A stretch of 64,000 nt of DNA from Sanchytrium tribonematis. Lineage: Eukaryota. Below the pieces are notes generated by a model. The model did not search any database. It saw only the letters and a program-made list of their open reading frames with translations, and was not told the origin of the DNA. This document shows positions 1 through 64,000 of this stretch, one piece after another. How positions within the stretch are numbered: the stretch's first letter is position 1; every line of letters starts with the position of its first letter. Both the position numbers and the translations under genes were made by a program. The DNA is taken from positions 1 through 64,000 of the forward strand of contig JADGIG010000006.1 in assembly GCA_018985235.1 (NCBI GenBank), written 5' to 3'.

Positions 1-1
1 T

Positions 2-178
2 GACCAGGAAGTTGTTGAAGAAACCAAAGAAGAAGCAAAGGGTGATGATTGGCAAAATGAAGGTCAAGGACAATGGTCCGCTGAACAACCACAAGATTGG
101 GCTGCTGAGCAACCACAAGACTGGGCCAATGAACAACCACAAGATTGGGCTGACCCTAATGCAGCACCTGCTTGGTAA
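2..178 (+). CDS. RPS0: C-terminal fragment of probable 40S ribosomal protein SA/uS2 (5' end outside window)
   Basis: Open frame DQEVVEETKEEAKGDDWQNEGQGQWSAEQPQDWAAEQPQDWANEQPQDWADPNAAPAW*. Acidic tail with repeated DW motifs resembles uS2 tails. Stop is fused to AATAAA. Confidence 0.6.
   Translation, partial: DQEVVEETKEEAKGDDWQNEGQGQWSAEQPQDWAAEQPQDWANEQPQDWADPNAAPAW
83..154 (+). repeat. 3 x 24-nt coding tandem repeat (EQPQDWAx)
   Basis: gaacaaccacaagattgggctgct / gagcaaccacaagactgggccaat / gaacaaccacaagattgggctgac. Confidence 0.9.
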
Positions 179-213
179 ATAAATTTGTTCCTGCACTCCT
201 TTAAACCACCATC

Positions 214-1098
214 ATGATTATCTGTAGTTGGAATGTTATGTCTCTCCGAAGTGCTTTGACAAAAAAGTTGGCAGATAAAATTATAGCTTTAAATGCGGAC
301 ATTGTATGTCTGCAAGAAACCAAAGTCAATGGCGACTATAATGATAACATCGCACCACTTTTATATCCTTTTCAATATTTTCATAATTGTAAAGCAAGAA
401 AAGGCTATTCTGGAACTTGTGTCTTGTCAAAAACGAAGCCTTTAGAGGTCATTAAGGGATTTGATGATTTTGATGAGGAGGGTCGCGTTATTACTCTGGA
501 ATATAAGGAATTTTTTCTTGTGGCTACTTATGTTCCAAATGCCGGAGCCAATTTAAAAAGATTAGCATGGAAACTGGAGTGGATGGATAAATTTTACAAT
601 CATTTAAAAATATTAAAGGAAAAGAAGCCGGTCATTTGGGCAGGTGATTTGAATGTATCGCATCAGCCAATAGACTTGGCAAATCCAAAAACAAACGAAA
701 AATCTGCGGGATTTAGTATGGAAGAAAGATCAAAATTTGGCGACCTACTTGGAATTCCACCTATTACACTTAAACGAAAAGCTAAAAGCGCTAAACCAAC
801 CAAAAAGAAGAAAGTGGATTCGGGTGAAATTGAAGCACCTGAAGAAATAAGTGAGGAAATTGAAAATCACGAACCCTTAAATATTGAATGGGTCGATGCA
901 TTTCGAAAGTTGTATCCAGATAAACAGGAATATAGTTATTTTGGCTTTCGGACTAAGGCCAAAGAAAGAAATGTTGGATGGCGACTAGACTACTTTGTAA
1001 TTTCTGAGCCTTTTATGAATCGTGTTGAAAATGTTGAGATCAGAAATGACTATTATGGTCTTAGTGATCACTCCCCACTTCTTTTAACCTTAAAATAA
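214..1098 (+). CDS. AP endonuclease, exonuclease III/APE1 family
   Basis: SWNV, CLQETK, GYSG, YVPN, GDLN, GWRLDY and SDH motifs; basic NLS-like insertion KRKAKSAKPTKKKK. Confidence 0.95.
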   Translation: MIICSWNVMSLRSALTKKLADKIIALNADIVCLQETKVNGDYNDNIAPLLYPFQYFHNCKARKGYSGTCVLSKTKPLEVIKGFDDFDEEGRVITLEYKEFFLVATYVPNAGANLKRLAWKLEWMDKFYNHLKILKEKKPVIWAGDLNVSHQPIDLANPKTNEKSAGFSMEERSKFGDLLGIPPITLKRKAKSAKPTKKKKVDSGEIEAPEEISEEIENHEPLNIEWVDAFRKLYPDKQEYSYFGFRTKAKERNVGWRLDYFVISEPFMNRVENVEIRNDYYGLSDHSPLLLTLK

Positions 1099-1169
1099 AT
1101 TTTGATAATTTTATCTGCGTTTTCATAGACACATTTATTTTTTTTGAAACACGGATCACTTTTTAAAAA

Positions 1170-2355
1170 ATGTCAAGTGAAATTTCGGATAAGATTAACA
1201 GTGCCAAGAAGGAAGCTGAAGTACTTAAAGAAAAAATCAAACAAAAGAAAGATTCACTAGCAGATACCACACGTATGTTTTCAAGTCTTTGAAATGTAAT
1301 TTGATCTTGTTTACCAAGATCTGAATTTACGCGTTTTACGCTCAATATACATTTCCTCGGCTAATTATTTACTTATTTAGGACAGAGTACTAACGTAGTT
1401 CGAGCAGTTGCAGCTGAGCTTGAAACCCTTCCTAGAATTAGCATGAAAGTTAGAAGAACTCTCAAGGGACACTTAGCTAAAATTTACGCCATGCATTGGG
1501 CATCCGATAAAAGACATCTGGTGAGTGCCTCTCAGGATGGAAAACTTATCGTCTGGGATGCATATACAAGCAACAAAGTGCATGCAATTCCACTTCGAAG
1601 TAGTTGGGTTATGACCTGTGCATATGCTCCATCTGGTAACTTTGTTGCCTGTGGAGGTTTAGATAATATCTGTAGCATTTATAATTTGAAATCGAAAGAA
1701 GGCACTGTCAAAGTATCAAGAGAATTGAGTGCACATACAGGTTACCTTTCCTGTTGTCGATTTTTAAGTGACCGACAAATTTTGACCAGTTCTGGAGATA
1801 TGTCATGTATGTTGTGGGATATTGATGCGGGTCAGAAGGTCACAGAATTTACAGATCATTCTGGGGATGTTATGTCTTTAAGTTTGTCGAATAATAACAA
1901 TGTATTTGTATCTGGTGCCTGTGATGCTACTGCAAAAGTGTGGGACATTAGAGCGGCAAAATGTGTTCAAACTTTTACAGGGCATGAATCAGATATTAAT
2001 GCCGTCAACTTTTTCCCAAATGGTGACGCCTTTGGAACTGGTAGCTTTTTTTCATGTAGGAAGTGATGACGCTAGTTGCCGTCTATTTGATTTGCGAGCA
2101 GATCGAGAATTAAATCAGTATACACATGATAACATCTTATGCGGAATTACATCTGTAGGGTTTTCTGCTTCTGGCAGATTATTATTTGCAGGTTACGATG
2201 ACTTTAATTGCAATGTTTGGGACACGCTTAAAGGCGAACGGGTAGGTGTGTTGGCTGCGCATGACAATCGTGTATCCTGCTTGGGTGTATCTAGTGATGG
2301 TTTGGCTCTTTGTACTGGAAGTTGGGATTCGTTGCTAAAGGTTTGGGCAAACTAG
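1170..2355 (+). CDS. Heterotrimeric G-protein beta subunit; exons 1170-1272, 1399-2040, 2060-2355
   Basis: Spliced product MSSEISDKI...DSLADTTLRAVAAEL...[16 protein letters not shown]...[15 protein letters not shown]...[12 protein letters not shown] is a complete G-beta. Confidence 0.97.
1273..1398 (+). other. 126-nt spliceosomal intron (GTATGT...TACTAACGTAG)
   Basis: Canonical donor, TACTAAC at 1388-1394; removal joins the coiled-coil N-terminus in frame to the WD40 repeats. Confidence 0.9.
2041..2059 (+). other. 19-nt intron gtagctttttttcatgtag
   Basis: Removal restores conserved [14 protein letters not shown] of G-beta. Confidence 0.95.
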
Positions 2356-2449
2356 CAAATAAATTTATGAATCGCAGCTCAAATTCGCATATACTTCAAT
2401 GGTGTATAATAATGCTTCTGGGCCACACTAAACATATAATTTTTCAAAC

Positions 2450-3137
2450 ATGTCTCGAGAATGGTCTCCATATCAAATGAACGGCGGAAATTGTCTTGCA
2501 ATAGCTGGTAAGGACTTTGCTTTAATATGTGCAGACACAAGACAGTCTGTAGGTTTCAATATTTTAAGCCGAGATGAAAAAAAATTGCACAAATTGACTT
2601 CTAAAACAATTGTAGGATGTACCGGAATGCAAGCTGATTCCATTCAACTAACCAGAAATTTAAAACTTCAACTTGAATTATATCAAAGAGATCATAATAA
2701 GGAATGTGAGCCAAAAGGTATCGCACAGTTATTAGCAATTATGTTATACCAAAAAAGATTTTTTCCATATTATGTGTGGAATATAGTAGCTGGTGTTGAC
2801 AAGATTGGTGGAGCTGTTTTCTCATATGATCCAGTTGGCAACTTTGAACGAGTTAGATATGTTGCTAGTGGTAGCGCACAAACATTACTTCAACCTTTTT
2901 TGGATCAACAAATCGGACATAAACACAAATTAGAACCACACCCTGAGGGCAAAATTGTTGACCCGCCATTTGTGTCTAAGGAAACCGCCATTAATGTTGC
3001 CAAGGACGCATTTATCGCTGCAACTGAAAGAGATATTGAAACTGGTGATGGGTATTAATAATTTATTTAGACTGCAGATTCTGATTGTAACAAATGAAGG
3101 TATCGAAGAACTTCATTACGAACTCAAGAAAGATTAA
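2450..3137 (+). CDS. PRE7: 20S proteasome beta-6 subunit (PSMB1-type); exons 2450-3051, 3071-3137
   Basis: WSPYQMNGG start, RFFPYY, FSYDPVG, ERDIETGDGLQI, C-terminal LKKD. Confidence 0.93.
3052..3070 (+). other. 19-nt intron gtattaataatttatttag
   Basis: Removal restores ETGDG|LQILIVT. Confidence 0.95.
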
Positions 3138-3374
3138 TAAAAAATTCTTTACTTTTGGTCTATAAATATCACTCCAATAAGACTATCCTTGAAATAATAG
3201 CCATCCATACTCACCTACACTGATCGCGTCATTGTGTACCAACCCAAACTGGCAAATTGCAAAATTTGAAACATTCGGATGTGACGTTGGCGAAATCAAA
3301 CCAATCAACCTTGAAACGGCAAGTCATGATTACTCCATCCTATAGATAAAACTGAGAACGACCCATCATTTATA

Positions 3375-4034
3375 ATGTATTACTATTATTATCAACCGAC
3401 GCCTAGTCCCTACCTCCCGCCTTCAACGCCGACTGCGAGTCCTACAATTACATTTAGAGATAGTAATTCTTATTATCAATATGAGCAACCTTTTGTGCCT
3501 GAATACCCGCCATCGCCAGAGCAAGCTTTTCCGCCATCACCAAATTACGTCCCACCATCGCCAGCTATTCCGCCTTCCCCAAATGATTCAAATGGATACT
3601 ACCAAGACGTAAACCCCGCCAAGCTTTTTGAGGATCTGAGTGGCTACGTGAAACATGTTGATACTGAAAAAGGTGTAATATATCAATGTACATATCCGCA
3701 GTGTGAGAAGACATTCACACGGACTTATTCCCTGAAAGCTCATCTACGAACACACTCAACAGTCAGACCATATAAATGTTCAGTCTGTCAAAGATCATTT
3801 TTGCGAAAACATGATTGCCTTAGACATATCCGCATACATACCAAAGAAAGACCATACCAATGTGCTTGCAGCAAAAGCTTTGCAAGGCAAGATGCTCTTA
3901 AACGACATTTACAGATGGAGGAGAAATGTAGAGATGTCATGGAGCAATACAAAGGACAGAGAAAACGAATTCAGCAACTTTCTTCGCCTTATTTGATGTT
4001 TAATGAAGAAGTTGTGCCATATCAAGAAGAATAA
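3375..4034 (+). CDS. C2H2 zinc-finger transcription factor (three fingers, Pro-rich N-terminus; Crz1-like finger region)
   Basis: CTYPQCEKTF..HLRTH, RPYKCSVC..HIRIH, RPYQCACSKSFARQDALKRH. Confidence 0.9.
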   Translation: MYYYYYQPTPSPYLPPSTPTASPTITFRDSNSYYQYEQPFVPEYPPSPEQAFPPSPNYVPPSPAIPPSPNDSNGYYQDVNPAKLFEDLSGYVKHVDTEKGVIYQCTYPQCEKTFTRTYSLKAHLRTHSTVRPYKCSVCQRSFLRKHDCLRHIRIHTKERPYQCACSKSFARQDALKRHLQMEEKCRDVMEQYKGQRKRIQQLSSPYLMFNEEVVPYQEE

Positions 4035-4137
4035 ATATATGTGTATAGAAGCAATTTTGTTTGTATAATAATATTAAGATTTAAATCAAGTGAAACTTTG
4101 AATTTTTAAATGTTTTTAAAAGGTCAGTTCTAGCCAC

Positions 4138-5290
4138 ATGAATATTTTATACGCACTATTTGGGATACCTCTTTTAATAGAGATATCTCTGGTAGCGTTA
4201 TTTTTCTCTGCTCGTGGGAATTTCGAGATTATGTCACGTTCGATTATTCTAACAGTATTTGGTGGAATTTTCCTGATTCTGTCCCAAATTTCACTTATGT
4301 TGAATTTTTTTGACATCCCATTTTCCAAGTATCCAGCATTATCGTTTTCTATTTGTTTTTCAATCGGATCGACTCTAATTTATTGGAGAAATTTAAGGCT
4401 TAAGATAATTGAGTTCAAATTAGACCCATTATTTTTCCAACCTACTGTTAACAAGATTGAACACACTGGCCTATTTTTCTCTTTAATCTGGAAGCGATTA
4501 TTAGCTTTTTTCATGCTACAAAGTGTTTGGATTCTTGAGATATACCTTTTGGATTATCCTTTTGTATACCAGGGCGCTCAGCTTCTCATATTTGGTTTTA
4601 TGAATATTATTGTGCTGTATCATGTCAGAGTTTCCAAATCAAAAGACAAGATTAAAATTAGGCAAGAATTGTTGGAATTTTTTATTTTTTGTATGTTTAC
4701 TGGAATCTTTGCAACCATCGATGGTGCTTTTATGTTGTCGACTGAACGCAGACTATACAATAGCAGCATTTGGTTTGTGATATTTGTTTTCCCAGTGATA
4801 ATTGGCATTTTGACTCTTAATTCCATTTTTGCTGCTTATCAACATGTTAAATTGGAAAAGTCAATCAAAAACAATTTTGACTGCTTTGCATATGTAATGA
4901 CAAATGAAATACTATATATTGTATTATTCACTAATGTAGATGTTCAAGGAAAGAGTCGCATCGGACCTTTCAGAAGAAAATATCCTATTTTATGAAGCAT
5001 TTCAATCGTGCAGAATTAAATGTGATATGAATCAACTCATAAGTATTTTCGAAATGTTCATTGAAAGAGAAGCCCCATATGAGCTCAATATTAATGAAAG
5101 TATGAGAGAAGATTGTAGAATGAGACTCCAGAAATTAAAGAACGAAAACAAAGTAGATTATCGTATATTTGAAGAAATTGCGATGGAAGTAGAAATACTT
5201 TTGTATCAAAACTCTTTTCCTAGATTTGTAGATACCTGCCGATCATCTGAATTTACATTAAACGGCAGTAGAAAATCATTAAGTAAATAA
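4138..5290 (+). CDS. Multi-pass (about 7TM) membrane protein fused to a C-terminal RGS domain; exons 4138-4920, 4940-5290
   Basis: Hydrophobic helices, then LSEENILFYE, IFEMFI..APYELNI and NSFPRF RGS motifs after splicing. Confidence 0.85.
4921..4939 (+). other. 19-nt intron gtattattcactaatgtag
   Basis: Phase-0 removal fuses the TM region to the RGS domain in frame. Confidence 0.92.
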
Positions 5291-5327
5291 AATCAAACTA
5301 AGAAATTCCTCCAGGTTTTAAAATTTT

Positions 5328-6570
5328 ATGGCAAAGCGAATGAAAACGGAAAATAGCCACAAAGAACAATTCGCTTCTATTTATTCCATTACTGAAAATC
5401 CGGAAATTTTACAGACTTCAAACATTTTAATTATTGGCGCAGGTGGACTAGGATCTGAAATATTAAAAAATTTATGCTTTATGGGATTTGAACACATACA
5501 TATTATTGACATGGATACCATAGAATTATCAAATTTAAATAGACAGCTCCTTTTTTGCGAAAATGATATTGGTGCTTTTAAAGCACAAACTGCTGCGAAT
5601 AAAATGATGGAGTGGCAGCCAAATTGTAAAATAACAGCACACAATTGCAAAATAGAAGAAAAGGATCAACTTTTTTATACAAATTTTAATATTATCATCA
5701 GTGGTTTGGATTCCATTAGTGCCAGGCGATGGATGAATGAAGTTATAATGCAGATTTATCAACAACATGATTTAGTCATTCCCTTTATAGACGGTGGGAC
5801 GGAAGGATTTAAAGGACATGTTAGAGTGATTTGTCCTGGACTGACTGGTTGTTTTGAATGTAACATTGATATGTTTCCACCTACAGTCTCTTACCCTGTT
5901 TGTACATTAGCAAATACACCGAGACTTCCCGAACATTGTGTTATGTATGCGCTTAAACATCAATGGATAGAATTAAGGCCAAATGAGACCTTTGACAGTG
6001 ATAACGCAGAGCACGTCGAATGGCTCACAGAAAAATCAAAATCTAGAGCTGAACTATTTGGAATTGAAGGTGTAGATTTGTTTTTTACCTTGGGTGTCGC
6101 CAAAAATATAATACCAGCGATAGCTTCAACAAATGCTATCATAAGTGCAGCTTGTGCCAATGAATGTTTAAAAATAATACTGGGAATGCAAAATGTCGAT
6201 AATTTTACAATGTATAATGGTGAGCAATCAATTTACACGCATACATTTCAAGTGGAAAAGAATGACGACTGTATTGTTTGTAGCATGTTAACGAGGCACT
6301 TTGTTATGTCTCCAGATAATACTTTACAAGATGTATTAGATAAATTAGAAGATTTGTATTTTATTTTTATTTAGAAGATTACAGGCTCCGTCGATTTCTT
6401 GTGAAGGAAACACTTTATATATGCAAGGTCATGCTACTTTGAGGAAAAAGTTGGCTCCAAATCTGTTAAAGAAAATAACTGATTTATCAGCTGAAACAGA
6501 AATTCGATTTACTATCACAGACAAGAGTCTTTCAAAGCCGTCTTTAAGAGTTATTGTATCGTTAGAATAA
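5328..6570 (+). CDS. UBA3: NEDD8-activating enzyme E1 catalytic subunit; exons 5328-6355, 6375-6570
   Basis: GAGGLG, DTIELSNLNRQ, DGGTEGFKGH, CTLANTPRLPEHC, KNIIPAIASTNA; second exon LRLQAPSIS..LYMQ..PNL resembles the E2-binding domain. Confidence 0.95.
6356..6374 (+). other. 19-nt intron gtattttatttttatttag
   Basis: Removal extends the ORF into the C-terminal domain, ending at 6570. Confidence 0.92.
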
Positions 6571-6572
6571 AT

Positions 6573-9500
6573 TTATTCGCTGTCATCGGTCATTTGGCTC
6601 AACATTCGATTGCTAAACTGAATAGTAAAATCATTTGGTGGAATTACAAAAATTGATTTTAAAATCTTAATTCTATTATGTGTATCGCGTAATTCATAGA
6701 TAATAATTCTTGTATCAAAAATTACAAATATGCAAATGAGGACATTTAAAAACAAAACAACTGCTGCGCGAGTATTTCGAAATTGATTTTCAGATTTGTA
6801 AGAATTTAGAATCAAGGACAAAAAGTTACTTTGTGCTAGTAAGTGTTCTTCCGATTCTGCCATTTCAAGCTGTATTTGAAGCATCAAATTTTGCCATGAA
6901 GGATCTTTAACTACCTTGAGGAAGCGAGCATTCATCATTACTAATCTATGGCCAAGGACTGGTGATCCACACACAGAAGAATCAATACAGCCATTTCCGT
7001 AATACTTTTTGGTGGTTGGTCGGTCCCAGAATTCAGTTGGACTTCCTGGCATCAGCTTACCATCATCTGTAGGAGATGTGGCCTTATTTACAAATTGGGC
7101 CACAGTATGGTGAATTTCAGCCAGTGTCCCTAGAGTTGATAAGGAAGTATTTCCAGGTCTCACCTTCAGCTCGTAAGAAGCAGCACTAACAGCTATGTCG
7201 TAGTAATTTCTAGCTTTGAGAAAAACCATAGAATCTATAAATTTTTCAAAAAAAATTGCAGAGTCTTCTTGAATATAAAATGCAACGCAACTACTAGAGA
7301 AATAGAGTGACAAATAAATGATAAACCTAAATTTTAATTTTGAGGCAAAACTGAATGCCTTGGATATATCGACCCTCTCTTTAAACTTTGCCATATTTTG
7401 CAATTCTGTTAGGTCAAGTTCAAATTTAGTGACGTTACTGGTGTACACAAATTCTAGACATTCCTTGGAAATATCTTTTTTTATCTTTCTGTAAAGATAA
7501 TAGCAAATTGGCATTCCGCCTATTAATATAAAAAAGAACAAACTTAAAGAAGTAATGTTCATCACGTTATAAACACCAAACTCATTCTCTTTTAAATTGC
7601 TCAAGACATTTAGGAAAAATGCATAAAAGTTGCTCTGGATATTGGCAAAATTTGAATCATCTGCTACATTGCTATTTCTTAAATATTGTGTGATTTGAAA
7701 TTGCAAGTTGAAGTTGGATTTTTCAAAAGTAATATTAGATGTAGTGTTTTGACTTACAAAGCTCACAATTTGATCAAAAGGATTTGGTTTCATTTGTTGA
7801 AAGTCAGTATTTGTGGCCATTTGGTCCCACAAAATGATAATGTTTGAGGAAATGTCTTCAATCAAATTGAAGAACTTTGTATCCTGAAATAGCGCCAACC
7901 CCTCTATTCCTGTAAAATATTTATCAGAGTTGATGCCATAATCTAGAACCTGGTCCATTAGAACGCGATAATAATCGATTTTCAAGGATGATTGAAAAAC
8001 TAAAATTGCAAAATACGCTGTAAAGACTCCAAGCAACAGGAGGGCCTGAGCACGTATAAATAGTCTTATGGTCTTATAGTATCTATCGATAACTGGTGGA
8101 AGGTTTGAGTGGGTCTCAAACAAACTGTTTTTTTGCTTTTCAATTATGCTTTCATTATTGTACACTGAACCGTCAGGCTGCAAAACCCCTGAAATATAGC
8201 CATGCAATTCTTCATTGTTGTCAAAAATTAAACAGCTTATTTTGTAAATTCTGAGAAGAAAAGGCGAGGTTGGGACTCGGCTTAATGCTTTTTTTAAATA
8301 ATACTTGGCAATGGTCCACTTTTTTTGAATCCGAGTAGTTAAAGAAAGTAGATTATCAACATTTAATTGGCTGCTTTGCAAAAATTCTGTAAAAGTTCGA
8401 CATGTCCAAATTAATTCAGAAAGTGTATCGATAAACATTTCTTTATCGTGAGTAAATGCTACTACGTCTACAACATTTTTTAATCCGTGGTAATTTTCCT
8501 TCGCTTTCTCAAAAATTCTCTTTTTATAGCAAGAATACAATATGTAATGAACATCTAATTGTTTTTCCATCAAAAATGTGTTATTGAGCAATTCCTCTCC
8601 AAAACTTTTTAAATGAGAATAGTGAATTAATTTTGGATAAATATCATTTCCACATTCTAAGAATAAAATGTATTGAGCTCTCAACCAACTGGATTGTCTA
8701 AACTTACGGATTCCCGACTCGTAGAGTTGCAAAACAAGAATTCTAGTTATATTTGCCATATTTTTCGTAAGCCTACTACCTAGTTCTGATTTGTAAAGCT
8801 CCCGTCTTTGCGCAGCAACACTGACACTTTCATCATCGTTATCATCATTGTTATTGTGATAAACGATATTAGAAACAAACATATTCAAATTTTTGGAAAT
8901 AGGTACATTACATAGATTTCTAGAAAGAGCAACAATTTGCGCTGGATTCCAAAATGAGCTCATGATTTCTTCGAGGGAGTCTCTTATTAGTCTTCTACAC
9001 TTAATCGCATTTGGATTATCAATAAATTCTAGTGCGTGAATGTAAAGTATTGTTGGCAAACGTCGCCTCTCTTCAACCGCTTTAAATACCAGCATGCCAA
9101 TAAAAGAAAGAGGGAAAAACGATATTAAGGTAAGTACACTCCAGATATAGCTATCCAGTTTATATACACATGCCATAAGAGATCCAAAAGAGCAGCACAA
9201 TAAGCCAAATAACACTCCTGATCGAGTTCTGTTGCTATTGTAATTATAAAATGGTGGAATCAGCATACTGACTATATAAAGTGTACCCCAGCATATAATG
9301 AGTGACAAGACTCCGAAGATGGGAGAGCAATATGTGAATGAGATAGAAATGATTATTTTCACCACATTTTCTAATAGATCTTGCCTTTGACTATTTCTAC
9401 TTATATGACTTGATGGATTTTGCTCTGAAGAGAAAAGAAGAAAAGATCCTAAAAGCACAACCGTGCTGTAGATTACAAATAAAACAAGGCTGATAGTAGT

Positions 9501-9929
9501 CAATAAAATGCTACTTACATCTGATCCAAAAGTCATGTAATTCAACAACTGATCAATTGAAGGAAAGAACAAAAAAGTAGATAGTAGTCCATATTGGTAT
9601 CTCGTTGCTTCTAACAATTTTGATGCACTAACACTTCCTCTATTTTGAATTTGGTAGCATAATGTTGCAAAACTTGCTAGAAATAGCAGAACAAATACAA
9701 CAGCTATCACATAAAGATATGGGCTTGTAATATTTAGATTCATGTACATAAAAATTTCTTGCATTATAACATTCTGCCAAGGAATTGTGTTGTAAAAAAT
9801 ATATGACAAATTTTGTGCAATATCAGTGACATGGCCTAGAGCTGTTAATTTGTCGATAATCTCATTATCCTTCCCCAAGAGAAAAAATACTTCAAAAACT
9901 GTGGAGGAAATGAAATGCTTCAAAAACAT
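6573..9929 (-). CDS. Large polytopic membrane protein, resembling the TmcB/TmcC (tiny macrocyst) family
   Basis: N-terminal TM bundle; helical repeats LYESGIRKFRQSSWLRAQYILFL and YYLKKALSRVPTSPFLLRIY; further C-terminal TM segments. Family call is from remembered motifs. First ATG 9929 used. Confidence 0.55.
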   Translation of the reverse strand: MFLKHFISSTVFEVFFLLGKDNEIIDKLTALGHVTDIAQNLSYIFYNTIPWQNVIMQEIFMYMNLNITSPYLYVIAVVFVLLFLASFATLCYQIQNRGSVSASKLLEATRYQYGLLSTFLFFPSIDQLLNYMTFGSDVSSILLTTISLVLFVIYSTVVLLGSFLLFSSEQNPSSHISRNSQRQDLLENVVKIIISISFTYCSPIFGVLSLIICWGTLYIVSMLIPPFYNYNSNRTRSGVLFGLLCCSFGSLMACVYKLDSYIWSVLTLISFFPLSFIGMLVFKAVEERRRLPTILYIHALEFIDNPNAIKCRRLIRDSLEEIMSSFWNPAQIVALSRNLCNVPISKNLNMFVSNIVYHNNNDDNDDESVSVAAQRRELYKSELGSRLTKNMANITRILVLQLYESGIRKFRQSSWLRAQYILFLECGNDIYPKLIHYSHLKSFGEELLNNTFLMEKQLDVHYILYSCYKKRIFEKAKENYHGLKNVVDVVAFTHDKEMFIDTLSELIWTCRTFTEFLQSSQLNVDNLLSLTTRIQKKWTIAKYYLKKALSRVPTSPFLLRIYKISCLIFDNNEELHGYISGVLQPDGSVYNNESIIEKQKNSLFETHSNLPPVIDRYYKTIRLFIRAQALLLLGVFTAYFAILVFQSSLKIDYYRVLMDQVLDYGINSDKYFTGIEGLALFQDTKFFNLIEDISSNIIILWDQMATNTDFQQMKPNPFDQIVSFVSQNTTSNITFEKSNFNLQFQITQYLRNSNVADDSNFANIQSNFYAFFLNVLSNLKENEFGVYNVMNITSLSLFFFILIGGMPICYYLYRKIKKDISKECLEFVYTSNVTKFELDLTELQNMAKFKERVDISKAFSFASKLKFRFIIYLSLYFSSSCVAFYIQEDSAIFFEKFIDSMVFLKARNYYDIAVSAASYELKVRPGNTSLSTLGTLAEIHHTVAQFVNKATSPTDDGKLMPGSPTEFWDRPTTKKYYGNGCIDSSVCGSPVLGHRLVMMNARFLKVVKDPSWQNLMLQIQLEMAESEEHLLAQSNFLSLILNSYKSENQFRNTRAAVVLFLNVLICIFVIFDTRIIIYELRDTHNRIKILKSIFVIPPNDFTIQFSNRMLSQMTDDSE

Positions 9930-10117
9930 TAATGACCTTGAGAGTTTGATAGCGAAATTTGCATAAAATCGGGATGTAAAACCACGATGAGACGCATTTT
10001 GAGTCACCAGATAGACAATAACTTTTCAACAATCTTTTTACACAAATCATGAAAAGAAATTACCATCTTTTCTGAGATTTTGCCAATTTTCTTGAAACGA
10101 AGTTGAAAATTTTGAAA

Positions 10118-12077
10118 ATGGATCCGCTCTATGTATTAAAATTAAAATGTTGTTATCTTGAAGAACTTTTAGAAGAAAAGTATGATGGCCAGCAAGCTGA
10201 TCTATTGAAAGAAATTGCGGACTTAAAAAGTAGACTGAAAACTAAAGGAATTAATACATTAAAATTGGAATTACAAGAATACCTTCCAACAACTGATGAT
10301 GATAATCAATATATTGAATCACTTAAAACTTTGTTGTCAAATAAATCAACTCCTGAGCATAATGAACCAGAGGCTCAGAGACTTAAAGATTTGGATATAG
10401 AACTTAATGAATCTCGAGTATACATAAAAGAGCTGGAATCCATTAAAGCTCAATTTAAAGACGAAAACTATCAATTTGATTCGTTGCAGCAAGAAAAAAA
10501 AGAACTTGAAAGCAAGTACCTTGAATTACTTCAAAACTTTGAAGATCTGCAAATTAATCAAAATGATCCGCCATCTCCACTACTAAATAAGGGTAACGAT
10601 ACCTCAATTCTGATGGATACTTCACTAATAAAATCGCAAGAGATACAGCAAACTACCTTTCTCGACTCAAAATTAAATGAAATTTTGCTCATGATTTTAG
10701 ATTCACTAGAAGAAATGAAGTCACAACAGGGCCAATTTATTTTAGATAGTCTTGATCTAGAGATATCCAATTTGGACAAAGAATCTGAAGAATTTCTTGT
10801 ACTCACTGACATTGCGAAAATACTGAGAGAATTCAACTCGAAATTGTTATCCGAACTATCCGGAAATGAATCAAATCACATAGACAATACTGGAGAGGCT
10901 AGTGATTTACGCTTTGAAATTCAACATCTTAAACAATCCTTGGATGAACTTCAAAATGAAAACAAGAAGCTAAGAGAAGAAATTAACTCGGCTTCAACAA
11001 ATTTGGACTACAAGAGTAGTGATGAATATAAAAATTTGCAAGAGAAAGTAAAAAATTGGAAAATCCAAGTTATGCAAGCTATGAACGAGAAAGAAAAAGT
11101 CAATAGCACTCTGCAAGAGAATCTTGATTTACTTCGTAATGAGTTAAGTGAATGTTCCTCAAAACTAGATTATGAGCAAAACTTGGTCCAAAAGTATAAA
11201 GAAGAAGTAGAATTGCTGTTAACCCAACGAAAGCCCCTTGATGAAAATTTGGAAGAAAATGAAAATTTTTTGAGATGGAAGAAGGATTATGCCCATTTAA
11301 ATGAAGAGAATGTAAAATTGAAAAGTTATAATGAACAAATTAATAGCAGATTGACAGAAGTAATTGATAATGCAGAAAGTTTGAAAAAAAATATGGATAT
11401 GTACGAGCAAGAAATCCGCGATTTACTAGATAAGTTGGAGGTTGTAAAAGAAGAGAAGGAAAATTTGAATGAAATTCTAAGGGCCTTGAGCCTTAAACTG
11501 CAAGCAAGATTGACAGAAGAAGTAGATGATAAAAATATTCTTGAAAAGTACGAATTAATGATAAATGCCACAGAATCGTTTATAAACGAGCTCGAAGTGG
11601 ACAATGTACAACTTCATGATAGGGTCAGACAACTCGAACAACATATTGATATTGAAATTGGAAAAACAGAAGCAGAAAAATTACGCGCAGAAAAATTGGA
11701 AGACTTGCTTCACCAGAAAGAAAAAATTGTACAGGTAGATGTCGCTTATTTAGCTAAACCGAGAGAGCGTTCAAGAGCTTATCCGACTAAAGCAGGTCCA
11801 GTCAAATCAAATCAAACAATTGGCCGAACAGCGAAATATTTTTGGTTCAGACTTACAACTGAAATATGATGAGCTTGCTTTGAAGTATAAAAAGGTTTAT
11901 GAAGAATACCAAAAATTAAAGGACAGGTACAAGCAAAAGGAAAAGTCTGCAAAACGGTCCAGGTCAAAAATTAGAAACGTTCTTGAACATCAAATAATTC
12001 AGCCAAGGTCTCCTAATCAGTACGAGAATGTTATGCTGCAAGAAGCTTTGAAGGACCTGGAAAAAATTAAACAGTAA
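10118..12077 (+). CDS. Long coiled-coil protein of unknown function; exons 10118-11734, 11754-12077
   Basis: E/K/L-rich heptads; the two ORFs join in frame after intron removal. Confidence 0.8.
11735..11753 (+). other. 19-nt intron gtagatgtcgcttatttag
   Basis: Removal gives KIVQ|LNRESVQELIRL, in frame with the 11820-12077 ORF. Confidence 0.88.
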
Positions 12078-12139
12078 CTACAAGTAAATACCAAATATCG
12101 TTTTCTGAAAAAATTTGTCAAAATTATAGGAGACAAGGG

Positions 12140-13263
12140 ATGATTCGTCATTGTATCAAGCGCGGTATGAAAGAATTAAATTTTGGAGGATCTGTTGAAA
12201 AAGTATACGAAAGAGCTGATTATCCACCTGCAAAACTTGCAAAGACACTTGAAAACGATACCTTAGCCATTCTTGGCTATGGTACACAAGGTCGTGGCCA
12301 GGCTCTAAATTTGAGGGACAATCTGAAAAAAATACATGAAGCAGGTGGTAACACCAAGGTTGTACTAGGTTTGAGAAAAGGGTCTTCATGGGATCTTGCG
12401 CTTAAAGACGGCTGGACCCCAAACAAAGATTTACTTGAAGTTGACGATGCTTGCGACAAAAGTACAGTAGTGATGAACTTGTTAAGCGATGCTGGTCAAA
12501 AATCAAGTTGGCCACAAATCAAGAAACATTTAGAGAAAGGAAACAAAACTTTGTATTTTGCTCACGGTTTTTCAGTTGTCTATAAAGACCAAACAAAAGT
12601 TATTCCTCCTAAGAATATCGACGTAATTTTGGTCGCCCCTAAAGGCTCAGGCACTACCGTCCGTAGTTTGTTTCTTGAGGGAAGAGGTATTAATGCTAGT
12701 GTAGCTGTATTTCAAGATGTTAGTGGAAAGGCGTGGGAAAGAGCACTTTCTATCGGAACTGCTGTTGGAGCAGGTTATATGTATGAAACAACTTTTCAGA
12801 AAGAAGTTTACTCCGACTTGACTGGTGAACGTGGAGTGTTAATGGTACATATGATCTGATTTAGGGTGGTATATATGGGCTATTTAAAGCCCAATATGAG
12901 GTTTTAAGAGAGCGAGGACATTCCCCTAGTGAAGCCTTCAATGAAACTGTCGAAGAAGCTACTCAGTCGTTATATCCTTTAATTGGAGCAAACGGAATGG
13001 ACTGGATGTACGACAATTGTTCAACAACCGCTAGACGTGGTGCTCTGGATTGGTACCCAAAGTTTTACGAGGCAAATCTTCCTGTATTCCGCCAATTGTA
13101 CGACGATGTTGTTAATGGTGCCGAAACTAAGAGAACTTTAGATTTCAACTCCCAAAAAGACTACAGAAGTTTGCTTGAAAAGGAGCTCAAAGAGATCAGA
13201 GAACATGAGATGTGGAAAGCTGGCGTACAAGTAAGAAAGTTGAGACCGGAAAATGCTGAATAA
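12140..13263 (+). CDS. ILV5: Ketol-acid reductoisomerase, mitochondrial; exons 12140-12844, 12865-13263
   Basis: GYGTQG, VAPKGSG, EVYSDLTGERGVLMGGIYG, SEAFNETVEEATQSLYP, CSTTARRGALDW, LRPEN. Confidence 0.97.
12845..12864 (+). other. 20-nt intron gtacatatgatctgatttag
   Basis: Removal restores ERGVLM|GGIYGLFKAQY. Confidence 0.95.
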
Positions 13264-13308
13264 AACATTTGCCAAGTTTCAAAATTTAAAACACTAGTCG
13301 TTTTTCTA

Positions 13309-14579
13309 ATGTCCGCCGATAATCTTTTTCACATATCTCCAGATGCTGATCTCGTGGTACCACTTCTTTCGCCAGGAAGAAATTCTACCTTATCAAGAGA
13401 ACTAAATCGAAATTATTCAACTCAGTCATTTATATCTGAAAATTTTCGTGAGCATTCATCTAGAAAAACAATAGTATTACTTTTGAAATCATTCATAGGC
13501 ACTGGTGTCTTGTTCTTACCAAAATCATTCTACGACGCGGGATTGATTCCAGCTATTTTTTCCATGATATTTACAGCAGCCTTGTCATTTTACGGTGTAA
13601 AAATATTATTGAAATTAACTCTAATAAGCCCAGGAAGCTACTGGCAAATTGCAAATGAAGTGGGTGGGCCAAAAATGAAAAATTTTGTAGTTATAATGCT
13701 GTTTCTACTTCAGTGTGGCCTGGTTATGGCCTACACTTCATTTGTTGCATTTAATTTTACGTCTCTACTTTTCCAATATTTCGATTACAGCATTGATCCT
13801 TTATGGTTTATTATTCTGATAGCAGTTACTATGATACCAGTATGCTTTACTTCCAAACTAAAGAATTTTAGCATAATAGCATCACTTGGAAATATTTTCA
13901 TTCTTGTTACATTGGCAGCAGTGGTTGGGTATTCATTTCGGGAGATAGCAACAACACCCAAGGACATACTGTACTTTGGAAAGTGGAATAACACTTTAAA
14001 ATTTATGGGAACATGTAAATTTATTTTGATTTAGCAGTTTATGCATTTGAAGGTATAGGTCTCATTGTACCATTAGCGCAAACATTAGAAAATAGTCCCT
14101 CTTTTAGCAGAATAATGTATTACACTACTTGTTTCATTCTAACAATGTATCTGGGCTTAGGATTAGTCACGTCAATTGCATTCGGTGATAATGTGAAGCC
14201 AATCATATTTGAAAATTTGATAGGTGAGAGAATTGTAGGATGTTTGGTGTTTTTCTATAATTGTTCCGTGCTAGTTACAATTCCATTAACAATTTTTCCT
14301 GTATTCGAAATTGTGGATGAACTGGCGGAAGATGTAGAAAAAAGTCTCACCGTTTTACTCAAAGTGCTAATATTATCTTTATTATGCACATTTTCTTATA
14401 CGTTTTACGAACATTTGGACTTGTTAGTTTCTCTTTTAGGATCTTTTTGTTGTATCCCGTTGGGAATCATAATCCCAGGCTTGCTAGGGTATCAAATTGA
14501 AAAGAGCATTACAAATAGAATTTTAATTGGATGCGGTGCAGCACTTGTCTTTATGTCATTGGTAGTGCTCTTCGTGTAG
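13309..14579 (+). CDS. Amino acid/auxin permease (AVT3/4, SLC36-like) transporter; exons 13309-14014, 14035-14579
   Basis: LLKSFIGTGVLFLP, FMGTSVYAFEGIG and LVSLLGSFCCIPL motifs. Confidence 0.92.
14015..14034 (+). other. 20-nt intron gtaaatttattttgatttag
   Basis: Removal restores FMGT|SVYAFEGIG. Confidence 0.95.
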
Positions 14580-14604
14580 CATTTGATTTAATAGAAAACA
14601 TTTA

Positions 14605-15397
14605 TTAAGTAAAGGATTGCGATATTTTGTTAATTTGTTCCAAACTGCTGCTTTTTTCTGGTGTGGTCGCACCTGACAAAGCATTCAGATCACTTCTGCT
14701 CCTTTTTGGGGCTTGAGTCATGAGTTGAAATGTTGGCTTTGTGTAATTTGCCAATGATTCAACACCCTAAATAAAATTAAAATACGGGTAAGTTGTTGAT
14801 GCAATAATTGATTAATGGTTGATTCAGACCGTAATATTCCATTCCAGATATTGATCTTGGCTTAGAGTTTCGAACGAGACCTGCCTTTGCCGCTACCTGA
14901 CTCCATACAATATTGGTCGTCTTTCCTTCAAAAAAATCTGCACAATCATCTGGTTTAATAATAAAATATGGACTTCCATCTCTTTCTTCAATACTGCACA
15001 AGTATTGTGTTGTACGCAATACGTCGATAGTTGATTGATAAGACCTCTTCACCGTATAGCCTAGTGGAAATATATGCTTTTCATTGTACCACCTGGCATC
15101 ATTTTTTATAGTTCCTATTTTCATTATGGTATACTGTCCCGATTTAAAAGGTGTTAACGGTACACCTTCCCCAGTCATAACGGGAATTTGGTGATGATAA
15201 ACAATTTTCTTATTCCTAGAATTCTTTTTTTGAGGCTTCTTTTCAGCAATTGGAATTGTAGTGATTTCGTGCAAAAGATCGTTACAAGTGTCGCTGACAT
15301 CTGAAAGGTCATCATCAAAATCGGCAAGTCTTTCAAATTGTAGAATTTTGTCTACCGCAGCTTCACGTTCTGCCCAAACGCTTTCCAGAGTTAACAT
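14605..15397 (-). CDS. FYRN/FYRC-domain protein (TBRG1-like); exons 15397-14786, 14766-14605; start uncertain
   Basis: IGTI..WYNEKHIFPLGY..RSYQS..YLCSI, SGMEYYGL..LPGVESLANY. Confidence 0.8.
14767..14785 (-). other. 19-nt intron gtattttaattttatttag
   Basis: Removal restores the FYRC end NNLP|GVESLANY. Confidence 0.92.
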
Positions 15398-15577
15398 AAT
15401 TATAAACAAGGAGATCTTATAAGCAACGATTTGTGACCTAACAAAAGAAAATATGAGGCCCTACTGATATCATTTGCGCCTGTTGTCATTTCATTCAATT
15501 TGTAAGTCCGGTGTTTTGAACGTCATGGGTATAAAAATATCATTCTGCGACGTGCATTAAATTGTATTTTTCGTTTT

Positions 15578-16118
15578 ATGACTAGGCCACACAAAATGAG
15601 TATTGACTGGAAAACTCTGTATGAACCAACATTTGGTAAGTTTGACTCTAGAAAATTTACTTGTAGATGTGGTGCGACTTTGACCAAGCCTGCAAAGTTT
15701 AATTGTCTGATGCACCTTCAGAATAGTTGTCCTTTGTTAACGCCACAACATTATCTATTAAGTGATTTGGTAAAAAAACTGGTACAATTGACTGTTAATG
15801 ATCCATTAGGATGGAGATATCGAGTAATGCAAGATGGGAGTAATTCTTTCTAATTTAGATGTTAGGTCAAAAAGACTGCCTGCCCACTTAAGTGCAACTA
15901 GTTATGGGTATGCCTGGACATGCTTCACCTGCCAAACCGTGCTGCCTTTGGATCAGAACATGGTCCTTCAACATATTCAAAATTGCGAATCATCATCTTG
16001 CCTAGTCAAAATAAGTTCAGATTGTAGAGGAAATGATGCGGCCTCGTTTGAAGCAGAAGGATTGAAAGCTGTAGACAAACATAGACTAATGGCTTTCATT
16101 ACCGATTTCCATGTATAA
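15578..16118 (+). CDS. Small protein with two Cys/His zinc-binding-like motifs; exons 15578-15839, 15859-16118
   Basis: FTCRCG...HLQNSC and WTCFTC...HIQNC; the two ORFs join via a consensus micro-intron. Confidence 0.65.
15840..15858 (+). other. 19-nt intron gtaattctttctaatttag
   Basis: In-frame junction QDG|NVRSKRL; matches the intron consensus. Confidence 0.85.
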
Positions 16119-16125
16119 ATTATAA

Positions 16126-16455
16126 CTATTTATTAATCTCTGTTTTAAGGTATTTTTTAATTCCTATCTTCACATCTCCCTCATTTTCATTTATTATAAG
16201 ACCAGCATCCTTATCGTATGCAAAAGTTTTTAATGTCTTATTAGGAACTACATATTTAACAGATTCCCCGTCAAAATATCTATATATAAGTATGTTTCTA
16301 AAGTTTTGACATGCAACGAAATAGCTGCCCAAACCAAAGGACTTTTTACATGAGATATTTCCCTCGCCAGCCAATGAATTTGGACTATCTGTCAACAAAG
16401 TAAGCAGTTGAACAAGCAAGCAGATAACCAAAAATGACTTTAGCAAAAATGCCAT
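16126..16455 (-). CDS. Small hypothetical protein with N-terminal signal/anchor
   Basis: 109-aa ORF filling the gap, hydrophobic N-terminus, AATAAA immediately before the TAG stop. Confidence 0.55.
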   Translation of the reverse strand: MAFLLKSFLVICLLVQLLTLLTDSPNSLAGEGNISCKKSFGLGSYFVACQNFRNILIYRYFDGESVKYVVPNKTLKTFAYDKDAGLIINENEGDVKIGIKKYLKTEINK

Positions 16456-16486
16456 GGTCTGGCCTTTTCGATTTTTTTAAAAATGG

Positions 16487-17305
16487 ATGAAACCATCATT
16501 CGGGGACACAGTGATTGTGAAGTTTGGTCTAGATTATGCCGCCGTAAAACTAGAACAAGGCAAAAGAATTATGAATAGGTATGGGGCATTTGCACATGAA
16601 GATATTGTAAAATTAAATTATGGAATGCGATTAAACGGTAAGCAAAAACATGGTCATTTATTAAAATTTACACCAATTCTTTGGTCAAAAGCACTACCGA
16701 ATAGGACCCAGATTATCTACCCATGTGACATGGCTCTTATTATCTCGAAATTAAACATCGGGCCGGGAAGTGTAGTAGTCGAGAGCGGTACAGGGTCAGG
16801 ATGCCTTTCACACGGCTTTTTAAATGCTTTAGGAAAAGAAGGACATTTATACACGTTTGAATACGATGAAATCAGGTACAATGAAGCGGCCAAGGAATTC
16901 AAATTACATGGACATGAAGGTCAAGTTTCAAGTTTTCATAGGGATGTATGTTTAAACGGATTTGACTTGGTTAATGTTGCGGATGCAATCTTTTTAGATC
17001 TACCATCGCCATGGGACTGCATTGAGTCGGCAAAAATGGCATTGAAGGAGGATCAACTCGGTAACATTTGCATATTTTCGCCATGTATTGAGCAAATACA
17101 AAAATCGCATGAGGTACTTTCACAACATGGCTTTACTACACTAAGGACTTTTGAGTGTTTATTGTACAACCATTCACTTCGGCCGGTCAAAATTCCTGAC
17201 TTGACGTCCTCTACTATCAAAGAGGTGAAGTATTCGAGTAAGTTCACTGAGCAGAAATCACACACTAGTTTTTTGCTATTTGGACAGCTGGAACTTTGCG
17301 AATAA
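16487..17305 (+). CDS. TRM61: tRNA (adenine58-N1)-methyltransferase catalytic subunit
   Basis: LPNRTQIIY, VVESGTGSG, FLDLPSPW, FSPCIEQ, SHTSFL. Confidence 0.96.
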   Translation: MKPSFGDTVIVKFGLDYAAVKLEQGKRIMNRYGAFAHEDIVKLNYGMRLNGKQKHGHLLKFTPILWSKALPNRTQIIYPCDMALIISKLNIGPGSVVVESGTGSGCLSHGFLNALGKEGHLYTFEYDEIRYNEAAKEFKLHGHEGQVSSFHRDVCLNGFDLVNVADAIFLDLPSPWDCIESAKMALKEDQLGNICIFSPCIEQIQKSHEVLSQHGFTTLRTFECLLYNHSLRPVKIPDLTSSTIKEVKYSSKFTEQKSHTSFLLFGQLELCE

Positions 17306-17391
17306 ACTTTGGATTAATTTTTGATTGGTGTTTGTGATTGGTGAAACAATTTTGATTTTTCTCTTAAAGGGTTGGAGATCAGTTTTGTTGG

Positions 17392-17658
17392 ATGCTAAAA
17401 AGAAGTGTTGCTGTTTGGAATTTAAATGAGCTACCTTTGGACACTCCAACTCAAGTCCAATTGGATGTTAATAGCCAGTATGGTGAAATTACATTAATTG
17501 TCAGCCCACTCATAACCACTAAAATGTTGTATGAGCAGCTGGAAACTGTTGTAAATGGTCTCTCGCTCTATTTTGAGGATTTGAAATTGGAAAGCAACTA
17601 CACTCATCTTTATGAATTGGGAATAGTACATATGAAAAATAAAATTTGTATCAGGTAA
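17392..17658 (+). CDS. Short hypothetical protein, possibly ubiquitin-like fold
   Basis: 88-aa ORF; LYFEDLKLESNYTHLYELGI resembles a Ubl C-terminal half. Confidence 0.3.
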   Translation: MLKRSVAVWNLNELPLDTPTQVQLDVNSQYGEITLIVSPLITTKMLYEQLETVVNGLSLYFEDLKLESNYTHLYELGIVHMKNKICIR

Positions 17659-17683
17659 TTTTATTTCACATCTTTTACATCCA

Positions 17684-18730
17684 TTAAGTCGAGTAATTAG
17701 CATTTTCCAAATTCAAGTACGGAATTAAATTGTCCTGCACCAGCTGAGATATATGCTCGTGCACAAGTACTAATCCTTCTGGACTATCTAAAGCAGCCAA
17801 CTTATCTGCCTCATTAATGTTGAGTTGCATTGGCGAATCATCCCTAATAAAATCGTTGAGAATGTCCTGATATAGACTTGTAGAAGGACTTTCGCAATAG
17901 AACTCATATTTGTCAAGAAATTTAACGTTCTCTTCGCAAAAGAACTGCCTGGAAAGGCTTTTTAGTGTGTTAAAATCAAAAAATTGGCCATGTATGGGTA
18001 TATATTTCTTTGCTCTAATATTATGCAAAAGTAAAAACAGTAATGGGATCCAAGCAGCCCAGAAATGTAGATTTATCATGTGAATTACAAGACTCCACAG
18101 AGGTTGAAATTGTATGCCATAATTTAGAGTAATTGTAAACATAGTAAATAAGCAAGTTGAAATGCTTAGACCGATGAATTCGATCTTTAATCCAATTCTA
18201 TCTTTTACCTTCTTTTTGACCAGCATAAAAGAAAATAAAATGATTATAATTTGTGTAAAGAAAAGGGGTATAAAAAAGACTAATGCAAAAGGCTTTGTAT
18301 TAAATAAAGATTTACAACTAGCGATAAAGGCATCGTCCCGTGATGAGAAATAGTAGACTGTTGGCTCAACAAGTCTTAAAATATACAAAATAATTGGGAG
18401 TGCAATGGCGTTGCGTAATAAAAGAACATTTCTAATCCAAAATATTTTACAGACGGAACTCAAGTGTGGCGACTCTGTTACTAAGTATTGGTAAATATAA
18501 GTAACTCGAATTAACGCTATCGAGACTGTTAAGGTCCCGGCGATCATAGTAATTGTACATGCAAAATCAAATGTGGTCATTATTAGCCAAACCATTGCGG
18601 TTGATTGCTCTAAAAGAACCAAAAAAGGTCTTCTATTCCATATCACAATGTGTTTAATATTGTAAACAAGCAGTATTATGCTTACAACACACAACGTGGA
18701 GTAGCAAATACAAACCCAAAAAAGTAGCAT
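17684..18730 (-). CDS. Multi-pass (about 7TM)-RGS fusion protein
   Basis: TM helices, KDRIGLKIE loop, FFCEENVKFL, FIRDDSPMQLNI, DNLIPYL. Confidence 0.8.
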   Translation of the reverse strand: MLLFWVCICYSTLCVVSIILLVYNIKHIVIWNRRPFLVLLEQSTAMVWLIMTTFDFACTITMIAGTLTVSIALIRVTYIYQYLVTESPHLSSVCKIFWIRNVLLLRNAIALPIILYILRLVEPTVYYFSSRDDAFIASCKSLFNTKPFALVFFIPLFFTQIIIILFSFMLVKKKVKDRIGLKIEFIGLSISTCLFTMFTITLNYGIQFQPLWSLVIHMINLHFWAAWIPLLFLLLHNIRAKKYIPIHGQFFDFNTLKSLSRQFFCEENVKFLDKYEFYCESPSTSLYQDILNDFIRDDSPMQLNINEADKLAALDSPEGLVLVHEHISQLVQDNLIPYLNLENANYST

Positions 18731-18848
18731 AAAATTTCCTTCTAACAGGAGGGTTTCGTCGCTAAATTATGCGATAATTTTGTGAACCAATTGGGCTAAA
18801 ATGTTTGGATTTTCGATATCTATTGCAAAATTGTTTTATTACTTACAT

Positions 18849-19910
18849 TTAATTGTTATCAAATACCAGATCGTCTTGGCTTAGATAAGGAATCAAATTG
18901 TCCTTAACTAATAGAGTAACCTCGAGATAGACATCGTATAGTCCATTAGGGCTCTCAATAGCTTTTGTTCTGTGGTTTTCATCAATATTAACTCTAAATT
19001 CCGCATTTTTGCAAATGTATTTATCCAAAATGTCTCGGTAAAGTTCTGCACTTGGAAATTTAGTGTACTCATCATAAGCACTTAAAAATAGAATATTTTC
19101 CTCACAAAAAAATTGACGAGATACATCTTTGAGAAGACTATAGTTGTATAAATGCCCAAAAATGGGAAGAGACCTCCTTGAACTCATCTGTAATCTAAAT
19201 GTGATAATTAAAGGAAAGATGACACCCCAAAAATTTAAATTAAATACATGCAAAGCCACGTTTATAATAGGATTGATGTGAACAACGGTGTTAAAAACAA
19301 TATTGCTGAATACAATCAAGACCGACGTTAAAGCGAAACCTGTCATTTCATATTTCATTCCAATTTTGTCGTTTCTTGCACAAAGCATATTTGTGACGAA
19401 AATGCAAACTAAAAATATAACTATAAATGTTTGGATTGACCCAGATATGGTGTATACCGAATCTGTCAACTCGATGACTTCTGGACAAGAACTTAGTAAA
19501 ATATTATTCCCAGTTGAGATAGAATATATCAGCGGTTGAGCAATCCTCAGTATAGCAAGTAATATCATGAAGAATATAGCGCATCTAAAGTTGAGCCTAT
19601 TGCGGCTCCAAAATATATTGCATATTGTGTGTAAAAGTGAAAAATTTTGAGTTTGGGGTACTATCGTCTGATAAGTGTACATCACCCTTAAATAAACAAA
19701 ATAAACTGTAACAGTCGTAAATATCTGTGAAAAAAGACACGGTATGGTCAATACTAACATTATAACCCAAATCAGAGTTGAAATTTGCTCCGTGATAACT
19801 AGATAAGGTTTCCTATTATGAATAACTATATTTTGTATATTATAAATTAGTGCAGATAAGCTAATGCAAAAAACTATTCCAAAAGCGATGGGCAGCCATA
19901 TCGCTGACAT
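18849..19910 (-). CDS. Multi-pass (about 7TM)-RGS fusion protein, tandem paralogue of 17684-18730
   Basis: Shared NR(K/R)P(Y/F)LV..EQ, D(K/R)IG(M/L)K.E, SRQFFCEEN and DNLIPYL motifs; ATG 19910 aligns with the paralogue start. Confidence 0.8.
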   Translation of the reverse strand: MSAIWLPIAFGIVFCISLSALIYNIQNIVIHNRKPYLVITEQISTLIWVIMLVLTIPCLFSQIFTTVTVYFVYLRVMYTYQTIVPQTQNFSLLHTICNIFWSRNRLNFRCAIFFMILLAILRIAQPLIYSISTGNNILLSSCPEVIELTDSVYTISGSIQTFIVIFLVCIFVTNMLCARNDKIGMKYEMTGFALTSVLIVFSNIVFNTVVHINPIINVALHVFNLNFWGVIFPLIITFRLQMSSRRSLPIFGHLYNYSLLKDVSRQFFCEENILFLSAYDEYTKFPSAELYRDILDKYICKNAEFRVNIDENHRTKAIESPNGLYDVYLEVTLLVKDNLIPYLSQDDLVFDNN

Positions 19911-20229
19911 TTTGTTTGAGGTGGAGATCGAAACGCAGATTGCAATTCGTTGCACAAAAATAGACAGCCGCATTTCAGACACAAAATTTATCATGCTAGT
20001 AATGGATAAGTAATAATGCTATCCCAGAAAATCACTCATTTACACTCAACAAAACAACCGAAATTGGCGATGCAAGTCGTCGCGATTATTATTTGTAATT
20101 CTCATCTTTCAGCTAAAATCTTACATCCACACTATGACGTAAACCTGTGCTGATGGGAACGCTCTTGTTTAAATATCCTAAATATTCTCCAATTATTTTT
20201 CGGGTGCACGTATTTCCCCTTATTACTTT

Positions 20230-21691
20230 ATGACAAAAATTGTGCTTCCTGATTTAATTGTTGTGAATGCTATAAATATTGAAGAATTAAAAGATGATAT
20301 CATCAAATGTATTAAAAATAGTAGCTTTGTCTGTGTCAATTTGGTGCATAGTGACAAATCAAATTTCGCACCAAAAGACAATGAGGCTGCCGAGTATGCT
20401 CAAATGAAACGAATTTTACACCAAAGCACTGTGGTTTCTATTGCACTTAGTGTGGGGACATTGCAAGAAACCGAAGAAGGCAGTAGTGTTACACGTGTAA
20501 AGCATTTTCAGATTCAGGTGAATGCTTTCACCGATTCTACTGATCACAATCTCTTTACCACCAGCTATACCATGCAGGGCTACAATGTTAAGGAGGCTCC
20601 GTTTGCCATAAGATACTTTCCAGGAAAGCCAAGAGATCTCGGATTCTCTTTAGGCACTTCAGAAAGATCATTCATATACCCAAAAGCGCACACTTCTTTA
20701 ATGATGATTATGAACTCTATTTTATTGCCTTCAACTACCAGATACTTGTTTGTGTATGAAGGACTCGAGACTCTCATGGGATTTTACAACGCATTTATTA
20801 CTTGTCTGCCTCATAATTCCAAAGAATTTCTAGTTGATTGTGAAGACATATTTAAAAATGTAATTGACGTCTCACTATATTCAAAATTATTACCCTTGCG
20901 AGTTGACTTTCCAATTGTTGATAAAGATTTATTCATATTGGCATTAGAGCATGGGGACTTAAGCAAAATTTATTCAGTTTCAGCAGAAGTCCCCACTCAA
21001 AGTTGGCCTGAATTTACAGACGTCTACGAACAGCAAATCATAGAAAGTAAAAATAAGCCACTTGAAGTGGGAGAACCTACTCAAAATTACTGTACCAAAA
21101 CTCTGGAATGCGGATATTGTGAAAAAGAAGGTTATATTTATTTATCTAGGATCGTGTGAATACAACCATAGCCTTCAAGATCTACTTCTGGTTGAGAAAG
21201 GCAAGGATACAGCCCTTAAGCAGAACAATAAAGGTGCCAGTTGGAAAGTCCCAAAGCGTCTGCGAACTTGGCATATCGCAGGTATTTTAATTTGCTCTTT
21301 AATACCCGTTGTGTTGAATGACAAGGAACGATTTGGGAAAGTGCTTAATACTTTGAGGTGCCCAGGTTTACTTAAAGATTTGGAAATTAAAAAATACGGA
21401 GGCACCCCTATCAGTGTTGAATGGGAGCGCAGAAAAAATGCCTTGACAGGCGAGACTGACCTGATACAAAGATCTCTTCGACCACAAACAGATTTTCGAG
21501 GGAGAACCAGAGGTCGTGGTGGCAGAGGAGCATCTCGCGGCACAAGAGGACGCGGTCGAGGCGGACAACGACGTGGTGGGCATAGAAGCCCGCCAAAATC
21601 TCAAAATCAGGGTCGACGACCAGATCAAAACTATGGAAGAGGTGGTAGATTCACTGCACAGCATTCTACGCCAAGATACCAGCCATATTGA
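20230..21691 (+). CDS. TOE1-like CAF1-family protein with CCCH zinc finger and RGG tail; exons 20230-21130, 21150-21691
   Basis: IKCIKNSSFVCV, SIALSV, FITCLP..EFLVDCEDIF..VID; spliced CTKTLECGYCEKEGSCEYNH fits C-x8-C-x5-C-x3-H. Confidence 0.65.
21131..21149 (+). other. 19-nt intron gttatatttatttatctag
   Basis: Removal builds an exact C-x8-C-x5-C-x3-H finger. Confidence 0.92.
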
Positions 21692-21809
21692 ATAAATTGT
21701 ATTTATTGCCCAGATTTTTTAACAAGCCACTATGATCATAGATTCAAGTATTGGACCATTTCCAAATCTTATATTTCATTTCCTTTCTCCTCCATTAACA
21801 ATATCTGAT

Positions 21810-23197
21810 ATGAAATTCATACAGGAACAACAGCCATTACAACGAGTTCCGGACTCAAAACGTCATATATTACATGAATTAGTTGAAACAGAAAAATCTT
21901 ATGCGCGTCATTTAACAGTAATGTTAACATATTTTAGGGACAACTTTAAAGAACTTCTCAATACACCGGAACAAGTTGTATCAGCACCCTTTGTAAAAAT
22001 TGTTTTTACAGGTATACCAGAACTCCGTGATTTTGCCCTTAAAGTTGCAGATGATTTAGAAAGGGCGTTCCGTCTATGGGAAATGGATGAAGATGAGTCA
22101 GTGGGTATCATTTTTATCAAAAGAAGGGAAGAATTCACAATATATAAAAAATATGTAGATAACTATGCTATTGCAATGAACCAAATTCGTGATGCTCAGC
22201 GGAAAAATCCAGCTTTCGGAGAGTTTTGCAGCAAGGCCAGAGGATCAAAAGAAACAGATAGACAAGACATAACGGATTACATGATTTTGCCAATACAAAG
22301 AATATTAAGATACAGTTTACTATTAAAAGATTTGAAAAAGAAGACACCTGTGTCACACTTTGACTATAACGATTTGAGTCATGCTTTTGATGAAATGAAT
22401 GAATTGTCGACACAATTAAATGAAGTTAAATTGAAAGAAGAAGAAACAACAAGAATGTTTGAATGTGAAAGAGTTGTTGAAGGATTTCCTCCACAAATCA
22501 TTTCAGCCTCAAGAAGATTGATTATTGAAGGCGATGGAATATCACCTTCGCTCCAAAAGGCAGCGATGCACATTGTGGTATTTTCTGACGTTGTAATGCT
22601 CACGAGAATAAAGCAACAAAGGTCCATGTTTAAATTTAGTAGCTCAACATCCTCGAATAATCTTGATGCTAAAAAGTACAAATTTGAGAAACTTATATAT
22701 ATACAAGACATAACCAAAGTATTATTGGATAGTCAGGATGGTAAATTCATTTTAATTTAGACAAGGTTATTTTAAAGATATTTGGTGTTGGTGACAAGCA
22801 TGATACGAAACGAACTGAAGAAATATTTTGTGATTTGGTACTAGAAAAGGATATAGGATCTCAATTAGAACAAGTTTTGAAGTTGAGATTAAAAGAATAT
22901 AGAAGAGCTTCTGTAGAAAATAAACCACAAGTGGAAATTGTAAAATTAAGCAAATTGAATGGAGGAGACATAATCGACCTTGAAGAAACTTCATCTATTG
23001 AATCAAATAATACAAATACATCGAGTGTCACAGCGTTGGCTGGCTATTTATTTAAATCAAAAAGCAAAAGTCAAGAAAATAAGACTGAGGACCTGGTGTC
23101 GAGGTCGCAATCGCTGCATTCCAATTCCAGAAGCGGTTCGAGGAATAGTACACTTAAGGCAAATGTGATGTCGCCAGCTAGTGCAAAGTCGCAATAA
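21810..23197 (+). CDS. RhoGEF (DH-PH); exons 21810-22740, 22761-23197 (alternative ATG at 21732)
   Basis: ELVETEKSY, ILPIQRILRYSLLLKDLKKKTP, followed by a PH-like region. Confidence 0.92.
22741..22760 (+). other. 20-nt intron gtaaattcattttaatttag
   Basis: Removal joins SQD|DKVILKIF in frame to the 22835-23197 ORF. Confidence 0.88.
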
Positions 23198-23289
23198 TAT
23201 GTAACAATAAATTTGTAATAAACTTAAATAAAATTTTAATAATTCGGACAATAACAGAGTGAAAAAGGCTAGACCAGCTAGTTTCACCG

Positions 23290-24057
23290 TTAAAATATTG
23301 CAGATTGAAGCAATTTGATGTAATCCTCGTCAATACGAAACCTTTTTCCCTTTAATTTTTCCAAAGAATGAAGCGGAGGTAATTTTGTCATCTTATGTAT
23401 AGAAAAAAGAGGTGAAGCCGATGCGGTAGATGTAGATGAAGTGATTAATTTTTCTGGAATGGAAGTAGAAGGGTTCCTGGAATGATTGATGGCGGAATCT
23501 GAATGTGGTGAATTTGGATGCTTATTGGATTTCAGCTTGATATCATCAAGAAATGGGACTTCCACAGTAGGTCTAACAGCTTCGTTAAGCTGAGGGTCGA
23601 ACATCATAAGTGGAGAATTTTCACCACCCACAAAATAATATTCTTTAGGGACCTCAATGCTGGATAGGGTATCTGATGGCCTCTTTAATATAGGTATATC
23701 GCTTTCGTAATAATAACAAATAATATGAAATTTTTCGCCGCTTATAGTTCTTGCGCATAAAGTTTTCTTTCTCATTGGATGTTCAGCTTTTGTTTCCTTA
23801 TAAATTAGGAATCTACCCTTCAATCGAGAATTGCTCCAATTTCTGCCGTCAGTCCATCTACGAATATTGACTTCAGCTTCATTCCAAACAAAAATTGAAC
23901 CGCTTTGAACTAATCCATGTTCTTGTTGGGCTAATCTGTGGTTTACCTTTTGAATTTGTCCCATTCTAGCTGATTCTATAAGCAAAATTCCATCTTGTAA
24001 TGTGTCAATATAACCTGAGTACGAAGTCATGGTTTGCGGCAAATAGAACTTGACCAT
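23290..24057 (-). CDS. Gti1/Pac2 (WOPR) family transcription factor
   Basis: SGSIFVW.E...IRRWTDGRNWSNSR..GRFLIYKE, KKT, FHIICYY. Confidence 0.93.
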   Translation of the reverse strand: MVKFYLPQTMTSYSGYIDTLQDGILLIESARMGQIQKVNHRLAQQEHGLVQSGSIFVWNEAEVNIRRWTDGRNWSNSRLKGRFLIYKETKAEHPMRKKTLCARTISGEKFHIICYYYESDIPILKRPSDTLSSIEVPKEYYFVGGENSPLMMFDPQLNEAVRPTVEVPFLDDIKLKSNKHPNSPHSDSAINHSRNPSTSIPEKLITSSTSTASASPLFSIHKMTKLPPLHSLEKLKGKRFRIDEDYIKLLQSAIF

Positions 24058-24539
24058 CTTAAATGACTAGAAATCACGCTGTCAAAGCTTTAAACCAATC
24101 AAATCTGCCCCAACAGCGAAAAAGTCGATCACATTGCCAAGGGGTAATTAAACTATTGTGCTTGATATGAACCAGAATCAGCTTTGGTGAGATATATAAA
24201 TTTACTAAGATGGAATTTCAACATTTGGTGCCTCGTCGATTGCCCTTGAGACTGGTATCGGGCTTGGTCTTCTATTCTTATTGTACATTGCATAAGAGGC
24301 CAGATAAAGCATCATTCTCGTTTAATGGTTCTAACGTCTCAAGTTTGTTCTAGAGAATATATAGCTGAATGACGCGTCTTTGATTCGCTGTCTAAATATG
24401 AATTGTATCCACCAATAATCTACAAGAAGCTCTATTTTCGCTATGTCTAAAGATGTTTGACAAATTTCTTATAAATGCATTTCGTCGGATCAATTGTAAA
24501 GTTTGCACCACCAACTTCAATGATTCGAATCTATGTTTC

Positions 24540-24923
24540 ATGTGGAGAAGTGTTGTTACACTAGCAATAATTGTTGGTAGTTACTTTTACATACAAACGA
24601 ATCAAATGGCCGGGAAAAGTACAGCTTTGATATATTCGTTAAAATTTGAGGTATCCGGTAAAGTTCAGCGAGTTTTTTTCCGTAAACATACAAAAGAATT
24701 TGCGGACATGGTAAAACTGCGAGGATATGTCCAAAATATGCCAAGCGGGACTGTGAAAGGTGAAGCACAAGGCCCTTTACCTGATATTGAAAAATTGAAA
24801 GAATTTTTGACTACTGAAGGTTCACCATTGTCAATAATCGAGCGACTTGATTCCAATATTCAAGAAATCCCAAATTTTACATACGAAGGATTTAAAATCA
24901 TTAAGAGAAATAAGAACGGGTAA
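24540..24923 (+). CDS. Acylphosphatase (alternative start at 24606)
   Basis: FEVSGKVQRVFFRKHT, GYVQN..GTVKGEAQG, GSP. Confidence 0.92.
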   Translation: MWRSVVTLAIIVGSYFYIQTNQMAGKSTALIYSLKFEVSGKVQRVFFRKHTKEFADMVKLRGYVQNMPSGTVKGEAQGPLPDIEKLKEFLTTEGSPLSIIERLDSNIQEIPNFTYEGFKIIKRNKNG

Positions 24924-25013
24924 ATACCAAGCAATAAAGCGAATTTACTGACACCAATCAAGGGTACTTGGTTCATCATAGACTCATAAAATCACGATTG
25001 TACTTTTTCACGG

Positions 25014-25358
25014 ATGTTCTCTTTGTTGTTAGCTATTTTGGCCCAAACAAACAGTAGTATGAAGATTCCCACAAGTTCAAAAGATCAGTTGTCTGAAATT
25101 CTTAAAGCACATCCCGAGTTTGCATCTTTAACTGGTTCGGATTTACAACAAATCGCGGATGATCCAGCTTTGTCAGCCCAGATTGCCCAAGATGCTAATA
25201 ATGGCAATATATCAAATTCAACCTTAAGTGCAGTTTCTGATAAAGTATCTGGTGAGGATAGTGACCCACAAACAACTTCCAACCCTAAAAATTCTTCAAA
25301 TAGCGGTGGATTCATATTTGCATCCTCCATTTATGTGATCTGGTCATTTGCTATTTAA
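25014..25358 (+). CDS. Small secreted Ser-rich protein, probably GPI-anchored
   Basis: Signal-like N-terminus, S/N-rich omega-like region, hydrophobic C-terminus; stop fused to AATAAA. Confidence 0.65.
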   Translation: MFSLLLAILAQTNSSMKIPTSSKDQLSEILKAHPEFASLTGSDLQQIADDPALSAQIAQDANNGNISNSTLSAVSDKVSGEDSDPQTTSNPKNSSNSGGFIFASSIYVIWSFAI

Positions 25359-25498
25359 TAAAATCACTTGTTCCTCAATTGCTGAACAAATGTCAAAACA
25401 ATGATTTGCATGTGGCTGATGCGTCGTATATGATCAGGTCACGCTAACTGTGTCATTCTCGTCTAATTTGCACAAAAAGGGGATGAATCTACACTAAC

Positions 25499-26116
25499 AT
25501 GTCAAGATTTTTAAAGCTCCATCACTTAAATATTAATTTAAAAAATTTGATTAAGGATTTTAAGGGGCTCAAACCTGATCCTTATATTAAAGAGGGGTAT
25601 AGGCATAAGAGCATTGTTAGATTTAGAGTCACTAAAAATGGACTGGTGCGAGCCGAACATGGTCCATTATTTCAAAGCAAGCAGTTCAATCCTACACACG
25701 GCAATCTTAAAAGGGAATACCCGGAGTATGATCCTTGTCCTGAAGCTATGAAAGTTATTAAAGAGTTTGTCAAAAAGTCAAAAGCAAAAATCGGTGATGA
25801 ACTGTTGGTTCAAGCCCAGAGAGTCATTTGTAAAGAAAACTTGGTAGGGCATCCTAGTGTAGAGGGCTGGCATCGAGATGGGGTGAAGGCAATCGGACTA
25901 TTTAGCGTCGATCGCCATAATATAAAGGGCGGAATTTCGCAATTTCGAGACACTAAAAAGCAAATTTTCTTTGACCAAGTGTTAGAACCTGGAAAATTGG
26001 CAATATTTGAAGATGAACAAATGGAGCATCGAGTGACTCCTGTTGTTCCCGAAAACAAAGCAGCGCAAGGTTATCGGGATGTCATCTTAATGGCACACCC
26101 CGCTAACAGAACATAG
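25499..26116 (+). CDS. 2OG-Fe(II) dioxygenase (2OG-Fe_Oxy_2/BsmA-like)
   Basis: DPY....YR, LFQSKQFNP.HG...R.Y, EGWHRDG (HxD), HRVTP, GYRDV. Confidence 0.85.
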   Translation: MSRFLKLHHLNINLKNLIKDFKGLKPDPYIKEGYRHKSIVRFRVTKNGLVRAEHGPLFQSKQFNPTHGNLKREYPEYDPCPEAMKVIKEFVKKSKAKIGDELLVQAQRVICKENLVGHPSVEGWHRDGVKAIGLFSVDRHNIKGGISQFRDTKKQIFFDQVLEPGKLAIFEDEQMEHRVTPVVPENKAAQGYRDVILMAHPANRT

Positions 26117-26144
26117 CAGTAAAGTATTTATTCATTCACCCACT

Positions 26145-26993
26145 TCAATTTTCAAATATACCTGCTATTGCTTGCTTTTGTTTCCAAGTAAGTTGTGGGT
26201 AATGGACTATAAAGTTGACAATCAAATTTCCAAAGATACCCTCGTACTCCAGACCAGCACCTTTTATTACACATGTATCGCCGGTTACATATATTGTCTC
26301 TGCATTTCCCGAAAGAGTTGAAATTTTCACAGATCCACCACATAGACGAGTTTTTAAGTCAACAACGCACGAACAACATAAATCTAGGTTCAATCTTTGA
26401 TATACTGGATGTTCCAAAACTATAATCATAACTTCAATATCATTGGAAATTGTAAGCGGCAATATATCCCCTTTTTCCTTATAAGTTACTGTGTATCCAG
26501 ACAAAGCAGCTTTCGGAATCAAAACGTTCAATGAGCAGCTTTCCGTTGAGATTAAATTATCTTTAAATACTTTTCTCTCAAAGGGGATAAGCTTTTCAAC
26601 TCCAATTAAAACCTCCTCTAGTGTCACTTGCAATTCAATTTTTTTTGTAGGAAGCTTGGATATTTTTGTTTTTAAAGGACAAATTGACTCAATCATTTGT
26701 GTATCTTTCGCGAATTCCAGTGACATTGAAAATGCTTCCTTAATTGTACGATTAATATCCCCATGATATTGATAAGCTTCAAATCCTTCAAAGTCCCCCA
26801 TAGGTGGAAGTCCAGAATGCAAGACTCCATAACCATATGCATCATAAATTGGCTTCCAATTACTTGATAGCACCTCCAAGGCTTCACCTAAGATTTCCTT
26901 CTCTTCTGCATACATTACATGCTTTTTAAAGCTGTTGAGAATTTGCAGCGAGTCTGCATCTCTAGGCAAATGTAAAATCGAATAATAATCCAT
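26145..26993 (-). CDS. Degenerate class-B DnaJ protein, DNAJB13/RSPH16-like
   Basis: MDYYSIL, EALEVLS, YDAYG, YQYHGD, VTLEEVLIG.EK, HPVYQR..LDL, GNLIVNF; no HPD motif. Confidence 0.7.
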   Translation of the reverse strand: MDYYSILHLPRDADSLQILNSFKKHVMYAEEKEILGEALEVLSSNWKPIYDAYGYGVLHSGLPPMGDFEGFEAYQYHGDINRTIKEAFSMSLEFAKDTQMIESICPLKTKISKLPTKKIELQVTLEEVLIGVEKLIPFERKVFKDNLISTESCSLNVLIPKAALSGYTVTYKEKGDILPLTISNDIEVMIIVLEHPVYQRLNLDLCCSCVVDLKTRLCGGSVKISTLSGNAETIYVTGDTCVIKGAGLEYEGIFGNLIVNFIVHYPQLTWKQKQAIAGIFEN

Positions 26994-27039
26994 TATAAAT
27001 TAAATTTGTTGCAGAAATTTAAAACAGACAAATTTTTAT

Positions 27040-28450
27040 CGTATATTAGTCATTATTTACTGTCTTTATATAGAAACTCGAATCAGTTAGAGATGATTTG
27101 ATGCAAGCTCTAACAAGTATTTTTGATTGGACCAAGGAATTTTCCCAATCTTTAAAAGAACGTCATTCCCTCTAGTTAACAAAAATGGATCATCTTCAAT
27201 ATCTCACTATGGTGGTATATTTAAAACACGAAATCGAGAGAATAGAAGCAGACTCAGGTGCAAAACTTTCCCTAGATTAAGCGACTATTGAAAACTTGAT
27301 TTTACAATTTTAAGTTATTGTGCAGGTCAATCATTAATTTTCATCTATACCAAACTAAAATTTTCTTTAGATATGCCTTAACATTGGACTGATAGTCAAA
27401 GGGAAGCTTATTGTAGAGCATAGTGATATTATCTAAGCTCGATCAATTTTATAAAGAATAAAGCTGCGAAAAGTTTGAAGAAATCTATAATTGTTTTTAA
27501 CCGCAGTTAGTAATTACGTTTGCGAGGCGACTAATCAAAGACTGAAACTGGAAACAATGACATTTAATGGCATCGCATCACTTCAGAATGAACATTCGGT
27601 CCAAAAATTAACATTGTGCGATTGGAATCAAAATGAAATATTGATCTTAATTTTAATTACCGAGACTGTACAATTAAGGAATGTAAACTTAAAATAGGAC
27701 TGTTAATGGCGTCCTCACTACTAATTATATGCACTAACGAATCATTTCTAAAAATTTCAGAATGAATTTCTGACCCAAAAATCAATATTGTGCGATCAGA
27801 CTCATCTAAAACATTTGATTAAAATTTTAATCCACTGGAAAAGGGAAGAAGGGCTTTCAATGACATCGGGTCACCACTATCAATATGCATTTCAGAATGA
27901 ACTTGAAACCCAGAATTTAGCATTGTGCATCAGTTTGAAAAGTCAAATCACTTTCTGTTTGAATTACATTGGAGAATAGGAGATCACTCAAGCGATAAAT
28001 ATAGAAACTATATTTCGCGCATTTTGCAATTTATTGGAATTAAAGGGATACCTAGAAAATTAGCATCAAAAAAGAAAGATTTGTCAGATTCGAAATTTAT
28101 CATAATTGTGACTTCTAATATTTGACGAACCTAATCGCAAATCTTAATTTTTGCCGAAGAAAAACAAATCAATCAATTTGACTTACAATTACACGACTTG
28201 GGTATTGGAATCTAAGATACGCTTGAAGAAAAACAAATCAATCAATTTGAATAAGAATTACACGACTTGAGTATTGAAATCTAAGATACACTTGGAAAAT
28301 TTTTCGTAAAATAAGTTGCAGGACCTAATTCAATTTCTGGAATTCAACCTTCGGTGAAGTGGATGAATTAAACTTTAAAGGGCAGTAATATCAACAAAAT
28401 CGAGCCCGGTAATTTTATTTAATATAAGGAAATGTATTAAACCAATTCGT
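27040..28450 (+). pseudogene. ORF-poor block, possible decayed gene with LRR-like periodicity
   Basis: 1.4 kb with only short broken ORFs in an otherwise gapless genome; contains a 69-bp (23-codon) duplication with stops. Confidence 0.3.
28156..28293 (+). repeat. 2 x 69-bp direct tandem repeat
   Basis: Copies start at 28156 and 28225 (gaagaaaaacaaatcaatcaatttga...ctaagatacRctt); 63/69 identical by manual count. Confidence 0.92.
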
Positions 28451-28502
28451 CAGAATTAAAAATACGATTATTTGGTAACTGTTTATTACTTAGTAGTCAA
28501 GG

Positions 28503-29159
28503 TTAACCAGGCGGTAGTTGCGTGATATCGACTTCTTCTACCTCTTCAGTTGTATCTTTAGATTCTTGCAATTCTAAATGGCCTCGTGTCATTGTCATCA
28601 TACCCGACCTAGACATTTCCACAACCCCGAACTCTCTAACAACATTTAAAAAGGCGTCTATTCTGGTGGGTTTTGCTGCAAATTCTACTGTCACAGTGTC
28701 AAGTGTAACATCTACGACATGGGCATTGAATAAATCAGCGATCACTTTGATTTTGGATAATTGATCTTCCCCACTTTCAGAAATGACACAAAGCTTAACC
28801 AGACACAATTCTCTGTCAATTCTCCTTGACTTGGTATAATCAATTACTGCCCAAACTGGAACAAGATCTTCTAATTGCTTTTTGGCTTGTACTATTGTAT
28901 TGTCAGTACCTCTCAAAGCAATCGTCATTCTGCTCAAATCTGTCACTTCTGTTGTTGCCACTACTAAACTATCGATGTTAAATCCTCTTGCGGCTAAAAT
29001 ACCAGATATTCTTGATAGTACACCAGGTTCATTTTGAACTAAACAAGCAAGAATGTGGGGTGACTTTGGATGACTTACTTTCGGTACATTGTACAATATA
29101 TTACTAACCGCTTCTTCGACAGATTTTCGTTTCAACAAATGACGAGAAATCCGAAGCAT
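28503..29159 (-). CDS. ILV6: Acetolactate synthase small (regulatory) subunit, mitochondrial
   Basis: CLVQNEPGVLSRISGILAARGFNIDSLVV, KQLEDLVPVWAV, C-terminal LPPG. Confidence 0.96.
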   Translation of the reverse strand: MLRISRHLLKRKSVEEAVSNILYNVPKVSHPKSPHILACLVQNEPGVLSRISGILAARGFNIDSLVVATTEVTDLSRMTIALRGTDNTIVQAKKQLEDLVPVWAVIDYTKSRRIDRELCLVKLCVISESGEDQLSKIKVIADLFNAHVVDVTLDTVTVEFAAKPTRIDAFLNVVREFGVVEMSRSGMMTMTRGHLELQESKDTTEEVEEVDITQLPPG

Positions 29160-29169
29160 GGAGATTCAA

Positions 29170-30062
29170 GAATTATTCGAATTTTATTGTATTCATTCCA
29201 TTTTATCACATTGTCAACCATCCCAATACCAATGAGTGACTGGATAGCTATAAGTGAGAATATCGCAATTTGTGACAAAATGGCGATAAGCCCTAAAACC
29301 GCAGGATCTATAATAATTTCTGTCAATAGTAGGGTGTTGACTAATAGCTCCAATAAGCTATGCATGAGCAATCAACGAATAGGGTCCTGTTACATCGCCG
29401 GTAAGTTGGCAAAATATTTGCTGGGATGCATTTATACAAATTGGAAACATCAAAAATCCAAAAAGATAAAGACCTGATCCAATGGAATTTTTTAATATCA
29501 AATGGAATGCTTGATAATGTAGTTACATGATGAGATAAACAAGTATTGATGTTGCCTACTACAGGAATGAGCTGCAATGCCAAAAGGGTATTTGAAATAA
29601 ATTGAAGATCCACAATGCATAATTTACAAAGTAGTGCCACTCGATTGCCACTTGAAGAGGCCCAATTTGTTGCTCGTGTTAAGATAGATCACCCAGGCGA
29701 TATTTACAAGGCTTTGCACCATATCGGACTCGATCGCAACAAGACTAGTGCGATTAAAATCATTAATCATTCAAATAAATTTTTCTCTCTCAAACAATTG
29801 CACCATTTTGCCAGAATTTAATTTCTTCTGCACATCTGAGTAAAATTGGCCATTCAGTCGACCAAGTCGAGAAAGCACAAATTTCTTGAACATAGACTAT
29901 ATAGCAAAGCAAATGAATCAACATCTCAAATTTTGCCCAATGGATTTATCATACAGATGTTATCATAAAATATATCCTGAAAGTTGTAATTGCCATAAAA
30001 ACGCCAGTGCAAATTCTGTAAATTAGTTTGCAGTCTCTAATAAAGTATAATTGATGATTCAT
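29170..30062 (-). pseudogene. Possible decayed membrane-protein gene
   Basis: Several hydrophobic minus-strand fragments broken by stops and frameshifts; I found no consensus micro-intron that repairs them. Confidence 0.25.
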
Positions 30063-30175
30063 CAAGAATTGGCGGCAATCGACAGACAATAGTGTCTATG
30101 TTCAATTTTAATTTTTAATATCTTTGTAACAAAGTGGGTACCTTTATGAACCAACTTCGACTCCTTCTAAACAAT

Positions 30176-30889
30176 ATGCGCAAACCTTTTGTAGGTGGAA
30201 ACTGGAAAATGAATGGAAGTAGCGCATTTACATCAGAATATGCAACTTGGTCTTCTAAAATCGACAAGGTAGATGTGATGGTCAGTCCCCCATTTGTGTA
30301 TTTGCAAGAAGCAGCCAAGAAACTTCCTTTTATTGTAGCTGCCCAAAATTGCTATTCTAAAGAAAGTGGAGCATTTACCGGTGAAGTATCGCCACAAATG
30401 TTGAAAGATATCGGAGTCAAATGGGTTATTCTCGGTCACTCTGAAAGAAGACAATTATTTGGAGAAAGTAGTCAAGTTGTTGCCGAAAAGACAAATTATG
30501 CTTTGGAACAAAACCTGAGTGTTGTAGTATGCATCGGTGAAACCTTGGAAGAGAGAGAAGCAGGCAAGACACTTGATGTTATCAATGAACAAATGGAATT
30601 TTTGAAAGGAGTTTCCAAATGGGAAAATATCGTCATTGCTTATGAACCAGTTTGGGCTATAGGAACAGGCAAGGTTGCCACCCCGGAGCAGGCACAAGAG
30701 GTTCATGCACATATTCGTAAAAGTATTCCAGAAGGAGTTAGAGTCATTTATGGTGGATCTGTTAAAGGAAGCAACGCTGAGTCATTGATGGTCAAAGAAG
30801 ATATTGATGGATTTTTGGTTGGGGGAGCTAGTTTAAAGAAGGAATTTTTTGATATCTGTAAAATTGCAGCAAACCATTCCAAAAATTAA
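30176..30889 (+). CDS. TPI1: Triosephosphate isomerase (in-frame upstream ATG at 30146)
   Basis: GGNWKMN, GHSERR, AYEPVWAIGTG, YGGSV, FLVGGASL. Confidence 0.98.
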   Translation: MRKPFVGGNWKMNGSSAFTSEYATWSSKIDKVDVMVSPPFVYLQEAAKKLPFIVAAQNCYSKESGAFTGEVSPQMLKDIGVKWVILGHSERRQLFGESSQVVAEKTNYALEQNLSVVVCIGETLEEREAGKTLDVINEQMEFLKGVSKWENIVIAYEPVWAIGTGKVATPEQAQEVHAHIRKSIPEGVRVIYGGSVKGSNAESLMVKEDIDGFLVGGASLKKEFFDICKIAANHSKN

Positions 30890-30915
30890 AAGTAAATTCG
30901 ATCAAGTCAATTTAT

Positions 30916-33051
30916 TTAATCGACTTCTTCCATCTTAGAAACTTCAGCAACTTCCTCAGGAGCTGGGATGTTGTCAACGACAGCATCATCTTCAATGCTT
31001 AAACCTAATTTGATCATTCTGTGAATTCTGTTAGCAAAGACAGATGGATCATCCAAAGAAAATCCAGATGACAATAGAGAGGTGTCGAACAACAACAATG
31101 TCAAGTCCTTGACTGTTTTATCTGCGTTGTCTTCGTCAAATTTAGCTTTTAATGCTTTAACAATAGAGTGGTTTGGGTTCAATTCCAAGGTCTTCTTTGA
31201 AGCCATATAGCTACTCATGCTGCTATCACGTAAAGCTTGAGCTTTCATAATACGTTCCATGTTGGCAGACCATCCGAATTCTCCTGTAACCAAAACACAA
31301 GGAGATTGAACAATTCTGTGAGAGATGTTACATTTCTCAATTTTGTCTCCCAAAATGTTCTTGATTTCTTTCAATAATGGTTCATATGCTTGCTTCTCTT
31401 CTTCTTGTCTTTTCTTCTCTTCTTCATCTTCCTCAAATTCTAATCCTTCTTTGGTAATACATTGTAGTTTCTTACCATCGAATTCTTTCAATTGTTGAAC
31501 AGCGTACTCGTCGATAGGGTCAACCATATACAAGACCTCAAATCCACGTTGCTTCAATCCTTCCAAGAATGGACTGTTTTCAACTTGTGCTTTACTTTCA
31601 CCAGTGATGTAGTAAATGTTCTTTTGCTTCTCTGGCATTCTGGTGACGTAGTCTTTCAAAGAAGTCCATTCTTCTCCACTCTTTGAAGAGTAGAATCTCA
31701 ATAATTCAGCCAATTTAGGTCTGTTGGTGGTGTCTTCATGAATTCCTAATTTCAAGTTCTTTGCAAAAGCTTCGTAAAACTTTTTAAATTGATCCTTGTC
31801 TTCTGCAATTTCAGAAAACATTTCCAAACACTTCTTAACCAAGTTCTTTCTAATGACTTTCAAGATTTTGTTTTGTTGCAACATTTCACGAGAAATGTTC
31901 AAAGGCAGATCTTCGCTGTCAACTACACCTTTGACAAAACTTAGCCATTCCGGAATAATTTCTTCACAATCATCCATGATAAAGACACGTCTTACGTATA
32001 ATTTAATGTTGTTTCTCTTCTTCTTAGATTCGAACATGTCGAATGGAGCACGTTGTGGAATAAATAAGAGCGCTTTGAATTCTAATTGACCCTCGACAGA
32101 GAAATGTTTGACAGCCAAATGGTCTTCCCAGTCATTGGAGATGGCTTTATAAAATGCAGAGTACTCTTCATTTGTAATTTCTTCAGGGTTTCTTGTCCAT
32201 AGTGGTTTAGTTTTGTTTAATTCTTCCATTTCGATTTTGGTTTCCTTAATTTTCTTGGTCTTTTTCTTCTTTTCTGCTTCTTCGTCCTCGTTGATTTCTT
32301 CAACCTTAGGCTCGTCATCTTTAGTTTCAGCATCATCAGTGACTTCTTCGACTTTCTTCTCTGCGTCAGCCATGTCCTCATCAGCTTCATCATCAGTGAC
32401 TTCTTTTTCTTCTTCTTTTTCGACTTGAAGACTAATTGGATAACCAATAAATTCACTGTGTTTCTTAACAATATCCTTAATTTTCTTTTCTTCTAAATAT
32501 TCTTGTTGATCTTCTTTCAAATGTAATCTGATCATAGTTCCTCTTCCCAAATCATTTCCACTTTCGTCGCGAACAACAGTAAAGCTACCATCAGCTGCAG
32601 AGCTCCAGATGTATTGTTCATCGTCATTGTGCTTAGTGATAACTTCAACACGATCAGCAACCAAAAAGGCAGAGTAAAATCCCACACCAAATTGACCGAT
32701 CATGCTCATATCTGCACCAGAACTAACTGCTTCCATAAAGGCACGTGTACCAGATCTAGCGATGGTTCCCAAGTTGTTAATCAAATCAGCTTTTGTCATA
32801 CCAACACCAGTATCACGAATAGTTAATACCTTCTCGTCTTTCATTGGGACTACCTCGATTTTCAACTCTTTCTCACTCTCTAAGACAGATGGGTCTGTCA
32901 AAGATTGATATCGGACCTTATCCAAAGCATCACTACAATTGGAAATCAATTCCCTTAAGAAGATTTCCTTATTGGAGTAAAAGGTGTTGATGATCAAACT
33001 CATCAATTGAGAGATTTCTGCTTGAAATGTGAATGTTTCGCCAGTTGTCAT
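30916..33051 (-). CDS. HSP90: Cytosolic Hsp90
   Basis: [34 protein letters not shown]...MEEVD; intronless. Confidence 0.99.
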
Positions 33052-33091
33052 GTACAAAACGGGGAGCGACTGCAATTTATGCACAGCGATC

Positions 33092-33111
33092 CTTCTCGAA
33101 GCCCCTCGAAG
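33092..33111. promoter_or_regulatory. Heat-shock-element-like motif upstream of HSP90
   Basis: cTTCtcGAAgcccctcGAAg, about 40-60 nt upstream of the ATG (gapped nGAAn array). Confidence 0.5.
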
Positions 33112-33287
33112 TGTCAGATTATAACCAATCAAGATCATTGTGTTCAAAGTGATTGGTATAATTGGAAGCCGTTGCCTGCATCGTCTGTCGCCGTCTGTTT
33201 GAGTAACGGAGCTTTAATTAAGTTTTTTTGATTATGTTTTATGAAAAATTCGGAATTTTTAACTATCGCAAGACAAACTCTTTTTAC

Positions 33288-35070
33288 TTATTCATCTGTG
33301 ACGCAACCTTTGGACGCACTTGACACCGATTTTATAAACTTGTATAGCACACCACTTTTAACTTTATACTCAGGCGCTCTAAATAGCTTGGCCCTTTTTT
33401 TGAGTTCGGCATCTGAAACATTAAAGTTCATTAACCTTTTTTCTGCATCAATTTCCACAATGTCGCCTTCTTTGACTAATGCAATTGGCCCTCCAGTTTG
33501 AGCCTCGGGGCTTACATGTCCAATTATGAATCCGTGTGAGCCACCACTATATTATTCAAAAATACCTAAAACGACCATCTGTTATTAAAGCCACATCTTT
33601 TCCTAATCCTGCCCCCATTATCATAGATGTGGGATTAAGCATTTCTTTCATTCCCGGTCCTCCTTTGGGCCCTTCATAACGAATTATTAATACATCTCCT
33701 TTTTTAATTTGTTTTTCTTCAATTGCAATTAACAGGTCTTCTTCTTTATCAAAACATCTAGCTGGGCCTTTGAAGTAAAGTCCCTCCTTGCCTGTAATTT
33801 TGGCCACACTTCCCTCTGGCGCCAGATTTCCATACAAAATTTGAATATGACCTGTCTTTTTTATAGGTTTGGAAATAGGAAAAATGACTTTCTGACCTTC
33901 ACTTAAAGATGGGACTCGGCTTAAATTTTCAGCCATAGACATTCCAGTGACAGTCAAGCACTCACCGTGTATCCAGCCTTGTTCATATAGATATTTTAAT
34001 ACGGCAGGAACCCCTCCAACTTTATGAAGATCCTCCATCACATATTTTCCACTTGGCTTCATGTCGGCTAAGAAAGGTATCTTATCGCTGATCCTTTGCA
34101 CATCATCCAACGCCAAATCAACATTGGCAGATCTAGCCATTGCAATCAAATGTAGCACCGCATTTGTTGAGCCACCTAAAGCCATAGTCAAAACCAATGC
34201 GTTCTCAAAGCTTTTTTTCGTAAGTATATCCAATGGTTTAATGTCCTTTTCCATCAACATTCTCAAATAAGCACCTACTTGTTTACACTCTTCCATTTTT
34301 TCTTCATCGGTTGCTGGTGTGGAGGATGAGAATGGCAAACTTAATCCCATTGCCTCGATTGCTGAGGACATTGTGTTCGCAGTGTATAACCCACCACAAG
34401 CACCAGCGCCTGGGCAAGCATGTTTCACTATGTCTAATCGTTCCTCTTCTGTTATTTTACCACTAATATATTCCCCATAACTTTGAAATGCTGAAATAAT
34501 ATCGAGTGATTCATTAGGACGACAAGCTGCTTTTCCTGCTTTAATAGTGCCCCCATACACAATGATTGAGGGCCTATTCAGTCTGCAAAGACCGATGAAT
34601 GAGCCAGGCATATTTTTATCACAACCCGGAATTGCAACAAACCCATCATAATATTGCGCACCACCTACCGTCTCAATAGAATCTGCGATAATTTCTCTAC
34701 TAGGTAAGGAGTATGCCATGCCTGGTGTGCCATTACTGATCCCATCACTTACGCCAATAGCATTAAAGCGATATCCTATTAAATTTTGATCCTCTACACC
34801 TTCTTTCACATATGATCCAAGCTCATTTAAATGCATATTACAGGGATTTCCTTCCAGCCACATACTGCATATTCCTATTTGAGCCATATCGAGGTTTTGA
34901 TGCGGCTTTATAGTGCTGTACAATTGAGCCTGACCTGCACCTTGGGATTTTACCTGTGTTATGCGTTTCGAAGTTTTGTTTACTGGCGCGTTCGAATTCG
35001 TTTGCAAATTTTTGGTAAAATATCGGTATAATTGGGAACTACTTTTCCCATGTAAAACAATTGTATTCAT
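33288..35070 (-). CDS. ILV3: Dihydroxy-acid dehydratase, mitochondrial; exons 35070-33566, 33546-33288
   Basis: [56 protein letters not shown]. Confidence 0.98.
33547..33565 (-). other. 19-nt intron gtatttttgaataatatag
   Basis: Removal restores the invariant TDGRF|SGGSHG. Confidence 0.96.
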
Positions 35071-35230
35071 ACTTAAAATTTATCAAACACTTGGAGAACA
35101 TATCCAGGAAACTTCGTATTGTAACATCTGGTCAATTTACGAGGTTCGGTGTGGACCGAATCAGATATCTTCCGAGTTAAATAGAAAGGCCAAGAGTACG
35201 TTATGACGTCCGAAACGATAAAATTTCGAA

Positions 35231-36028
35231 ATGACTCAAAGTATAGAAGAGACAGGATTCAGCATATTTAATTACGCTTTAATGTTTTGGGGCGGTTCTG
35301 TTTGTTTAGCATTACAGTACATGCTACAAGCTATTTTCGTATTCTCTAAAAAGTCGTCGCATATGTTTATCCTAATCATATCAGGTCTGGCCATATGTCT
35401 TATTGAAATTTCGGTGGTGACCTTATTTTTGTATGTTTATGACGAAGATGAAGCTGTGGGATTGGGAATTGTTGTTGCTCTATTTTGGTTCGCTATGATT
35501 CAAATTACTACCATTTTGTATGTGAAGAGAATTCAATCTTTGGGATTTTTTACCTCATTTGACAAATACCTAAAATATCTTCCATATGCAGTTGGGGTTT
35601 TGGAAATACCCACCGTGGTTTCTATAATTTTGGATGGTCTCAATTTAGACTATTTCTCATACTATGATTTTTCAAGCATATCCTTTGCATCGCTTTCGAT
35701 TATACTAGAGGTAGTTCTTTATCTTTCACTCAATAGAAAACTCGAATTTATATTAGAATACAAACCTGCAGCATTGAAGAAAATTGCTTTTAATATAAGA
35801 ATTATGTTTGTATTGACAATTTTACTAGAGGTCGGAATCATAGCTTCAAAAGTGATGAAATGCAACTTAGACTTTTCAATTAGACCTTTCACACATATTC
35901 TTCGGATATTTGTTTTAATACAATTTTACAATGACCTACTGGTCAGCGTCAATAGAGATATGCAAAATCACCTAAGCCTTAAAATTCCTTCGTACTTGGC
36001 AGATTCATGCTACGCTGAAGAATTGTAA
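35231..36028 (+). CDS. Multi-pass membrane protein (6-7 TM), unknown function
   Basis: Regular hydrophobic helices; stop fused to AATAAA. Confidence 0.7.
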   Translation: MTQSIEETGFSIFNYALMFWGGSVCLALQYMLQAIFVFSKKSSHMFILIISGLAICLIEISVVTLFLYVYDEDEAVGLGIVVALFWFAMIQITTILYVKRIQSLGFFTSFDKYLKYLPYAVGVLEIPTVVSIILDGLNLDYFSYYDFSSISFASLSIILEVVLYLSLNRKLEFILEYKPAALKKIAFNIRIMFVLTILLEVGIIASKVMKCNLDFSIRPFTHILRIFVLIQFYNDLLVSVNRDMQNHLSLKIPSYLADSCYAEEL

Positions 36029-36206
36029 ATAAAATTTGTACTTTTCCAGTGAATTTGTTTTCCCTTTACATTTCTTCTTGCAAAAAAATTAGGGATCGTT
36101 GATATCGCCATATATTGTGATTGTGTTAAATTAACATGTGCGGTCTATTATAAAACTATCCTGGGCAAGATTAAAAACTTCAAAAAAGCGGGACTATTTT
36201 TCACAC

Positions 36207-39200
36207 ATGAAGCAGCCGCTGGAAGCTTATTTTGCATCAATTCAGCAGCTAATATTGAATAGACAATCCGCCGTCACAGGTCTCTTGCCTGCCAGTACAG
36301 CTATTAATAATCATGGCAATTATCAAGATGCTTGGGTTAGGGATAATGTTTATTCGATTTTATGCGTTTGGGGTTTGGCAATAGCTTACGAAAAGCAAGA
36401 TCATCCTCATCACCAACATTTGAAATACAGTGTCATTAAATTGATGAGAGGGTTGTTAGTTTCTATGATGAAGCAGTCTCATAAAGTTGAGCATTTTAAA
36501 CAAGGACAAAAGCTTCAAGACGCCTTACACGCAAAATATAACACAAATACTGGGGACACTGTTGTTGGGGATCACCAATGGGGACATTTACAAATAGACG
36601 CAACCAGTTTGTTTTTGTTAATTTTGGCACAAATGACGACTTACGGATACCAGATTATTTATAGCTTAGATGAAGTCGACTTTGTTCAAAATCTTGTTTA
36701 TTACATCGAAAGAGCCTACAGAACTCCAGATTACGGTATTTGGGAGCGAGGAAATAAATTAAATCTTGGTGAGACGGAACTCAATTCAAGTTCCATCGGT
36801 ATGGCATGTGCTGCTCTACAGGCAATCAATAATGTCAATTTGTTTGGTGCATCTGGTGGAGTGAAAAGCGTTATTCATTGTCTACCTGACGAAATTACTC
36901 GGAATTATATTATTTTGCATGCTGCACTACCTCGTGAAAGTCATTCGAAAGAAATTGACGCCGCCCTGCTCAGCGTTATTGGATTTCCTGCATTTGCAGT
37001 TCAAGATGAACATCTCATTCAAAAAACTAGGCAGGAAATTGTGGAAAAACTTCAAGGCAACTATGGCCTTAAACGATTTCTTAGAGACGGTCACCAAACT
37101 GAGTTGGAAGATACCAGAAGACTCCACTATGAGCCTCATGAGCTACAAGTGTTTGAAAATATAGAGAGCGAATGGCCCTTGTTTTACACTTACTTAATCT
37201 TGGAAGGTTTGTTTTATCAAAATGGTACTATGGTACAAGATTATATGGACAAGATCAAAAAATGCCTTGTGACAGATCCAGAATATCCATATCCTTTACT
37301 GCCCGAGTTATTTTATGTCCCAAAGTCTTTAGTTGAGAACGAAAAAGCGAATCCGAATTCACAGATTAGGCAACCTAACGAGAACATTCCTTTGGTGTGG
37401 GCACAGTCTTTGTACATGTTAGCTAATTTAATTATAGACAAACATATTAATATCAATGATCTTGATCCACTCGGTCGTAGATTCTTGCCCGTTTTGCAGA
37501 GAAAAATGCACTCTGATGTCGTGGTTCAGATAAGTTTTATAAGTGAGGATTTTAACCTTCAGCACAAGCTGAACCAATATGGACTTGAAACTCAAGCTCT
37601 TAGTCAGGTAAACTTAAATATTTGCGACTCGAAGGCCTTGAAAAAAGCTTATACTGCCTTAGGGCAAAACTCCAAATTGAAACTTAGTGGTAGACCTGAA
37701 AGACCCATGGGAGTCCTAAGTACTTCTAGGCTTTACCGAATCAAAGGTCAAACATATGCTTTTACACCTAGCTTTATGGATATTGAAGAGTTTTATCTTA
37801 CCTCCGACAATGAGTTTTTGATGAGCATTTTTGAAAATGAAGTGCAATTTATAAAAAACTACTGGACATTTACAGGCAGACCTACTATGGTTATATTGCT
37901 AACACACAATATGATGAATTTAGAAAAGTATCCTCAAAGTGCTCTCTTAAAATTTCTCATTAATTTAACGACGGGTCACTGCCAGAATACTCGTGTTCAT
38001 GTAGGAAGATTAAATGAGCTTGTACCAACTAGTTGCGTAGAAAGCCTCGATTTTCTAGCAGATAAATATTCAGATTGGGAATCCTCCATTAAATTTCAAA
38101 ACCATGCTCTCAAAAAACTCAACTTTTCAGAAGCGGAATTAAATAGGGAAACCGTGTATCATGCAACAAGAAGAGCTCATTCGAAAAGAAAAAGTGCAAC
38201 CTCTATTGTTGGGTTGACAGCTTTGACTAGTCCCTTGGATATGCAAGAAGATTTATTTAAATCTCCTATTGGAATGAGTTTGCAAAAGCTTCAAGAGCCT
38301 GCTCAATTTTTCTTTGAAGATTCTCCTCCAATGCAGTCTCCACCAAAAGATGAATTGCCTGCTGATAGACTGCAATTCGAAATGGGTACGGACACGCACA
38401 TCAAAGAGGCTATTTTGTATTTGGTGATTAGTGAAAACATATACGACCAGGCTGACATATTGCAATATATCTGCAGTTGTCGGCCTTTGAGTTTCTATGT
38501 TGAGGAATTGTCCAGCACAGTACATGAATTAGTGGAAGAATTGTATGAGAAAGCGATGAACTTTCGCATTTGGAACATTGTTCGAATTTGTGCCGGGCTT
38601 CTTCGAAAAATGGTTAATTCATTGGCTATCAACATTACTGACTTATTGATCCGTCAAAAACAAATAACTATTCATTACGAGAACGAATATATTATTCACA
38701 CACCATTACCGCCAGATCTACTCAAGTCAGTCGTTTATGATACGGTAGAAGACATAAGACAAGGTCCCCTAATTCAGGAAATTTTGACAAGCTTAGGGAC
38801 TCTGATTCGAGCAGATCCGAAATTGTTTAGTGGAATTTTGAGAATTAAGACATTTTATATAATTTTAGCAATGCGAGAGCAAGTTCAGTACACCAGATTG
38901 TGTAGCATAGATGAGGCTATAGAGTATCTAATGCAAATGAGTCCCTATAACATTCATAAACTGCTTGAATCAATTTTGAGCCAAAAGCAAAAGAGAGTCA
39001 TAGACCATAAAAATAAGACAAGTATTACGGTGGATGTGAAAAGTGGTACAGATGCAATTTTGACCATTAATAAGCAGAATATTGCTCTTGAACTTGGATT
39101 GAATGTTGTTGCGATCGACAGAAATACCGGAAAAGCGTTGGAGATTATATGCTTCACTAAAGAATTCGAGGAATTAACCAGCTTAATAGAAATGCTAGAC

Positions 39201-40176
39201 CAAGGTACCATCGTTGTCATGGTTGTCAAAGGTAACGTGGCTTTAAGTCCTTCCATTCATGATGCCTGTAAATCTATCGGCAGTGTATTTGTTCATCAAA
39301 TAATGGAAGGAGATGGTTGGTGTATGATTGGAGAAAAAGGTGCCACACCTGGAACTGTAGCTGAAGGTTATCAACAAAGTGGCTCGACGCCGAAAATATC
39401 GAGACTTTTCGATAATATACATGGAGACGGAGTTATATATCCAAAAAATAGCATAATGACTAGTGGTCCAAGTCATGGTACAATTAATTTATTTAGGTAA
39501 ATGGTTAAGAAAAAGAAAAAATGATGGTGCACTTAATCGAGTGCCATTGAATTTTTATCCAAAAGTATATTATGTTTTGGAAAGATGTGAAGGATTGCAA
39601 ATAGAAAATCAAGTACTTCCTAGAAATCCAACGGTGAGTGAGAAGACAGCTCAAGAATTAAACTTTGCTTATCAAGTGGAAGCATTTTTAGATAAGACTA
39701 CTAGAGATCCTGCAGAGAGACAAATAATTGTTGAAATTTTGGTTGTTTTGTACAATATCTTTATCGGACAATCTGATGTTGGTGTAATGGAAACTCACTT
39801 TAGCAAAAATATTCATGTCACAAAGGAAAAGAAAATCAGAAATGACGAAATAATCGATGTTTCTAACATCCTTCATCGAGCATTATCAAATTACTGGAAC
39901 GATTGGATTACGAAAAGAACAAACTCGATCCAGAAGCATCACTTTGTTGAAGACACAAGCAGTAGTCCAACTGATTTGTCTGAGACAAACTTGAAAACCA
40001 CCTCTTCTTCCAAGAGCCTGCAAATGAGTATGGAAAGTGAGGTTGAAATTCCAAATCATTCAGATTTTCTAGGTTTTGAAGGAAATATTGGGCATGCAAA
40101 GAGATTATTTTATGACCTTCAAAGACACGGCAAAGTGGGTACTTTAAATTACATCCATAAGTGTGTGAAGTTGTAA
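36207..40176 (+). CDS. Phosphorylase b kinase regulatory alpha/beta-like subunit (GH15-like); exons 36207-39477, 39497-40176
   Basis: TGLLPAS, DAWVRDNVY, WGHLQIDA, PDYGIWERG, LPRES.SKEIDA, RFLRDG, GKWLRKRKNDGALNRVP. Confidence 0.92.
39478..39496 (+). other. 19-nt intron gtacaattaatttatttag
   Basis: Removal gives PSH|GKWLRKRKNDGALNRVP. Confidence 0.93.
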
Positions 40177-40194
40177 TCGAATAAATTAATTTTA

Positions 40195-40641
40195 TTATTC
40201 GTAAATTTTGCTGTGAAGAGGATGTTCCCAAGAGATTACACCTTCAGGAAACCACAACTCGATTTCCTTCTTAGCATTTTCAACAGTGTCACTTCCATGG
40301 CAAATGTTTCTACCAATGTCAATTGAGAAATCACCTCTGATGCTGCCAGGTAAAGAGTCAAAAGGATTGGTAGCTCCAAGCATTTGACGGCCCATCTTGA
40401 CAACATTTTTACCTTGGTAAACCATGCAGACAACAGGTCCAGATAACATGGTTGAAATCATTTTTGGGAAGAAAGGCTTGTCTTTCAAATCTCCGTAGTG
40501 CTTTTCTAAATGCTCTTTGCTTGGTTTTGCCATCTTTAAAGCAACCAATTGATACCCACGTTGCTCAAATCTTTTGATGATGTCACCAACAAGTGAACGA
40601 GCAACACCATCGGGCTTAATCATAATATAAGTTTGTTCCAT
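40195..40641 (-). CDS. NDK1: Nucleoside diphosphate kinase
   Basis: [34 protein letters not shown]. Confidence 0.98.
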
Positions 40642-40680
40642 TTCTTTCAAGGATATTGTCACGAACAACTTTTGTATACA

Positions 40681-40686
40681 CACGTG
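40681..40686. promoter_or_regulatory. CACGTG (Cbf1/E-box) upstream of NDK
   Basis: About 40 nt upstream of the ATG; the same motif precedes RPS19 and RPS12. Confidence 0.45.
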
Positions 40687-40702
40687 CACCCCTATTAGGT
40701 AA

Positions 40703-43279
40703 TCAGTCGGAGATAAGTGTTTGGGTGCTTTTCCCGGACGAGTTGTACAAATGCTCTTTCATCTTGACTTGCATTTCTTTTATACTACGCTCTAGTTCTT
40801 TCTGAGCTTTGAACTTGTTGTTTAGCTCCTCAAAATAAGATTCCTTTAAACCATCTATCATACTTCGTAGAACTTGATTATCAGTACCATCGGCAATCAT
40901 GTTCATGCGCATATTATCATAATTGAGCTTATGAGATGCACCTTCTTTAATAGACTTTGATAGTTCGTCGTTGAGACGCTCTTTTTCAACTTCAGCTGTC
41001 ATCAAAAGTCCATTTACTCTTTCGAATTCTATCATAACACCATCCAGATCTGCATTCATTCGCTGCTCTCTTTTCTCAGATTCTATCAAAGTCTTTTCGA
41101 ATTTTTCAATCTTGAGTTTTAGATTTCGAGATTCTTCCATGGCTTGTTGACCGATTTCATTCCCAGCGGATAAATTATTAATGTCCTTTTGCAAAAGCTC
41201 AACATTTTGTAACAGCTCTTCTTTATCAGACGTAAGTGTATTCTTTTCCTCAAGAATAAGGTCATACTTACTTTTCATCGCAGACATTTGGTTTTGCACC
41301 TCGAAAAGCCTGTCTTGTGCATCTGACTTTGCTTTTATAAATTCGTTTTGTTGGTTTTGTATATCTGCTAGCTTTTGTTTTGTATCATTATAGTCTTTTT
41401 CAAGAGATGTCATTTTCAAATCTCTTTCTTTAAATGAGTTTTTAAGATCTCCAGTAGCATTAAGATTAAGCTCCAGCTCTTCTGCAAGACCTTTGTTGGT
41501 GTTACTAAGACTTTCTATTTCAATCTGGCATTTCTTCAAAGCTTCATCGACTTCCATTTTTTCTTTTTTACATATATTAAAATTTTCTATTAATGAATTG
41601 AACTTAGATCTACTATGATTTAAAAGAATTCTATATCCAAATGCCCGAATTCTATAGTCAGTTAATTGCTGTCTCACTTCGTTCAAATTGTCATCTTGAG
41701 ACTGGGCGACATCCTTGAAAGCTTTGAAACTATCTTGGTGTTGCGCTGACAGTTCATCTATTTCCTCTTGGTTTTGGGCTTTGATCTTCTCCAAGTTGCG
41801 ATCGAATTCTGATTGTTTTTCTTCAAGTTCATTCAATTGTTCGGTTAGCTGATTAATTACATCATCTTTGTCTCTAAGATCATTCGACAATTCGTCAATC
41901 CGCTTTTCCATAATTTCCTCAGTTTTTTGCTGCATTGCGCGAATTCTTCTTTCGCTGTCTGCCATAAGCTCAATTTTCTCGTTTTCTAATTCTTGGATCT
42001 TACTTTCCAATGATCCATTTTCTTTCTCCGAATTTTCTAACCATTCTTGTTTCTCTTTTTGAATATCTTTCATTTGCTTTTCGAGATAAGAATTCTCAGT
42101 TTTCAGACTGTCTAACTGGTCTTGGAGATCAAACAAGCCTGGATCTTTCACAGAATTTTGATATGAATCAATTAAATCGCTGTTATTGTCAGACTTAGAA
42201 TTGAGTTTATCCTCAAGGTCAGCAATTTTATGTTTGAGATCCAAGTTTTCTTCCTCTAAATCCTTTTTTTTCGATGATGGCATAAAAAATTTATCAATAG
42301 CATTTTTAGTTGGTTCGGCACTAGATTCTGAGGAACTGCGTCTTCTTGCTCTCAATGGTGGGCTCGGTGGGACGCTTTTCTCATTCTGGTCCCAAATATG
42401 ATATACATAGTCAGTAAATGTTAAAAGCAACACAGTGAAATCTTCTAGGTCAAAATCCCCAATACTAATTGAAGCAGCATCGTCTATTAGTGATGAGTTC
42501 TGCGTTAGTGTCTTTTTGACAAACAAATCGTCAGGAACAGAAGGCAGTAGAATTCCAATCTGTTGAAATAAGTTATTTAGCCTATTCATAGTTCGCTCCT
42601 TAATGCTTAATTCGTCATACAATTCCTCTATTTCTAATTTAAGGTCCTTCACTTTGGTTTTTAAAATACCAGAATCTTCGTTTTTAGGCACTGGAGATGA
42701 TCGCCCTACACTTTCATTCTCTAATTTGGAGTCAGCTTTAATTATATTATTTGGATCTAACTCATATAGATCTATTTTTCGTTGCAAATCCTCCGTAGTA
42801 ACTCTTAGTTCAACTATTTCTTCGCTTTTTTCTAAACTTTTTACAAAATATTCTTCACAAAGACAATGTAAAATACCCAAAAAATGTTGAAACAATTGCC
42901 TTTCTAAATCCAGCATCTCTCTCTGAAGTTTTCCTATTTCTCTCTTATTCGCATTTCTGTCCTGATCTTTAAACCGCTTAACTTCTTTTCTTTTTCTACC
43001 AAGAGTTTTTAAGATATCCTTGGCTTCTAAGTTGGGTAAAATATAAACTTTGTTTCCAGTGTTTTTCGACTTTTCACTGTGATTATCCAGAAACGGCGTC
43101 ATAACTTGGTGATCCTCGCCTAAATATAAATGAGTATATCTTCTTGTTTGCTGTAATGCAAAATTAACACACTCTCCAAATTGACGTTGTTTATGCTCCT
43201 CAATGCATGTAAATTCATCCACAAAATTTCCGCTACGAAATTTGAGCATAATGGTTTTCCGTATTTTGTTGTTTGACAT
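40703..43279 (-). CDS. Long coiled-coil protein, possibly with an N-terminal Uds1-like domain
   Basis: Extended heptads; [24 protein letters not shown] resembles the Uds1 motif (from memory). Confidence 0.7.
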
Positions 43280-43460
43280 TTTCAAAAATTGTTTGTTTCA
43301 AAGATGTGCGACCAAACGTATTTATTTTCCAAAATTGATGTCGATTGGGATCACGTATATTACCAGCCTTTGGTTTGTTGTCTATGCAGTCCAAGCAGAT
43401 CTGTCAATTACGTTGATTTATTTATTTGGGAATTCCCCTTTTGCAACCAATTACTTCCAG

Positions 43461-43886
43461 ATGAAAGAGCAAAGTGCCAAAAGACCTGTTGCTGTTGCAA
43501 GAGTTCCCAATGTCAAAAAACCGAGAGATCCAAGATTTGATCAGTTTCGTCCGCTTGATTTTCATCAATTTACTAACAATTATGGGTTTTTAAGGGAACA
43601 GCAATATGCAGAAATTCAATTACTAAAAGACAAAATTAAAAAAGAGCCAAATGAGGAACTCATACGGCAATTGCAAATATTAGTTGATAGAAGGAAGTCT
43701 AGAATGCAACAAGAAAGGAACGCGAATTCAGCCCGAAAAGAAAAGAAAGAAGAAATCGCAAAAGTGTTGCATGGAAAAAAGCCATTTTACAAAAAGTCTG
43801 TTCAACAGCAGCAGCCCAAAAGCAAAAAAAGAAAGAGCAAGAACAAATTTAGAAAAGAAGAGAAGATTCCACTAGGATTTCAGTAA
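43461..43886 (+). CDS. RRP36: rRNA biogenesis protein Rrp36
   Basis: EQSAKRPV, RDPRFD, NYGFL, GKKPFYKKS; start uncertain. Confidence 0.85.
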   Translation: MKEQSAKRPVAVARVPNVKKPRDPRFDQFRPLDFHQFTNNYGFLREQQYAEIQLLKDKIKKEPNEELIRQLQILVDRRKSRMQQERNANSARKEKKEEIAKVLHGKKPFYKKSVQQQQPKSKKRKSKNKFRKEEKIPLGFQ

Positions 43887-43942
43887 ATAGCTATTAAAAT
43901 TAGTATTTTTCTCTCACGATTGAAAACTTGGGGAAAATTCAA

Positions 43943-44803
43943 ATGGAAATCCCATCAGATCGATATGTAATCGCTGCCTATATGCTTTTGTTATATATAA
44001 ATTTACTGGGACCATTTGGTTTTAATTACACTGAGTCTATCACGCTATCCGATAAAATTGGTTACTCATGGCATATTGAAAATAGAACTTTTTATGTAAG
44101 TGTTAAAGATATTAACGTATGGGAAAAAGTGCAGTTTGAATCTATATCAAGTCTGCAAGAATTTAAAGAATATAAGATACAAGTATTTGACGATGAGTTC
44201 TGCTTCAAATTAATCGATGATCATTACGATGAATATCAATTTGTAAAAGAGTTTCCTGTTGGGGTCATGAAAAGTGATTTTTGCAGATATCTTATTATAT
44301 ACCACTATGGCGGGGTGTACGTAGATTCAGATGTTGTAGTTTATAAAAATCCTGAAAATTGGATGCAAACCATCTTAAAAGGACCCACTGGACTGATAGT
44401 CGGTTTAGAGTCCCTTACTTTCGAAAATTATTCCAAATATTATTTCTGTGGACCATATCAGATTGTTCAGTGGTCATTTGCTGCGTTGCCCAAGCACCCT
44501 GTCCTACTTCACGTTATAGAAATTATTTCCGAAAAATACAAAGCTGACAAGAAACAGTTTGAGAATCCGCATGCCGCTGTACCTTTAACTGGTCCCTGTG
44601 TAATGACTCAGGCTATAGATTCCCATGTCAAAGAACATAACAAAACCATTGAGGCACTTATTAATGCTCCTGCTAAAATAGGGGATGTTTATATTGGACC
44701 AGTACATCAATTCAACTGCGGTCAAAAATACGATGGAATATACTATGAATGCTCTAACAGATACACCGTTTTGAAGCATTTGTATGCGGGAAGGTGGAAA
44801 TAA
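43943..44803 (+). CDS. Glycosyltransferase family 32 (OCH1-like DxD)
   Basis: N-terminal TM, KSDFCRYLIIYHYGGVYVDSD, QIVQW.FAA.PKHP, TGP, HLYAGRWK. Confidence 0.9.
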   Translation: MEIPSDRYVIAAYMLLLYINLLGPFGFNYTESITLSDKIGYSWHIENRTFYVSVKDINVWEKVQFESISSLQEFKEYKIQVFDDEFCFKLIDDHYDEYQFVKEFPVGVMKSDFCRYLIIYHYGGVYVDSDVVVYKNPENWMQTILKGPTGLIVGLESLTFENYSKYYFCGPYQIVQWSFAALPKHPVLLHVIEIISEKYKADKKQFENPHAAVPLTGPCVMTQAIDSHVKEHNKTIEALINAPAKIGDVYIGPVHQFNCGQKYDGIYYECSNRYTVLKHLYAGRWK

Positions 44804-44835
44804 TTTATGGTGAATAAAAATATTTTTTTGAAAAC

Positions 44836-46641
44836 ATGGAATTATTCAATGAAATTAAATTGAATATCGAGGGAGTGGAGGTAATTCAAAAGAAGCTTGT
44901 AGGTTATTCTATGGGTGTTCCATGCTTGATGGAGCCACTTCTTGTTGCTCAATATATAAAAAATGAAAACATAATTTACAAAGTACAAGATTCTGTCGAG
45001 CCTTTTATTGAAAGAAAGGAGATAATTCATGATTTTATACAGATAGATCGAACTTTTTATTTCATCACAGAATTAGGACTATACAAATATCTTGATGGAG
45101 AAACAACAACCATTGTAGAGGGAAATTTTAGGGAATTGCAACCAGAGTTTGCCTTGGATATTGACAAGAACAAATACGATCTTCAGGGGACACTTCTTCA
45201 AAAGGGTACTCCAAAAGTGTATAGAAATTACAAGACTGTAAAGGATACAAGTTCAAATGAATTGTACGAAGAATTTTTACAATTACCACAAAACATCAAA
45301 GAATTGGTTCAAGAATTCTTACACAAGGAGCAAAGCGTAAAAAAATGGTTGGATCTGAGCGAATTTAACCCAACAGAATCCCAAAAGGCTGAAATGTCCC
45401 AGATGGACTATACAGTCAAAAAAAATTCACAAATTGAGCTAAATGCTCAAACTTCTAGAATTAAGGAAAAGCAAAATCAGAGGTTTGAGGCACTAAAAGA
45501 AATCAATACCCTCAAAAAACAGAAGCCCAAGAGAGATCATCTTCAAAGAAACGAGAAAAGGCAACAACTTGGAGTATTGGACCACATAGAACGATACAAA
45601 GGAAACAAAGATTTATATTTTGAAATTGCTCGGCAGATGGAATCGCCAAAAAACCAATTGATATTATCGCTTTTGGCAATGGATATTGATCATTTTCATA
45701 CTTTTGCAAATTTGAACAAATCAATTTTGAAAGAATATATTACAATTGATTTTGAAGTGAAAGTAATAGCACAACATTTAGAAGAAGCCAGAGAAGATCT
45801 TAAGCGGGTCAAAGCAGAGCTAAGGAAGAAGACAGAGGACAATCAGGACTATTTAGAGCAGCAAAAGCAAATATATAATCAAATCAAAGCAGCTTATTCT
45901 GATCAAATCAAAATTAAGGAAAAGGTTTTGCAGGAACTAAATCAGCAGTATGAAAAATACATGAATGATATTCCTTTATGGTCCATGAACTGCCTTGCCT
46001 GGTCAGACGAAATTTTTTCAAATAATAATGAAATTGGAAGGAAACAGTTTTTTATTATTTCACAGGAAGAATATTTAAATATGTGCAATCTATTAGAAAA
46101 CCAGAAAGTAAAGCACGAAGATACCAGAGCTCAGAAGTTTAAACTTCACAGACAATTTAATGTCAAGCAAAGCGATAAACAAGTTGTCGAAAAAAATATT
46201 GTACAGTTAAAATCAGATATCGCAAATGAATTGTATTACAAATTTGGGCGAGAATTATCTTTAGAAGAAGCTGAAAATCTTATAATGAGTCATAAGGATG
46301 AACCTGTTGCACCACCTGAGAAAATGGATCCACAGATTTTAGTGGTACAAAATGAAATTGAAAAAACAAGGAAAGAATACAATCATCTATTACTTGAACA
46401 AAGTGAACTTGCCGACGAGGTTTTTGCATTAAATTCAAAATACATTAGTAAAATTGATGTTGAGCCACCAACCAAATATCCAACAAAATCTGAAGTGGTA
46501 AGCGATATTATATCAGCGCAACAAAGAAACCACGATTTGGAAAAAAATCTAAACGAGATTCTTATTGATATTGAAGACTTGAAGGTATACCCATCACGTT
46601 CAAAGTACTATTTCGATAAATGGGCGCCGCATGATCAATAA
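44836..46641 (+). CDS. Coiled-coil protein with CFAP44-like C-terminus (shortened, divergent)
   Basis: KYMNDIPL..., LHRQF....SDKQ..EKNI.QL....YKFGRELSLEE pattern recalled from CFAP44. Confidence 0.5.
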   Translation: MELFNEIKLNIEGVEVIQKKLVGYSMGVPCLMEPLLVAQYIKNENIIYKVQDSVEPFIERKEIIHDFIQIDRTFYFITELGLYKYLDGETTTIVEGNFRELQPEFALDIDKNKYDLQGTLLQKGTPKVYRNYKTVKDTSSNELYEEFLQLPQNIKELVQEFLHKEQSVKKWLDLSEFNPTESQKAEMSQMDYTVKKNSQIELNAQTSRIKEKQNQRFEALKEINTLKKQKPKRDHLQRNEKRQQLGVLDHIERYKGNKDLYFEIARQMESPKNQLILSLLAMDIDHFHTFANLNKSILKEYITIDFEVKVIAQHLEEAREDLKRVKAELRKKTEDNQDYLEQQKQIYNQIKAAYSDQIKIKEKVLQELNQQYEKYMNDIPLWSMNCLAWSDEIFSNNNEIGRKQFFIISQEEYLNMCNLLENQKVKHEDTRAQKFKLHRQFNVKQSDKQVVEKNIVQLKSDIANELYYKFGRELSLEEAENLIMSHKDEPVAPPEKMDPQILVVQNEIEKTRKEYNHLLLEQSELADEVFALNSKYISKIDVEPPTKYPTKSEVVSDIISAQQRNHDLEKNLNEILIDIEDLKVYPSRSKYYFDKWAPHDQ

Positions 46642-46697
46642 ATATAACATGCGTTTAAACAAAACAATTGACGCCCCTTTTGCAACTTAAAAAGTCC

Positions 46698-47567
46698 ATG
46701 TCAATTAATCAATGGGATTTTACGTTGAAAGAGTTTCCTTCAGCAGTGGCATACTTACATCTTTCCCCCATCATCGAAATTAAAAATACGACATGTGCAT
46801 TGGCACCCATTGATCAAAACACATTTATCGGATGCATGACTACTTTTCAAGATCTTTCATTTGCTGGAATTAAGGCAGACATGGTAAAGATGTGTAATGA
46901 CAATTGCGTGAGAGTCATCAATTTGTGGCATAATTGTATGGTCTCTCCAAATGTCAGCTACGCGCATCCAGATTTATTGAGCCAATATTATAGAAGTGCC
47001 TGCGTCACACATCCATCTCAGGGTTATAATTGCCTGACTAGTAGATTAGAATACATGGAGAGCAAAGGAAATTCCATTCAAGATTATTTAAATAATAATG
47101 AGGGTGGTGTCTATCAGTGTGACAGTTGCACCCGAGAGAGTATGAGAGCAGCCCTGCAATCTACTGATTATTTGTCTACATTCCAATTACAAGATTATGG
47201 TGTGGACACACTCAATAAGGCACAAAGCCGTATTACAGGGCAATGTGGTAAGGCATGGGATCAGTTGGTAGACCCAAAACCACTAGAAATGTGGCAGATA
47301 GCTTTTATTATAGCTGGTTCTATCGTGGGACTTTTACTAGTTATCTTGGCGGTCTATTGTTGTGTTAAACGACGAAAGCGAAATAAGTTATTGAGGCCAC
47401 CAAATGAACCTGCACGTGATTCTGCCACTACTCTCTTGCCGCCACCGTCCAATATATCGCATGGCAAGTCGAGCAAGACTGTCTCATCCACAAAAGCAGA
47501 TCACTATTCAGCTATTCAAAAGAATTATGATCCATTTGAAGAGTACAAAGTGAGTACTTTTCAATAA
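46698..47567 (+). CDS. Cys-rich single-pass membrane protein
   Basis: Cys-rich ectodomain, TM IAFIIAGSIVGLLLVILAVY, basic KRRKR stop-transfer. Confidence 0.75.
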   Translation: MSINQWDFTLKEFPSAVAYLHLSPIIEIKNTTCALAPIDQNTFIGCMTTFQDLSFAGIKADMVKMCNDNCVRVINLWHNCMVSPNVSYAHPDLLSQYYRSACVTHPSQGYNCLTSRLEYMESKGNSIQDYLNNNEGGVYQCDSCTRESMRAALQSTDYLSTFQLQDYGVDTLNKAQSRITGQCGKAWDQLVDPKPLEMWQIAFIIAGSIVGLLLVILAVYCCVKRRKRNKLLRPPNEPARDSATTLLPPPSNISHGKSSKTVSSTKADHYSAIQKNYDPFEEYKVSTFQ

Positions 47568-47791
47568 ATTTATGATTGCAATTTTTCCTTCTCAAAAAAT
47601 TTATCGTAATGATCAATCACCTCGATTGCGTCATGGCAGCCTGAAAAGATACCGATCGCCATGTTGTAATCATCATTAAGGGGTATCATGCCAATCTATG
47701 TTATCCAATCGTTATCATTGTGGGGTAATATCTCGTGATAGCGGGGCAAATAAATTTAACTGTCTCCCATCCCCATAATTGTGTACTTCTG

Positions 47792-48973
47792 ATGGCTTCA
47801 AACGTAATGTTAATGCTATATTTGCTAAGTTTAGTTAGTGCTCAAGATTATTATCAACCGGATTTAAAAGTACTACAGAGTGTTAACAATGCCATGAAAT
47901 CAGATCCAGATTTTAAAGTGAGAATAGAAAATGCTCACATTGATCCGCTCGCATTTAACCATTATACATTCATAGAAGGAACCAAAGATTGGCCTGCATG
48001 TAATACAGATGAGAATCCTCGAGAAAAGAAAACTCCAATTTTTTTGATTGTGCAGCCAAATGATGTGGTCGATCTTTCCAAACTATTTACCAAAGATGCT
48101 GATACATGGGCAGATGAATTTGAAAATTCATTAAAGAGTTTCAGATGGAGAGGTGATGATCAAGTGAAACACATTTGTGGTGAAGGTAAAGAGGGCAGCG
48201 CTGAATCATATACGAATATATTTAATAAGGAAATGATGCCAATCACATTGAATGTCAATAACGATGAGTGGAAGAATGATAGAATGAACCTCAATTTTGT
48301 CTTGGATGTTGACGAAACTTTAGTACATCGAAGATATGATCCCGAAATTAATGTATGGAATGCAAATGCACAATACACGAAAGACAATCCTCATGTCACT
48401 GTGAAAGATGACTTTTTAGGATGCACTTGGGTGACTTTTATGAACCCAGAAAAGCAATTGCAGACTATATGTACCACTTTAAGAGAAGGAGCTCATGAAA
48501 TGATTAAAGAATTAGATAAGAAGGTTTTTTTGTATGTGTGGACGATGAGTAACAGAGACAGAACTGAAAAAGTCTTGGGTCACTTTGATCTTAGGAAATA
48601 TTTTCATGATTTAATCACTCACGAAAATTTGACTCCAAATCCCAAACTTCCAGAGATTCAGATGAAAGCTATACAGAAGCTTTTTACCTTGGAAAAATTT
48701 AATTTTCAAAATACTTTTCATGTTGATGACAGAACTGGGCCATTTATTTTAAACCAATTGAATGGAATCCGAGTTGGACAATATCTGGGCTCTATATACG
48801 ATACACAGCTATTGCAATTAAAGCAGGTGTTCAAGTGGATGATTTTATGCTTTGATATTACGCTTGATATTCAAAAGTGTATTGCTCATATGAAAGTGAG
48901 ATTGCCCGGTGTATTTGATGGTTACAATCCCAAAGAGAATGCTTTTGAAAAAGCACACGAACCCAAACAATAA
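47792..48973 (+). CDS. FCP1/SCP (NIF) HAD-family phosphatase with putative signal peptide
   Basis: FVLDVDETLVH (DxDxT), LREGAHE, VWT, K, HVDDR, NGI; N-terminus MLMLYLLSLVSA|Q. Confidence 0.85.
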   Translation: MASNVMLMLYLLSLVSAQDYYQPDLKVLQSVNNAMKSDPDFKVRIENAHIDPLAFNHYTFIEGTKDWPACNTDENPREKKTPIFLIVQPNDVVDLSKLFTKDADTWADEFENSLKSFRWRGDDQVKHICGEGKEGSAESYTNIFNKEMMPITLNVNNDEWKNDRMNLNFVLDVDETLVHRRYDPEINVWNANAQYTKDNPHVTVKDDFLGCTWVTFMNPEKQLQTICTTLREGAHEMIKELDKKVFLYVWTMSNRDRTEKVLGHFDLRKYFHDLITHENLTPNPKLPEIQMKAIQKLFTLEKFNFQNTFHVDDRTGPFILNQLNGIRVGQYLGSIYDTQLLQLKQVFKWMILCFDITLDIQKCIAHMKVRLPGVFDGYNPKENAFEKAHEPKQ

Positions 48974-49289
48974 AATATTAATTGATTTATTCGAAAAGGA
49001 GCAGTCTACATGAGAGAAAAAAGTTCATCGCAAAAAAAGCATCAGGATAAAAGTGAATTCTCTGAACTGAGTCAACACTGAAATTATCAGCATGGTGCAT
49101 TTATAGTCTTGACAATTACTTACCTTGATATGATTATATAGACTTGTACAGTTTCGACAACATATGAGACTTAAATTTTAGTTCAAAAATCTAAATTAGA
49201 AAAGTGGATAAGGAAACCATATGTCATTCATTGATCAGTGTGGTGGTGCGTTTTCGTCCTTTCCAAAATACTTACGAATTTAATAGTTC

Positions 49290-49393
49290 TTCTTTGCTTT
49301 GACAATCAAGGGCAAAATTATGAAAGGGATATTTTCACGTGTTTTCATTCACAACACCTTGAAACATTTGTCCTGAATATTTTAGGTAAGTTC
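49290..49393 (-). ncRNA. Weak candidate for a minimal U1-like snRNA
   Basis: Minus strand ACTTACCT (49391-49384), then an Sm-site-like ATAATTTTG (49321-49313) and a weak hairpin, in a non-coding gap; canonical U1 loops not recognisable. Confidence 0.15.
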
Positions 49394-49618
49394 TTTGCGC
49401 AGACGATTAACCCAGCTCTTTGATGACTGACAGTATTTAAAGGTTAAGTGGCTGAGTAACTTTTTAATGTAGGTAAAACTATTATAATAATAATTTGACA
49501 AGCATATGTAATAGGCCACTAATTTTGAAATGATATTTAGAATTCTACCAAAATAAAAGTCTTTTTATACTTTACTTCTTTAAAATTGACAACTAATTCC
49601 CTGTAAAATTAAAGGGTC

Positions 49619-50176
49619 ATGCGAGGAGGAAATTCTTTTGGTCAAAGAGGCGGCAACAGAGGTTTTTCTAGAGGCGGCAGAGGTGGATCTAGAGGAGGAC
49701 GTGGCGGAAGACAATCCTTTGATAGATTTCAAGGCAATCCAATGCAGCCTGACAATATTGAAAAATTAGGATCTGTATCACACACTTGTGAAGGACAACT
49801 GATTGTCAAATCAGAGAATGTTAGAATCCCATATTTTAATGCATTTGTATTTACATCTACCAAGCAAGCTATGGGCAAAGTTGATGAGATATTGGGCCCG
49901 ATTAATCAGGTACTACTTAGCGTTACTCTTCAAGATGGTTTTGTAGCTACATCTTTTAAAAAAGGGGACGAAGTCTATATTTCCGATGACAAATTATTGC
50001 CATTAGAAAGGTTTTTACCAAAACCGAAGGAGATTAAGCAAAAGTCTGCTGGTGGCCGTGGTAGAGGTCGAGGCCAAAGAGGTGGTCGTGGTCGCGGCGG
50101 TCCTAGAGGGTTCTCTAGAGGCGGAAATCGCGGATTTTCTAGAGGTGGCAGAGGTAATGGAAGAGGTCGATATTAA
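49619..50176 (+). CDS. GAR1: H/ACA snoRNP subunit Gar1
   Basis: RGG arms flanking HTCEG, IPYFNA, GKVDEILGPIN, KLLPLERFLPKP. Confidence 0.97.
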   Translation: MRGGNSFGQRGGNRGFSRGGRGGSRGGRGGRQSFDRFQGNPMQPDNIEKLGSVSHTCEGQLIVKSENVRIPYFNAFVFTSTKQAMGKVDEILGPINQVLLSVTLQDGFVATSFKKGDEVYISDDKLLPLERFLPKPKEIKQKSAGGRGRGRGQRGGRGRGGPRGFSRGGNRGFSRGGRGNGRGRY

Positions 50177-50221
50177 GCACAATAAAATATTAAATTCTAG
50201 TTTCATTACTCCTTCATTTTA

Positions 50222-50866
50222 ATGCATCGTTCTGCAATATATTCATTATTAAGAGAGGCAGTTCAGGCAGAAAATTTGGCATTTGTTAATTTAAAGCAGC
50301 GCCTACCTATATACACAGAATCACGGAATATCTTGATTGACATTCAGAGCGTGAAAAATCAAGAAAAGTATTATCTTGGATATTTGGATGGGATTGCGGA
50401 TATGCAGGAAATTTATATAGATCAACTTCGCAAACTGAACCCAGATTTTGAAAAGTCGAAAAGTAACGCCTCGGCTCCAATGAATTATATACCAACTTAT
50501 GAACAAACTGCTGAGATATTGAGAAATTATGATAAGCAGAAGAATCGTACCTTCTTGATCGGAACTTCAATGATTGCACTCGCGATCCTTTTCTCTATAT
50601 ATGATCGAGAGTTCTTATTTAATTATTTTAAAGATAATTCCAGTGCCGAAAAGTCTTTAAAAATTTTCACAGGGGCCTCTGCCTTAGGAATAGGATTCAT
50701 TGGGATTCGTTTTCGATATCTAAGATTCTCTTGTGATAGAAAATGTAGAGCAGTTTTAAGAGAAGCAAATGTCAAGGCAGAAAATCACCTTAAATTTTTG
50801 GTTTCCAATTCAAAGGCTCAAATGATGAGGATGGTTGTATTTAAAGAAATAGAAGTAAAAAATTAA
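50222..50866 (+). CDS. Hypothetical two-TM membrane protein
   Basis: 214-aa ORF with two hydrophobic segments. Confidence 0.6.
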   Translation: MHRSAIYSLLREAVQAENLAFVNLKQRLPIYTESRNILIDIQSVKNQEKYYLGYLDGIADMQEIYIDQLRKLNPDFEKSKSNASAPMNYIPTYEQTAEILRNYDKQKNRTFLIGTSMIALAILFSIYDREFLFNYFKDNSSAEKSLKIFTGASALGIGFIGIRFRYLRFSCDRKCRAVLREANVKAENHLKFLVSNSKAQMMRMVVFKEIEVKN

Positions 50867-50881
50867 ATTTCAATCAGAAAT

Positions 50882-51319
50882 TTATTGTTTTGCAACTTTA
50901 GTAAGACTTGTAGCAATAGTGTCCGCTTCCTTTTGTCCTAGCTTGGTAATTCGACGTCCGTTATCAGTAATATTAACATATCCAAGTTTTTGTAACCCTT
51001 GAAGAGCTTTTCTGATGATACCTGTAGATGCTTTAAGATGCTTGCTAGGACGACTTCCTCTTCTGAATTTTGCACCATAATAGTCTGAGAGTCTTCCAAC
51101 CCCTGCGGAAGTTCTTGATCTACGATGTACATATAGTTGACGGATGATGGATGCAACTCTAACATAATACCAATCTGGATTAGAAGGTGGTAATTCTTTG
51201 CTTAAACTAGTTTTGACAATGTCAACCCATGATGGAATTTCTAATTTGTTTTGTTTCTTTAAATGTTGTGCGAATGCATTAATAAATTTGTCGGCTGCAA
51301 CGTCGTTGACAGAAACCAT
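50882..51319 (-). CDS. RPS19: 40S ribosomal protein S19 (eS19)
   Basis: VSVNDV, PSWVDIVKT..KELPP..PDWYYVR.AS, GRRIT..GQ. Confidence 0.97.
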   Translation of the reverse strand: MVSVNDVAADKFINAFAQHLKKQNKLEIPSWVDIVKTSLSKELPPSNPDWYYVRVASIIRQLYVHRRSRTSAGVGRLSDYYGAKFRRGSRPSKHLKASTGIIRKALQGLQKLGYVNITDNGRRITKLGQKEADTIATSLTKVAKQ

Positions 51320-51359
51320 GTTGAATATAACTTACAATTCCGAGATAAAGATTTGAAAA

Positions 51360-51365
51360 CACGTG
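51360..51365. promoter_or_regulatory. CACGTG (Cbf1/E-box) upstream of RPS19
   Basis: About 41 nt upstream of the ATG. Confidence 0.5.
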
Positions 51366-51786
51366 AATACCTACTGAAACAAATCACCCATTCTCATAAT
51401 TTTAGAAAGTCTCTTTTAAAGAATTTAGCGGCAAAGTAAAGTAGTTGGTGTAATATAAACGAAGCTACTGAAGCACATCGAGAGGTTTGTCAATCAATTG
51501 GCAGTCAGTTTATTTACTCCGAAAAATTAAAATTTGGAATTTCTGACAAAGTTGGAATTATATTCAGGTCAAAGCAATGATTCTATGAACTAGTCGTAAG
51601 ATACAAACGACAGGGAATTGTTTAGGGAGCTATAAAATTTTATCAGATGACAATAAGCTGGATCATCTTTTTATATTAAGTCAGATAATCCGTGTGCAAG
51701 GCCTCAATTCTATTAAAACGGAAAATAGGACCTGTAAATTGTCAATCAATAAATCACATCATTTTGAAACCCCTAAAACAGACTTC

Positions 51787-52326
51787 ATGAGCACACCTTT
51801 AGCAAGACAACAATTTTCTCCACAGTTAGAAACAGCTATCAATAAGCACCTTAAGTTAGAATTGAACGCGTCGTCAGCATATATGGCAATGAGTTTATAC
51901 TGCCAAAGGGACTCCGTTGCTTTAGATGGATTGGCTGAATATTTTAAGAAGCAAGCTATTGAAGAACGAGAGCACATGATGGAATTGGCCGAGTATATTG
52001 TCAAAAGAGGAGGCGTTGCAATTGTCCCTCATGTTGATCAACCGGTTCATGTATTCAACAAGGCACAATCTATTGACGGAAATGACGCTAAATTTTTGGT
52101 TGAGACGGCATTGGAGTTGGAAAAACTTGTTAACCAAGCTTTATTAGACGTTCATAAGGTTGGTGAAACTGATCCACAGTTTCAAGATTTTTTGGAAGGC
52201 AAATTTCTTTTGGAGCAAGTGGAGTCCATCAAAGAGTTAGCCAACTATGTTTCTCAGCTGAATAAGGTTGGTGACGGCTTAGGTGCCCACTTGTGGGACC
52301 AAGAACTTTTGAGAAAGTTTAAGTAA
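51787..52326 (+). CDS. Ferritin (H-type)
   Basis: ARQQF..E.AIN..ELNAS..Y, EEREH, KRGG, ALELEK.VNQ.LL..H, DFLE..FL.EQVESIK. Confidence 0.95.
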   Translation: MSTPLARQQFSPQLETAINKHLKLELNASSAYMAMSLYCQRDSVALDGLAEYFKKQAIEEREHMMELAEYIVKRGGVAIVPHVDQPVHVFNKAQSIDGNDAKFLVETALELEKLVNQALLDVHKVGETDPQFQDFLEGKFLLEQVESIKELANYVSQLNKVGDGLGAHLWDQELLRKFK

Positions 52327-52375
52327 TAAATGATTTAAGTAAAAACAAAATTTACTGGAAATTGTTTATTTTTGG

Positions 52376-52866
<491 letters not shown>

Positions 52867-53057
52867 TTATTGTTTCGAGCGGAGTGAATTCTGGAAGAAA
52901 AAAGAGAAACATTATCAATTATTGTGTCAGATATTACTGCTTTTGTTTTTTAAACTGAATTAGCATGCAACTTTTGCTGTTAACAAAAAAGTGAGTTACG
53001 TCAGTAAAACACTGCAACACTAAACAGCAAACTTAAAAGGCAGACGAATTTTATTAT

Positions 53058-53414
53058 TTAAGCAATGTCGTCTGGGACCTTAATGGGTTGCGCATCGAGA
53101 TGAATTGAATCTTTTTTCATAAGTGCAAACATCGAGACACATTTCAAAATCAGTAAGGTTATTGTCATAAACATGCCAAACCCACTTGCCATTTGAAAAA
53201 TCAGATATAAAATATCTAGCGGACATGTGATAACCAGTAGGGCTCCGCTCAACGAATAGTAATCTTTAAATGTTAAATAATAAAATAATAACACCGGCAA
53301 ATTGTAGCTTGGGAAACTAGAGTGTAGGCCACCTATCAATGAGCATCCTATCAAGGTATAGAGTATGGTTTGTTTGTCAATAGATTCAATATGATTCTGC
53401 ATTTGACTCTGCAT
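53058..53414 (-). CDS. Small multi-TM membrane protein
   Basis: 118-aa hydrophobic ORF (YNLP, LDI, LILK motifs); stop followed by AATAAA. Confidence 0.6.
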   Translation of the reverse strand: MQSQMQNHIESIDKQTILYTLIGCSLIGGLHSSFPSYNLPVLLFYYLTFKDYYSLSGALLVITCPLDILYLIFQMASGFGMFMTITLLILKCVSMFALMKKDSIHLDAQPIKVPDDIA

Positions 53415-53456
53415 GTGTCGAAAAATATTGGGGAAAAAGAAACAAGACCAGATTAT

Positions 53457-53822
53457 TTATTTGAATTGGTCAATGATGAATTGAGATGCTTCAGTCTCTG
53501 CTCCCCATTTCTTAACAACAACGCACGAAGCTCTAACGACTTTTCTAGCATTTCCCTCACGGTCGTATTTGCACAAACCAGCCATTTCTCCTAATTTTTT
53601 GCCTTCAGGATATTTGACCATTCTGATTTGACCTTCCGTACATAGTGCTTCAATTAGTTGAGCGTACTCTTTGCTGTCACATTCTTCACTTAATACGCAC
53701 AAAACTGCTTGACGTCTGTCCAATGCTTTGACACATTCTCTTAGTCCTCTTGCTAACCCATCATGGTACAATGCGGTTCTTAAAACTGTTTGTAACGCTA
53801 ATTCGATATCCATACCCGTCAT
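53457..53822 (-). CDS. RPS12: 40S ribosomal protein S12 (eS12)
   Basis: [39 protein letters not shown]. Confidence 0.97.
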
Positions 53823-53880
53823 TACGATTTTTCACGCTCCTGGTTAATATTTATTCGTATTTGCAAAACTTTTTGATTCA

Positions 53881-53886
53881 CACGTG
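53881..53886. promoter_or_regulatory. CACGTG (Cbf1/E-box) upstream of RPS12
   Basis: About 59 nt upstream of the ATG. Confidence 0.5.
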
Positions 53887-54502
53887 AAAAGTTTTCGAAA
53901 CTGATATCCGAAGAGACTCCTTTATTTAAATATAATGAAAAAATTAATTGCCCACAGATTATCTATCACTTACAATTACGCTTGTCAGTTTTCATAAGTC
54001 ATTAGATTTTGATTTTCTTATCACAAACTATAAACTATTTTTTGACTTCGAATTTTGGCCATTTGGGTCATCGGATAATCACTACTAATGTCAAAGGATT
54101 GATTTTGCTCTAGCCAAGTAGATTGATAATCTACAGATATAATTTTACATTACATTCCCAATGTTTAGCCTGCAAAACCAAGACGCAAAATTAATCGAAA
54201 CATACGCATTACACACTTTTGCACTAATATTGATAGAATTACAGTTATCCTAGATTAACATAATTTTGTTCGACTTGACATGTGCATCGGATCTAAAGAA
54301 ATGCTGCAAAATAATTTGATGAAGTGGTCCAATTAGATCAGTTACATATGGCGATTGTGTGAGTCGTCACTCGCATTTCGTCGTGTTTGAAACCAATTGT
54401 ATTAGCCAACTTAATTTTGCCCAATCACTGAACCATCTAAGGACGTTGATGACGAGTTCCCTACTTTATAACATCCTCACACCCGCACTATAGAGGTATA
54501 AT

Positions 54503-54817
54503 ATGATGTTATCCCAATTGTTAAATATCGCGTTTGATCCAAGTACAATAGATTCTGACGAATTAGCATTCACAATATGCCAGACATTCAATATTGCTAG
54601 GATAAATGACAAGGATATATGCCGCTTGATAAATTTGTATGTAAGTGTACTGAGCAAGCACCAATTTGGTTCTTCTTTCGAATCTTTTTCCTTTATTATA
54701 GGATTATTGATATTATACAAAGTTCGACCCATTCATTATTTGTCATGGAACACTGGAATCTGTATTGAAGATTTGAATACCTTCTCGGAAATAGCAAATT
54801 GTTTAATGAAGAAATAA
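54503..54817 (+). CDS. Small hypothetical protein, faintly cyclin-box-like
   Basis: 104-aa ORF; LLILYK...SW..GICIEDLN; stop fused to AATAAA like real genes here. Confidence 0.4.
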   Translation: MMLSQLLNIAFDPSTIDSDELAFTICQTFNIARINDKDICRLINLYVSVLSKHQFGSSFESFSFIIGLLILYKVRPIHYLSWNTGICIEDLNTFSEIANCLMKK

Positions 54818-54830
54818 AATAAAGATTTAA

Positions 54831-55419
54831 TTACAATTCTTCTTTTCTCATTTCACGTCGTTTTAATTCTCTTTCAACGAATCGATCTTTCATGTCATCA
54901 TAACGTTCAGAAACTCTTTCCTTGACACGATCTTCCATTCCTTTCAATTGGTCGTCTAATTTTGTCATCATATCAGGTGTGATTGTTTTCTTTTGAACTG
55001 GTTTTTCTGGTCCTTCACCTCGATTGTACTTTGCATATCGATCAATTCCTAAATAAGTTAAAAATACCGCTCATGTCTTCGTACAAGCGGTGGAACATAT
55101 CGTGTGCCATACCTGTTGCAAAATCACTCATGTATTCATCAAATTGACGACGAGTGTCAGGATGGTCAAAATCGATTTCAGTGTCACTGACTTGTCTCTT
55201 TTTCTTTGGCTCTCTTTTAACAATTCTTGGGTCGGCTTCAGGTCCCATTTGGTCGAAACTTCGCTTATGTAAATAATTTAAATGATCCTCAACGGATTTC
55301 ATTGATCTTTCGTATAAACGCTTATATTTAGGGTGAACTGTAGGATCGTCCATGACTTCCCGCTTCTGAATGTGTCCTGGTCTAGCAAAAATCAAAGTTA
55401 ACAAAATTAATTGAAGCAT
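54831..55419 (-). CDS. Secretory-pathway protein with signal peptide and C-terminal KEEL; exons 55419-55068, 55048-54831
   Basis: MLQLILLTLIFA signal; spliced product ends RREMRKEEL*. Confidence 0.75.
55049..55067 (-). other. 19-nt intron gtatttttaacttatttag
   Basis: Removal opens a 218-nt last exon ending in KEEL*. Confidence 0.9.
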
Positions 55420-55651
55420 TTGTAACAAATAAGCGACGAAAAGTCTTTTTATTTAATGGCGTCTGTGACGTCACCGTTTTTCTTTAGAAGCCTTGCCTAA
55501 CATAAGACGATCTTTAAATACAGAGGTTGGAACATCGAAAACTTCAAGCTCGGCCATTTATAGATCACAAAAATTGACCAAGGCTTGAAATAAGTCTAAA
55601 TTAATTATTGCAAACACGATTTTTTCATAAAAAGACTTTTTATTGCGAGTA

Positions 55652-56264
55652 TTATTCTTTTCCAGCCCAGTCTTTCTTAATAGCAAAGCACCACTCAAAA
55701 TCAAGATGGGTGACTTGATCGTCATCAATAAAACTAAATGAGTTTGATTTACCGAGATCGGACGTTGTATGTACCACGCGCTAGAGCTCCACTAGGTGCC
55801 TCTTCTGGTTGAAATTTCTTTTCATAAGGAGTTGGGTTTGGCCCGTAGCTTCCAAGCATTTCCTCTGCCTTATCAACTTTTATTCCATTACGCTTGACAA
55901 CATGAAGGTATTTGAGTCCGGAAACGACATCGTTTTGGACCTGGAACTTAATTTTGAGCTTGTATTCAATGCCTTCTTTGATAATCATAGGGTTCTTTTT
56001 ATATTCTTCCAATTTGGTGGTATCTTGCAAATTTAAAACGACATCAGATCGCTCGGCAACTTCCATAGCTAATTCTAGCGGAATAACTTTTTTGCCTCCT
56101 TTTGGAACAGCACCAGTGGCCACACCAAGGCTTTCTTTCCACTTTCTCAAACTCTCATCCTCAGCGTCAAGATTTTGAAGTTCTTCTAGAGTCTTTTTGG
56201 CTGGTGCCTTGTAGTTAACGTCATTGGTTACAGCTAGATCATCGTCCTGAGGTTGAGTAGACAT
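55652..56264 (-). CDS. RDI1: Rho GDP-dissociation inhibitor; exons 56264-55753, 55733-55652
   Basis: LDAEDESLRKWKESL, IKEG.EY, MLGSYGP, EEAPSG.LARG.Y, FIDDD..THL.FEW...IKKDW. Confidence 0.97.
55734..55752 (-). other. 19-nt intron gtaaatcaaactcatttag
   Basis: Removal restores VRSR|FIDDD. Confidence 0.96.
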
Positions 56265-56304
56265 GTTATTGCAAGCAATGTTTCAAAAAAGTACTAAAAA
56301 CTTT

Positions 56305-57648
56305 TTATTTCAAATTTATTTTGGGCTTTGGTGTCAATTGCAAATATGTTTGCCAGTCATCCTCATCACCTATCTCAATAACATCTGTGCCATCTATATA
56401 ACTCATTTTTATGGATTTTAAATTCAATTTTGTAGTAATTTTTAATTGGGCTTCCTTGTAGGTGTTGTTATTTAATAGCATCACAAAAACTTTTCCAGAA
56501 AAGTCAAATTTTGCCGGACTGGCAACTGGTTCGGCAACTTGCTCGTCACTTCCCTTGTTTTCGTCAATAGAACCCTTCCTTTCCTTTGGGGCTAACTTTT
56601 GGGGCTTGTTCTGGAAAGTTGTGGGGGCCTTGAGCTCATTGGGGTCTTCTTTTTTCTTTTCTCTTGGTTTGTCGGTCTTCTCTTTACTATCTGCTTCTTT
56701 AGGCTTCTCTTTCGCCTCTTTGTTCACTTCCTTTGTATCTTTTGGTACGTTTCGTTTGCCTTTCATAGGTTCACTGACTGCAACTCCACTACCGACTTTC
56801 ATTTGGTTCCATGGTGCAACAATTTCTGCGGCACTCATTCCTTCTTTCACTTGATATTTTTTATTGTACACAGTGTCAATTTCCCAATTCTGAAAAAAGT
56901 TTTGAATCAATTGACTGTTAAGAATGTGTTCGGGTAATTGAGCAAAAATTTCCTTGCAATAAACTGCTAGCTGAGCAGCTCTTCGCTGCGTAACATTCTC
57001 ATTGGCAAATGGAACGGGTCCGGGAATGGTAGGTATCACTCTTGTTCCAGAAATTCCGCTCTCTTGTGGAAATGTCGCTAAAAGTGTAAGCTGCATGTCA
57101 TAAAAGTCTTGATATGTCCTGTAAATTATTCTATGGATGTGATCTTTTGAATCTGTCTCAATGAGAAAAGTCCAAACATTTCCTTTTCCTTTAAAATATT
57201 GAACCACAATGGCGAATGTTATATTTGCTGCTGTTGGAGTTGCGCATTCCTTGAGATAGGTAGTTTTTTGCGTTGGTTCGAGTCTCTTCAAAGTCCCATA
57301 AGGTTTTAGGGTTCCACGAGATGTATTCTCTGCTGCTGTGAATCTTGAAAGTGTCATTTTTGGTCGCTCTATCTTGGCAACTTTTGGTTTTATTTCTTTT
57401 TCATTTTGTTTGTCTGCTACTTGATTTGTCTTAACTGGTAATTCAAGTGGTTTTAATGCCTTTTTGATTTCCAGGTAGTTGCTGGGCACATATCCTTCTT
57501 TTCCCTTATACTTTACCAGAGTCCAGTCTGTACTCCCTTTCACAACCTCTACTTCTTCACCCTCTTTGATTGCTAAAGCTTGCAGACCATTTTCGAAGTC
57601 ATATTTTTCAGTACCAGGATCAAAATCAAATTGTAGCTTCACGTGCAT
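56305..57648 (-). CDS. SH3-PX-PB1 scaffold (Bem1/Scd2-like architecture with one SH3)
   Basis: SH3 DW...KEGYVPSNYL; PX RTYQDFYDMQ..L..FP.E.G..R.IP.IPGP; PB1 MSYIDG.DVIEIGDEDDW. Confidence 0.85.
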   Translation of the reverse strand: MHVKLQFDFDPGTEKYDFENGLQALAIKEGEEVEVVKGSTDWTLVKYKGKEGYVPSNYLEIKKALKPLELPVKTNQVADKQNEKEIKPKVAKIERPKMTLSRFTAAENTSRGTLKPYGTLKRLEPTQKTTYLKECATPTAANITFAIVVQYFKGKGNVWTFLIETDSKDHIHRIIYRTYQDFYDMQLTLLATFPQESGISGTRVIPTIPGPVPFANENVTQRRAAQLAVYCKEIFAQLPEHILNSQLIQNFFQNWEIDTVYNKKYQVKEGMSAAEIVAPWNQMKVGSGVAVSEPMKGKRNVPKDTKEVNKEAKEKPKEADSKEKTDKPREKKKEDPNELKAPTTFQNKPQKLAPKERKGSIDENKGSDEQVAEPVASPAKFDFSGKVFVMLLNNNTYKEAQLKITTKLNLKSIKMSYIDGTDVIEIGDEDDWQTYLQLTPKPKINLK

Positions 57649-57942
57649 CTTAAAAATTTATTTTTACCCATTTTTACAATTTATTACCAAAACAAAGCAA
57701 CTACATTGACTCATGCTTGTATTATCGCATTTAAATTTATTTGATTCAGTTGATTGACGTCAAAATGTTTAACGAAGTTGATTTGGATGATTGTCACGAA
57801 TAGATATTGAAGCTCAATTGTTCTTATGGTGTTAGCTATTTCCGATACTTTTGGTAATTGAATAACAAAAAGTTATTAATATATTTGCTTGCCCAGACTT
57901 TCGATTGGTTTTTATTCAAAACGCGCCACTTTTAAATTTTCA

Positions 57943-59392
57943 ATGGATGACGAAAAGAAAGACTTAAAAATTCAAATCCCTGCCAACAAGGATTTGAAGT
58001 CATCTGTAGAAAGAAAAATACCAGAAGACCTTAAAACAGATACTTTTGTAGCAATTGTAGGGCAACCTTTGCCTCAAGCAGGAAGTACAAGTCCAAAACC
58101 TTTAATTGTTAACGCAGAAGACAATCCGGCTTTAATTAAACCGCCAGACCAAGACCCTGAAGGCGCAAGTCCGGGATACCATGAAAGAAAAGTTATGGAT
58201 GTACTTGATGGAAATAATGAAGACCCTTTCACTTTAGATTCGTTCAAAGAATTAATATTAAATCACGCGGATCAAGAGAAAGATTATATTTTAGCCAGAG
58301 TTATTACGATGGATCCAAAAGACAACACACGTTTTTATTATTCCTATTATCCTGGGCATAATATTAATAAGGTTCTATTTAGAACCCAACCTGAAGAAGG
58401 GCTATTACATAGAATGAAAGCCAAAAATCCGCTTAATAATATGACTATTGTGGGTGATGTATTTTACTACGCTATATCTTGTAAGCAGTCGGAGAAAGTT
58501 AAACGAAAAGATAAAAGTAACGATGCGTCTCCAGAGTCTATTAAATCTCCAAGAACGATACAGAGAAACGCTATGAGTGCTAAATTAAAAATAATATTGG
58601 AGCAGTCACCAAAATCAACCTATTTAGTGACACGTCCAGACATGCATGAGAACGAGCCATTAAAAACTCGAAGACCTAGTGCAGATGACGTATTTTCTTA
58701 CACCAAGACTGCGCCAAATTTATCGCCTTCGAAATTATTTCACAACTCTGAATTTTGGCAAGGCTGGCAAAATAATTTAAGAGCCCAAAAAATAGAATTA
58801 GAGACTCTGAGTGCTGGAACTGAATTGGATGTATCCGCTTCATTATTGTCTCCCAAGCAAGTTAGTTATTTAAATGATCGACAGAGTGTTTCCATAAATG
58901 ACTGGATATCGAACCATACAACCTCCAAAGAAAAAGTATTCCTCATTTATTTAGTCTCCAACCATCTTCTATGCACATTATATTGGCAGCGACGATGACT
59001 TTTTAATGAAATCTAACTTTAGACAATTCTTTAAGAAAAACGCATTGACAGATGAAGAGGCTGTTCTATTCTCTCTACCAACAAACTCACTTTACCCTTC
59101 TACACCAAATCCGCAGGACCAACTCCCCCCAAATGACGACCAGTCGCGCCTCAAAATGGTAAGATATGTTCTAGGTAGTTATCTGATGGTTATAATCTTA
59201 GTCTTGGGTGCATTTTTGTTTTCCTCAAAGGACCGTGACACAAACAACGATCAATTTAAAACAATGATCATTGTGAGTGGCGTGTTATTGAGTGTAGTTA
59301 TAGGTATACTTGTAGCATATGAAATATATATTAGAAGACGTGGTAGAGCTGGTAGCGAACCACTGAATTCTAATGCAGACCATGAAGAATAA
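57943..59392 (+). CDS. Conserved hypothetical membrane protein (DUF5092-like); exons 57943-58935, 58955-59392
   Basis: EDPFTL, ARVIT.D...YYSYY, GLLHRMKAKNPLNNM.IVGDV.YY, YIGSDDDFL; two C-terminal TMs. Family name is recalled, not verified. Confidence 0.7.
58936..58954 (+). other. 19-nt intron gtattcctcatttatttag
   Basis: Removal joins SKEK|SPTIFYAHY in frame to the 59006-59392 ORF. Confidence 0.9.
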
Positions 59393-59395
59393 AAC

Positions 59396-59935
59396 TCATT
59401 TACTCAAATATACACCGCTGTCTGTTTTGGACAAAAAGAGTCGCTTTTTCCTTTCCCTATAATATGAGCTAAATTGAGGCTTTTCTTCTGCTTCGACTAC
59501 CTTTTGAAGAGTGTCATATAGACAATTCTTGTTTGATACAACATCAAAATGTTGCTTAAATATTAATATTTCTTTCTTCTCGTTCAAATAATCAAATATG
59601 GAAACAAAAAATAAGAGACCTAGAAAATATATAACATTTCCTAAGTACTTACTATAAACCATGCCCTGTTGTTGCATTTTTTTTGAATTAAAAGAATTCG
59701 AATATTCTGCATTATTCCAGGGAGAGTAGGACTTGAGTACGTCTTTTTTTGTATAATTTTTGCGTTCGAGTGTTAATGGAATTTTTCTACACTTTTTAGC
59801 AGATAACTTTGGAGGGTCCCTCAAAAAAGGTTGCTGTAGCATTCTCATATCAAGAAATAACAATGCCATTCCACTTAAAAGTATTGTAATATAAGTCTGG
59901 AGCATTTTAAAATGGCCTAAATATTTTAAATTCAT
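59396..59935 (-). CDS. Hypothetical membrane protein
   Basis: 179-aa ORF with two hydrophobic segments that fills the gap exactly. Confidence 0.55.
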   Translation of the reverse strand: MNLKYLGHFKMLQTYITILLSGMALLFLDMRMLQQPFLRDPPKLSAKKCRKIPLTLERKNYTKKDVLKSYSPWNNAEYSNSFNSKKMQQQGMVYSKYLGNVIYFLGLLFFVSIFDYLNEKKEILIFKQHFDVVSNKNCLYDTLQKVVEAEEKPQFSSYYRERKKRLFLSKTDSGVYLSK

Positions 59936-59939
59936 TTAA

Positions 59940-60713
59940 TTATAATCCTCCATCCATTACATTTTTAGATTCTCTTAATAGAACTATGGCCTCGTTGATA
60001 GTACTATTAGGAAAATATTTTTGTGGGTTAAAAAAAGGCGAATGTATAATTTGAGATTCTACAGTAAAAGGAATATTTAAATCAGGAATTTTATCACCGA
60101 GACTCTCGCACCACTTTCTATTAACTTCAAAGTAATCATGACCAGGCCATAGTAGTGCTTTTTTGGGATAACTTGCTTTCATTTTTTCAATGTAATCTGA
60201 TAATGATTCAACAGAACCTTCAAAAAATTTGCCTGTTCCCAATGAAAAAATTGAGTCTCCAGTGAAGATATGCAACTCATCCATGTATCTTAATTCAATC
60301 ACAACGGAACATGGTGTGTGAGTACTTACAGGTACAATTTTAAAGTCCAAGTCGCCGAATTTTAAAGTATTATTTACATCATATTTTTCACCCATATCTC
60401 CAAAGCTATATAATTTGATAAAATTCATATCTTTGACGCCCGCGCAGTGATCCCAATGGGTATGGGTTAAAAGCACGATGGGATCCTTTATGGATACGGC
60501 AAACCCAGGATCAATCACAACAGTAGTAGACCCACAAGTGAGAATGTATGTCAAATTATTGTCTGAATGGTAAATGCCGCTTATGGTCAATCCATTGGAC
60601 TCATAGTGTAATCTTTCGTCTTTTTCACTGTATAAAAATTGTTTAAATATAGTTCTTCCGAAAGATGAGCGAAATGCCGAATATTGAATTTTATCCCATA
60701 AGGAAAGCTCCAT
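59940..60713 (-). CDS. Glyoxalase II-like metallo-beta-lactamase (hydroxyacylglutathione hydrolase/PNKD-like)
   Basis: DN..Y, IDPG, LTHTHWDHCAG, HT, FTGD.IF..G.GKFFEG, WPGHDY. Confidence 0.9.
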   Translation of the reverse strand: MELSLWDKIQYSAFRSSFGRTIFKQFLYSEKDERLHYESNGLTISGIYHSDNNLTYILTCGSTTVVIDPGFAVSIKDPIVLLTHTHWDHCAGVKDMNFIKLYSFGDMGEKYDVNNTLKFGDLDFKIVPVSTHTPCSVVIELRYMDELHIFTGDSIFSLGTGKFFEGSVESLSDYIEKMKASYPKKALLWPGHDYFEVNRKWCESLGDKIPDLNIPFTVESQIIHSPFFNPQKYFPNSTINEAIVLLRESKNVMDGGL

Positions 60714-60779
60714 GTTTTGAAGTTCTATAAAAATGTCACTGCAATTTATTATTGGTTATCATTATAGTTTATTTTATCA

Positions 60780-62567
60780 CTATTTCCTAAAATCATCAGA
60801 TGAAGGCGGCAGTGGCTCGCTTTTTGTGGTTGGCGGTGCGAGATGCACATAAAGGGTATCCATTGCATCAAAATCGAAATCCGGCACTTTTCCGTGAAGC
60901 ATATACTGCTTAATTCGGTTTTGCGTGTTTTCAAATATTTTGGCTTTCGAAATTTTTGGAGTATCTGCCTTTCGTGTCTTGATAGGATTTTCTCTATGAT
61001 ATTCTAATAACGATTTTTTGGAAGCTATTCGTTTTTCATGAAATTCAAGATATTCTTTGGGCAAACTTTTTAATAACTTTTGCTTAAATTGTAAATCTTT
61101 GAGAATTTCAGATTGTACCTTTCTACTATTTGCGATTCGAATTTCGTAATCCAGTTTATATTTTTCAATTTTCATTCGCAGCTCTTCTTTTTCTTTCTCC
61201 ATTTCTTTCAACTTTTTCCTGTAATCCTTCACTTGTTCTGCCAAACTGGTATATTTGCTTTCAAATATTGCTTTGTCATTTTCAGCCTTTTGAAGCTCTA
61301 ACGACAAAGTCTCATTCTTTTTATTCTGATCATCCAGGTAAGCAACCGCTTGTTGTATTCTTTTGGAGTCCTTAACCACGACCTCAGGCTTTGGCTTTTG
61401 CAAAATGCTTGATCTTAGTTCTTCTAGTTTTTTAGCTAATTGAATTGTTTCCTCTTCTGACATTTTTAACTGATCATCTGATATTTGCTCAGCTTCCTCT
61501 CCTTTCAAAGTCTCTGGTTTAATTTTATTTTCAAGCATCTTTTTAATTCTTTTAATCTCTTCCTGGTATTCTCGAATCTTTGTATCTTTAGGATCTTCAT
61601 TAATCTTTGGTTTGTTTTTAATATTTTTAGCACGACTAGCATATCGTAGAGTACTAATGGATTCATCCGCATTGTAATCTGCAGGACTTATAGTAGAAAT
61701 CATTACAGTTTTCGAGTTACCACCCAATGCATCTTGAAGGAGTCGCGTCAATTTGCTGTCTCTGTAAGGAATGTGTGGTTTGTTTTCTACCAAAGAAGAT
61801 ATTACATTGCCCAAATTGGATAGACTCAGATTGATTTTCGCTCCTTCTTTCAACCTGTCACCAGTTGCTCCTGTTTTTGACTGTCTTTCTGAACCAGCCA
61901 AATCTACCAAGTTTAGTTTTCCAACTCTGACAGTCTGATTGTCCATTAAATGTTCGATAGTAATGGTAAATACACAATGAGATCGACTACTTTCATCGTT
62001 CATTTGAGTTGCCGCGACGCTTCTTACCTCATTTCCAATTTTCATTATGTTTTGCATATCTGCCATTGAGTGCACCACAATATTTGTCAAATCCTTTACA
62101 TAAACAGTCTTATCAGGATATTCTTTAAGATCCAAGTTTGGCTTTCCCTTGATCAATAGATCATGAATGTCCTCATTATAAATTTCTAAAAATGAGCATC
62201 TCAATAAAAATTTTGCATTTGATTCACTTATACGCTTAAAAATATAATCAAAGGTATTCGGAATAATTCCTCGCAAGTCGGGGATTTCCGCAATGCCTTG
62301 CATTGTGAACGTTTTCCCTGTTCCTGTTTGTCCATAACAAAACAAGCAGCCATTGTAGCCATCAATTACTGCATCAATGACATGTTTAACGCTTTGAAAA
62401 ACTTCGGACTGGGAGGAGTCAACTCCAAAAACTTGATCAAATGCAAATGATTTTCCTTTAAGTTGAACTTGGTTTGAAAGGCATTCCACTATGGAAGGTG
62501 ATTTCATTGCCAATTCTTTTTTATTTAATGGTCGGCATCTAATAAATACTTGCACTGATTCACTCAT
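60780..62567 (-). CDS. Kinesin-2 family motor (KIF3-like)
   Basis: [34 protein letters not shown]; kinesin-2 neck [19 protein letters not shown]. Confidence 0.92.
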
Positions 62568-62589
62568 CTCAATTAAAAGTTTCAGATTA

Positions 62590-63999
62590 CTAATATTTAT
62601 TGGTATATAATAAAATTGAATTCATGCAATTATAAAACTCATTTAACGCTTTCGAGTATTTCCAGAAGTCGATTTTCTCAGTTTCAGAGATTTGATTCCA
62701 ATTTTTCAAGGCTTTTGATTTAATGCATTGTAGATTTATATCTGGATTGGGTTGATGAATTAGATACTTGTCGTAAAAAAGAAATGATTCAATTTTAGAC
62801 AATTCGGACATATCGAAACCTGGACTGTTTATGGTTTTCGGTTTTGCTTTTTTAAAGTCAAATATATTTTGTTGTTTAGTATTAATTTCCTTACAATCAT
62901 CCTTTCTATCAAAACAAATCTCAAAGTTGTTATCCATACATAAATAGGTGACTTCTTCTCCGGAAAGAATCTTTTGTCTCTTTTTAGTGGATGGCAATTT
63001 TGTGTCAGTTACAATCATTCGTTTTTTACTAATTTCAGCAGAATTATGAATTGTTCTTCGTGGCATCGGAAGTGTGCTAATCCAATTTTTAAGTTCCTCA
63101 ATAGTTATTTTGCCATAGCTCTCTTGAGTAATTAGTTTATGATTCGCATCAAATAAATATTGGATGACTCCAAATTCTTTACAGAATTGAATACACAAAT
63201 CTTCTTTACAATTTGATTTCGAAATACAGTCTTTGCTAAATATTGAATAGCCCAAATTGGGTATCTCTAGCCGGCCAATGTAATGATTTAAACGTTTTAT
63301 CGACTCCACAAAAATAAACGAAGGTTGATGTTTGAAAAAGCTTTTGAAGTAGTTCTCAGCAAATGCAACATACTTCGATGGAGGGAAGAAAGAATCTTTG
63401 GAAACCAAAGCTCTACACTTGCTAAACATCAACTGGTCGTGCATCAAATTAATTTCTCCAGTGATGTATTTTTTTAAGCCTTGGAAGTATCCAAAAGTGG
63501 TGTGCCCATGGTCCATTAGTTTGAACAAAAACAGACTAGTATCATCAATATTGTTTTCAAGCAGATCTTCAATATTTAAAGTCGTTTGAAATATCATCTC
63601 ACTGATTCTTATTTCAGTGAGATAAAGTGACTGTCCATTGGCATTTGTTGAGTATTGCTTAACGCAGAAACCATCATTATCATCGAAATTCAAATTATAA
63701 AATTCTTGAAGTCGTTGCAAAGATACAGATACTCTTGATTTGGTTTCAGTCTCCCTACATTTTGCAATTTCCTTGATGAAATTTGCAAATTTATTTTTCT
63801 TCAAGCAGAATGTGCCATTTTTCTCAGTTAATATCCCAGCTGCTTTTTTAAAACTAAAAAAATTGCATATGATATTGTCGGGGCATAACTTTCTGAGCTG
63901 CGAAACCTCCACAGGACCTTTCATTGAAATTTGAAGAATATCATAATATTTTTTTGGGATGGAATCAAACACTACATCATGAAGATCTGAAATATTATC
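62590..63999 (-). CDS. Hypothetical protein, 5' end outside window; possible dsRBD-like and C-terminal HMG-box-like segments
   Basis: Frame stays open to the window edge; SFLFY..LI..NP...[14 protein letters not shown] resembles an HMG box. Confidence 0.6.
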
Positions 64000-64000
64000 C

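Follow-up and report, generated by a model that had tools for sequence, protein, structure and literature searches.

Can the 18 short insertions that interrupt genes along this DNA be introns of an ordinary spliceosome, and how would sequences so small be recognised? In the window, by which we mean the whole stretch of 64,000 nt analysed, every insert starts with GT and ends with AG on the strand of its gene (Table 1), at the coordinates given in the original prediction. Fifteen are 19 nt long and three are 20 nt, with 13 counted on the plus strand and five on the minus strand. Their removal leaves an open frame on both sides in 18 of 18 cases, as had also been proposed, and at five of the junctions the joined product aligns without gaps to homologues or profiles. 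The proteasome site is shared with relatives, seven sites show continuity at the level of the domain, and the remaining 5 of 18 combine frame and motif only. When the genes are read unspliced, a stop codon falls within the insert in 10 of 18 cases and 7-44 codons further on in the other eight; no insert length is a multiple of three, and every retained form hits a stop within 44 codons. Of the roughly 52 genes in the window, 17 carry an insert, and 16 of 18 inserts lie in the 3′ half of their gene. At the density of this single window, 18 per 64 kb, a genome of 11 Mb would contain roughly 3,000 micro-introns. The first intron of the UBC4-type gene is the only one clearly located in a 5′ half. 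One gene assignment had to be corrected: the proteasome gene at 3052 is of the beta-6/PRE7/PSMB1 type. A protein search found no clear sanchytrid orthologue spanning the junction of the DUF5092 gene.

Table 1. Introns of the window and the gene used for placement.
Feature	Position	Strand	Phase	Remarks
126-nt canonical intron, G-protein beta	1273..1398	+	1	codon 34/35; GTATGT, TACTAAC two bases before AG
19-nt micro-intron, G-protein beta	2041..2059	+	1	gap-free vs homologues; site implied in relative P0374
19-nt micro-intron, proteasome beta-6/PRE7-type subunit	3052..3070	+	2	site implied in P0378, P0379, P0380
19-nt micro-intron, RGS-domain gene	4921..4939	+	0	domain-level continuity only
19-nt micro-intron, ThiF plus E2-binding (Uba3-like) gene	6356..6374	+	2	domain-level only
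19-nt micro-intron, unannotated 646-codon gene	11735..11753	+	0	frame and motif only
20-nt micro-intron, ketol-acid reductoisomerase (KARI)	12845..12864	+	0	gap-free, profile 1-17 then 18-143
20-nt micro-intron, amino-acid transporter	14015..14034	+	1	domain-level only
19-nt micro-intron, FYRN/FYRC gene	14767..14785	-	0	domain-level only
19-nt micro-intron, unannotated gene	15840..15858	+	1	frame and motif only
19-nt micro-intron, CAF1-family nuclease gene	21131..21149	+	1	sole GTT donor; frame and motif only
20-nt micro-intron, RhoGEF gene	22741..22760	+	1	frame and motif only
HSP90 gene, intronless, used for organism placement	30916..33051	-
19-nt micro-intron, dihydroxy-acid dehydratase ILV3	33547..33565	-	2	gap-free vs 119/119 homologues
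19-nt micro-intron, phosphorylase-kinase regulatory subunit-like gene	39478..39496	+	1	domain-level only
19-nt micro-intron, UBC4-type E2, second intron	52422..52440	-	2	domain-level only
19-nt micro-intron, UBC4-type E2, first intron	52725..52743	-	0	gap-free, profile 1-35 then 36-129
19-nt micro-intron, unannotated gene	55049..55067	-	1	frame and motif only
19-nt micro-intron, Rho GDP-dissociation inhibitor RDI1	55734..55752	-	2	gap-free vs profiles (6-171 then 173-193; RhoGDI chain 23-179 then 181-203)
19-nt micro-intron, DUF5092 gene	58936..58954	+	0	domain-level only

The length of the inserts was assessed by motif counts. A loose motif (GTA...TTTAG) occurred 13 times at a length of 19, seven times at 20 and 0-5 times at any other length from 12 to 60. 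A strict motif gave 14 matches at 19 nt, four at 20 nt and none at 18 or 21 nt, against a mean of 0.62 and a maximum of 4 at the other lengths from 12 to 200; this count is partly circular, because the strict motif was derived from the 18 inserts themselves. All 14 of its 19-mers and three of its four 20-mers are inserts of the original set, while the fourth 20-mer, antisense inside an open frame, was not counted as an intron. Motif matches at 10583, 42562, 53638, 55312 and 45937 were attributed to chance, being antisense in open frames, as was the match at 45763, whose excision would disrupt a frame of 607 codons. Predictions of an ad hoc coding-score gene finder were set aside, as it was overfitted and found only 2 of the 18 known inserts. 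In this one window, the length of the inserts is thus confined to two adjacent values below 21 nt, as in tiny fixed-length systems.

The intronless HSP90 gene places the host in Sanchytriomycota, beside Amoeboradix gromovi (88% identity; clade support 100/100 in a 41-row, single-gene tree), and ILV3 is 80% identical to that of the same species. The fungal lineage originally proposed is therefore a true one, that of the alga-parasitising sanchytrids. Two ENA proteasome proteins continue for four residues after Gly-Tyr and then stop; among the lengths of 14-33 tried, only a 19-nt intron fits. Their tails are compatible with T at -8, A at -6, T at -5 and T at -3, the reading ending at the stop, before the next exon. 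The Amoeboradix proteasome protein fits a 20-nt intron, and five of the five following residues match the next exon when re-framed, while an ENA G-beta fragment fits a 19-nt intron at the 2041 site; all these lengths are deduced from the tails of public proteins and not from DNA. Micro-intron sites common to sanchytrids are hence those of the proteasome gene (three relatives) and of the G-beta gene (one relative), whereas the ILV3 micro-intron is absent from four close relatives. The trait itself is probably older than the divergence from Amoeboradix, individual micro-introns having been gained or lost since. These proteins also bear on the idea that the inserts arose as errors of assembly or amplification, or that the genes are decayed pseudogenes, to which we give almost no credence. 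The contigs of the sole sequencing run with this DNA carry, at depths of 134-774 and without gaps, all 15 inserts examined out of 18. This run may be the source of the assembly, in which case it is not independent, but in four proteins taken from other data sets the break falls at identical codons, with different intron-like tails, and errors would not share a motif invariant at four columns.

That motif is the signature GTA...YTNATNTAG, in which T at -8, A at -6, T at -5 and T at -3 are each found in 18 of 18 inserts, A at +3 in 17 of 18 and a pyrimidine at -9 in 16 of 18. GC content is 0.12 inside the inserts versus 0.36 for the window, the exon base at -1 is G at 12 of 18 junctions, and donor positions +4 to +8 vary and are rich in A/T. 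The inserts hence possess a branch-type motif whose conserved A lies close to the 3′ end, as is characteristic of U2-type introns, and the A at -6 is likely to be the branch point. Minor (U12-type) introns have a long and invariant consensus, with donor RTATCCTT and branch TCCTTAAC; set against it, the variable donor positions speak against this class.

The same window contains a 126-nt intron overlooked by the original prediction, in the G-beta gene, with textbook donor and branch sequences (Table 1). Its putative branch A also stands at -6, and the spacing from branch A to AG is identical to that of the micro-introns. The site of this long intron recurs in all 10 other genomic copies of G-beta that were splice-aligned, and the 2041 micro-intron is absent from the same 10 copies; these loci, some of them near-duplicates, were picked from 80 metagenome matches because their match span suggested introns. 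The 80 loci were retrieved with the G-beta protein P0123 (best match 88%), and none is on a sanchytrid genomic contig. P0123 itself is 96% identical to the G-beta of the window and forms a single 345-codon frame on a 1068-base contig from which both introns are missing, which fits a spliced transcript but could instead reflect an intronless gene. Judged by homologue spacing, a micro-type 3′ motif inside the 126-nt intron, 18 bases before its end, is passed over. An alternative acceptor giving a 108-nt intron was rejected, as it adds six residues not present in homologues. Querying PDB with the short first exon of G-beta returned chance matches only.

The long intron modifies two of the initial claims. 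Intron length is fixed at 19-20 nt among the 18 inserts but not throughout the window, and the host departs from the tiny fixed-length systems of the Stentor, Mikrocytos and nucleomorph type in that not every intron of its genome is tiny. An independently evolved splicing system had also been proposed: independence from nucleomorphs and ciliates is suggested by the phylogeny, but a GTATGT/TACTAAC intron at an ancient site with the same branch-to-AG spacing speaks against a separate system and points to an ordinary U2 spliceosome handling two intron classes. We infer from the sequence that the 18 inserts are, with high probability, introns removed by such a spliceosome. Removal by a non-spliceosomal route (a dedicated nuclease-ligase, or DNA excision in another life stage) or translational bypass might account for the fixed length and small size, and no spliceosomal RNA was found in the window with Rfam at either threshold, though 64 kb need not hold one; ARAGORN likewise found no tRNA in the window. 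This route is very unlikely in view of the GT-AG ends, the branch-type YTNAT, the G at exon position -1, the spacing shared with the 126-nt intron, the lack of any hairpin or inverted-repeat fold in the 18 inserts, and the absence of a joined form at all 15 insert sites examined in the DNA run. BRR2 and cactin are annotated in A. gromovi (supplement of PMC8371127).

Under U2-type splicing, the A at -6 would serve as branch point, with T at -8, the pyrimidine at -9 and T at -5 pairing with the GUAGUA motif of U2. The 3′ splice site would then be defined, in both classes, by a short invariable distance from the branch A, without a pyrimidine tract. In micro-introns, what remains would be GTA at the donor and YTNAT at the branch site, the lost specificity likely coming from the close spacing of donor and branch A (position 14 or 15), while the long intron would need the full GTATGT and TACTAAC signals; that weak signals would suffice only at 19-20 nt is proposed from the contrast with one long intron. 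Excision would yield a lariat loop of 14-15 bases with a 5-base tail. The element fixed in both intron classes is the distance from branch A to AG; that total intron length is measured is plausible.

Splicing of such introns need not be efficient. In Encephalitozoon cuniculi, 30 of 37 short introns are spliced at less than 50% (PMC3629993), whereas the single long intron is spliced well (PMC3629993, PMC6349667), so that the sanchytrid inserts may be heavily retained as well. The window likewise combines short introns with a long one, and the frame-breaking lengths noted above would suit real introns that are mostly retained, inefficient splicing of late micro-introns acting as a dial or as tolerated noise, as in microsporidia. 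Against this, retention would cut the proteasome subunit, the E2, G-beta and ILV3 short inside conserved domains, and the four invariant non-terminal columns suggest strong selection for removal. The proteasome subunit, the E2 and G-beta are encoded by genes that should be needed intact. We regard predominant retention as improbable and keep U2-type removal as the preferred reading.

The origin of the micro-introns was considered separately. Copies of a mobile element (introner) or local tandem duplications could explain why one micro-intron is absent from four close relatives (ILV3) and another from the 10 splice-aligned G-beta copies, and the even phases (6:7:5 for phases 0, 1 and 2) are expected of new insertions. 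Absence is equally well explained by loss, however, and two sites are common across sanchytrids. Nor do the inserts resemble the alike copies, with terminal repeats or target-site duplications, of introners: there are no identical pairs, positions 4-10 are just 43% alike, flanking exons show no excess of likeness (permutation p 0.12 and 0.08), and an inverted-repeat fold is absent. Such an origin is therefore unlikely.

Among known systems, the introns of Stentor coeruleus (PMC9505925) similarly start with GUA, are AU-rich, have two adjacent lengths and place a putative branch A six bases from the end, leaving a 5-nt tail; they differ in belonging to a ciliate, in measuring 15-16 nt, in lacking a strong branch consensus where the sanchytrid set has invariant T at -8, A at -6 and T at -5, and in being 5′-biased within genes where the sanchytrid micro-introns are 3′-biased, and in the sanchytrid a long canonical intron coexists. 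Those of the Bigelowiella natans nucleomorph (median 19 nt, SD 0.57, donor largely GT(A), AT-rich) come from a relict endosymbiont nucleus rather than a main nucleus and are reported without a branch-point signature such as the sanchytrid set has (PMC2483917). Mikrocytos mackini is also a parasite whose nuclear introns have two adjacent lengths and a conserved sequence, but it is a rhizarian with shorter introns (16-17 nt), none of which is described in metabolic or transporter genes, whereas the sanchytrid has them in ILV3, KARI and an amino-acid transporter gene (PMC10245619). In Yarrowia lipolytica the branch motif lies two bases before AG (A at -6) without a pyrimidine tract, and this fused branch-point/acceptor matches the sanchytrid 126-nt intron exactly; its introns are long (median 204), with a strong ACTAAC and no micro class described (PMC2483917). 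Microsporidia, fungal relatives with compact genomes, combine tiny introns with rare long ones bearing stronger signals; E. cuniculi introns, however, span 22-76 nt, have strict donor and branch motifs, total about 37 and are often 5′-biased (PMC3629993, PMC6349667), as opposed to 18 in 64 kb, of 19-20 nt, with weak donors and a 3′ bias. The ultra-short introns of myxobolids and Dicyema, parasites as well, share the donor GTa and the lack of a pyrimidine tract but have medians of 22-27 nt, and their conserved A drifts from AG as length grows (5′ anchored; PMC13644364), whereas the sanchytrid A stays at -6 in introns of 19, 20 and 126 nt (3′ anchored).

No earlier description of sanchytrid micro-introns was found in the literature searched. 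At 19-20 nt they would be shorter than any in the literature found for fungi or animals, lying below the floor of 22 nt given for E. cuniculi (PMC3629993) and below the median of 22 nt cited as the record for animals (PMC13644364). A practical cost is that public sanchytrid proteins are truncated at micro-introns: as anticipated for annotation, the read-through open frames stand unaltered in the public protein collection in 9 of 9 cases looked up. The published sanchytrid proteomes derive from an ORF finder that is blind to introns (PMC8371127), so that protein counts and some claims of gene loss or domain content may need rechecking.

A true fungus thus joins the few lineages with a spliceosome that seems to process introns no longer than 20 bases. 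One gene with a micro-intron and a long canonical intron of the same branch geometry offers a built-in control for studying the minimal lariat and weighing distance against signal strength, and the 3′ bias and patchy presence in relatives make intron gain versus loss testable. A literature search on 3′-biased intron position found nothing. We offer only tentatively, as a possibility we rather doubt, that sanchytrid introns are the shortest in any fungus or animal and form a distinct, still-turning-over class, born de novo in the last 700 coding bases, with distance instead of sequence as the basis of recognition; of the ancient introns, only rare long ones with complete signals would persist. 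If so, the accumulation of micro-introns towards the 3′ end, the reverse of the pattern in yeast and Stentor, would suggest that micro-intron recognition is coupled to transcript 3′-end formation or selected via the costs of retention.

All 18 GT-AG inserts lie where the original prediction had placed them, on the gene strand (13 plus, 5 minus), and with each one excised the frame is open both before and after the junction, as it had claimed. When retained, 10/18 carry a stop codon within the insert, and for the other 8 a stop follows 7-44 codons downstream. A loose motif (GTA...TTTAG) was matched in the window by 13 segments of 19 nt and 7 of 20 nt, and by 0-5 of each other length from 12 to 60. 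A strict motif, whose length count is partly circular because it was built from the same 18 inserts, had 14 matches of 19 nt and 4 of 20 nt; lengths 18 and 21 had none, and the mean over the remaining lengths up to 200 was 0.62. The 15 inserts examined of the 18 were all present without gaps in contigs of X1, one public DNA run that is possibly the source of the window assembly. Among the 18 we found no folding, no mutual copies and no likeness to the flanks. Five junctions are gap-free against independent references (see table), seven further inserts show domain-level continuity across the junction, one is backed by relatives, and for five the support consists of frame and motif. Three further micro-intron-like matches fall outside the reading-frame test because they are intergenic; they are possible UTR introns.

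Coordinates of inserts and other features of the window (inserts by start)
Position (strand)	Length	Feature	Observation
1273-1398	126 nt	long G-beta intron	donor GTATGT; TACTAAC two bases ahead of AG
1362-1380 (+)		perfect micro-type 3' motif in long intron	18 bases upstream of true acceptor, in frame with it; no GT 19-20 bases upstream
2041		G-beta insert	anchor spacing as in window in 92/111 full-length homologues, remaining 19 without anchor match
3052		proteasome beta-6/PRE7-type insert, the one backed by relatives	
12845		KARI insert	Pfam positions 17 to 18, gap-free
33547		ILV3 insert	motif continues identically in 119/119 homologues
52725		UBC4 first insert	Pfam positions 35 to 36, gap-free
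55734		RDI1 insert	Pfam positions 171 to 173, one codon split; RhoGDI chains align 23-179 then 181-203
11735, 15840, 21131, 22741, 55049		inserts	frame and motif
28475-28493 (+)	19 nt	intergenic match	
49456-49472 (+)	17 nt	intergenic match	
55596-55615 (-)	20 nt	intergenic match	
18762-18846 (-)	85 nt	non-coding stretch	GTAAGT to TAATTTAG
49191-49275 (-)	85 nt	non-coding stretch	GTAAGT to TAATTTAG
27000-28500; 53830-54830	1-1.5 kb	no long open frame in otherwise packed window	no Rfam match
30916-35070		HSP90 and ILV3	adjoining
43416	4 bases	absent from X1 contig, inside RRP36-like frame	either strain difference or assembly error
52684-53507	824 bases	about four times neighbour depth in X1 (774 vs 134-179)	one 59-base X1 contig matches both ends; no direct repeat of at least 18 bases; either amplification artefact or local multi-copy segment

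The 3' end of the micro-introns is much more fixed than the donor side, where GTA (17/18) is followed by variable A/T; inner GC is 0.12. Counting back from the intron 3' end, positions -8 (T), -6 (A), -5 (T) and -3 (T) are the same in 18/18, and -9 is a pyrimidine in 16/18. The resulting YTNAT appears to be a weak version of the TACTAAC branch motif, with a putative branch A at -6. In the standard U2 branch helix, -9, -8 and -5 are U2-pairing positions. Conservation of GUAGUA in U2 is described in the accessible text of PMC13685798. The original prediction overlooked the long intron of the G-beta gene, so that its fixed length of 19-20 nt holds for the 18 inserts but not for this one. Because TACTAAC stands two bases before its AG, the branch A would also be at -6, and since both classes share this position, the branch-to-AG count would be general in the window's introns; Yarrowia has the same count (PMC2483917, accessible text). 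The 126-nt spacing was found in 58 of the 61 G-beta homologues matching both anchors, and that of an alternative acceptor at the upstream micro-type motif in 0/61; this motif could be a minor alternative acceptor adding six residues. All ten other genomic G-beta copies that were splice-aligned (10/80 loci, inferred to be fungal-type, introns of 48-167 nt) share the long-intron site and none has the 19-nt site. The two 85-nt stretches, neither of which convincingly connects two coding frames, could be UTR introns, non-coding-RNA introns or chance occurrences.

Weak signals are associated with the micro class. The inserts are a real feature; excision, branch use and a distance rule are inferred. 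They would most likely be removed by the U2 spliceosome through a fused branch-acceptor, where U2 pairs at YTNAT and the AG is taken four and five bases beyond the branch A. The donor would be whichever GTA makes this A the 14th or 15th base of the intron, a short fixed span thus standing in for sequence information; the 126-nt intron, which could not use the short span, has full signals. We consider this mechanism highly probable as a whole, the intron nature of the inserts being more certain still and the distance rule less so.

Phylogeny of HSP90, proposed in the original prediction for placing the organism, led to a fungal lineage. The window's HSP90 shares 88% identity with its Amoeboradix gromovi counterpart, and in this single-gene tree of 41 rows it groups with A. 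gromovi and one ENA protein (100/100), branching outside that pair, which places the window in Sanchytriomycota. These are algal parasites with genomes of 10.5-11.2 Mb and about 35% GC (PMC8371127, accessible text). The same paper predicted its proteins by running TransDecoder on contigs. Since public proteins were called without regard to introns, they were translated into them and keep a trace of them: all nine read-through frames looked up are present as such in the public collection, and a tenth gave a 100% match. In two ENA proteasome proteins the chain stops four residues past Gly-Tyr. Of the lengths 14-33, a 19-nt phase-2 intron alone accounts for these tails, its own TAG serving as stop; the final two residues are Leu/Phe then Met/Ile, as from YTN and ATN. 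For the A. gromovi proteasome protein, the tail agrees with 20 nt and the signature, the re-framed next exon matching 5/5 residues; 28 nt was formally possible too but did not match the signature. An ENA fragment of G-beta (97% identity) agrees with 19 nt at the same site as in the window. A G-beta from JGI, with 96% identity to the spliced protein, consists of a single 345-codon frame on a 1068-base contig, without even the intron of the ancient 126-nt site; taken most simply, this contig would represent a spliced transcript. Conservation of micro-introns among sanchytrids is not uniform. In 4/4 close relatives ILV3 forms one unbroken frame of 585 residues, so its intron was gained in the window's lineage or lost in the relatives. 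One relative's ILV3 is on the same-named contig as A. gromovi HSP90, and the HSP90-ILV3 gene order is apparently conserved because these orthologues bear one contig name.

The window is very compact, with about 52 gene spans covering 55.8 of 64 kb, many gaps below 50 bases and some overlapping frames; KARI, the acetolactate synthase small subunit and ILV3, three branched-chain amino-acid genes, lie inside 23 kb. This gene span holds 19 introns, and 17 of the genes bear micro-introns. With the first ATG of each open frame used as gene start, a choice that slightly favours this result, 16/18 micro-introns are found in the 3' half of their coding sequences (binomial p 7e-4) and one more at 0.50. 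All lie 43-677 bases from the stop codon, a zone comprising 59% of coding bases (p 8e-5), and a position-blind motif scan yielded no additional strict 19-mers. In contrast, introns are 5'-biased in Stentor and yeast (PMC9505925, accessible text). Possible explanations are coupling to 3'-end formation, a milder cost of retention and intron loss skewed towards the 5' side.

Tiny introns as a kind are not new, since they are already known, in the accessible texts, from Stentor (15-16 nt, PMC9505925), Mikrocytos (16-17 nt, PMC10245619) and the Bigelowiella nucleomorph (median 19 nt, PMC2483917). For fungi and animals, the same kind of source puts E. cuniculi introns at 22-76 nt (PMC3629993), two in Rozella at about 30 nt and the record median for animals at 22 nt (PMC13644364). 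No description of sanchytrid introns was found in the literature searched, which covered material outside subscription journals. In the accessible text of the sanchytrid genome paper (PMC8371127) the word "intron" is confined to the reference list, with one unrelated match among its searchable supplements, and in a later sanchytrid paper (PMC10459994) it is confined to the references. The feature is thus apparently undescribed: probable tiny introns of fixed length in a fungus, distinguished by a 3' positional bias, a 3'-anchored branch and a coexisting long class.

Follow-up and report, generated by a model that had tools for sequence, protein, structure and literature searches.

A putative branch A six bases from the intron end, A(-6), has been described in the ciliate Stentor coeruleus, whose introns carry it at position 10 of 15 and have a GTA donor and a U-rich body; its commonest intron ends in TTATATAG (PMC9505925). 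Stentor introns are 15-16 nt with a 10-nt loop, are mostly multiples of three in length and have no strong branch consensus, and its table lists both Slu7 and Prp18 as N/A. The fungus Yarrowia lipolytica also places its branch A at -6, as its introns read TACTAAC, two nucleotides and AG with no polypyrimidine tract; these introns have a median length of 204 nt, a strict ACTAAC, an AC spacer and a CAG end, and the general branch consensus is WCTRAYN (PMC2483917). Among reduced holomycotan parasites, Encephalitozoon cuniculi has just 37 reported introns of 22-76 nt, many of them 5'-biased and with a strict donor. Among these are introns of ~25 nt whose branch motif is TAAYTT, and a rare long one in which the pairing with U2 is hyper-extended (PMC3629993, PMC6349667, PMC2483917). 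Its short introns are described as <20% spliced and its long extended-branch intron as ~80% spliced (PMC6349667). The Bigelowiella natans nucleomorph, a relic green-algal nucleus, has numerous GT-AG introns of 18-21 nt with no discernible branch A (PMC6009652). Narrow length classes are likewise reported from reduced parasites of other kingdoms, namely the 16-17-nt introns of Mikrocytos (PMC10245619) and those of myxobolids and dicyemids; in myxobolids, a weak A run moves away from the AG with increasing length (PMC13644364).

Here we describe the introns of the first 64,000 nt of a Sanchytrium tribonematis contig (JADGIG010000006.1), hereafter the window. Sanchytrids are algae-parasitic fungi forming a lineage sister to Blastocladiomycota, and the nearest named relative of this species is its sister species, Amoeboradix gromovi. 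The introns of the window share A(-6) with Stentor, whose commonest intron also fits their 3' motif, TNAYNTAG; however, they are 19-20 nt, none is a multiple of three, a TACTAAC register is visible, and a 126-nt intron has the same 3' end. The layout of that long intron is the one described for Yarrowia. Compared with what is reported for E. cuniculi, the tiny introns are shorter, occur at about one per three genes, have a weak donor and are 3'-biased, and their anchoring to the 3' end is the opposite of the reported myxobolid pattern.

Results

A motif scan with tabulation identified 19 introns in the window (15 of 19 nt, three of 20 nt and one of 126 nt), which interrupt 17 of its ~54 genes. 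The set and its tallies were identical to those of the first-pass annotation, which had claimed an invariant TNAYNTAG with A(-6) in every intron between position 1391 (base -8 of the long intron) and position 58954 (the final base of the last intron). Indeed, TNAYNTAG forms the 3' end of all 19, with T(-8), A(-6), Y(-5) and TAG each present in 19/19. The 3' octamer is ttatttag in eight introns, taatttag in three and tgatttag in two, while tcatgtag, taatgtag, ttatctag, taatatag, tcatttag and taacgtag occur once each. All 19 also have GT...AG ends, as do the best excisions found without reference to the motif. At 19-20 nt, the pattern GT[AT]..TNAYNTAG matched 23 times on both strands, compared with a mean of 4.25 and a maximum of 12 in 100 local dinucleotide shuffles of the window. 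There were 17 matches at 19 nt, six at 20 nt and 0-3 at each other length from 15 to 26 nt, with 18 and 21 nt, sizes at which in-frame introns are conceivable, at background. Eighteen of the 23 matches connect a pair of sense-strand reading frames, and the other five are antisense or intergenic, approximately the number expected by chance. None of the 18 tiny introns has a length divisible by three, and 17 of them interrupt the coding sequence in its 3' half. When additional introns with any 3' sequence were sought in 15 unannotated stretches, no convincing gene emerged, and the window contains no detectable tRNA and no Rfam match at E 1, snRNAs included. We also considered minor spliceosomal introns. 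The U12-type consensus comprises an RTATCCTT donor and a CCTTAAC branch, and the donors here are unconstrained and T/A-rich at +4 to +8, which does not fit this class.

Two other claims made from the same sequence held only in part. CAG, said never to be used, is indeed the acceptor of 0/19 introns, but if -3 is taken to be a pyrimidine and the introns' own T:C ratio is applied, zero CAG in 18 has P ~0.09 and fits the AT bias; because of this value, we no longer count it as an independent signal. The stated lack of a polypyrimidine tract is correct only in that there is no room for one, as -5 to -3 is TTT in 14/18 tiny introns, the interior is ~61% T, and U2AF65-like and U2AF35-like entries exist in the A. 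gromovi annotation.

The junctions were examined with a motif-blind test in which every frame-restoring excision was scored by whole-protein profile, ignoring both ends and motif. The called intron was top or tied top for six introns (forward strand and 19 nt unless stated): G-beta intron 1 (1273..1398, 126 nt; rank 1 of 1245), G-beta intron 2 (2041..2059; tied top of 1087), ILV5 (12845..12864, 20 nt; tied top of 520), ILV3 (33547..33565, minus strand; tied top of 505), and, both on the minus strand, UBC4 intron 1 (52725..52743; tied top of 709, UQ_con 35/36) and UBC4 intron 2 (52422..52440; tied top of 203). The spliced G-beta product has 346 aa, 331 of which are identical to the 345-aa protein P0125, and the position of its first intron is common to other fungus-like records. 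Residue numbering fixed proteasome beta-1 (PSMB1, 3052..3070; yeast residue 200, a split codon, 202) and RhoGDI (55734..55752, minus strand; Rho_GDI Pfam position 171, a split codon, 173), bringing the junctions that are exact by homology to 8/19. All seven homology-fixed tiny introns have A(-6) (P 7.6e-5 at the introns' own 26% A).

A split or cut Pfam domain backs six more introns. In UBA3 (6356..6374), the E2_bind domain is cut and the called intron is the best of five GT/GC-AG candidates and 47th of 841 excisions overall, while in the amino-acid transporter (14015..14034, 20 nt) Aa_trans is split at 191/203 and the called intron is the shortest of four alternatives, with a CAG 3 nt downstream. 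FYRC is cut at 71 of 84 at the exon end of the FYRN/FYRC protein (14767..14785, minus strand; one of two alternatives), and KPBB_C is split across the break in the phosphorylase kinase regulatory subunit (39478..39496). The RGS profile of a membrane protein (4921..4939), placed by frame logic, begins at position 15 in exon 2, and the DUF5092 protein (58936..58954) has its domain in both exons and a sole frame-restoring GT/GC-AG candidate. The remaining five of 19 were called from frame logic and the motif only, without homology support: a coiled-coil protein with a weak Cnn_1N match (11735..11753; 22 frame-compatible alternatives), an unknown Cys-rich protein (15840..15858), a CAF1-like protein with a GTT donor (21131..21149), a RhoGEF (22741..22760, 20 nt) and an unknown protein (55049..55067, minus strand). 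Judged by reading frames and protein profiles, the 19-20-base inserts are very likely spliced introns.

All 15 public proteins that were checked are unspliced read-throughs of these introns, and we decoded the relatives' introns from such read-through tails, considering eight. Three orthologues of the proteasome gene independently encode an A(-6) that is fixed by codon: the tail of P0284 decodes to TNATGTAG (19 nt), that of P0286 to TYATHTAG (19 nt) and that of the A. gromovi protein P0285 to HTAYYTAG (20 nt). The tails of P0280, which holds a 19-nt orthologue of G-beta intron 2, and of P0003 are only compatible with A(-6), and those of P0002, P0122 and P0265 stop too early, such that the P0002 intron could even be 15 nt. 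Nine further read-through proteins are single-member clusters. In the ILV3 and ILV5 trees, the window branches as sister to the remaining sanchytrid-like sequences, with support of 0.98 and 0.89, respectively; the ILV5 break occurs at the same residue in three relatives, and the ILV3 intron is absent from 4/4 closest relatives, which have uninterrupted 585-aa ORFs. A metagenome scan with a four-sequence ILV5 alignment returned 80 loci, the best at 70% identity and none sanchytrid-like. Eighteen had a readable junction peptide, of which 14 run straight through and four leave the protein approximately three codons later, apparently at another intron, so that none shares the site. Among representative sequences searched with UBA3, none was closely related, the best having 42-55% identity.

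The first-pass annotation had placed the branch point at A(-6) throughout, and this placement is well supported by three lines of inference. Among the 18 tiny introns, C(-9) occurs in seven (9% background; P 4.7e-4) and A(-10) in 10 (26% background; P 0.007), and this joint enrichment matches TACTAAC with a branch at -6. G-beta intron 2 has A only at +3, -6 and -2, and thus has no usable A besides -6. Furthermore, the A tracks the 3' end, as all three 20-nt introns keep A(-6), and in two of them +14 is not an A. A WCTRAY-type motif is found upstream of the AG, except that -7 misfits in half: this base, expected to pair with U2, is T in 9/19 introns and a purine in only 7/18 tiny introns. For these introns, the predicted pairing with U2 is weak (+0.8 to -4.2 kcal/mol). 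On average, a register with the branch at -10 gives nearly as many pairs as one at -6 (4.0 versus 4.28), though A(-10) is present in only 10/18. As that distance is defined in PMC2483917, the putative branch motif lies 2 nt from the AG in 19/19, which places these introns in the class of Irimia and Roy with a fixed branch-to-AG distance and no pyrimidine tract. Overall, the invariant A(-6) is likely the branch point of these introns. The predicted lariat loop of 14 or 15 nt stands for the tiny class (15 and three introns, respectively) but not for the long intron, which would loop 121 nt.

The long intron combines a GTATGT donor with a perfect TACTAAC directly before GTAG, and its A(-6), position 1393, is the branch-position A of that element, as had been claimed. 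Complementarity to U2 extends across 1379..1394 on the forward strand as 8 nt, one bulged G and then TACTAAC, giving a 13-bp duplex of -13.8 kcal/mol with a yeast U2 stretch (from PMC4712673), used in place of the host's own U2. The eight extra pairs 5' of TACTAAC resemble the hyper-extended branch points of microsporidia, and when the intron sequence upstream was shuffled 5000 times, pairing of this extent, seen in one intron, was reached in eight cases. The microsporidian conserved internal region with C/D-like boxes and the PolyA-binding/S23 host gene were not found, the host being G-beta; near the intron, Rfam gave nothing above chance (one chance match), and its fold z is -1.76. Thus, the long intron may work like the microsporidian long introns, yet it is not of that family.

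Splicing factors, some of which had been flagged for possible loss or divergence, divide into two groups. In the eggNOG annotation of A. gromovi, which covers about half of the proteins in a sister-species proteome, itself 92%-complete and intron-blind, rows are present for U2AF35, U2AF65, BBP/SF1, SF3B1, Prp8, Isy1, Cwc25, Prp16, Prp17, Prp22, U1-70K, Dbr1 and Upf1. The same annotation lacks any row for Slu7 or Prp18, whether sought under name, KO or KOG id, and has none for RBM17 or SMU1 by name. The first part of the S. tribonematis annotation sheet includes U1-70K and Dbr1. In yeast, Slu7 and Prp18 are not needed below 7 nt (PMC3392075), and Slu7 is not needed at 9 nt or fewer, although Cyanidioschyzon merolae is without both despite long branch-to-AG distances (PMC10158995).

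Discussion

We consider it highly probable that these are ordinary U2-type spliceosomal introns shrunk to 19-20 nt, with the branch sequence directly against the acceptor, a branch at A(-6) and the U2 register proposed here. Their ends read (W-A-Y)-T-N-A-Y-N-TAG, and their removal restores the proteins of 17 genes. In the TACTAAC register, U2 would pair with -11 to -5, leaving A(-6) bulged between the constant pairs formed by T(-8) and Y(-5). Branching at A(-6) would then yield a 14-15-nt loop, from which the AG five bases on could dock without scanning. The tiny introns are probably defined by length plus minimal signals, while the long intron, having the same 3' geometry, would need strong ones (GTATGT, TACTAAC and extended U2 pairing). 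By further inference, an acceptor that is always within reach at so short a distance would make Slu7 and Prp18 superfluous, and both may have been lost.

A different reading accepts the introns but treats TNAYNTAG as an extended, protein-read acceptor, with branching further upstream, such as at -10, or at variable sites. The C. elegans acceptor UUUUCAG is read by U2AF in this manner, and the TTT before AG in 14/18 introns, the weak U2 pairing and the U2AF65/35 rows of A. gromovi would all suit it, as would the Stentor-sized 10-nt loop that A(-10) would give in 10/18. However, 8/18 introns have no A(-10), G-beta intron 2 offers no other A between those at +3 and -6, the long intron has its perfect TACTAAC in the -6 register, and A(-10) and C(-9) are the very bases expected if U2 pairs in the register that bulges A(-6), all of which makes upstream branching quite improbable. 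It is less improbable, but still unlikely, that the introns branch at -6 and are mostly retained, as in microsporidia, acting as expression brakes through nonsense-mediated decay of unspliced RNA. The window shows the same two-class pattern as E. cuniculi, and the frame-breaking lengths, the 3' bias and the Upf1 rows point in this direction, whereas the essential genes PSMB1, UBA3 and UBC4 are interrupted before C-terminal parts that they need. Retention would in any case alter the efficiency of splicing and not the branch site.

The steric demands of 14-nt loops, discussed for Stentor and B. natans, might instead suggest removal by a non-spliceosomal route or excision from the DNA. We regard this as very improbable in view of the canonical GT-AG ends and branch consensus, the spliceosome core and Dbr1 rows of A. 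gromovi together with U1-70K and Dbr1 in S. tribonematis, and the shared position of G-beta intron 1. Published sanchytrid genomes do derive from whole-genome amplification (PMC8371127), which raises the question of whether the breaks arose during amplification or assembly, or whether the genes are pseudogenes. Such breaks would hardly have a fixed length, GT-AG ends and one motif, and the fact that independently assembled relatives are broken at the same residue by inserts of different sequence already contradicts an artefact, which we therefore hold to be almost certainly the wrong explanation.

The A(-6) geometry itself is not new, since it is shared by Stentor and Y. lipolytica. The suggestion of convergence with Stentor is thus apt as a parallel, but the fused layout already exists in a fungus (PMC2483917). 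The size of these introns is apparently unreported in the phylum of the sanchytrids. They are shorter than the 22-nt microsporidian minimum given for E. cuniculi, and we found no shorter fungal introns in the published literature, so the fungal floor for intron size would fall below that value. Besides size, the absence of Slu7 and Prp18 rows from the A. gromovi annotation and a long intron with predicted extended U2 complementarity appear to be new. Because the location of the branch is visible here, unlike in nucleomorph introns of the same size, a 14-nt lariat becomes a concrete prediction. That A(-6) recurs in the ciliate Stentor, the yeast Yarrowia and a sanchytrid suggests that five bases may be close to the minimum distance between branch and intron end that the active site tolerates. 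In addition, it becomes possible to test as a gene loss what yeast shows in vitro, namely that short distances make Slu7 and Prp18 dispensable. Public sanchytrid protein sets are truncated at these introns, which bears on gene-loss claims drawn from them.

If the window is typical, sanchytrids would carry ~3,300 introns of 19-20 nt. We can tentatively extend this to a broader picture, about which we are more doubtful than confident: sanchytrids may possess thousands of 19-20-nt introns, the shortest in fungi and all branching at -6, having kept U1, U2AF and BBP and dropped Slu7 and Prp18, with rare long introns rescued by hyper-extended U2 pairing. If true, the Stentor solution would have arisen again in a fungus, one near enough to yeast for the system to be reconstructed there.

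Results

The end TNAYNTAG was recovered in all 19 introns by motif scan and tabulation, with variant tallies identical to those of the first-pass annotation. Fifteen of the introns measure 19 nt, three measure 20 nt, and one, the first intron of the G-protein beta gene (1273..1398, forward strand), measures 126 nt; together they are spread over 17 genes. In the window the motif occurs 23 times (4.25 in shuffles), most often at lengths of 19 and 20 nt; of these matches, 18 fall at frame breaks on the sense strand. Because the introns could have been picked by their motif, we compared by score all excisions that restore the frame, whatever their ends. In six of seven such tests the called intron ranked first or tied for first, while in the seventh (UBA3) it was best only among GT/GC-AG candidates. 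The junctions of PSMB1 (proteasome beta-1) and RhoGDI are fixed through residue numbering, six further introns are backed by split domains, and five by frame and motif alone. Spliced G-beta (346 aa) agrees at 331 positions, with a single gap column, with the 345-aa frame of protein record P0125 (contig of 1068 bases). P0125 may come from the transcript of a relative or from a gene lacking introns, and it is not RNA evidence for the window. Tandem acceptors are present at 14032-14037 (TAG-CAG) and, in UBA3, at 6372-6377 (TAG-AAG), both on the forward strand; the A(-6) rule picks the first AG, which in UBA3 also scores better. Three motif hits 19-20 nt long (28475-28493 and 52364-52383, forward; 55596-55615, reverse) fall outside coding frames and are either chance or untranslated-region introns. 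Of the tiny introns, 17/18 are located 3' of the midpoint of their coding sequence (P = 1.4e-4), whereas intron loss through reverse transcripts would leave a 5' bias; since the motif scan ignored frames, this skew is not simple detection bias.

Gene density in the window is high (about 54 genes; GC 35.6%). Exon 1 of ILV5 matches a EukProt record (P0001) letter for letter, the nearest named relative being Amoeboradix gromovi (88%) and other fungi reaching ≤68%. The source is a sanchytrid, probably Sanchytrium tribonematis by elimination, as PMC8371127 has no further sequenced species besides these two. Sanchytrid proteins were called by TransDecoder on genomic contigs (PMC8371127); in that paper "splic" is absent and "intron" occurs only inside one reference title. 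Intron-truncated read-through frames stand as such in EukProt in 15/15 cases found or looked up (P0001, P0268, P0283, P0287-P0289, P0409-P0417), and one further query, the middle exon of UBC4 (94 aa), had no record in the collection. Three branched-chain amino-acid synthesis genes, ILV5 (12140-13263), ILV6 (28503-29165), and ILV3 (33288-35070), lie within 23 kb, and ILV5 and ILV3 are apparently co-located in a relative too, on a 95,406-base contig. A 69-nt tandem repeat (28156-28294; two copies, 91%) sits inside 1.5 kb of sequence that contains no long frame. The intergenic stretch 48975-49610, which has no match in Rfam, carries TGATGA and CTGA boxes near 49421-49454 and is possibly a divergent C/D snoRNA.

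Introns of relatives were decoded from protein tails where gene callers had read into them. The PSMB1 records P0284 and P0286 yield 19-nt introns ending TNATGTAG and TYATHTAG, respectively, provided that their stops are acceptor TAGs, for which the window's UBA3 read-through stop, itself the acceptor TAG, is a precedent. The A. gromovi PSMB1 record P0285 yields a 20-nt intron ending HTAYYTAG, followed by bases that agree with the window's next exon (L-Q-I/V-L). A(-6) is dictated by codons in all three. The tails of P0280 (19-nt G-beta intron) and P0003 (20-nt ILV5 intron) are consistent with the motif end, and those of P0002, P0122, and P0265 are uninformative. As judged from these translated tails, tiny introns ending this way are common to sanchytrid-like records. 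The ILV3 intron (33547-33565, reverse strand) is missing in 4/4 closest relatives and has a TAG direct repeat on both sides, suggesting either that a 19-nt intron with the full motif was gained recently or that the sister branch lost it once. Overall, introns with the TNAYNTAG end are real and general to the sanchytrid lineage.

The long intron carries GTATGT, TACTAAC, and, just 5' of TACTAAC, an eight-base segment that complements U2 beyond GUAGUA (yeast U2 sequence, PMC4712673). Its duplex with yeast U2 (13 pairs, -13.8 kcal/mol) was equalled in 8/5000 shuffles with TACTAACGTAG kept fixed and in 6/9844 window tiles. Frames of the fungus-like records P0210, P0211, and P0264 break at the same residue, so this intron position is likely ancestral. 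Its first 80 nt (1273-1352, forward) form one long hairpin pairing the donor (z = -1.76; no Rfam match). A second, in-frame ttatttag (1373-1380, forward), 18 nt 5' of the true end, overlaps the extended U2-complementary stretch and may serve as an alternative acceptor, which would add six residues.

The TACTAAC of the long intron stands in the A(-6) register, and the tiny introns are enriched for C(-9) (P = 4.7e-4) and A(-10) (P = 0.007), as that register predicts at positions outside the originally described motif. T-N-A-Y is likewise the core of the general WCTRAYN branch consensus (PMC2483917). The second G-beta intron (2041..2059) has no alternative A, and the 20-nt introns also hold theirs at -6, indicating that its position is set from the 3' end. 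Against branching at A(-6), T is common at -7, predicted U2 duplexes are weak, and a register with the branch at -10 pairs almost equally on average. We nevertheless consider branching at A(-6) highly probable. CAG is indeed never used, but this is no separate signal, as AT bias suffices (P = 0.09), and the reported lack of a polypyrimidine tract amounts to a three-base space between branch and AG, which is TTT in 14/18.

For splicing factors, the A. gromovi eggNOG sheet was covered whole and that of S. tribonematis only at its start, by name and by KO and KOG identifiers. U2AF, BBP/SF1, and SF3B1, proposed as candidates for loss or divergence, all have A. gromovi rows (U2AF35, U2AF65, BBP, SF3B1), as do Prp8, Isy1, Cwc25, Prp16, Prp17, Prp22, U1-70K, Dbr1, and Upf1. 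Slu7 and Prp18, also proposed, have no row in this sheet, which annotates half of an intron-blind proteome. On contig NODE_116 of A. gromovi, BBP/SF1 is spread over two neighbouring frames, the pattern to be expected of a gene split by a tiny intron.

Discussion

The suggested parallel with Stentor holds, as its putative branch A is also at -6; in Yarrowia, the 2-nt distance likewise places the branch A at -6. The branch reading of A(-6) is likely right, yet one more instance of known convergence. In Entamoeba the branch is fixed at -8 (bioRxiv 10.1101/2022.06.08.495308), and nucleomorph introns of 18-21 nt have no visible branch A. Encephalitozoon cuniculi introns span 22-76 nt, shorter ones being described there only for Paramecium and nucleomorphs (PMC3629993; for additional context, PMC8476143 and PMC13685798). 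In microsporidia, the long introns carry branch points that are hyper-extended in this way, and their splicing is better than that of the short introns (PMC6349667).

Yeast Slu7 and Prp18 are dispensable at short branch-to-AG distances (PMC3392075, PMC10158995), and both are missing from the Stentor factor table. However, Cyanidioschyzon merolae is without both though its branch-to-AG distances are long, and given this and the half-covering, intron-blind annotation, their loss in sanchytrids is a possible lead.

Among the papers listed for sanchytrid introns or splicing and for tiny fungal introns, we found none on sanchytrid nuclear introns. While the A(-6) geometry was already known from Stentor and Yarrowia, introns of this size in a fungus, overlooked in annotation, are new, as are the two-class intron design and the possible loss of Slu7 and Prp18.

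What the first reader, a model, noticed from the sequence alone, without database searches (positions are those of the whole stretch)
2041..59392. Micro-introns cluster near gene 3' ends, the reverse of the usual bias
Seen: distances from intron to stop are 46, 67, 82, 162, 196, 218, 259, 260, 296, 324, 349, 351, 399, 437, 438, 542, 545 and 680 nt. This holds even in the 4-kb phosphorylase-kinase gene and the 1.8-kb ILV3 gene. 17 of 18 lie at or beyond the CDS midpoint, and most genes have just one. Known: intron-poor yeasts and microsporidia keep 5'-biased introns. Inference: splicing may be coupled to 3'-end processing, or intron loss runs from the 5' side. Caveat: introns after very short first exons are harder to see by eye, although RPS12, RPS19, NDK, HSP90, TPI, GAR1 and RDI1 have contiguous N-termini.
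Basis: partly seen in the sequence, partly recalled or inferred. Interest (0 to 1): 0.75.

Follow-up and report, generated by a model that had tools for sequence, protein, structure and literature searches.

The report
Fungal micro-introns crowd gene ends
In this stretch of DNA from a sanchytrid fungus (a small group of algal parasites), all eighteen predicted 19-20-letter introns lie within the last 700 letters of their genes, the reverse of the usual fungal pattern, likely because such tiny introns are cut out with help from the machinery that finishes the message.

Summary
The window is from a sanchytrid fungus: ILV5 is 88% identical to Amoeboradix gromovi. It has 18 predicted micro-introns (15 of 19 nt, 3 of 20 nt) in 17 of 52 genes, all ending T-n-A-T-n-T-A-G. 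Seventeen of 18 lie at or past the CDS midpoint (p=1.4e-4). None lies more than 700 nt from the stop, where 7.2 were expected (p=1e-4). 'One per gene' is what chance gives. Motif scans found no hidden 5' micro-intron. Four of four positions tested are shared with sanchytrid relatives, but only one of five matched a position in other eukaryotes, and common 3' introns were lost too. So loss from the 5' side alone does not explain the pattern. Best reading: a mostly lineage-specific set of micro-introns kept only near the poly(A) site, likely through splicing coupled to 3'-end formation (inferred). The ciliate Fabrea salina is a precedent; my searches found none in fungi. There is no RNA confirmation, and only 64 kb was examined.

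The parts
1273..1398 (+).
   Evidence: Spliced model has 331 identities to the 345-aa P0001; same position in 10 of 10 intron-bearing G-beta loci mapped
2041..2059 (+). 19-nt micro-intron, G-beta, 296 nt from stop (0.72)
   Evidence: Pfam WD40_Gbeta 243|245 across the junction; relative P0257 breaks at the same place; not in 10 of 10 outgroup loci
3052..3070 (+). 19-nt micro-intron, proteasome beta-6 (2450-3137), 67 nt from stop (0.90)
   Evidence: Relatives P0261-P0263, including A. gromovi, break at the same place; the 21-aa last exon has no Pfam hit of its own
4921..4939 (+). 19-nt micro-intron, membrane-RGS gene (4138-5290), 351 nt (0.69)
   Evidence: Joins exon 1 to an RGS domain, profile 15-110
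6356..6374 (+). 19-nt micro-intron, UBA3 (5328-6570), 196 nt (0.84)
   Evidence: ThiF in exon 1, E2_bind 23-80 in exon 2
11735..11753 (+). 19-nt micro-intron, coiled-coil gene (10118-12077), 324 nt (0.83)
   Evidence: Motif and frame only
12845..12864 (+). 20-nt micro-intron, ILV5 (12140-13263), 399 nt (0.64)
   Evidence: KARI_C resumes at profile 18; P0122 (A. gromovi), P0123 and P0242 break at the same codon
14015..14034 (+). 20-nt micro-intron, amino-acid transporter (13309-14579), 545 nt (0.56)
   Evidence: Aa_trans 3-191 | 203-376
14767..14785 (-). 19-nt micro-intron, FYRN gene (15397-14605), 162 nt (0.79)
   Evidence: Motif and frame only
15840..15858 (+). 19-nt micro-intron, unknown gene (15578-16118), 260 nt (0.50)
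   Evidence: Motif and frame only
21131..21149 (+). 19-nt micro-intron, CAF1-family gene (20230-21691), 542 nt (0.62)
   Evidence: Motif and frame; weak CAF1 hit in exon 1
22741..22760 (+). 20-nt micro-intron, RhoGEF gene (21732-23197), 437 nt (0.70)
   Evidence: Motif and frame
33547..33565 (-). 19-nt micro-intron, ILV3 (35070-33288), 259 nt (0.85)
   Evidence: ILV_EDD_C 1-110 | 112-191
39478..39496 (+). 19-nt micro-intron, phosphorylase-kinase regulatory subunit (36207-40176), 680 nt (0.83)
   Evidence: Glyco_hydro_15 in exon 1, KPBB_C 72-171 in exon 2
52422..52440 (-). 19-nt micro-intron 2 of UBC4 (52863-52376), 46 nt (0.90); the one position shared outside sanchytrids
   Evidence: UQ_con 36-129 on the middle exon; animal-type fragments end at the equivalent codon
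52725..52743 (-). 19-nt micro-intron 1 of UBC4, 330 nt (0.27); the only micro-intron before the midpoint
   Evidence: two codons from the break seen in animal-type fragments
55049..55067 (-). 19-nt micro-intron, unknown secreted-type gene (55419-54831), 218 nt (0.62)
   Evidence: Motif and frame only
55734..55752 (-). 19-nt micro-intron, RDI1 (56264-55652), 82 nt (0.86)
   Evidence: Rho_GDI 6-171 | 173-193; relative P0359 (85%) stops at the same codon
58936..58954 (+). 19-nt micro-intron, DUF5092 gene (57943-59392), 438 nt (0.69)
   Evidence: DUF5092 2-100 | 109-144

Best explanation
This sanchytrid fungus carries predicted 19-20-nt spliceosomal introns only in the last 700 nt of its coding sequences, likely because it lost nearly all ancestral introns and kept or gained micro-introns only where the nearby 3'-end machinery would help the spliceosome recognise them. 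Shown: the positions, the fixed 3' motif, the AATAAA signal at or just after the stop, sharing of positions among sanchytrids, and absence of widespread ancestral introns. Inferred: the A at -6 is the branch point; most positions arose in the sanchytrid stem; a donor reduced to GT(A) on a 19-nt intron is too weak alone and is defined across the short last exon by U2AF/U2 contacts with the polyadenylation complex, so micro-introns far from the poly(A) site are spliced badly and purged. The single long 5' intron has full donor and branch consensus and would not need that help.
For: Position statistics: 0.80, 0.48 and 0.43 introns per kb within 200-400, 0-200 and 400-700 nt of the stop, 0 beyond. 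Both 3'-biased models beat uniform by 6-9 log units. AATAAA lies at -6..+24 of the stop in 37 of 52 genes against 0.6% of random 30-nt CDS windows, so stop distance is close to poly(A) distance. Donor information is limited to GT plus A in 17 of 18, while T-8, A-6, T-5, T-3 are invariant in 18 of 18; the 5' intron has GTATGT and TACTAAC. Same break in sanchytrid relatives for 4 of 4 genes tested. Outgroup match for 1 of 5 positions. The A. gromovi annotation lists U1-70K, U2AF35, U2AF65, SF3B1, CBP20, CBP80 (PMC8371127 supplement). Coupling of last-intron splicing to 3'-end formation through U2-CPSF and U2AF65 is established elsewhere (PMC3325483 passages).
Against: No RNA evidence of splicing or of coupling. 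Stentor splices 15-nt introns with a 5' bias (PMC9505925), so tiny size alone does not demand 3' coupling. UBC4 has two micro-introns, so one is not terminal. An absolute-distance model (log-likelihood -153.1) and a relative-position model (-152.4) fit equally. Outgroup sampling is patchy, rests largely on where ORF fragments break, and holds no identified blastoclad gene structure, so 'lineage-specific' may be overstated; the RDI1 and first UBC4 positions are only 1-6 nt from outgroup breaks and could have slid. Only 64 kb was examined, about 0.6% of a 10-11 Mb genome.
Confidence: 0.4

Rival explanations
1. Fabrea-like mutational loss: an older, evenly spread intron set was removed preferentially from 5' and middle regions (for example by internally or self-primed reverse transcription), sparing the last few hundred nt; survivors shrank to 19-20 nt.
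For: The last UBC4 intron sits at a position seen in animal-type fragments while two widespread upstream ones are gone. RDI1 and UBC4-1 are 1-6 nt from outgroup breaks. Preferential 5' loss is reported for F. salina (PMC13685798); internal loss for ascomycetes and Cryptococcus (PMC532390; PMC2395259).
Against: G-beta lacks the common 3' introns (238, 271, 301, 341/343) and has one at 249 seen in 0 of 10 loci and none of the fragments. A pattern for a TAG-ended intron at 249 gave 0 hits in the metagenome collection. The most 5' ancestral intron is the one kept.
Confidence: 0.25
2. 3'-biased gain: after near-total loss, new introns were written in by a poly(A)-primed cDNA route (for example reverse splicing then reverse transcription), which reaches only the last several hundred nt; no selection on position is needed.
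For: Sharp drop to zero beyond 700 nt; mostly unshared positions; uniform length and motif; four retrotransposon-type ORFs in the A. gromovi annotation.
Against: No excess similarity among introns (2 pairs with at most 2 mismatches, p=0.6) and flanking repeats of 0-4 nt only. No 'reverse transcriptase' entry in the searched supplement. The same cDNA route should remove 3' introns faster than it adds them. New introns are 5'-biased in Drosophila and fungi (PMC2809761; PMC8476143).
Confidence: 0.18
3. Selection for surveillance: one intron near the end leaves an exon junction complex downstream of almost the whole ORF, so premature stops trigger decay (idea recalled from Lynch and Kewalramani 2003; paper not seen).
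For: A. gromovi lists Y14, Mago, UPF2 and UPF1-like proteins. None of the 18 introns is a multiple of three, and retention gives a stop within 4-135 nt in all.
Against: 35 of 52 genes have no intron; only 3 of 8 genes over 1.7 kb have one; one intron per gene is not enriched; no UPF3 (KOG1295) entry.
Confidence: 0.09
4. Sampling or detection artefact: the genome is unbiased or biased at both ends, and 5' introns (UTR, long, or with another motif) were missed in this window.
For: One long 5' intron was in fact missed by eye; about half of the genes have no homologue to check the N-terminus; UTR introns cannot be found by frame logic; n=18.
Against: Gaps between CDS are mostly under 250 nt; strict and relaxed scans show no sense excess; bias persists in the homology-supported subset.
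Confidence: 0.08

Closest known systems
Fabrea salina tiny introns (heterotrich ciliate; PMC13685798 and PMC9004412, passages read)
   Same: Streamlined genome, tiny fixed-length introns with a conserved branch A, 68.2% single-exon genes (here 35 of 52, 67%), extreme 3' enrichment.
   Different: 15 nt against 19-20 nt; a ciliate against a fungus; there attributed to preferential loss of 5' introns, whereas here most tested positions are not shared with outgroups; the passages give no absolute 700-nt limit.
Stentor coeruleus 15-16-nt introns (PMC9505925, section 2.1 read)
   Same: AU-rich, GT-AG, branch A six nt from the 3' end, mostly one intron per intron-bearing gene.
   Different: Stentor introns are 5'-biased; 4 nt shorter.
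Intron-poor fungi such as Saccharomycotina, Microsporidia, Ustilaginomycotina (PMC8476143 passages; PMC2483917 abstract and section 15)
   Same: Low density (0.36 per kb here); fixed branch-to-AG distance; the long G-beta intron fits this type fully.
   Different: Their introns sit near start codons and are lost from 3' ends; lengths are longer (E. cuniculi mean 35.8 nt).
Short-intron lineages such as Paramecium, the Bigelowiella nucleomorph and dicyemids (PMC2483917 section 15)
   Same: Very short introns with a donor reduced to GT(A).
   Different: Those are intron-dense and show no branch signature; here introns are sparse and the branch position is invariant.

Membership tests
U2-type spliceosomal introns | GT-AG ends | tested here: met
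   18 of 18 micro-introns and the long intron
U2-type spliceosomal introns | Branch-point adenosine near the 3' end | tested here: met
   A at -6 and T at -8 in 18 of 18; same in the long intron. Sequence only; no lariat data
U2-type spliceosomal introns | Removal restores a conserved protein | tested here: met
   Profiles resume within one codon in G-beta, ILV3 and RDI1; looser support for 9 more; 6 rest on motif and frame
U2-type spliceosomal introns | Excision seen in RNA | not testable with these tools
   No RNA holder listed. Indirect only: P0001, a full-length 96%-identical G-beta on a 1068-nt contig
U2-type spliceosomal introns | Major spliceosome encoded | tested here: inconclusive
   Factors listed for the relative A. 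gromovi; no genome was held for this organism; no snRNA in the window
U12-type (minor) introns | Extended conserved 5' motif (definition recalled) | tested here: not met
   Donor columns 4-6 are variable and A/T-rich
Fabrea-type 3'-enriched tiny introns | Tiny, near-fixed length | tested here: met
   15 of 19 nt, 3 of 20 nt
Fabrea-type 3'-enriched tiny introns | 3' enrichment | tested here: met
   Quintile counts 1,1,2,8,7 for all 19 introns; window only
Fabrea-type 3'-enriched tiny introns | Caused by preferential loss of 5' ancestral introns | tested here: inconclusive
   1 of 5 positions shared with outgroups, 3' ancestral introns also absent, outgroup sample patchy
Introner elements | Families of near-identical intron copies | tested here: not met
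   Pairwise similarity as in column shuffles, p=0.6; old copies would have lost likeness
Introner elements | Target-site duplication | tested here: not met
   Junction repeats 0-4 nt, no constant length
Intron-poor fungal pattern | Introns near the start codon | tested here: not met
   1 of 18 micro-introns within 200 nt of the start; 2 of 19 with the long intron
Sanchytriomycota (host lineage) | Groups with Amoeboradix gromovi | tested here: met
   ILV5 88% identical, clade support 100/100; other fungi 61-68%. One-gene tree

The most novel reading that the evidence does not exclude
Sanchytrids rebuilt their gene structure: they shed almost all ancestral introns and acquired thousands of new 19-20-nt introns that can exist only near the poly(A) site, because their spliceosome depends on the 3'-end machinery to define them. 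This would be a fungal phylum with an inverted intron landscape and a position-dependent spliceosome.
Probability: 0.3. Interest if true: 0.85.

Novelty: new variant of a known kind. Interest (0 to 1): 0.62.

Why it matters
[quoted passage not shown] A fungal lineage with the opposite bias, convergent with the ciliate Fabrea, gives a second independent case for testing whether mutation or splicing mechanics sets intron position. A 19-nt mode would be among the shortest known in fungi (recalled, not searched). There is also a practical effect: the published sanchytrid proteomes were predicted with TransDecoder on genomic contigs (PMC8371127 methods passage), and 21 of 21 window ORFs looked up are in the collection unspliced under source 'eukprot'. 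With 17 of 52 genes interrupted here, many sanchytrid proteins are likely truncated or split in databases, which may affect gene counts and gene-loss claims for this phylum.

Tried and rejected
No whole genome was held, so there was no genome-wide test. No RNA holder listed. The one run listed, X1, may be the source of this DNA; laid on 1-20000 it showed no joints or indels, which is not independent support; the rest of the window was not covered by reads. Searches for genomic contigs of relatives found none: pattern scans, related-locus scans in viral and prokaryotic collections, and the HSP90 scan, which returned 14 loci at 58-65% identity without the motif excess. Of the 80 G-beta loci kept, I mapped 10 of the 14 whose match span indicated introns (L012, L067, L068 and L070 were left out as apparent near-duplicates of mapped loci); most others look like transcripts. 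'One per gene' was rejected as chance, introner families and target-site duplications were not found, and no hidden in-frame 18/21-nt introns stood out. Rfam at gathering thresholds and ARAGORN found nothing. The G-beta intron hairpin is marginal (z=-1.76). One bogus ORF (33501) was in the gene list and was dropped. Literature: 'sanchytrid'+'introns' gave 0 papers; 'Sanchytrium'+'Amoeboradix'+'intron' gave 8, none on their nuclear introns by listing, and the genome paper mentions 'intron' once, in a reference. Searches for 3'-biased introns gave only the ciliate precedent. The library lacks most subscription papers, and two supplementary files of PMC8371127 were too large to read, so intron remarks there cannot be excluded. 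Earlier scan findings: none returned.


Full report
Setting. The window is a gene-dense eukaryotic sequence of 35.6% GC with 52 complete coding sequences totalling 53,385 nt and mostly very short gaps between them. ILV5 exon 1 is 88% identical to EukProt record EP00835 Amoeboradix gromovi and 61-68% to other fungi; the window, that record and an environmental protein form a 100/100 clade. The organism is therefore a sanchytrid other than A. gromovi. Sanchytrium tribonematis, the other species in the genome paper (34.6% GC, 11.2 Mb; PMC8371127 table passage), is likely but was not tested directly. No whole genome was held.

Observation. Eighteen micro-introns were rebuilt by script: 15 of 19 nt and 3 of 20 nt, in 17 genes. 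All start GT (GTA in 17) and end T-n-A-T-n-T-A-G, with T-8, A-6, T-5 and T-3 invariant. Seventeen of 18 lie at or past the midpoint (p=1.4e-4; mean 0.71). With each intron placed uniformly in its own gene the mean distance would be 605 nt against 313 observed (p=7e-4). None falls in the 40% of coding sequence more than 700 nt from a stop (p=1e-4). Splicing both G-beta introns gives a 346-aa protein with 331 identities to P0001. With it the count is 17 of 19 (p=7e-4). The per-gene counts 35/16/1 are Poisson-like.

Are they real, and were 5' introns missed? Profiles resume within one codon across the junction in G-beta, ILV3 and RDI1, and both sides carry matching domains in ILV5, UBA3, UBC4, the transporter, DUF5092 and phosphorylase kinase. 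Twelve micro-introns have homology support of some kind and six rest on motif and frame; in the twelve the bias remains (11 of 12, p=0.006). A strict motif scan gave 21 hits against 3.1 by chance: the 18, two antisense hits and one downstream of RDI1. A relaxed scan of spliced CDS gave 23 sense and 30 antisense hits. A search for upstream first exons found, besides G-beta, only four stray pairs in ORFs that need no intron. UTR introns or introns with another motif could still be missed. No RNA junctions were available, so all introns are predictions.

History of the positions. Database proteins called on unspliced DNA break at introns, which allowed a test. In sanchytrid relatives the break is at the same codon for ILV5 (3 proteins), proteasome beta-6 (3), G-beta (1) and RDI1 (1): 4 of 4 genes tested. 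Outside sanchytrids the picture differs. In 10 intron-bearing G-beta loci the 5' intron at codon 35 is present in all 10; others sit at 194, 238, 271, 301, 341 and 343, none at 249. Fragments agree, and a pattern for a TAG-ended intron at 249 found nothing in the metagenome collection. ILV5 homologues break or skip near 232 and 239, not 235. In 77 UBC4 fragments the common breaks are 68/69 and 103/104, both absent here; several animal-type fragments end at the codon of the last window intron, matching the human UBE2D last boundary as I recall it; the first window intron is two codons from the animal-type break. Among 150 RhoGDI representatives breaks cluster at 150, 159, 169 and after 171 in plant-type sequences, one nt from the window position; one unassigned fragment ends at 171 and is ambiguous. 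So 1 of 5 positions is shared exactly, two are within 6 nt of a known break, and common 3' introns were lost as well. This evidence is indirect and thinly sampled.

Mechanism. AATAAA lies on or just after the stop in 37 of 52 genes, so every micro-intron is probably within about 700 nt of a poly(A) site. Micro-introns have almost no donor information, while the one 5' intron has a full donor and branch consensus with the same A at -6. I commit, at 0.4, to a selective filter: micro-introns are defined across the short last exon with help from 3'-end factors, a coupling known in other systems (PMC3325483 passages), and so persist only there. Against it, Stentor splices shorter introns with a 5' bias, one UBC4 intron is not terminal, and absolute and relative models fit equally. 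Rivals are Fabrea-like 5'-side loss (0.25), 3'-biased gain through poly(A)-primed cDNA (0.18), selection for junction-complex surveillance (0.09; A. gromovi lists Y14, Mago, UPF2 and UPF1-like proteins) and artefact (0.08). My confidence that the 3' bias itself holds genome-wide is about 0.85.

Comparison. Fungi lose introns from 3' ends and keep them near start codons (PMC8476143 passages); internal loss sparing both ends is known (PMC532390, PMC2395259 passages). The close precedent is Fabrea salina, with 15-nt introns, 68.2% single-exon genes and 'extreme 3' enrichment' attributed to 5' loss (PMC13685798 and PMC9004412 passages). My searches found no account of sanchytrid introns. Other papers seen: PMC10639083 and PMC2809761 (passages), PMC2483917 (abstract, section 15), PMC9505925 (passages, section 2.1), PMC8371127 (passages and searches in one supplementary table, cut in its second sheet).

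Verdict. A real, statistically solid feature of this window, in an unstudied fungal phylum, with one precedent in ciliates: a new variant of a known kind. The cause is open and the genome-wide claim is an extrapolation from 18 introns. A side result is that database proteins for this lineage are unspliced and truncated (21 of 21 look-ups). Interest 0.62.

Noticed in passing
window 1360-1398 (+): The G-beta long intron has a second acceptor at 1380 that fits the micro-intron 3' motif exactly and is in frame; its use would add 6 residues. The 5' part folds into a long hairpin of marginal significance (z=-1.76).
   Followed up: partly
window 49386-49472 (+): Possible non-coding intron upstream of GAR1 with a strong donor and a matching acceptor, around a C/D-box-like core (sub-threshold Rfam hit at 49395-49459, E=3.3; no folding signal). 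May host a snoRNA.
   Followed up: partly
window 27000-28450: 1.5-kb gap with broken frames and 41-76-nt direct repeats, resembling a decayed repeat-protein pseudogene.
   Followed up: partly
window-wide: AATAAA often overlaps the stop codon itself, and convergent genes are only 2-92 nt apart, so 3' UTRs must be tiny or overlap.
   Followed up: partly
window ORFs; P0121, P0245, P0260, P0264-P0271, P0349-P0358: Window ORFs are stored in the protein collection unspliced, ending at stops inside or just after introns; the same holds for A. gromovi P0122 and P0262.
   Followed up: yes
window 4138-5290, 17684-18730, 18849-19994: Three similar-looking membrane proteins with RGS-like C-termini (Pfam RGS hit only for the first); two are tandem and intronless, one has a micro-intron.
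   Followed up: no
window 36207-40176: The phosphorylase-kinase regulatory subunit carries an ILEI domain near residues 964-1046.
   Followed up: no
P0123, P0242, P0257, P0261, P0263, P0359, P0001: Several unnamed environmental proteins at 84-97% identity point to unsampled sanchytrid lineages, one on a 95-kb contig; they would extend the intron test.
   Followed up: partly
window 474-528, 3150, 19293: Run X1 shows three variant sites in a short alternative contig and two single differences from the window.
   Followed up: no
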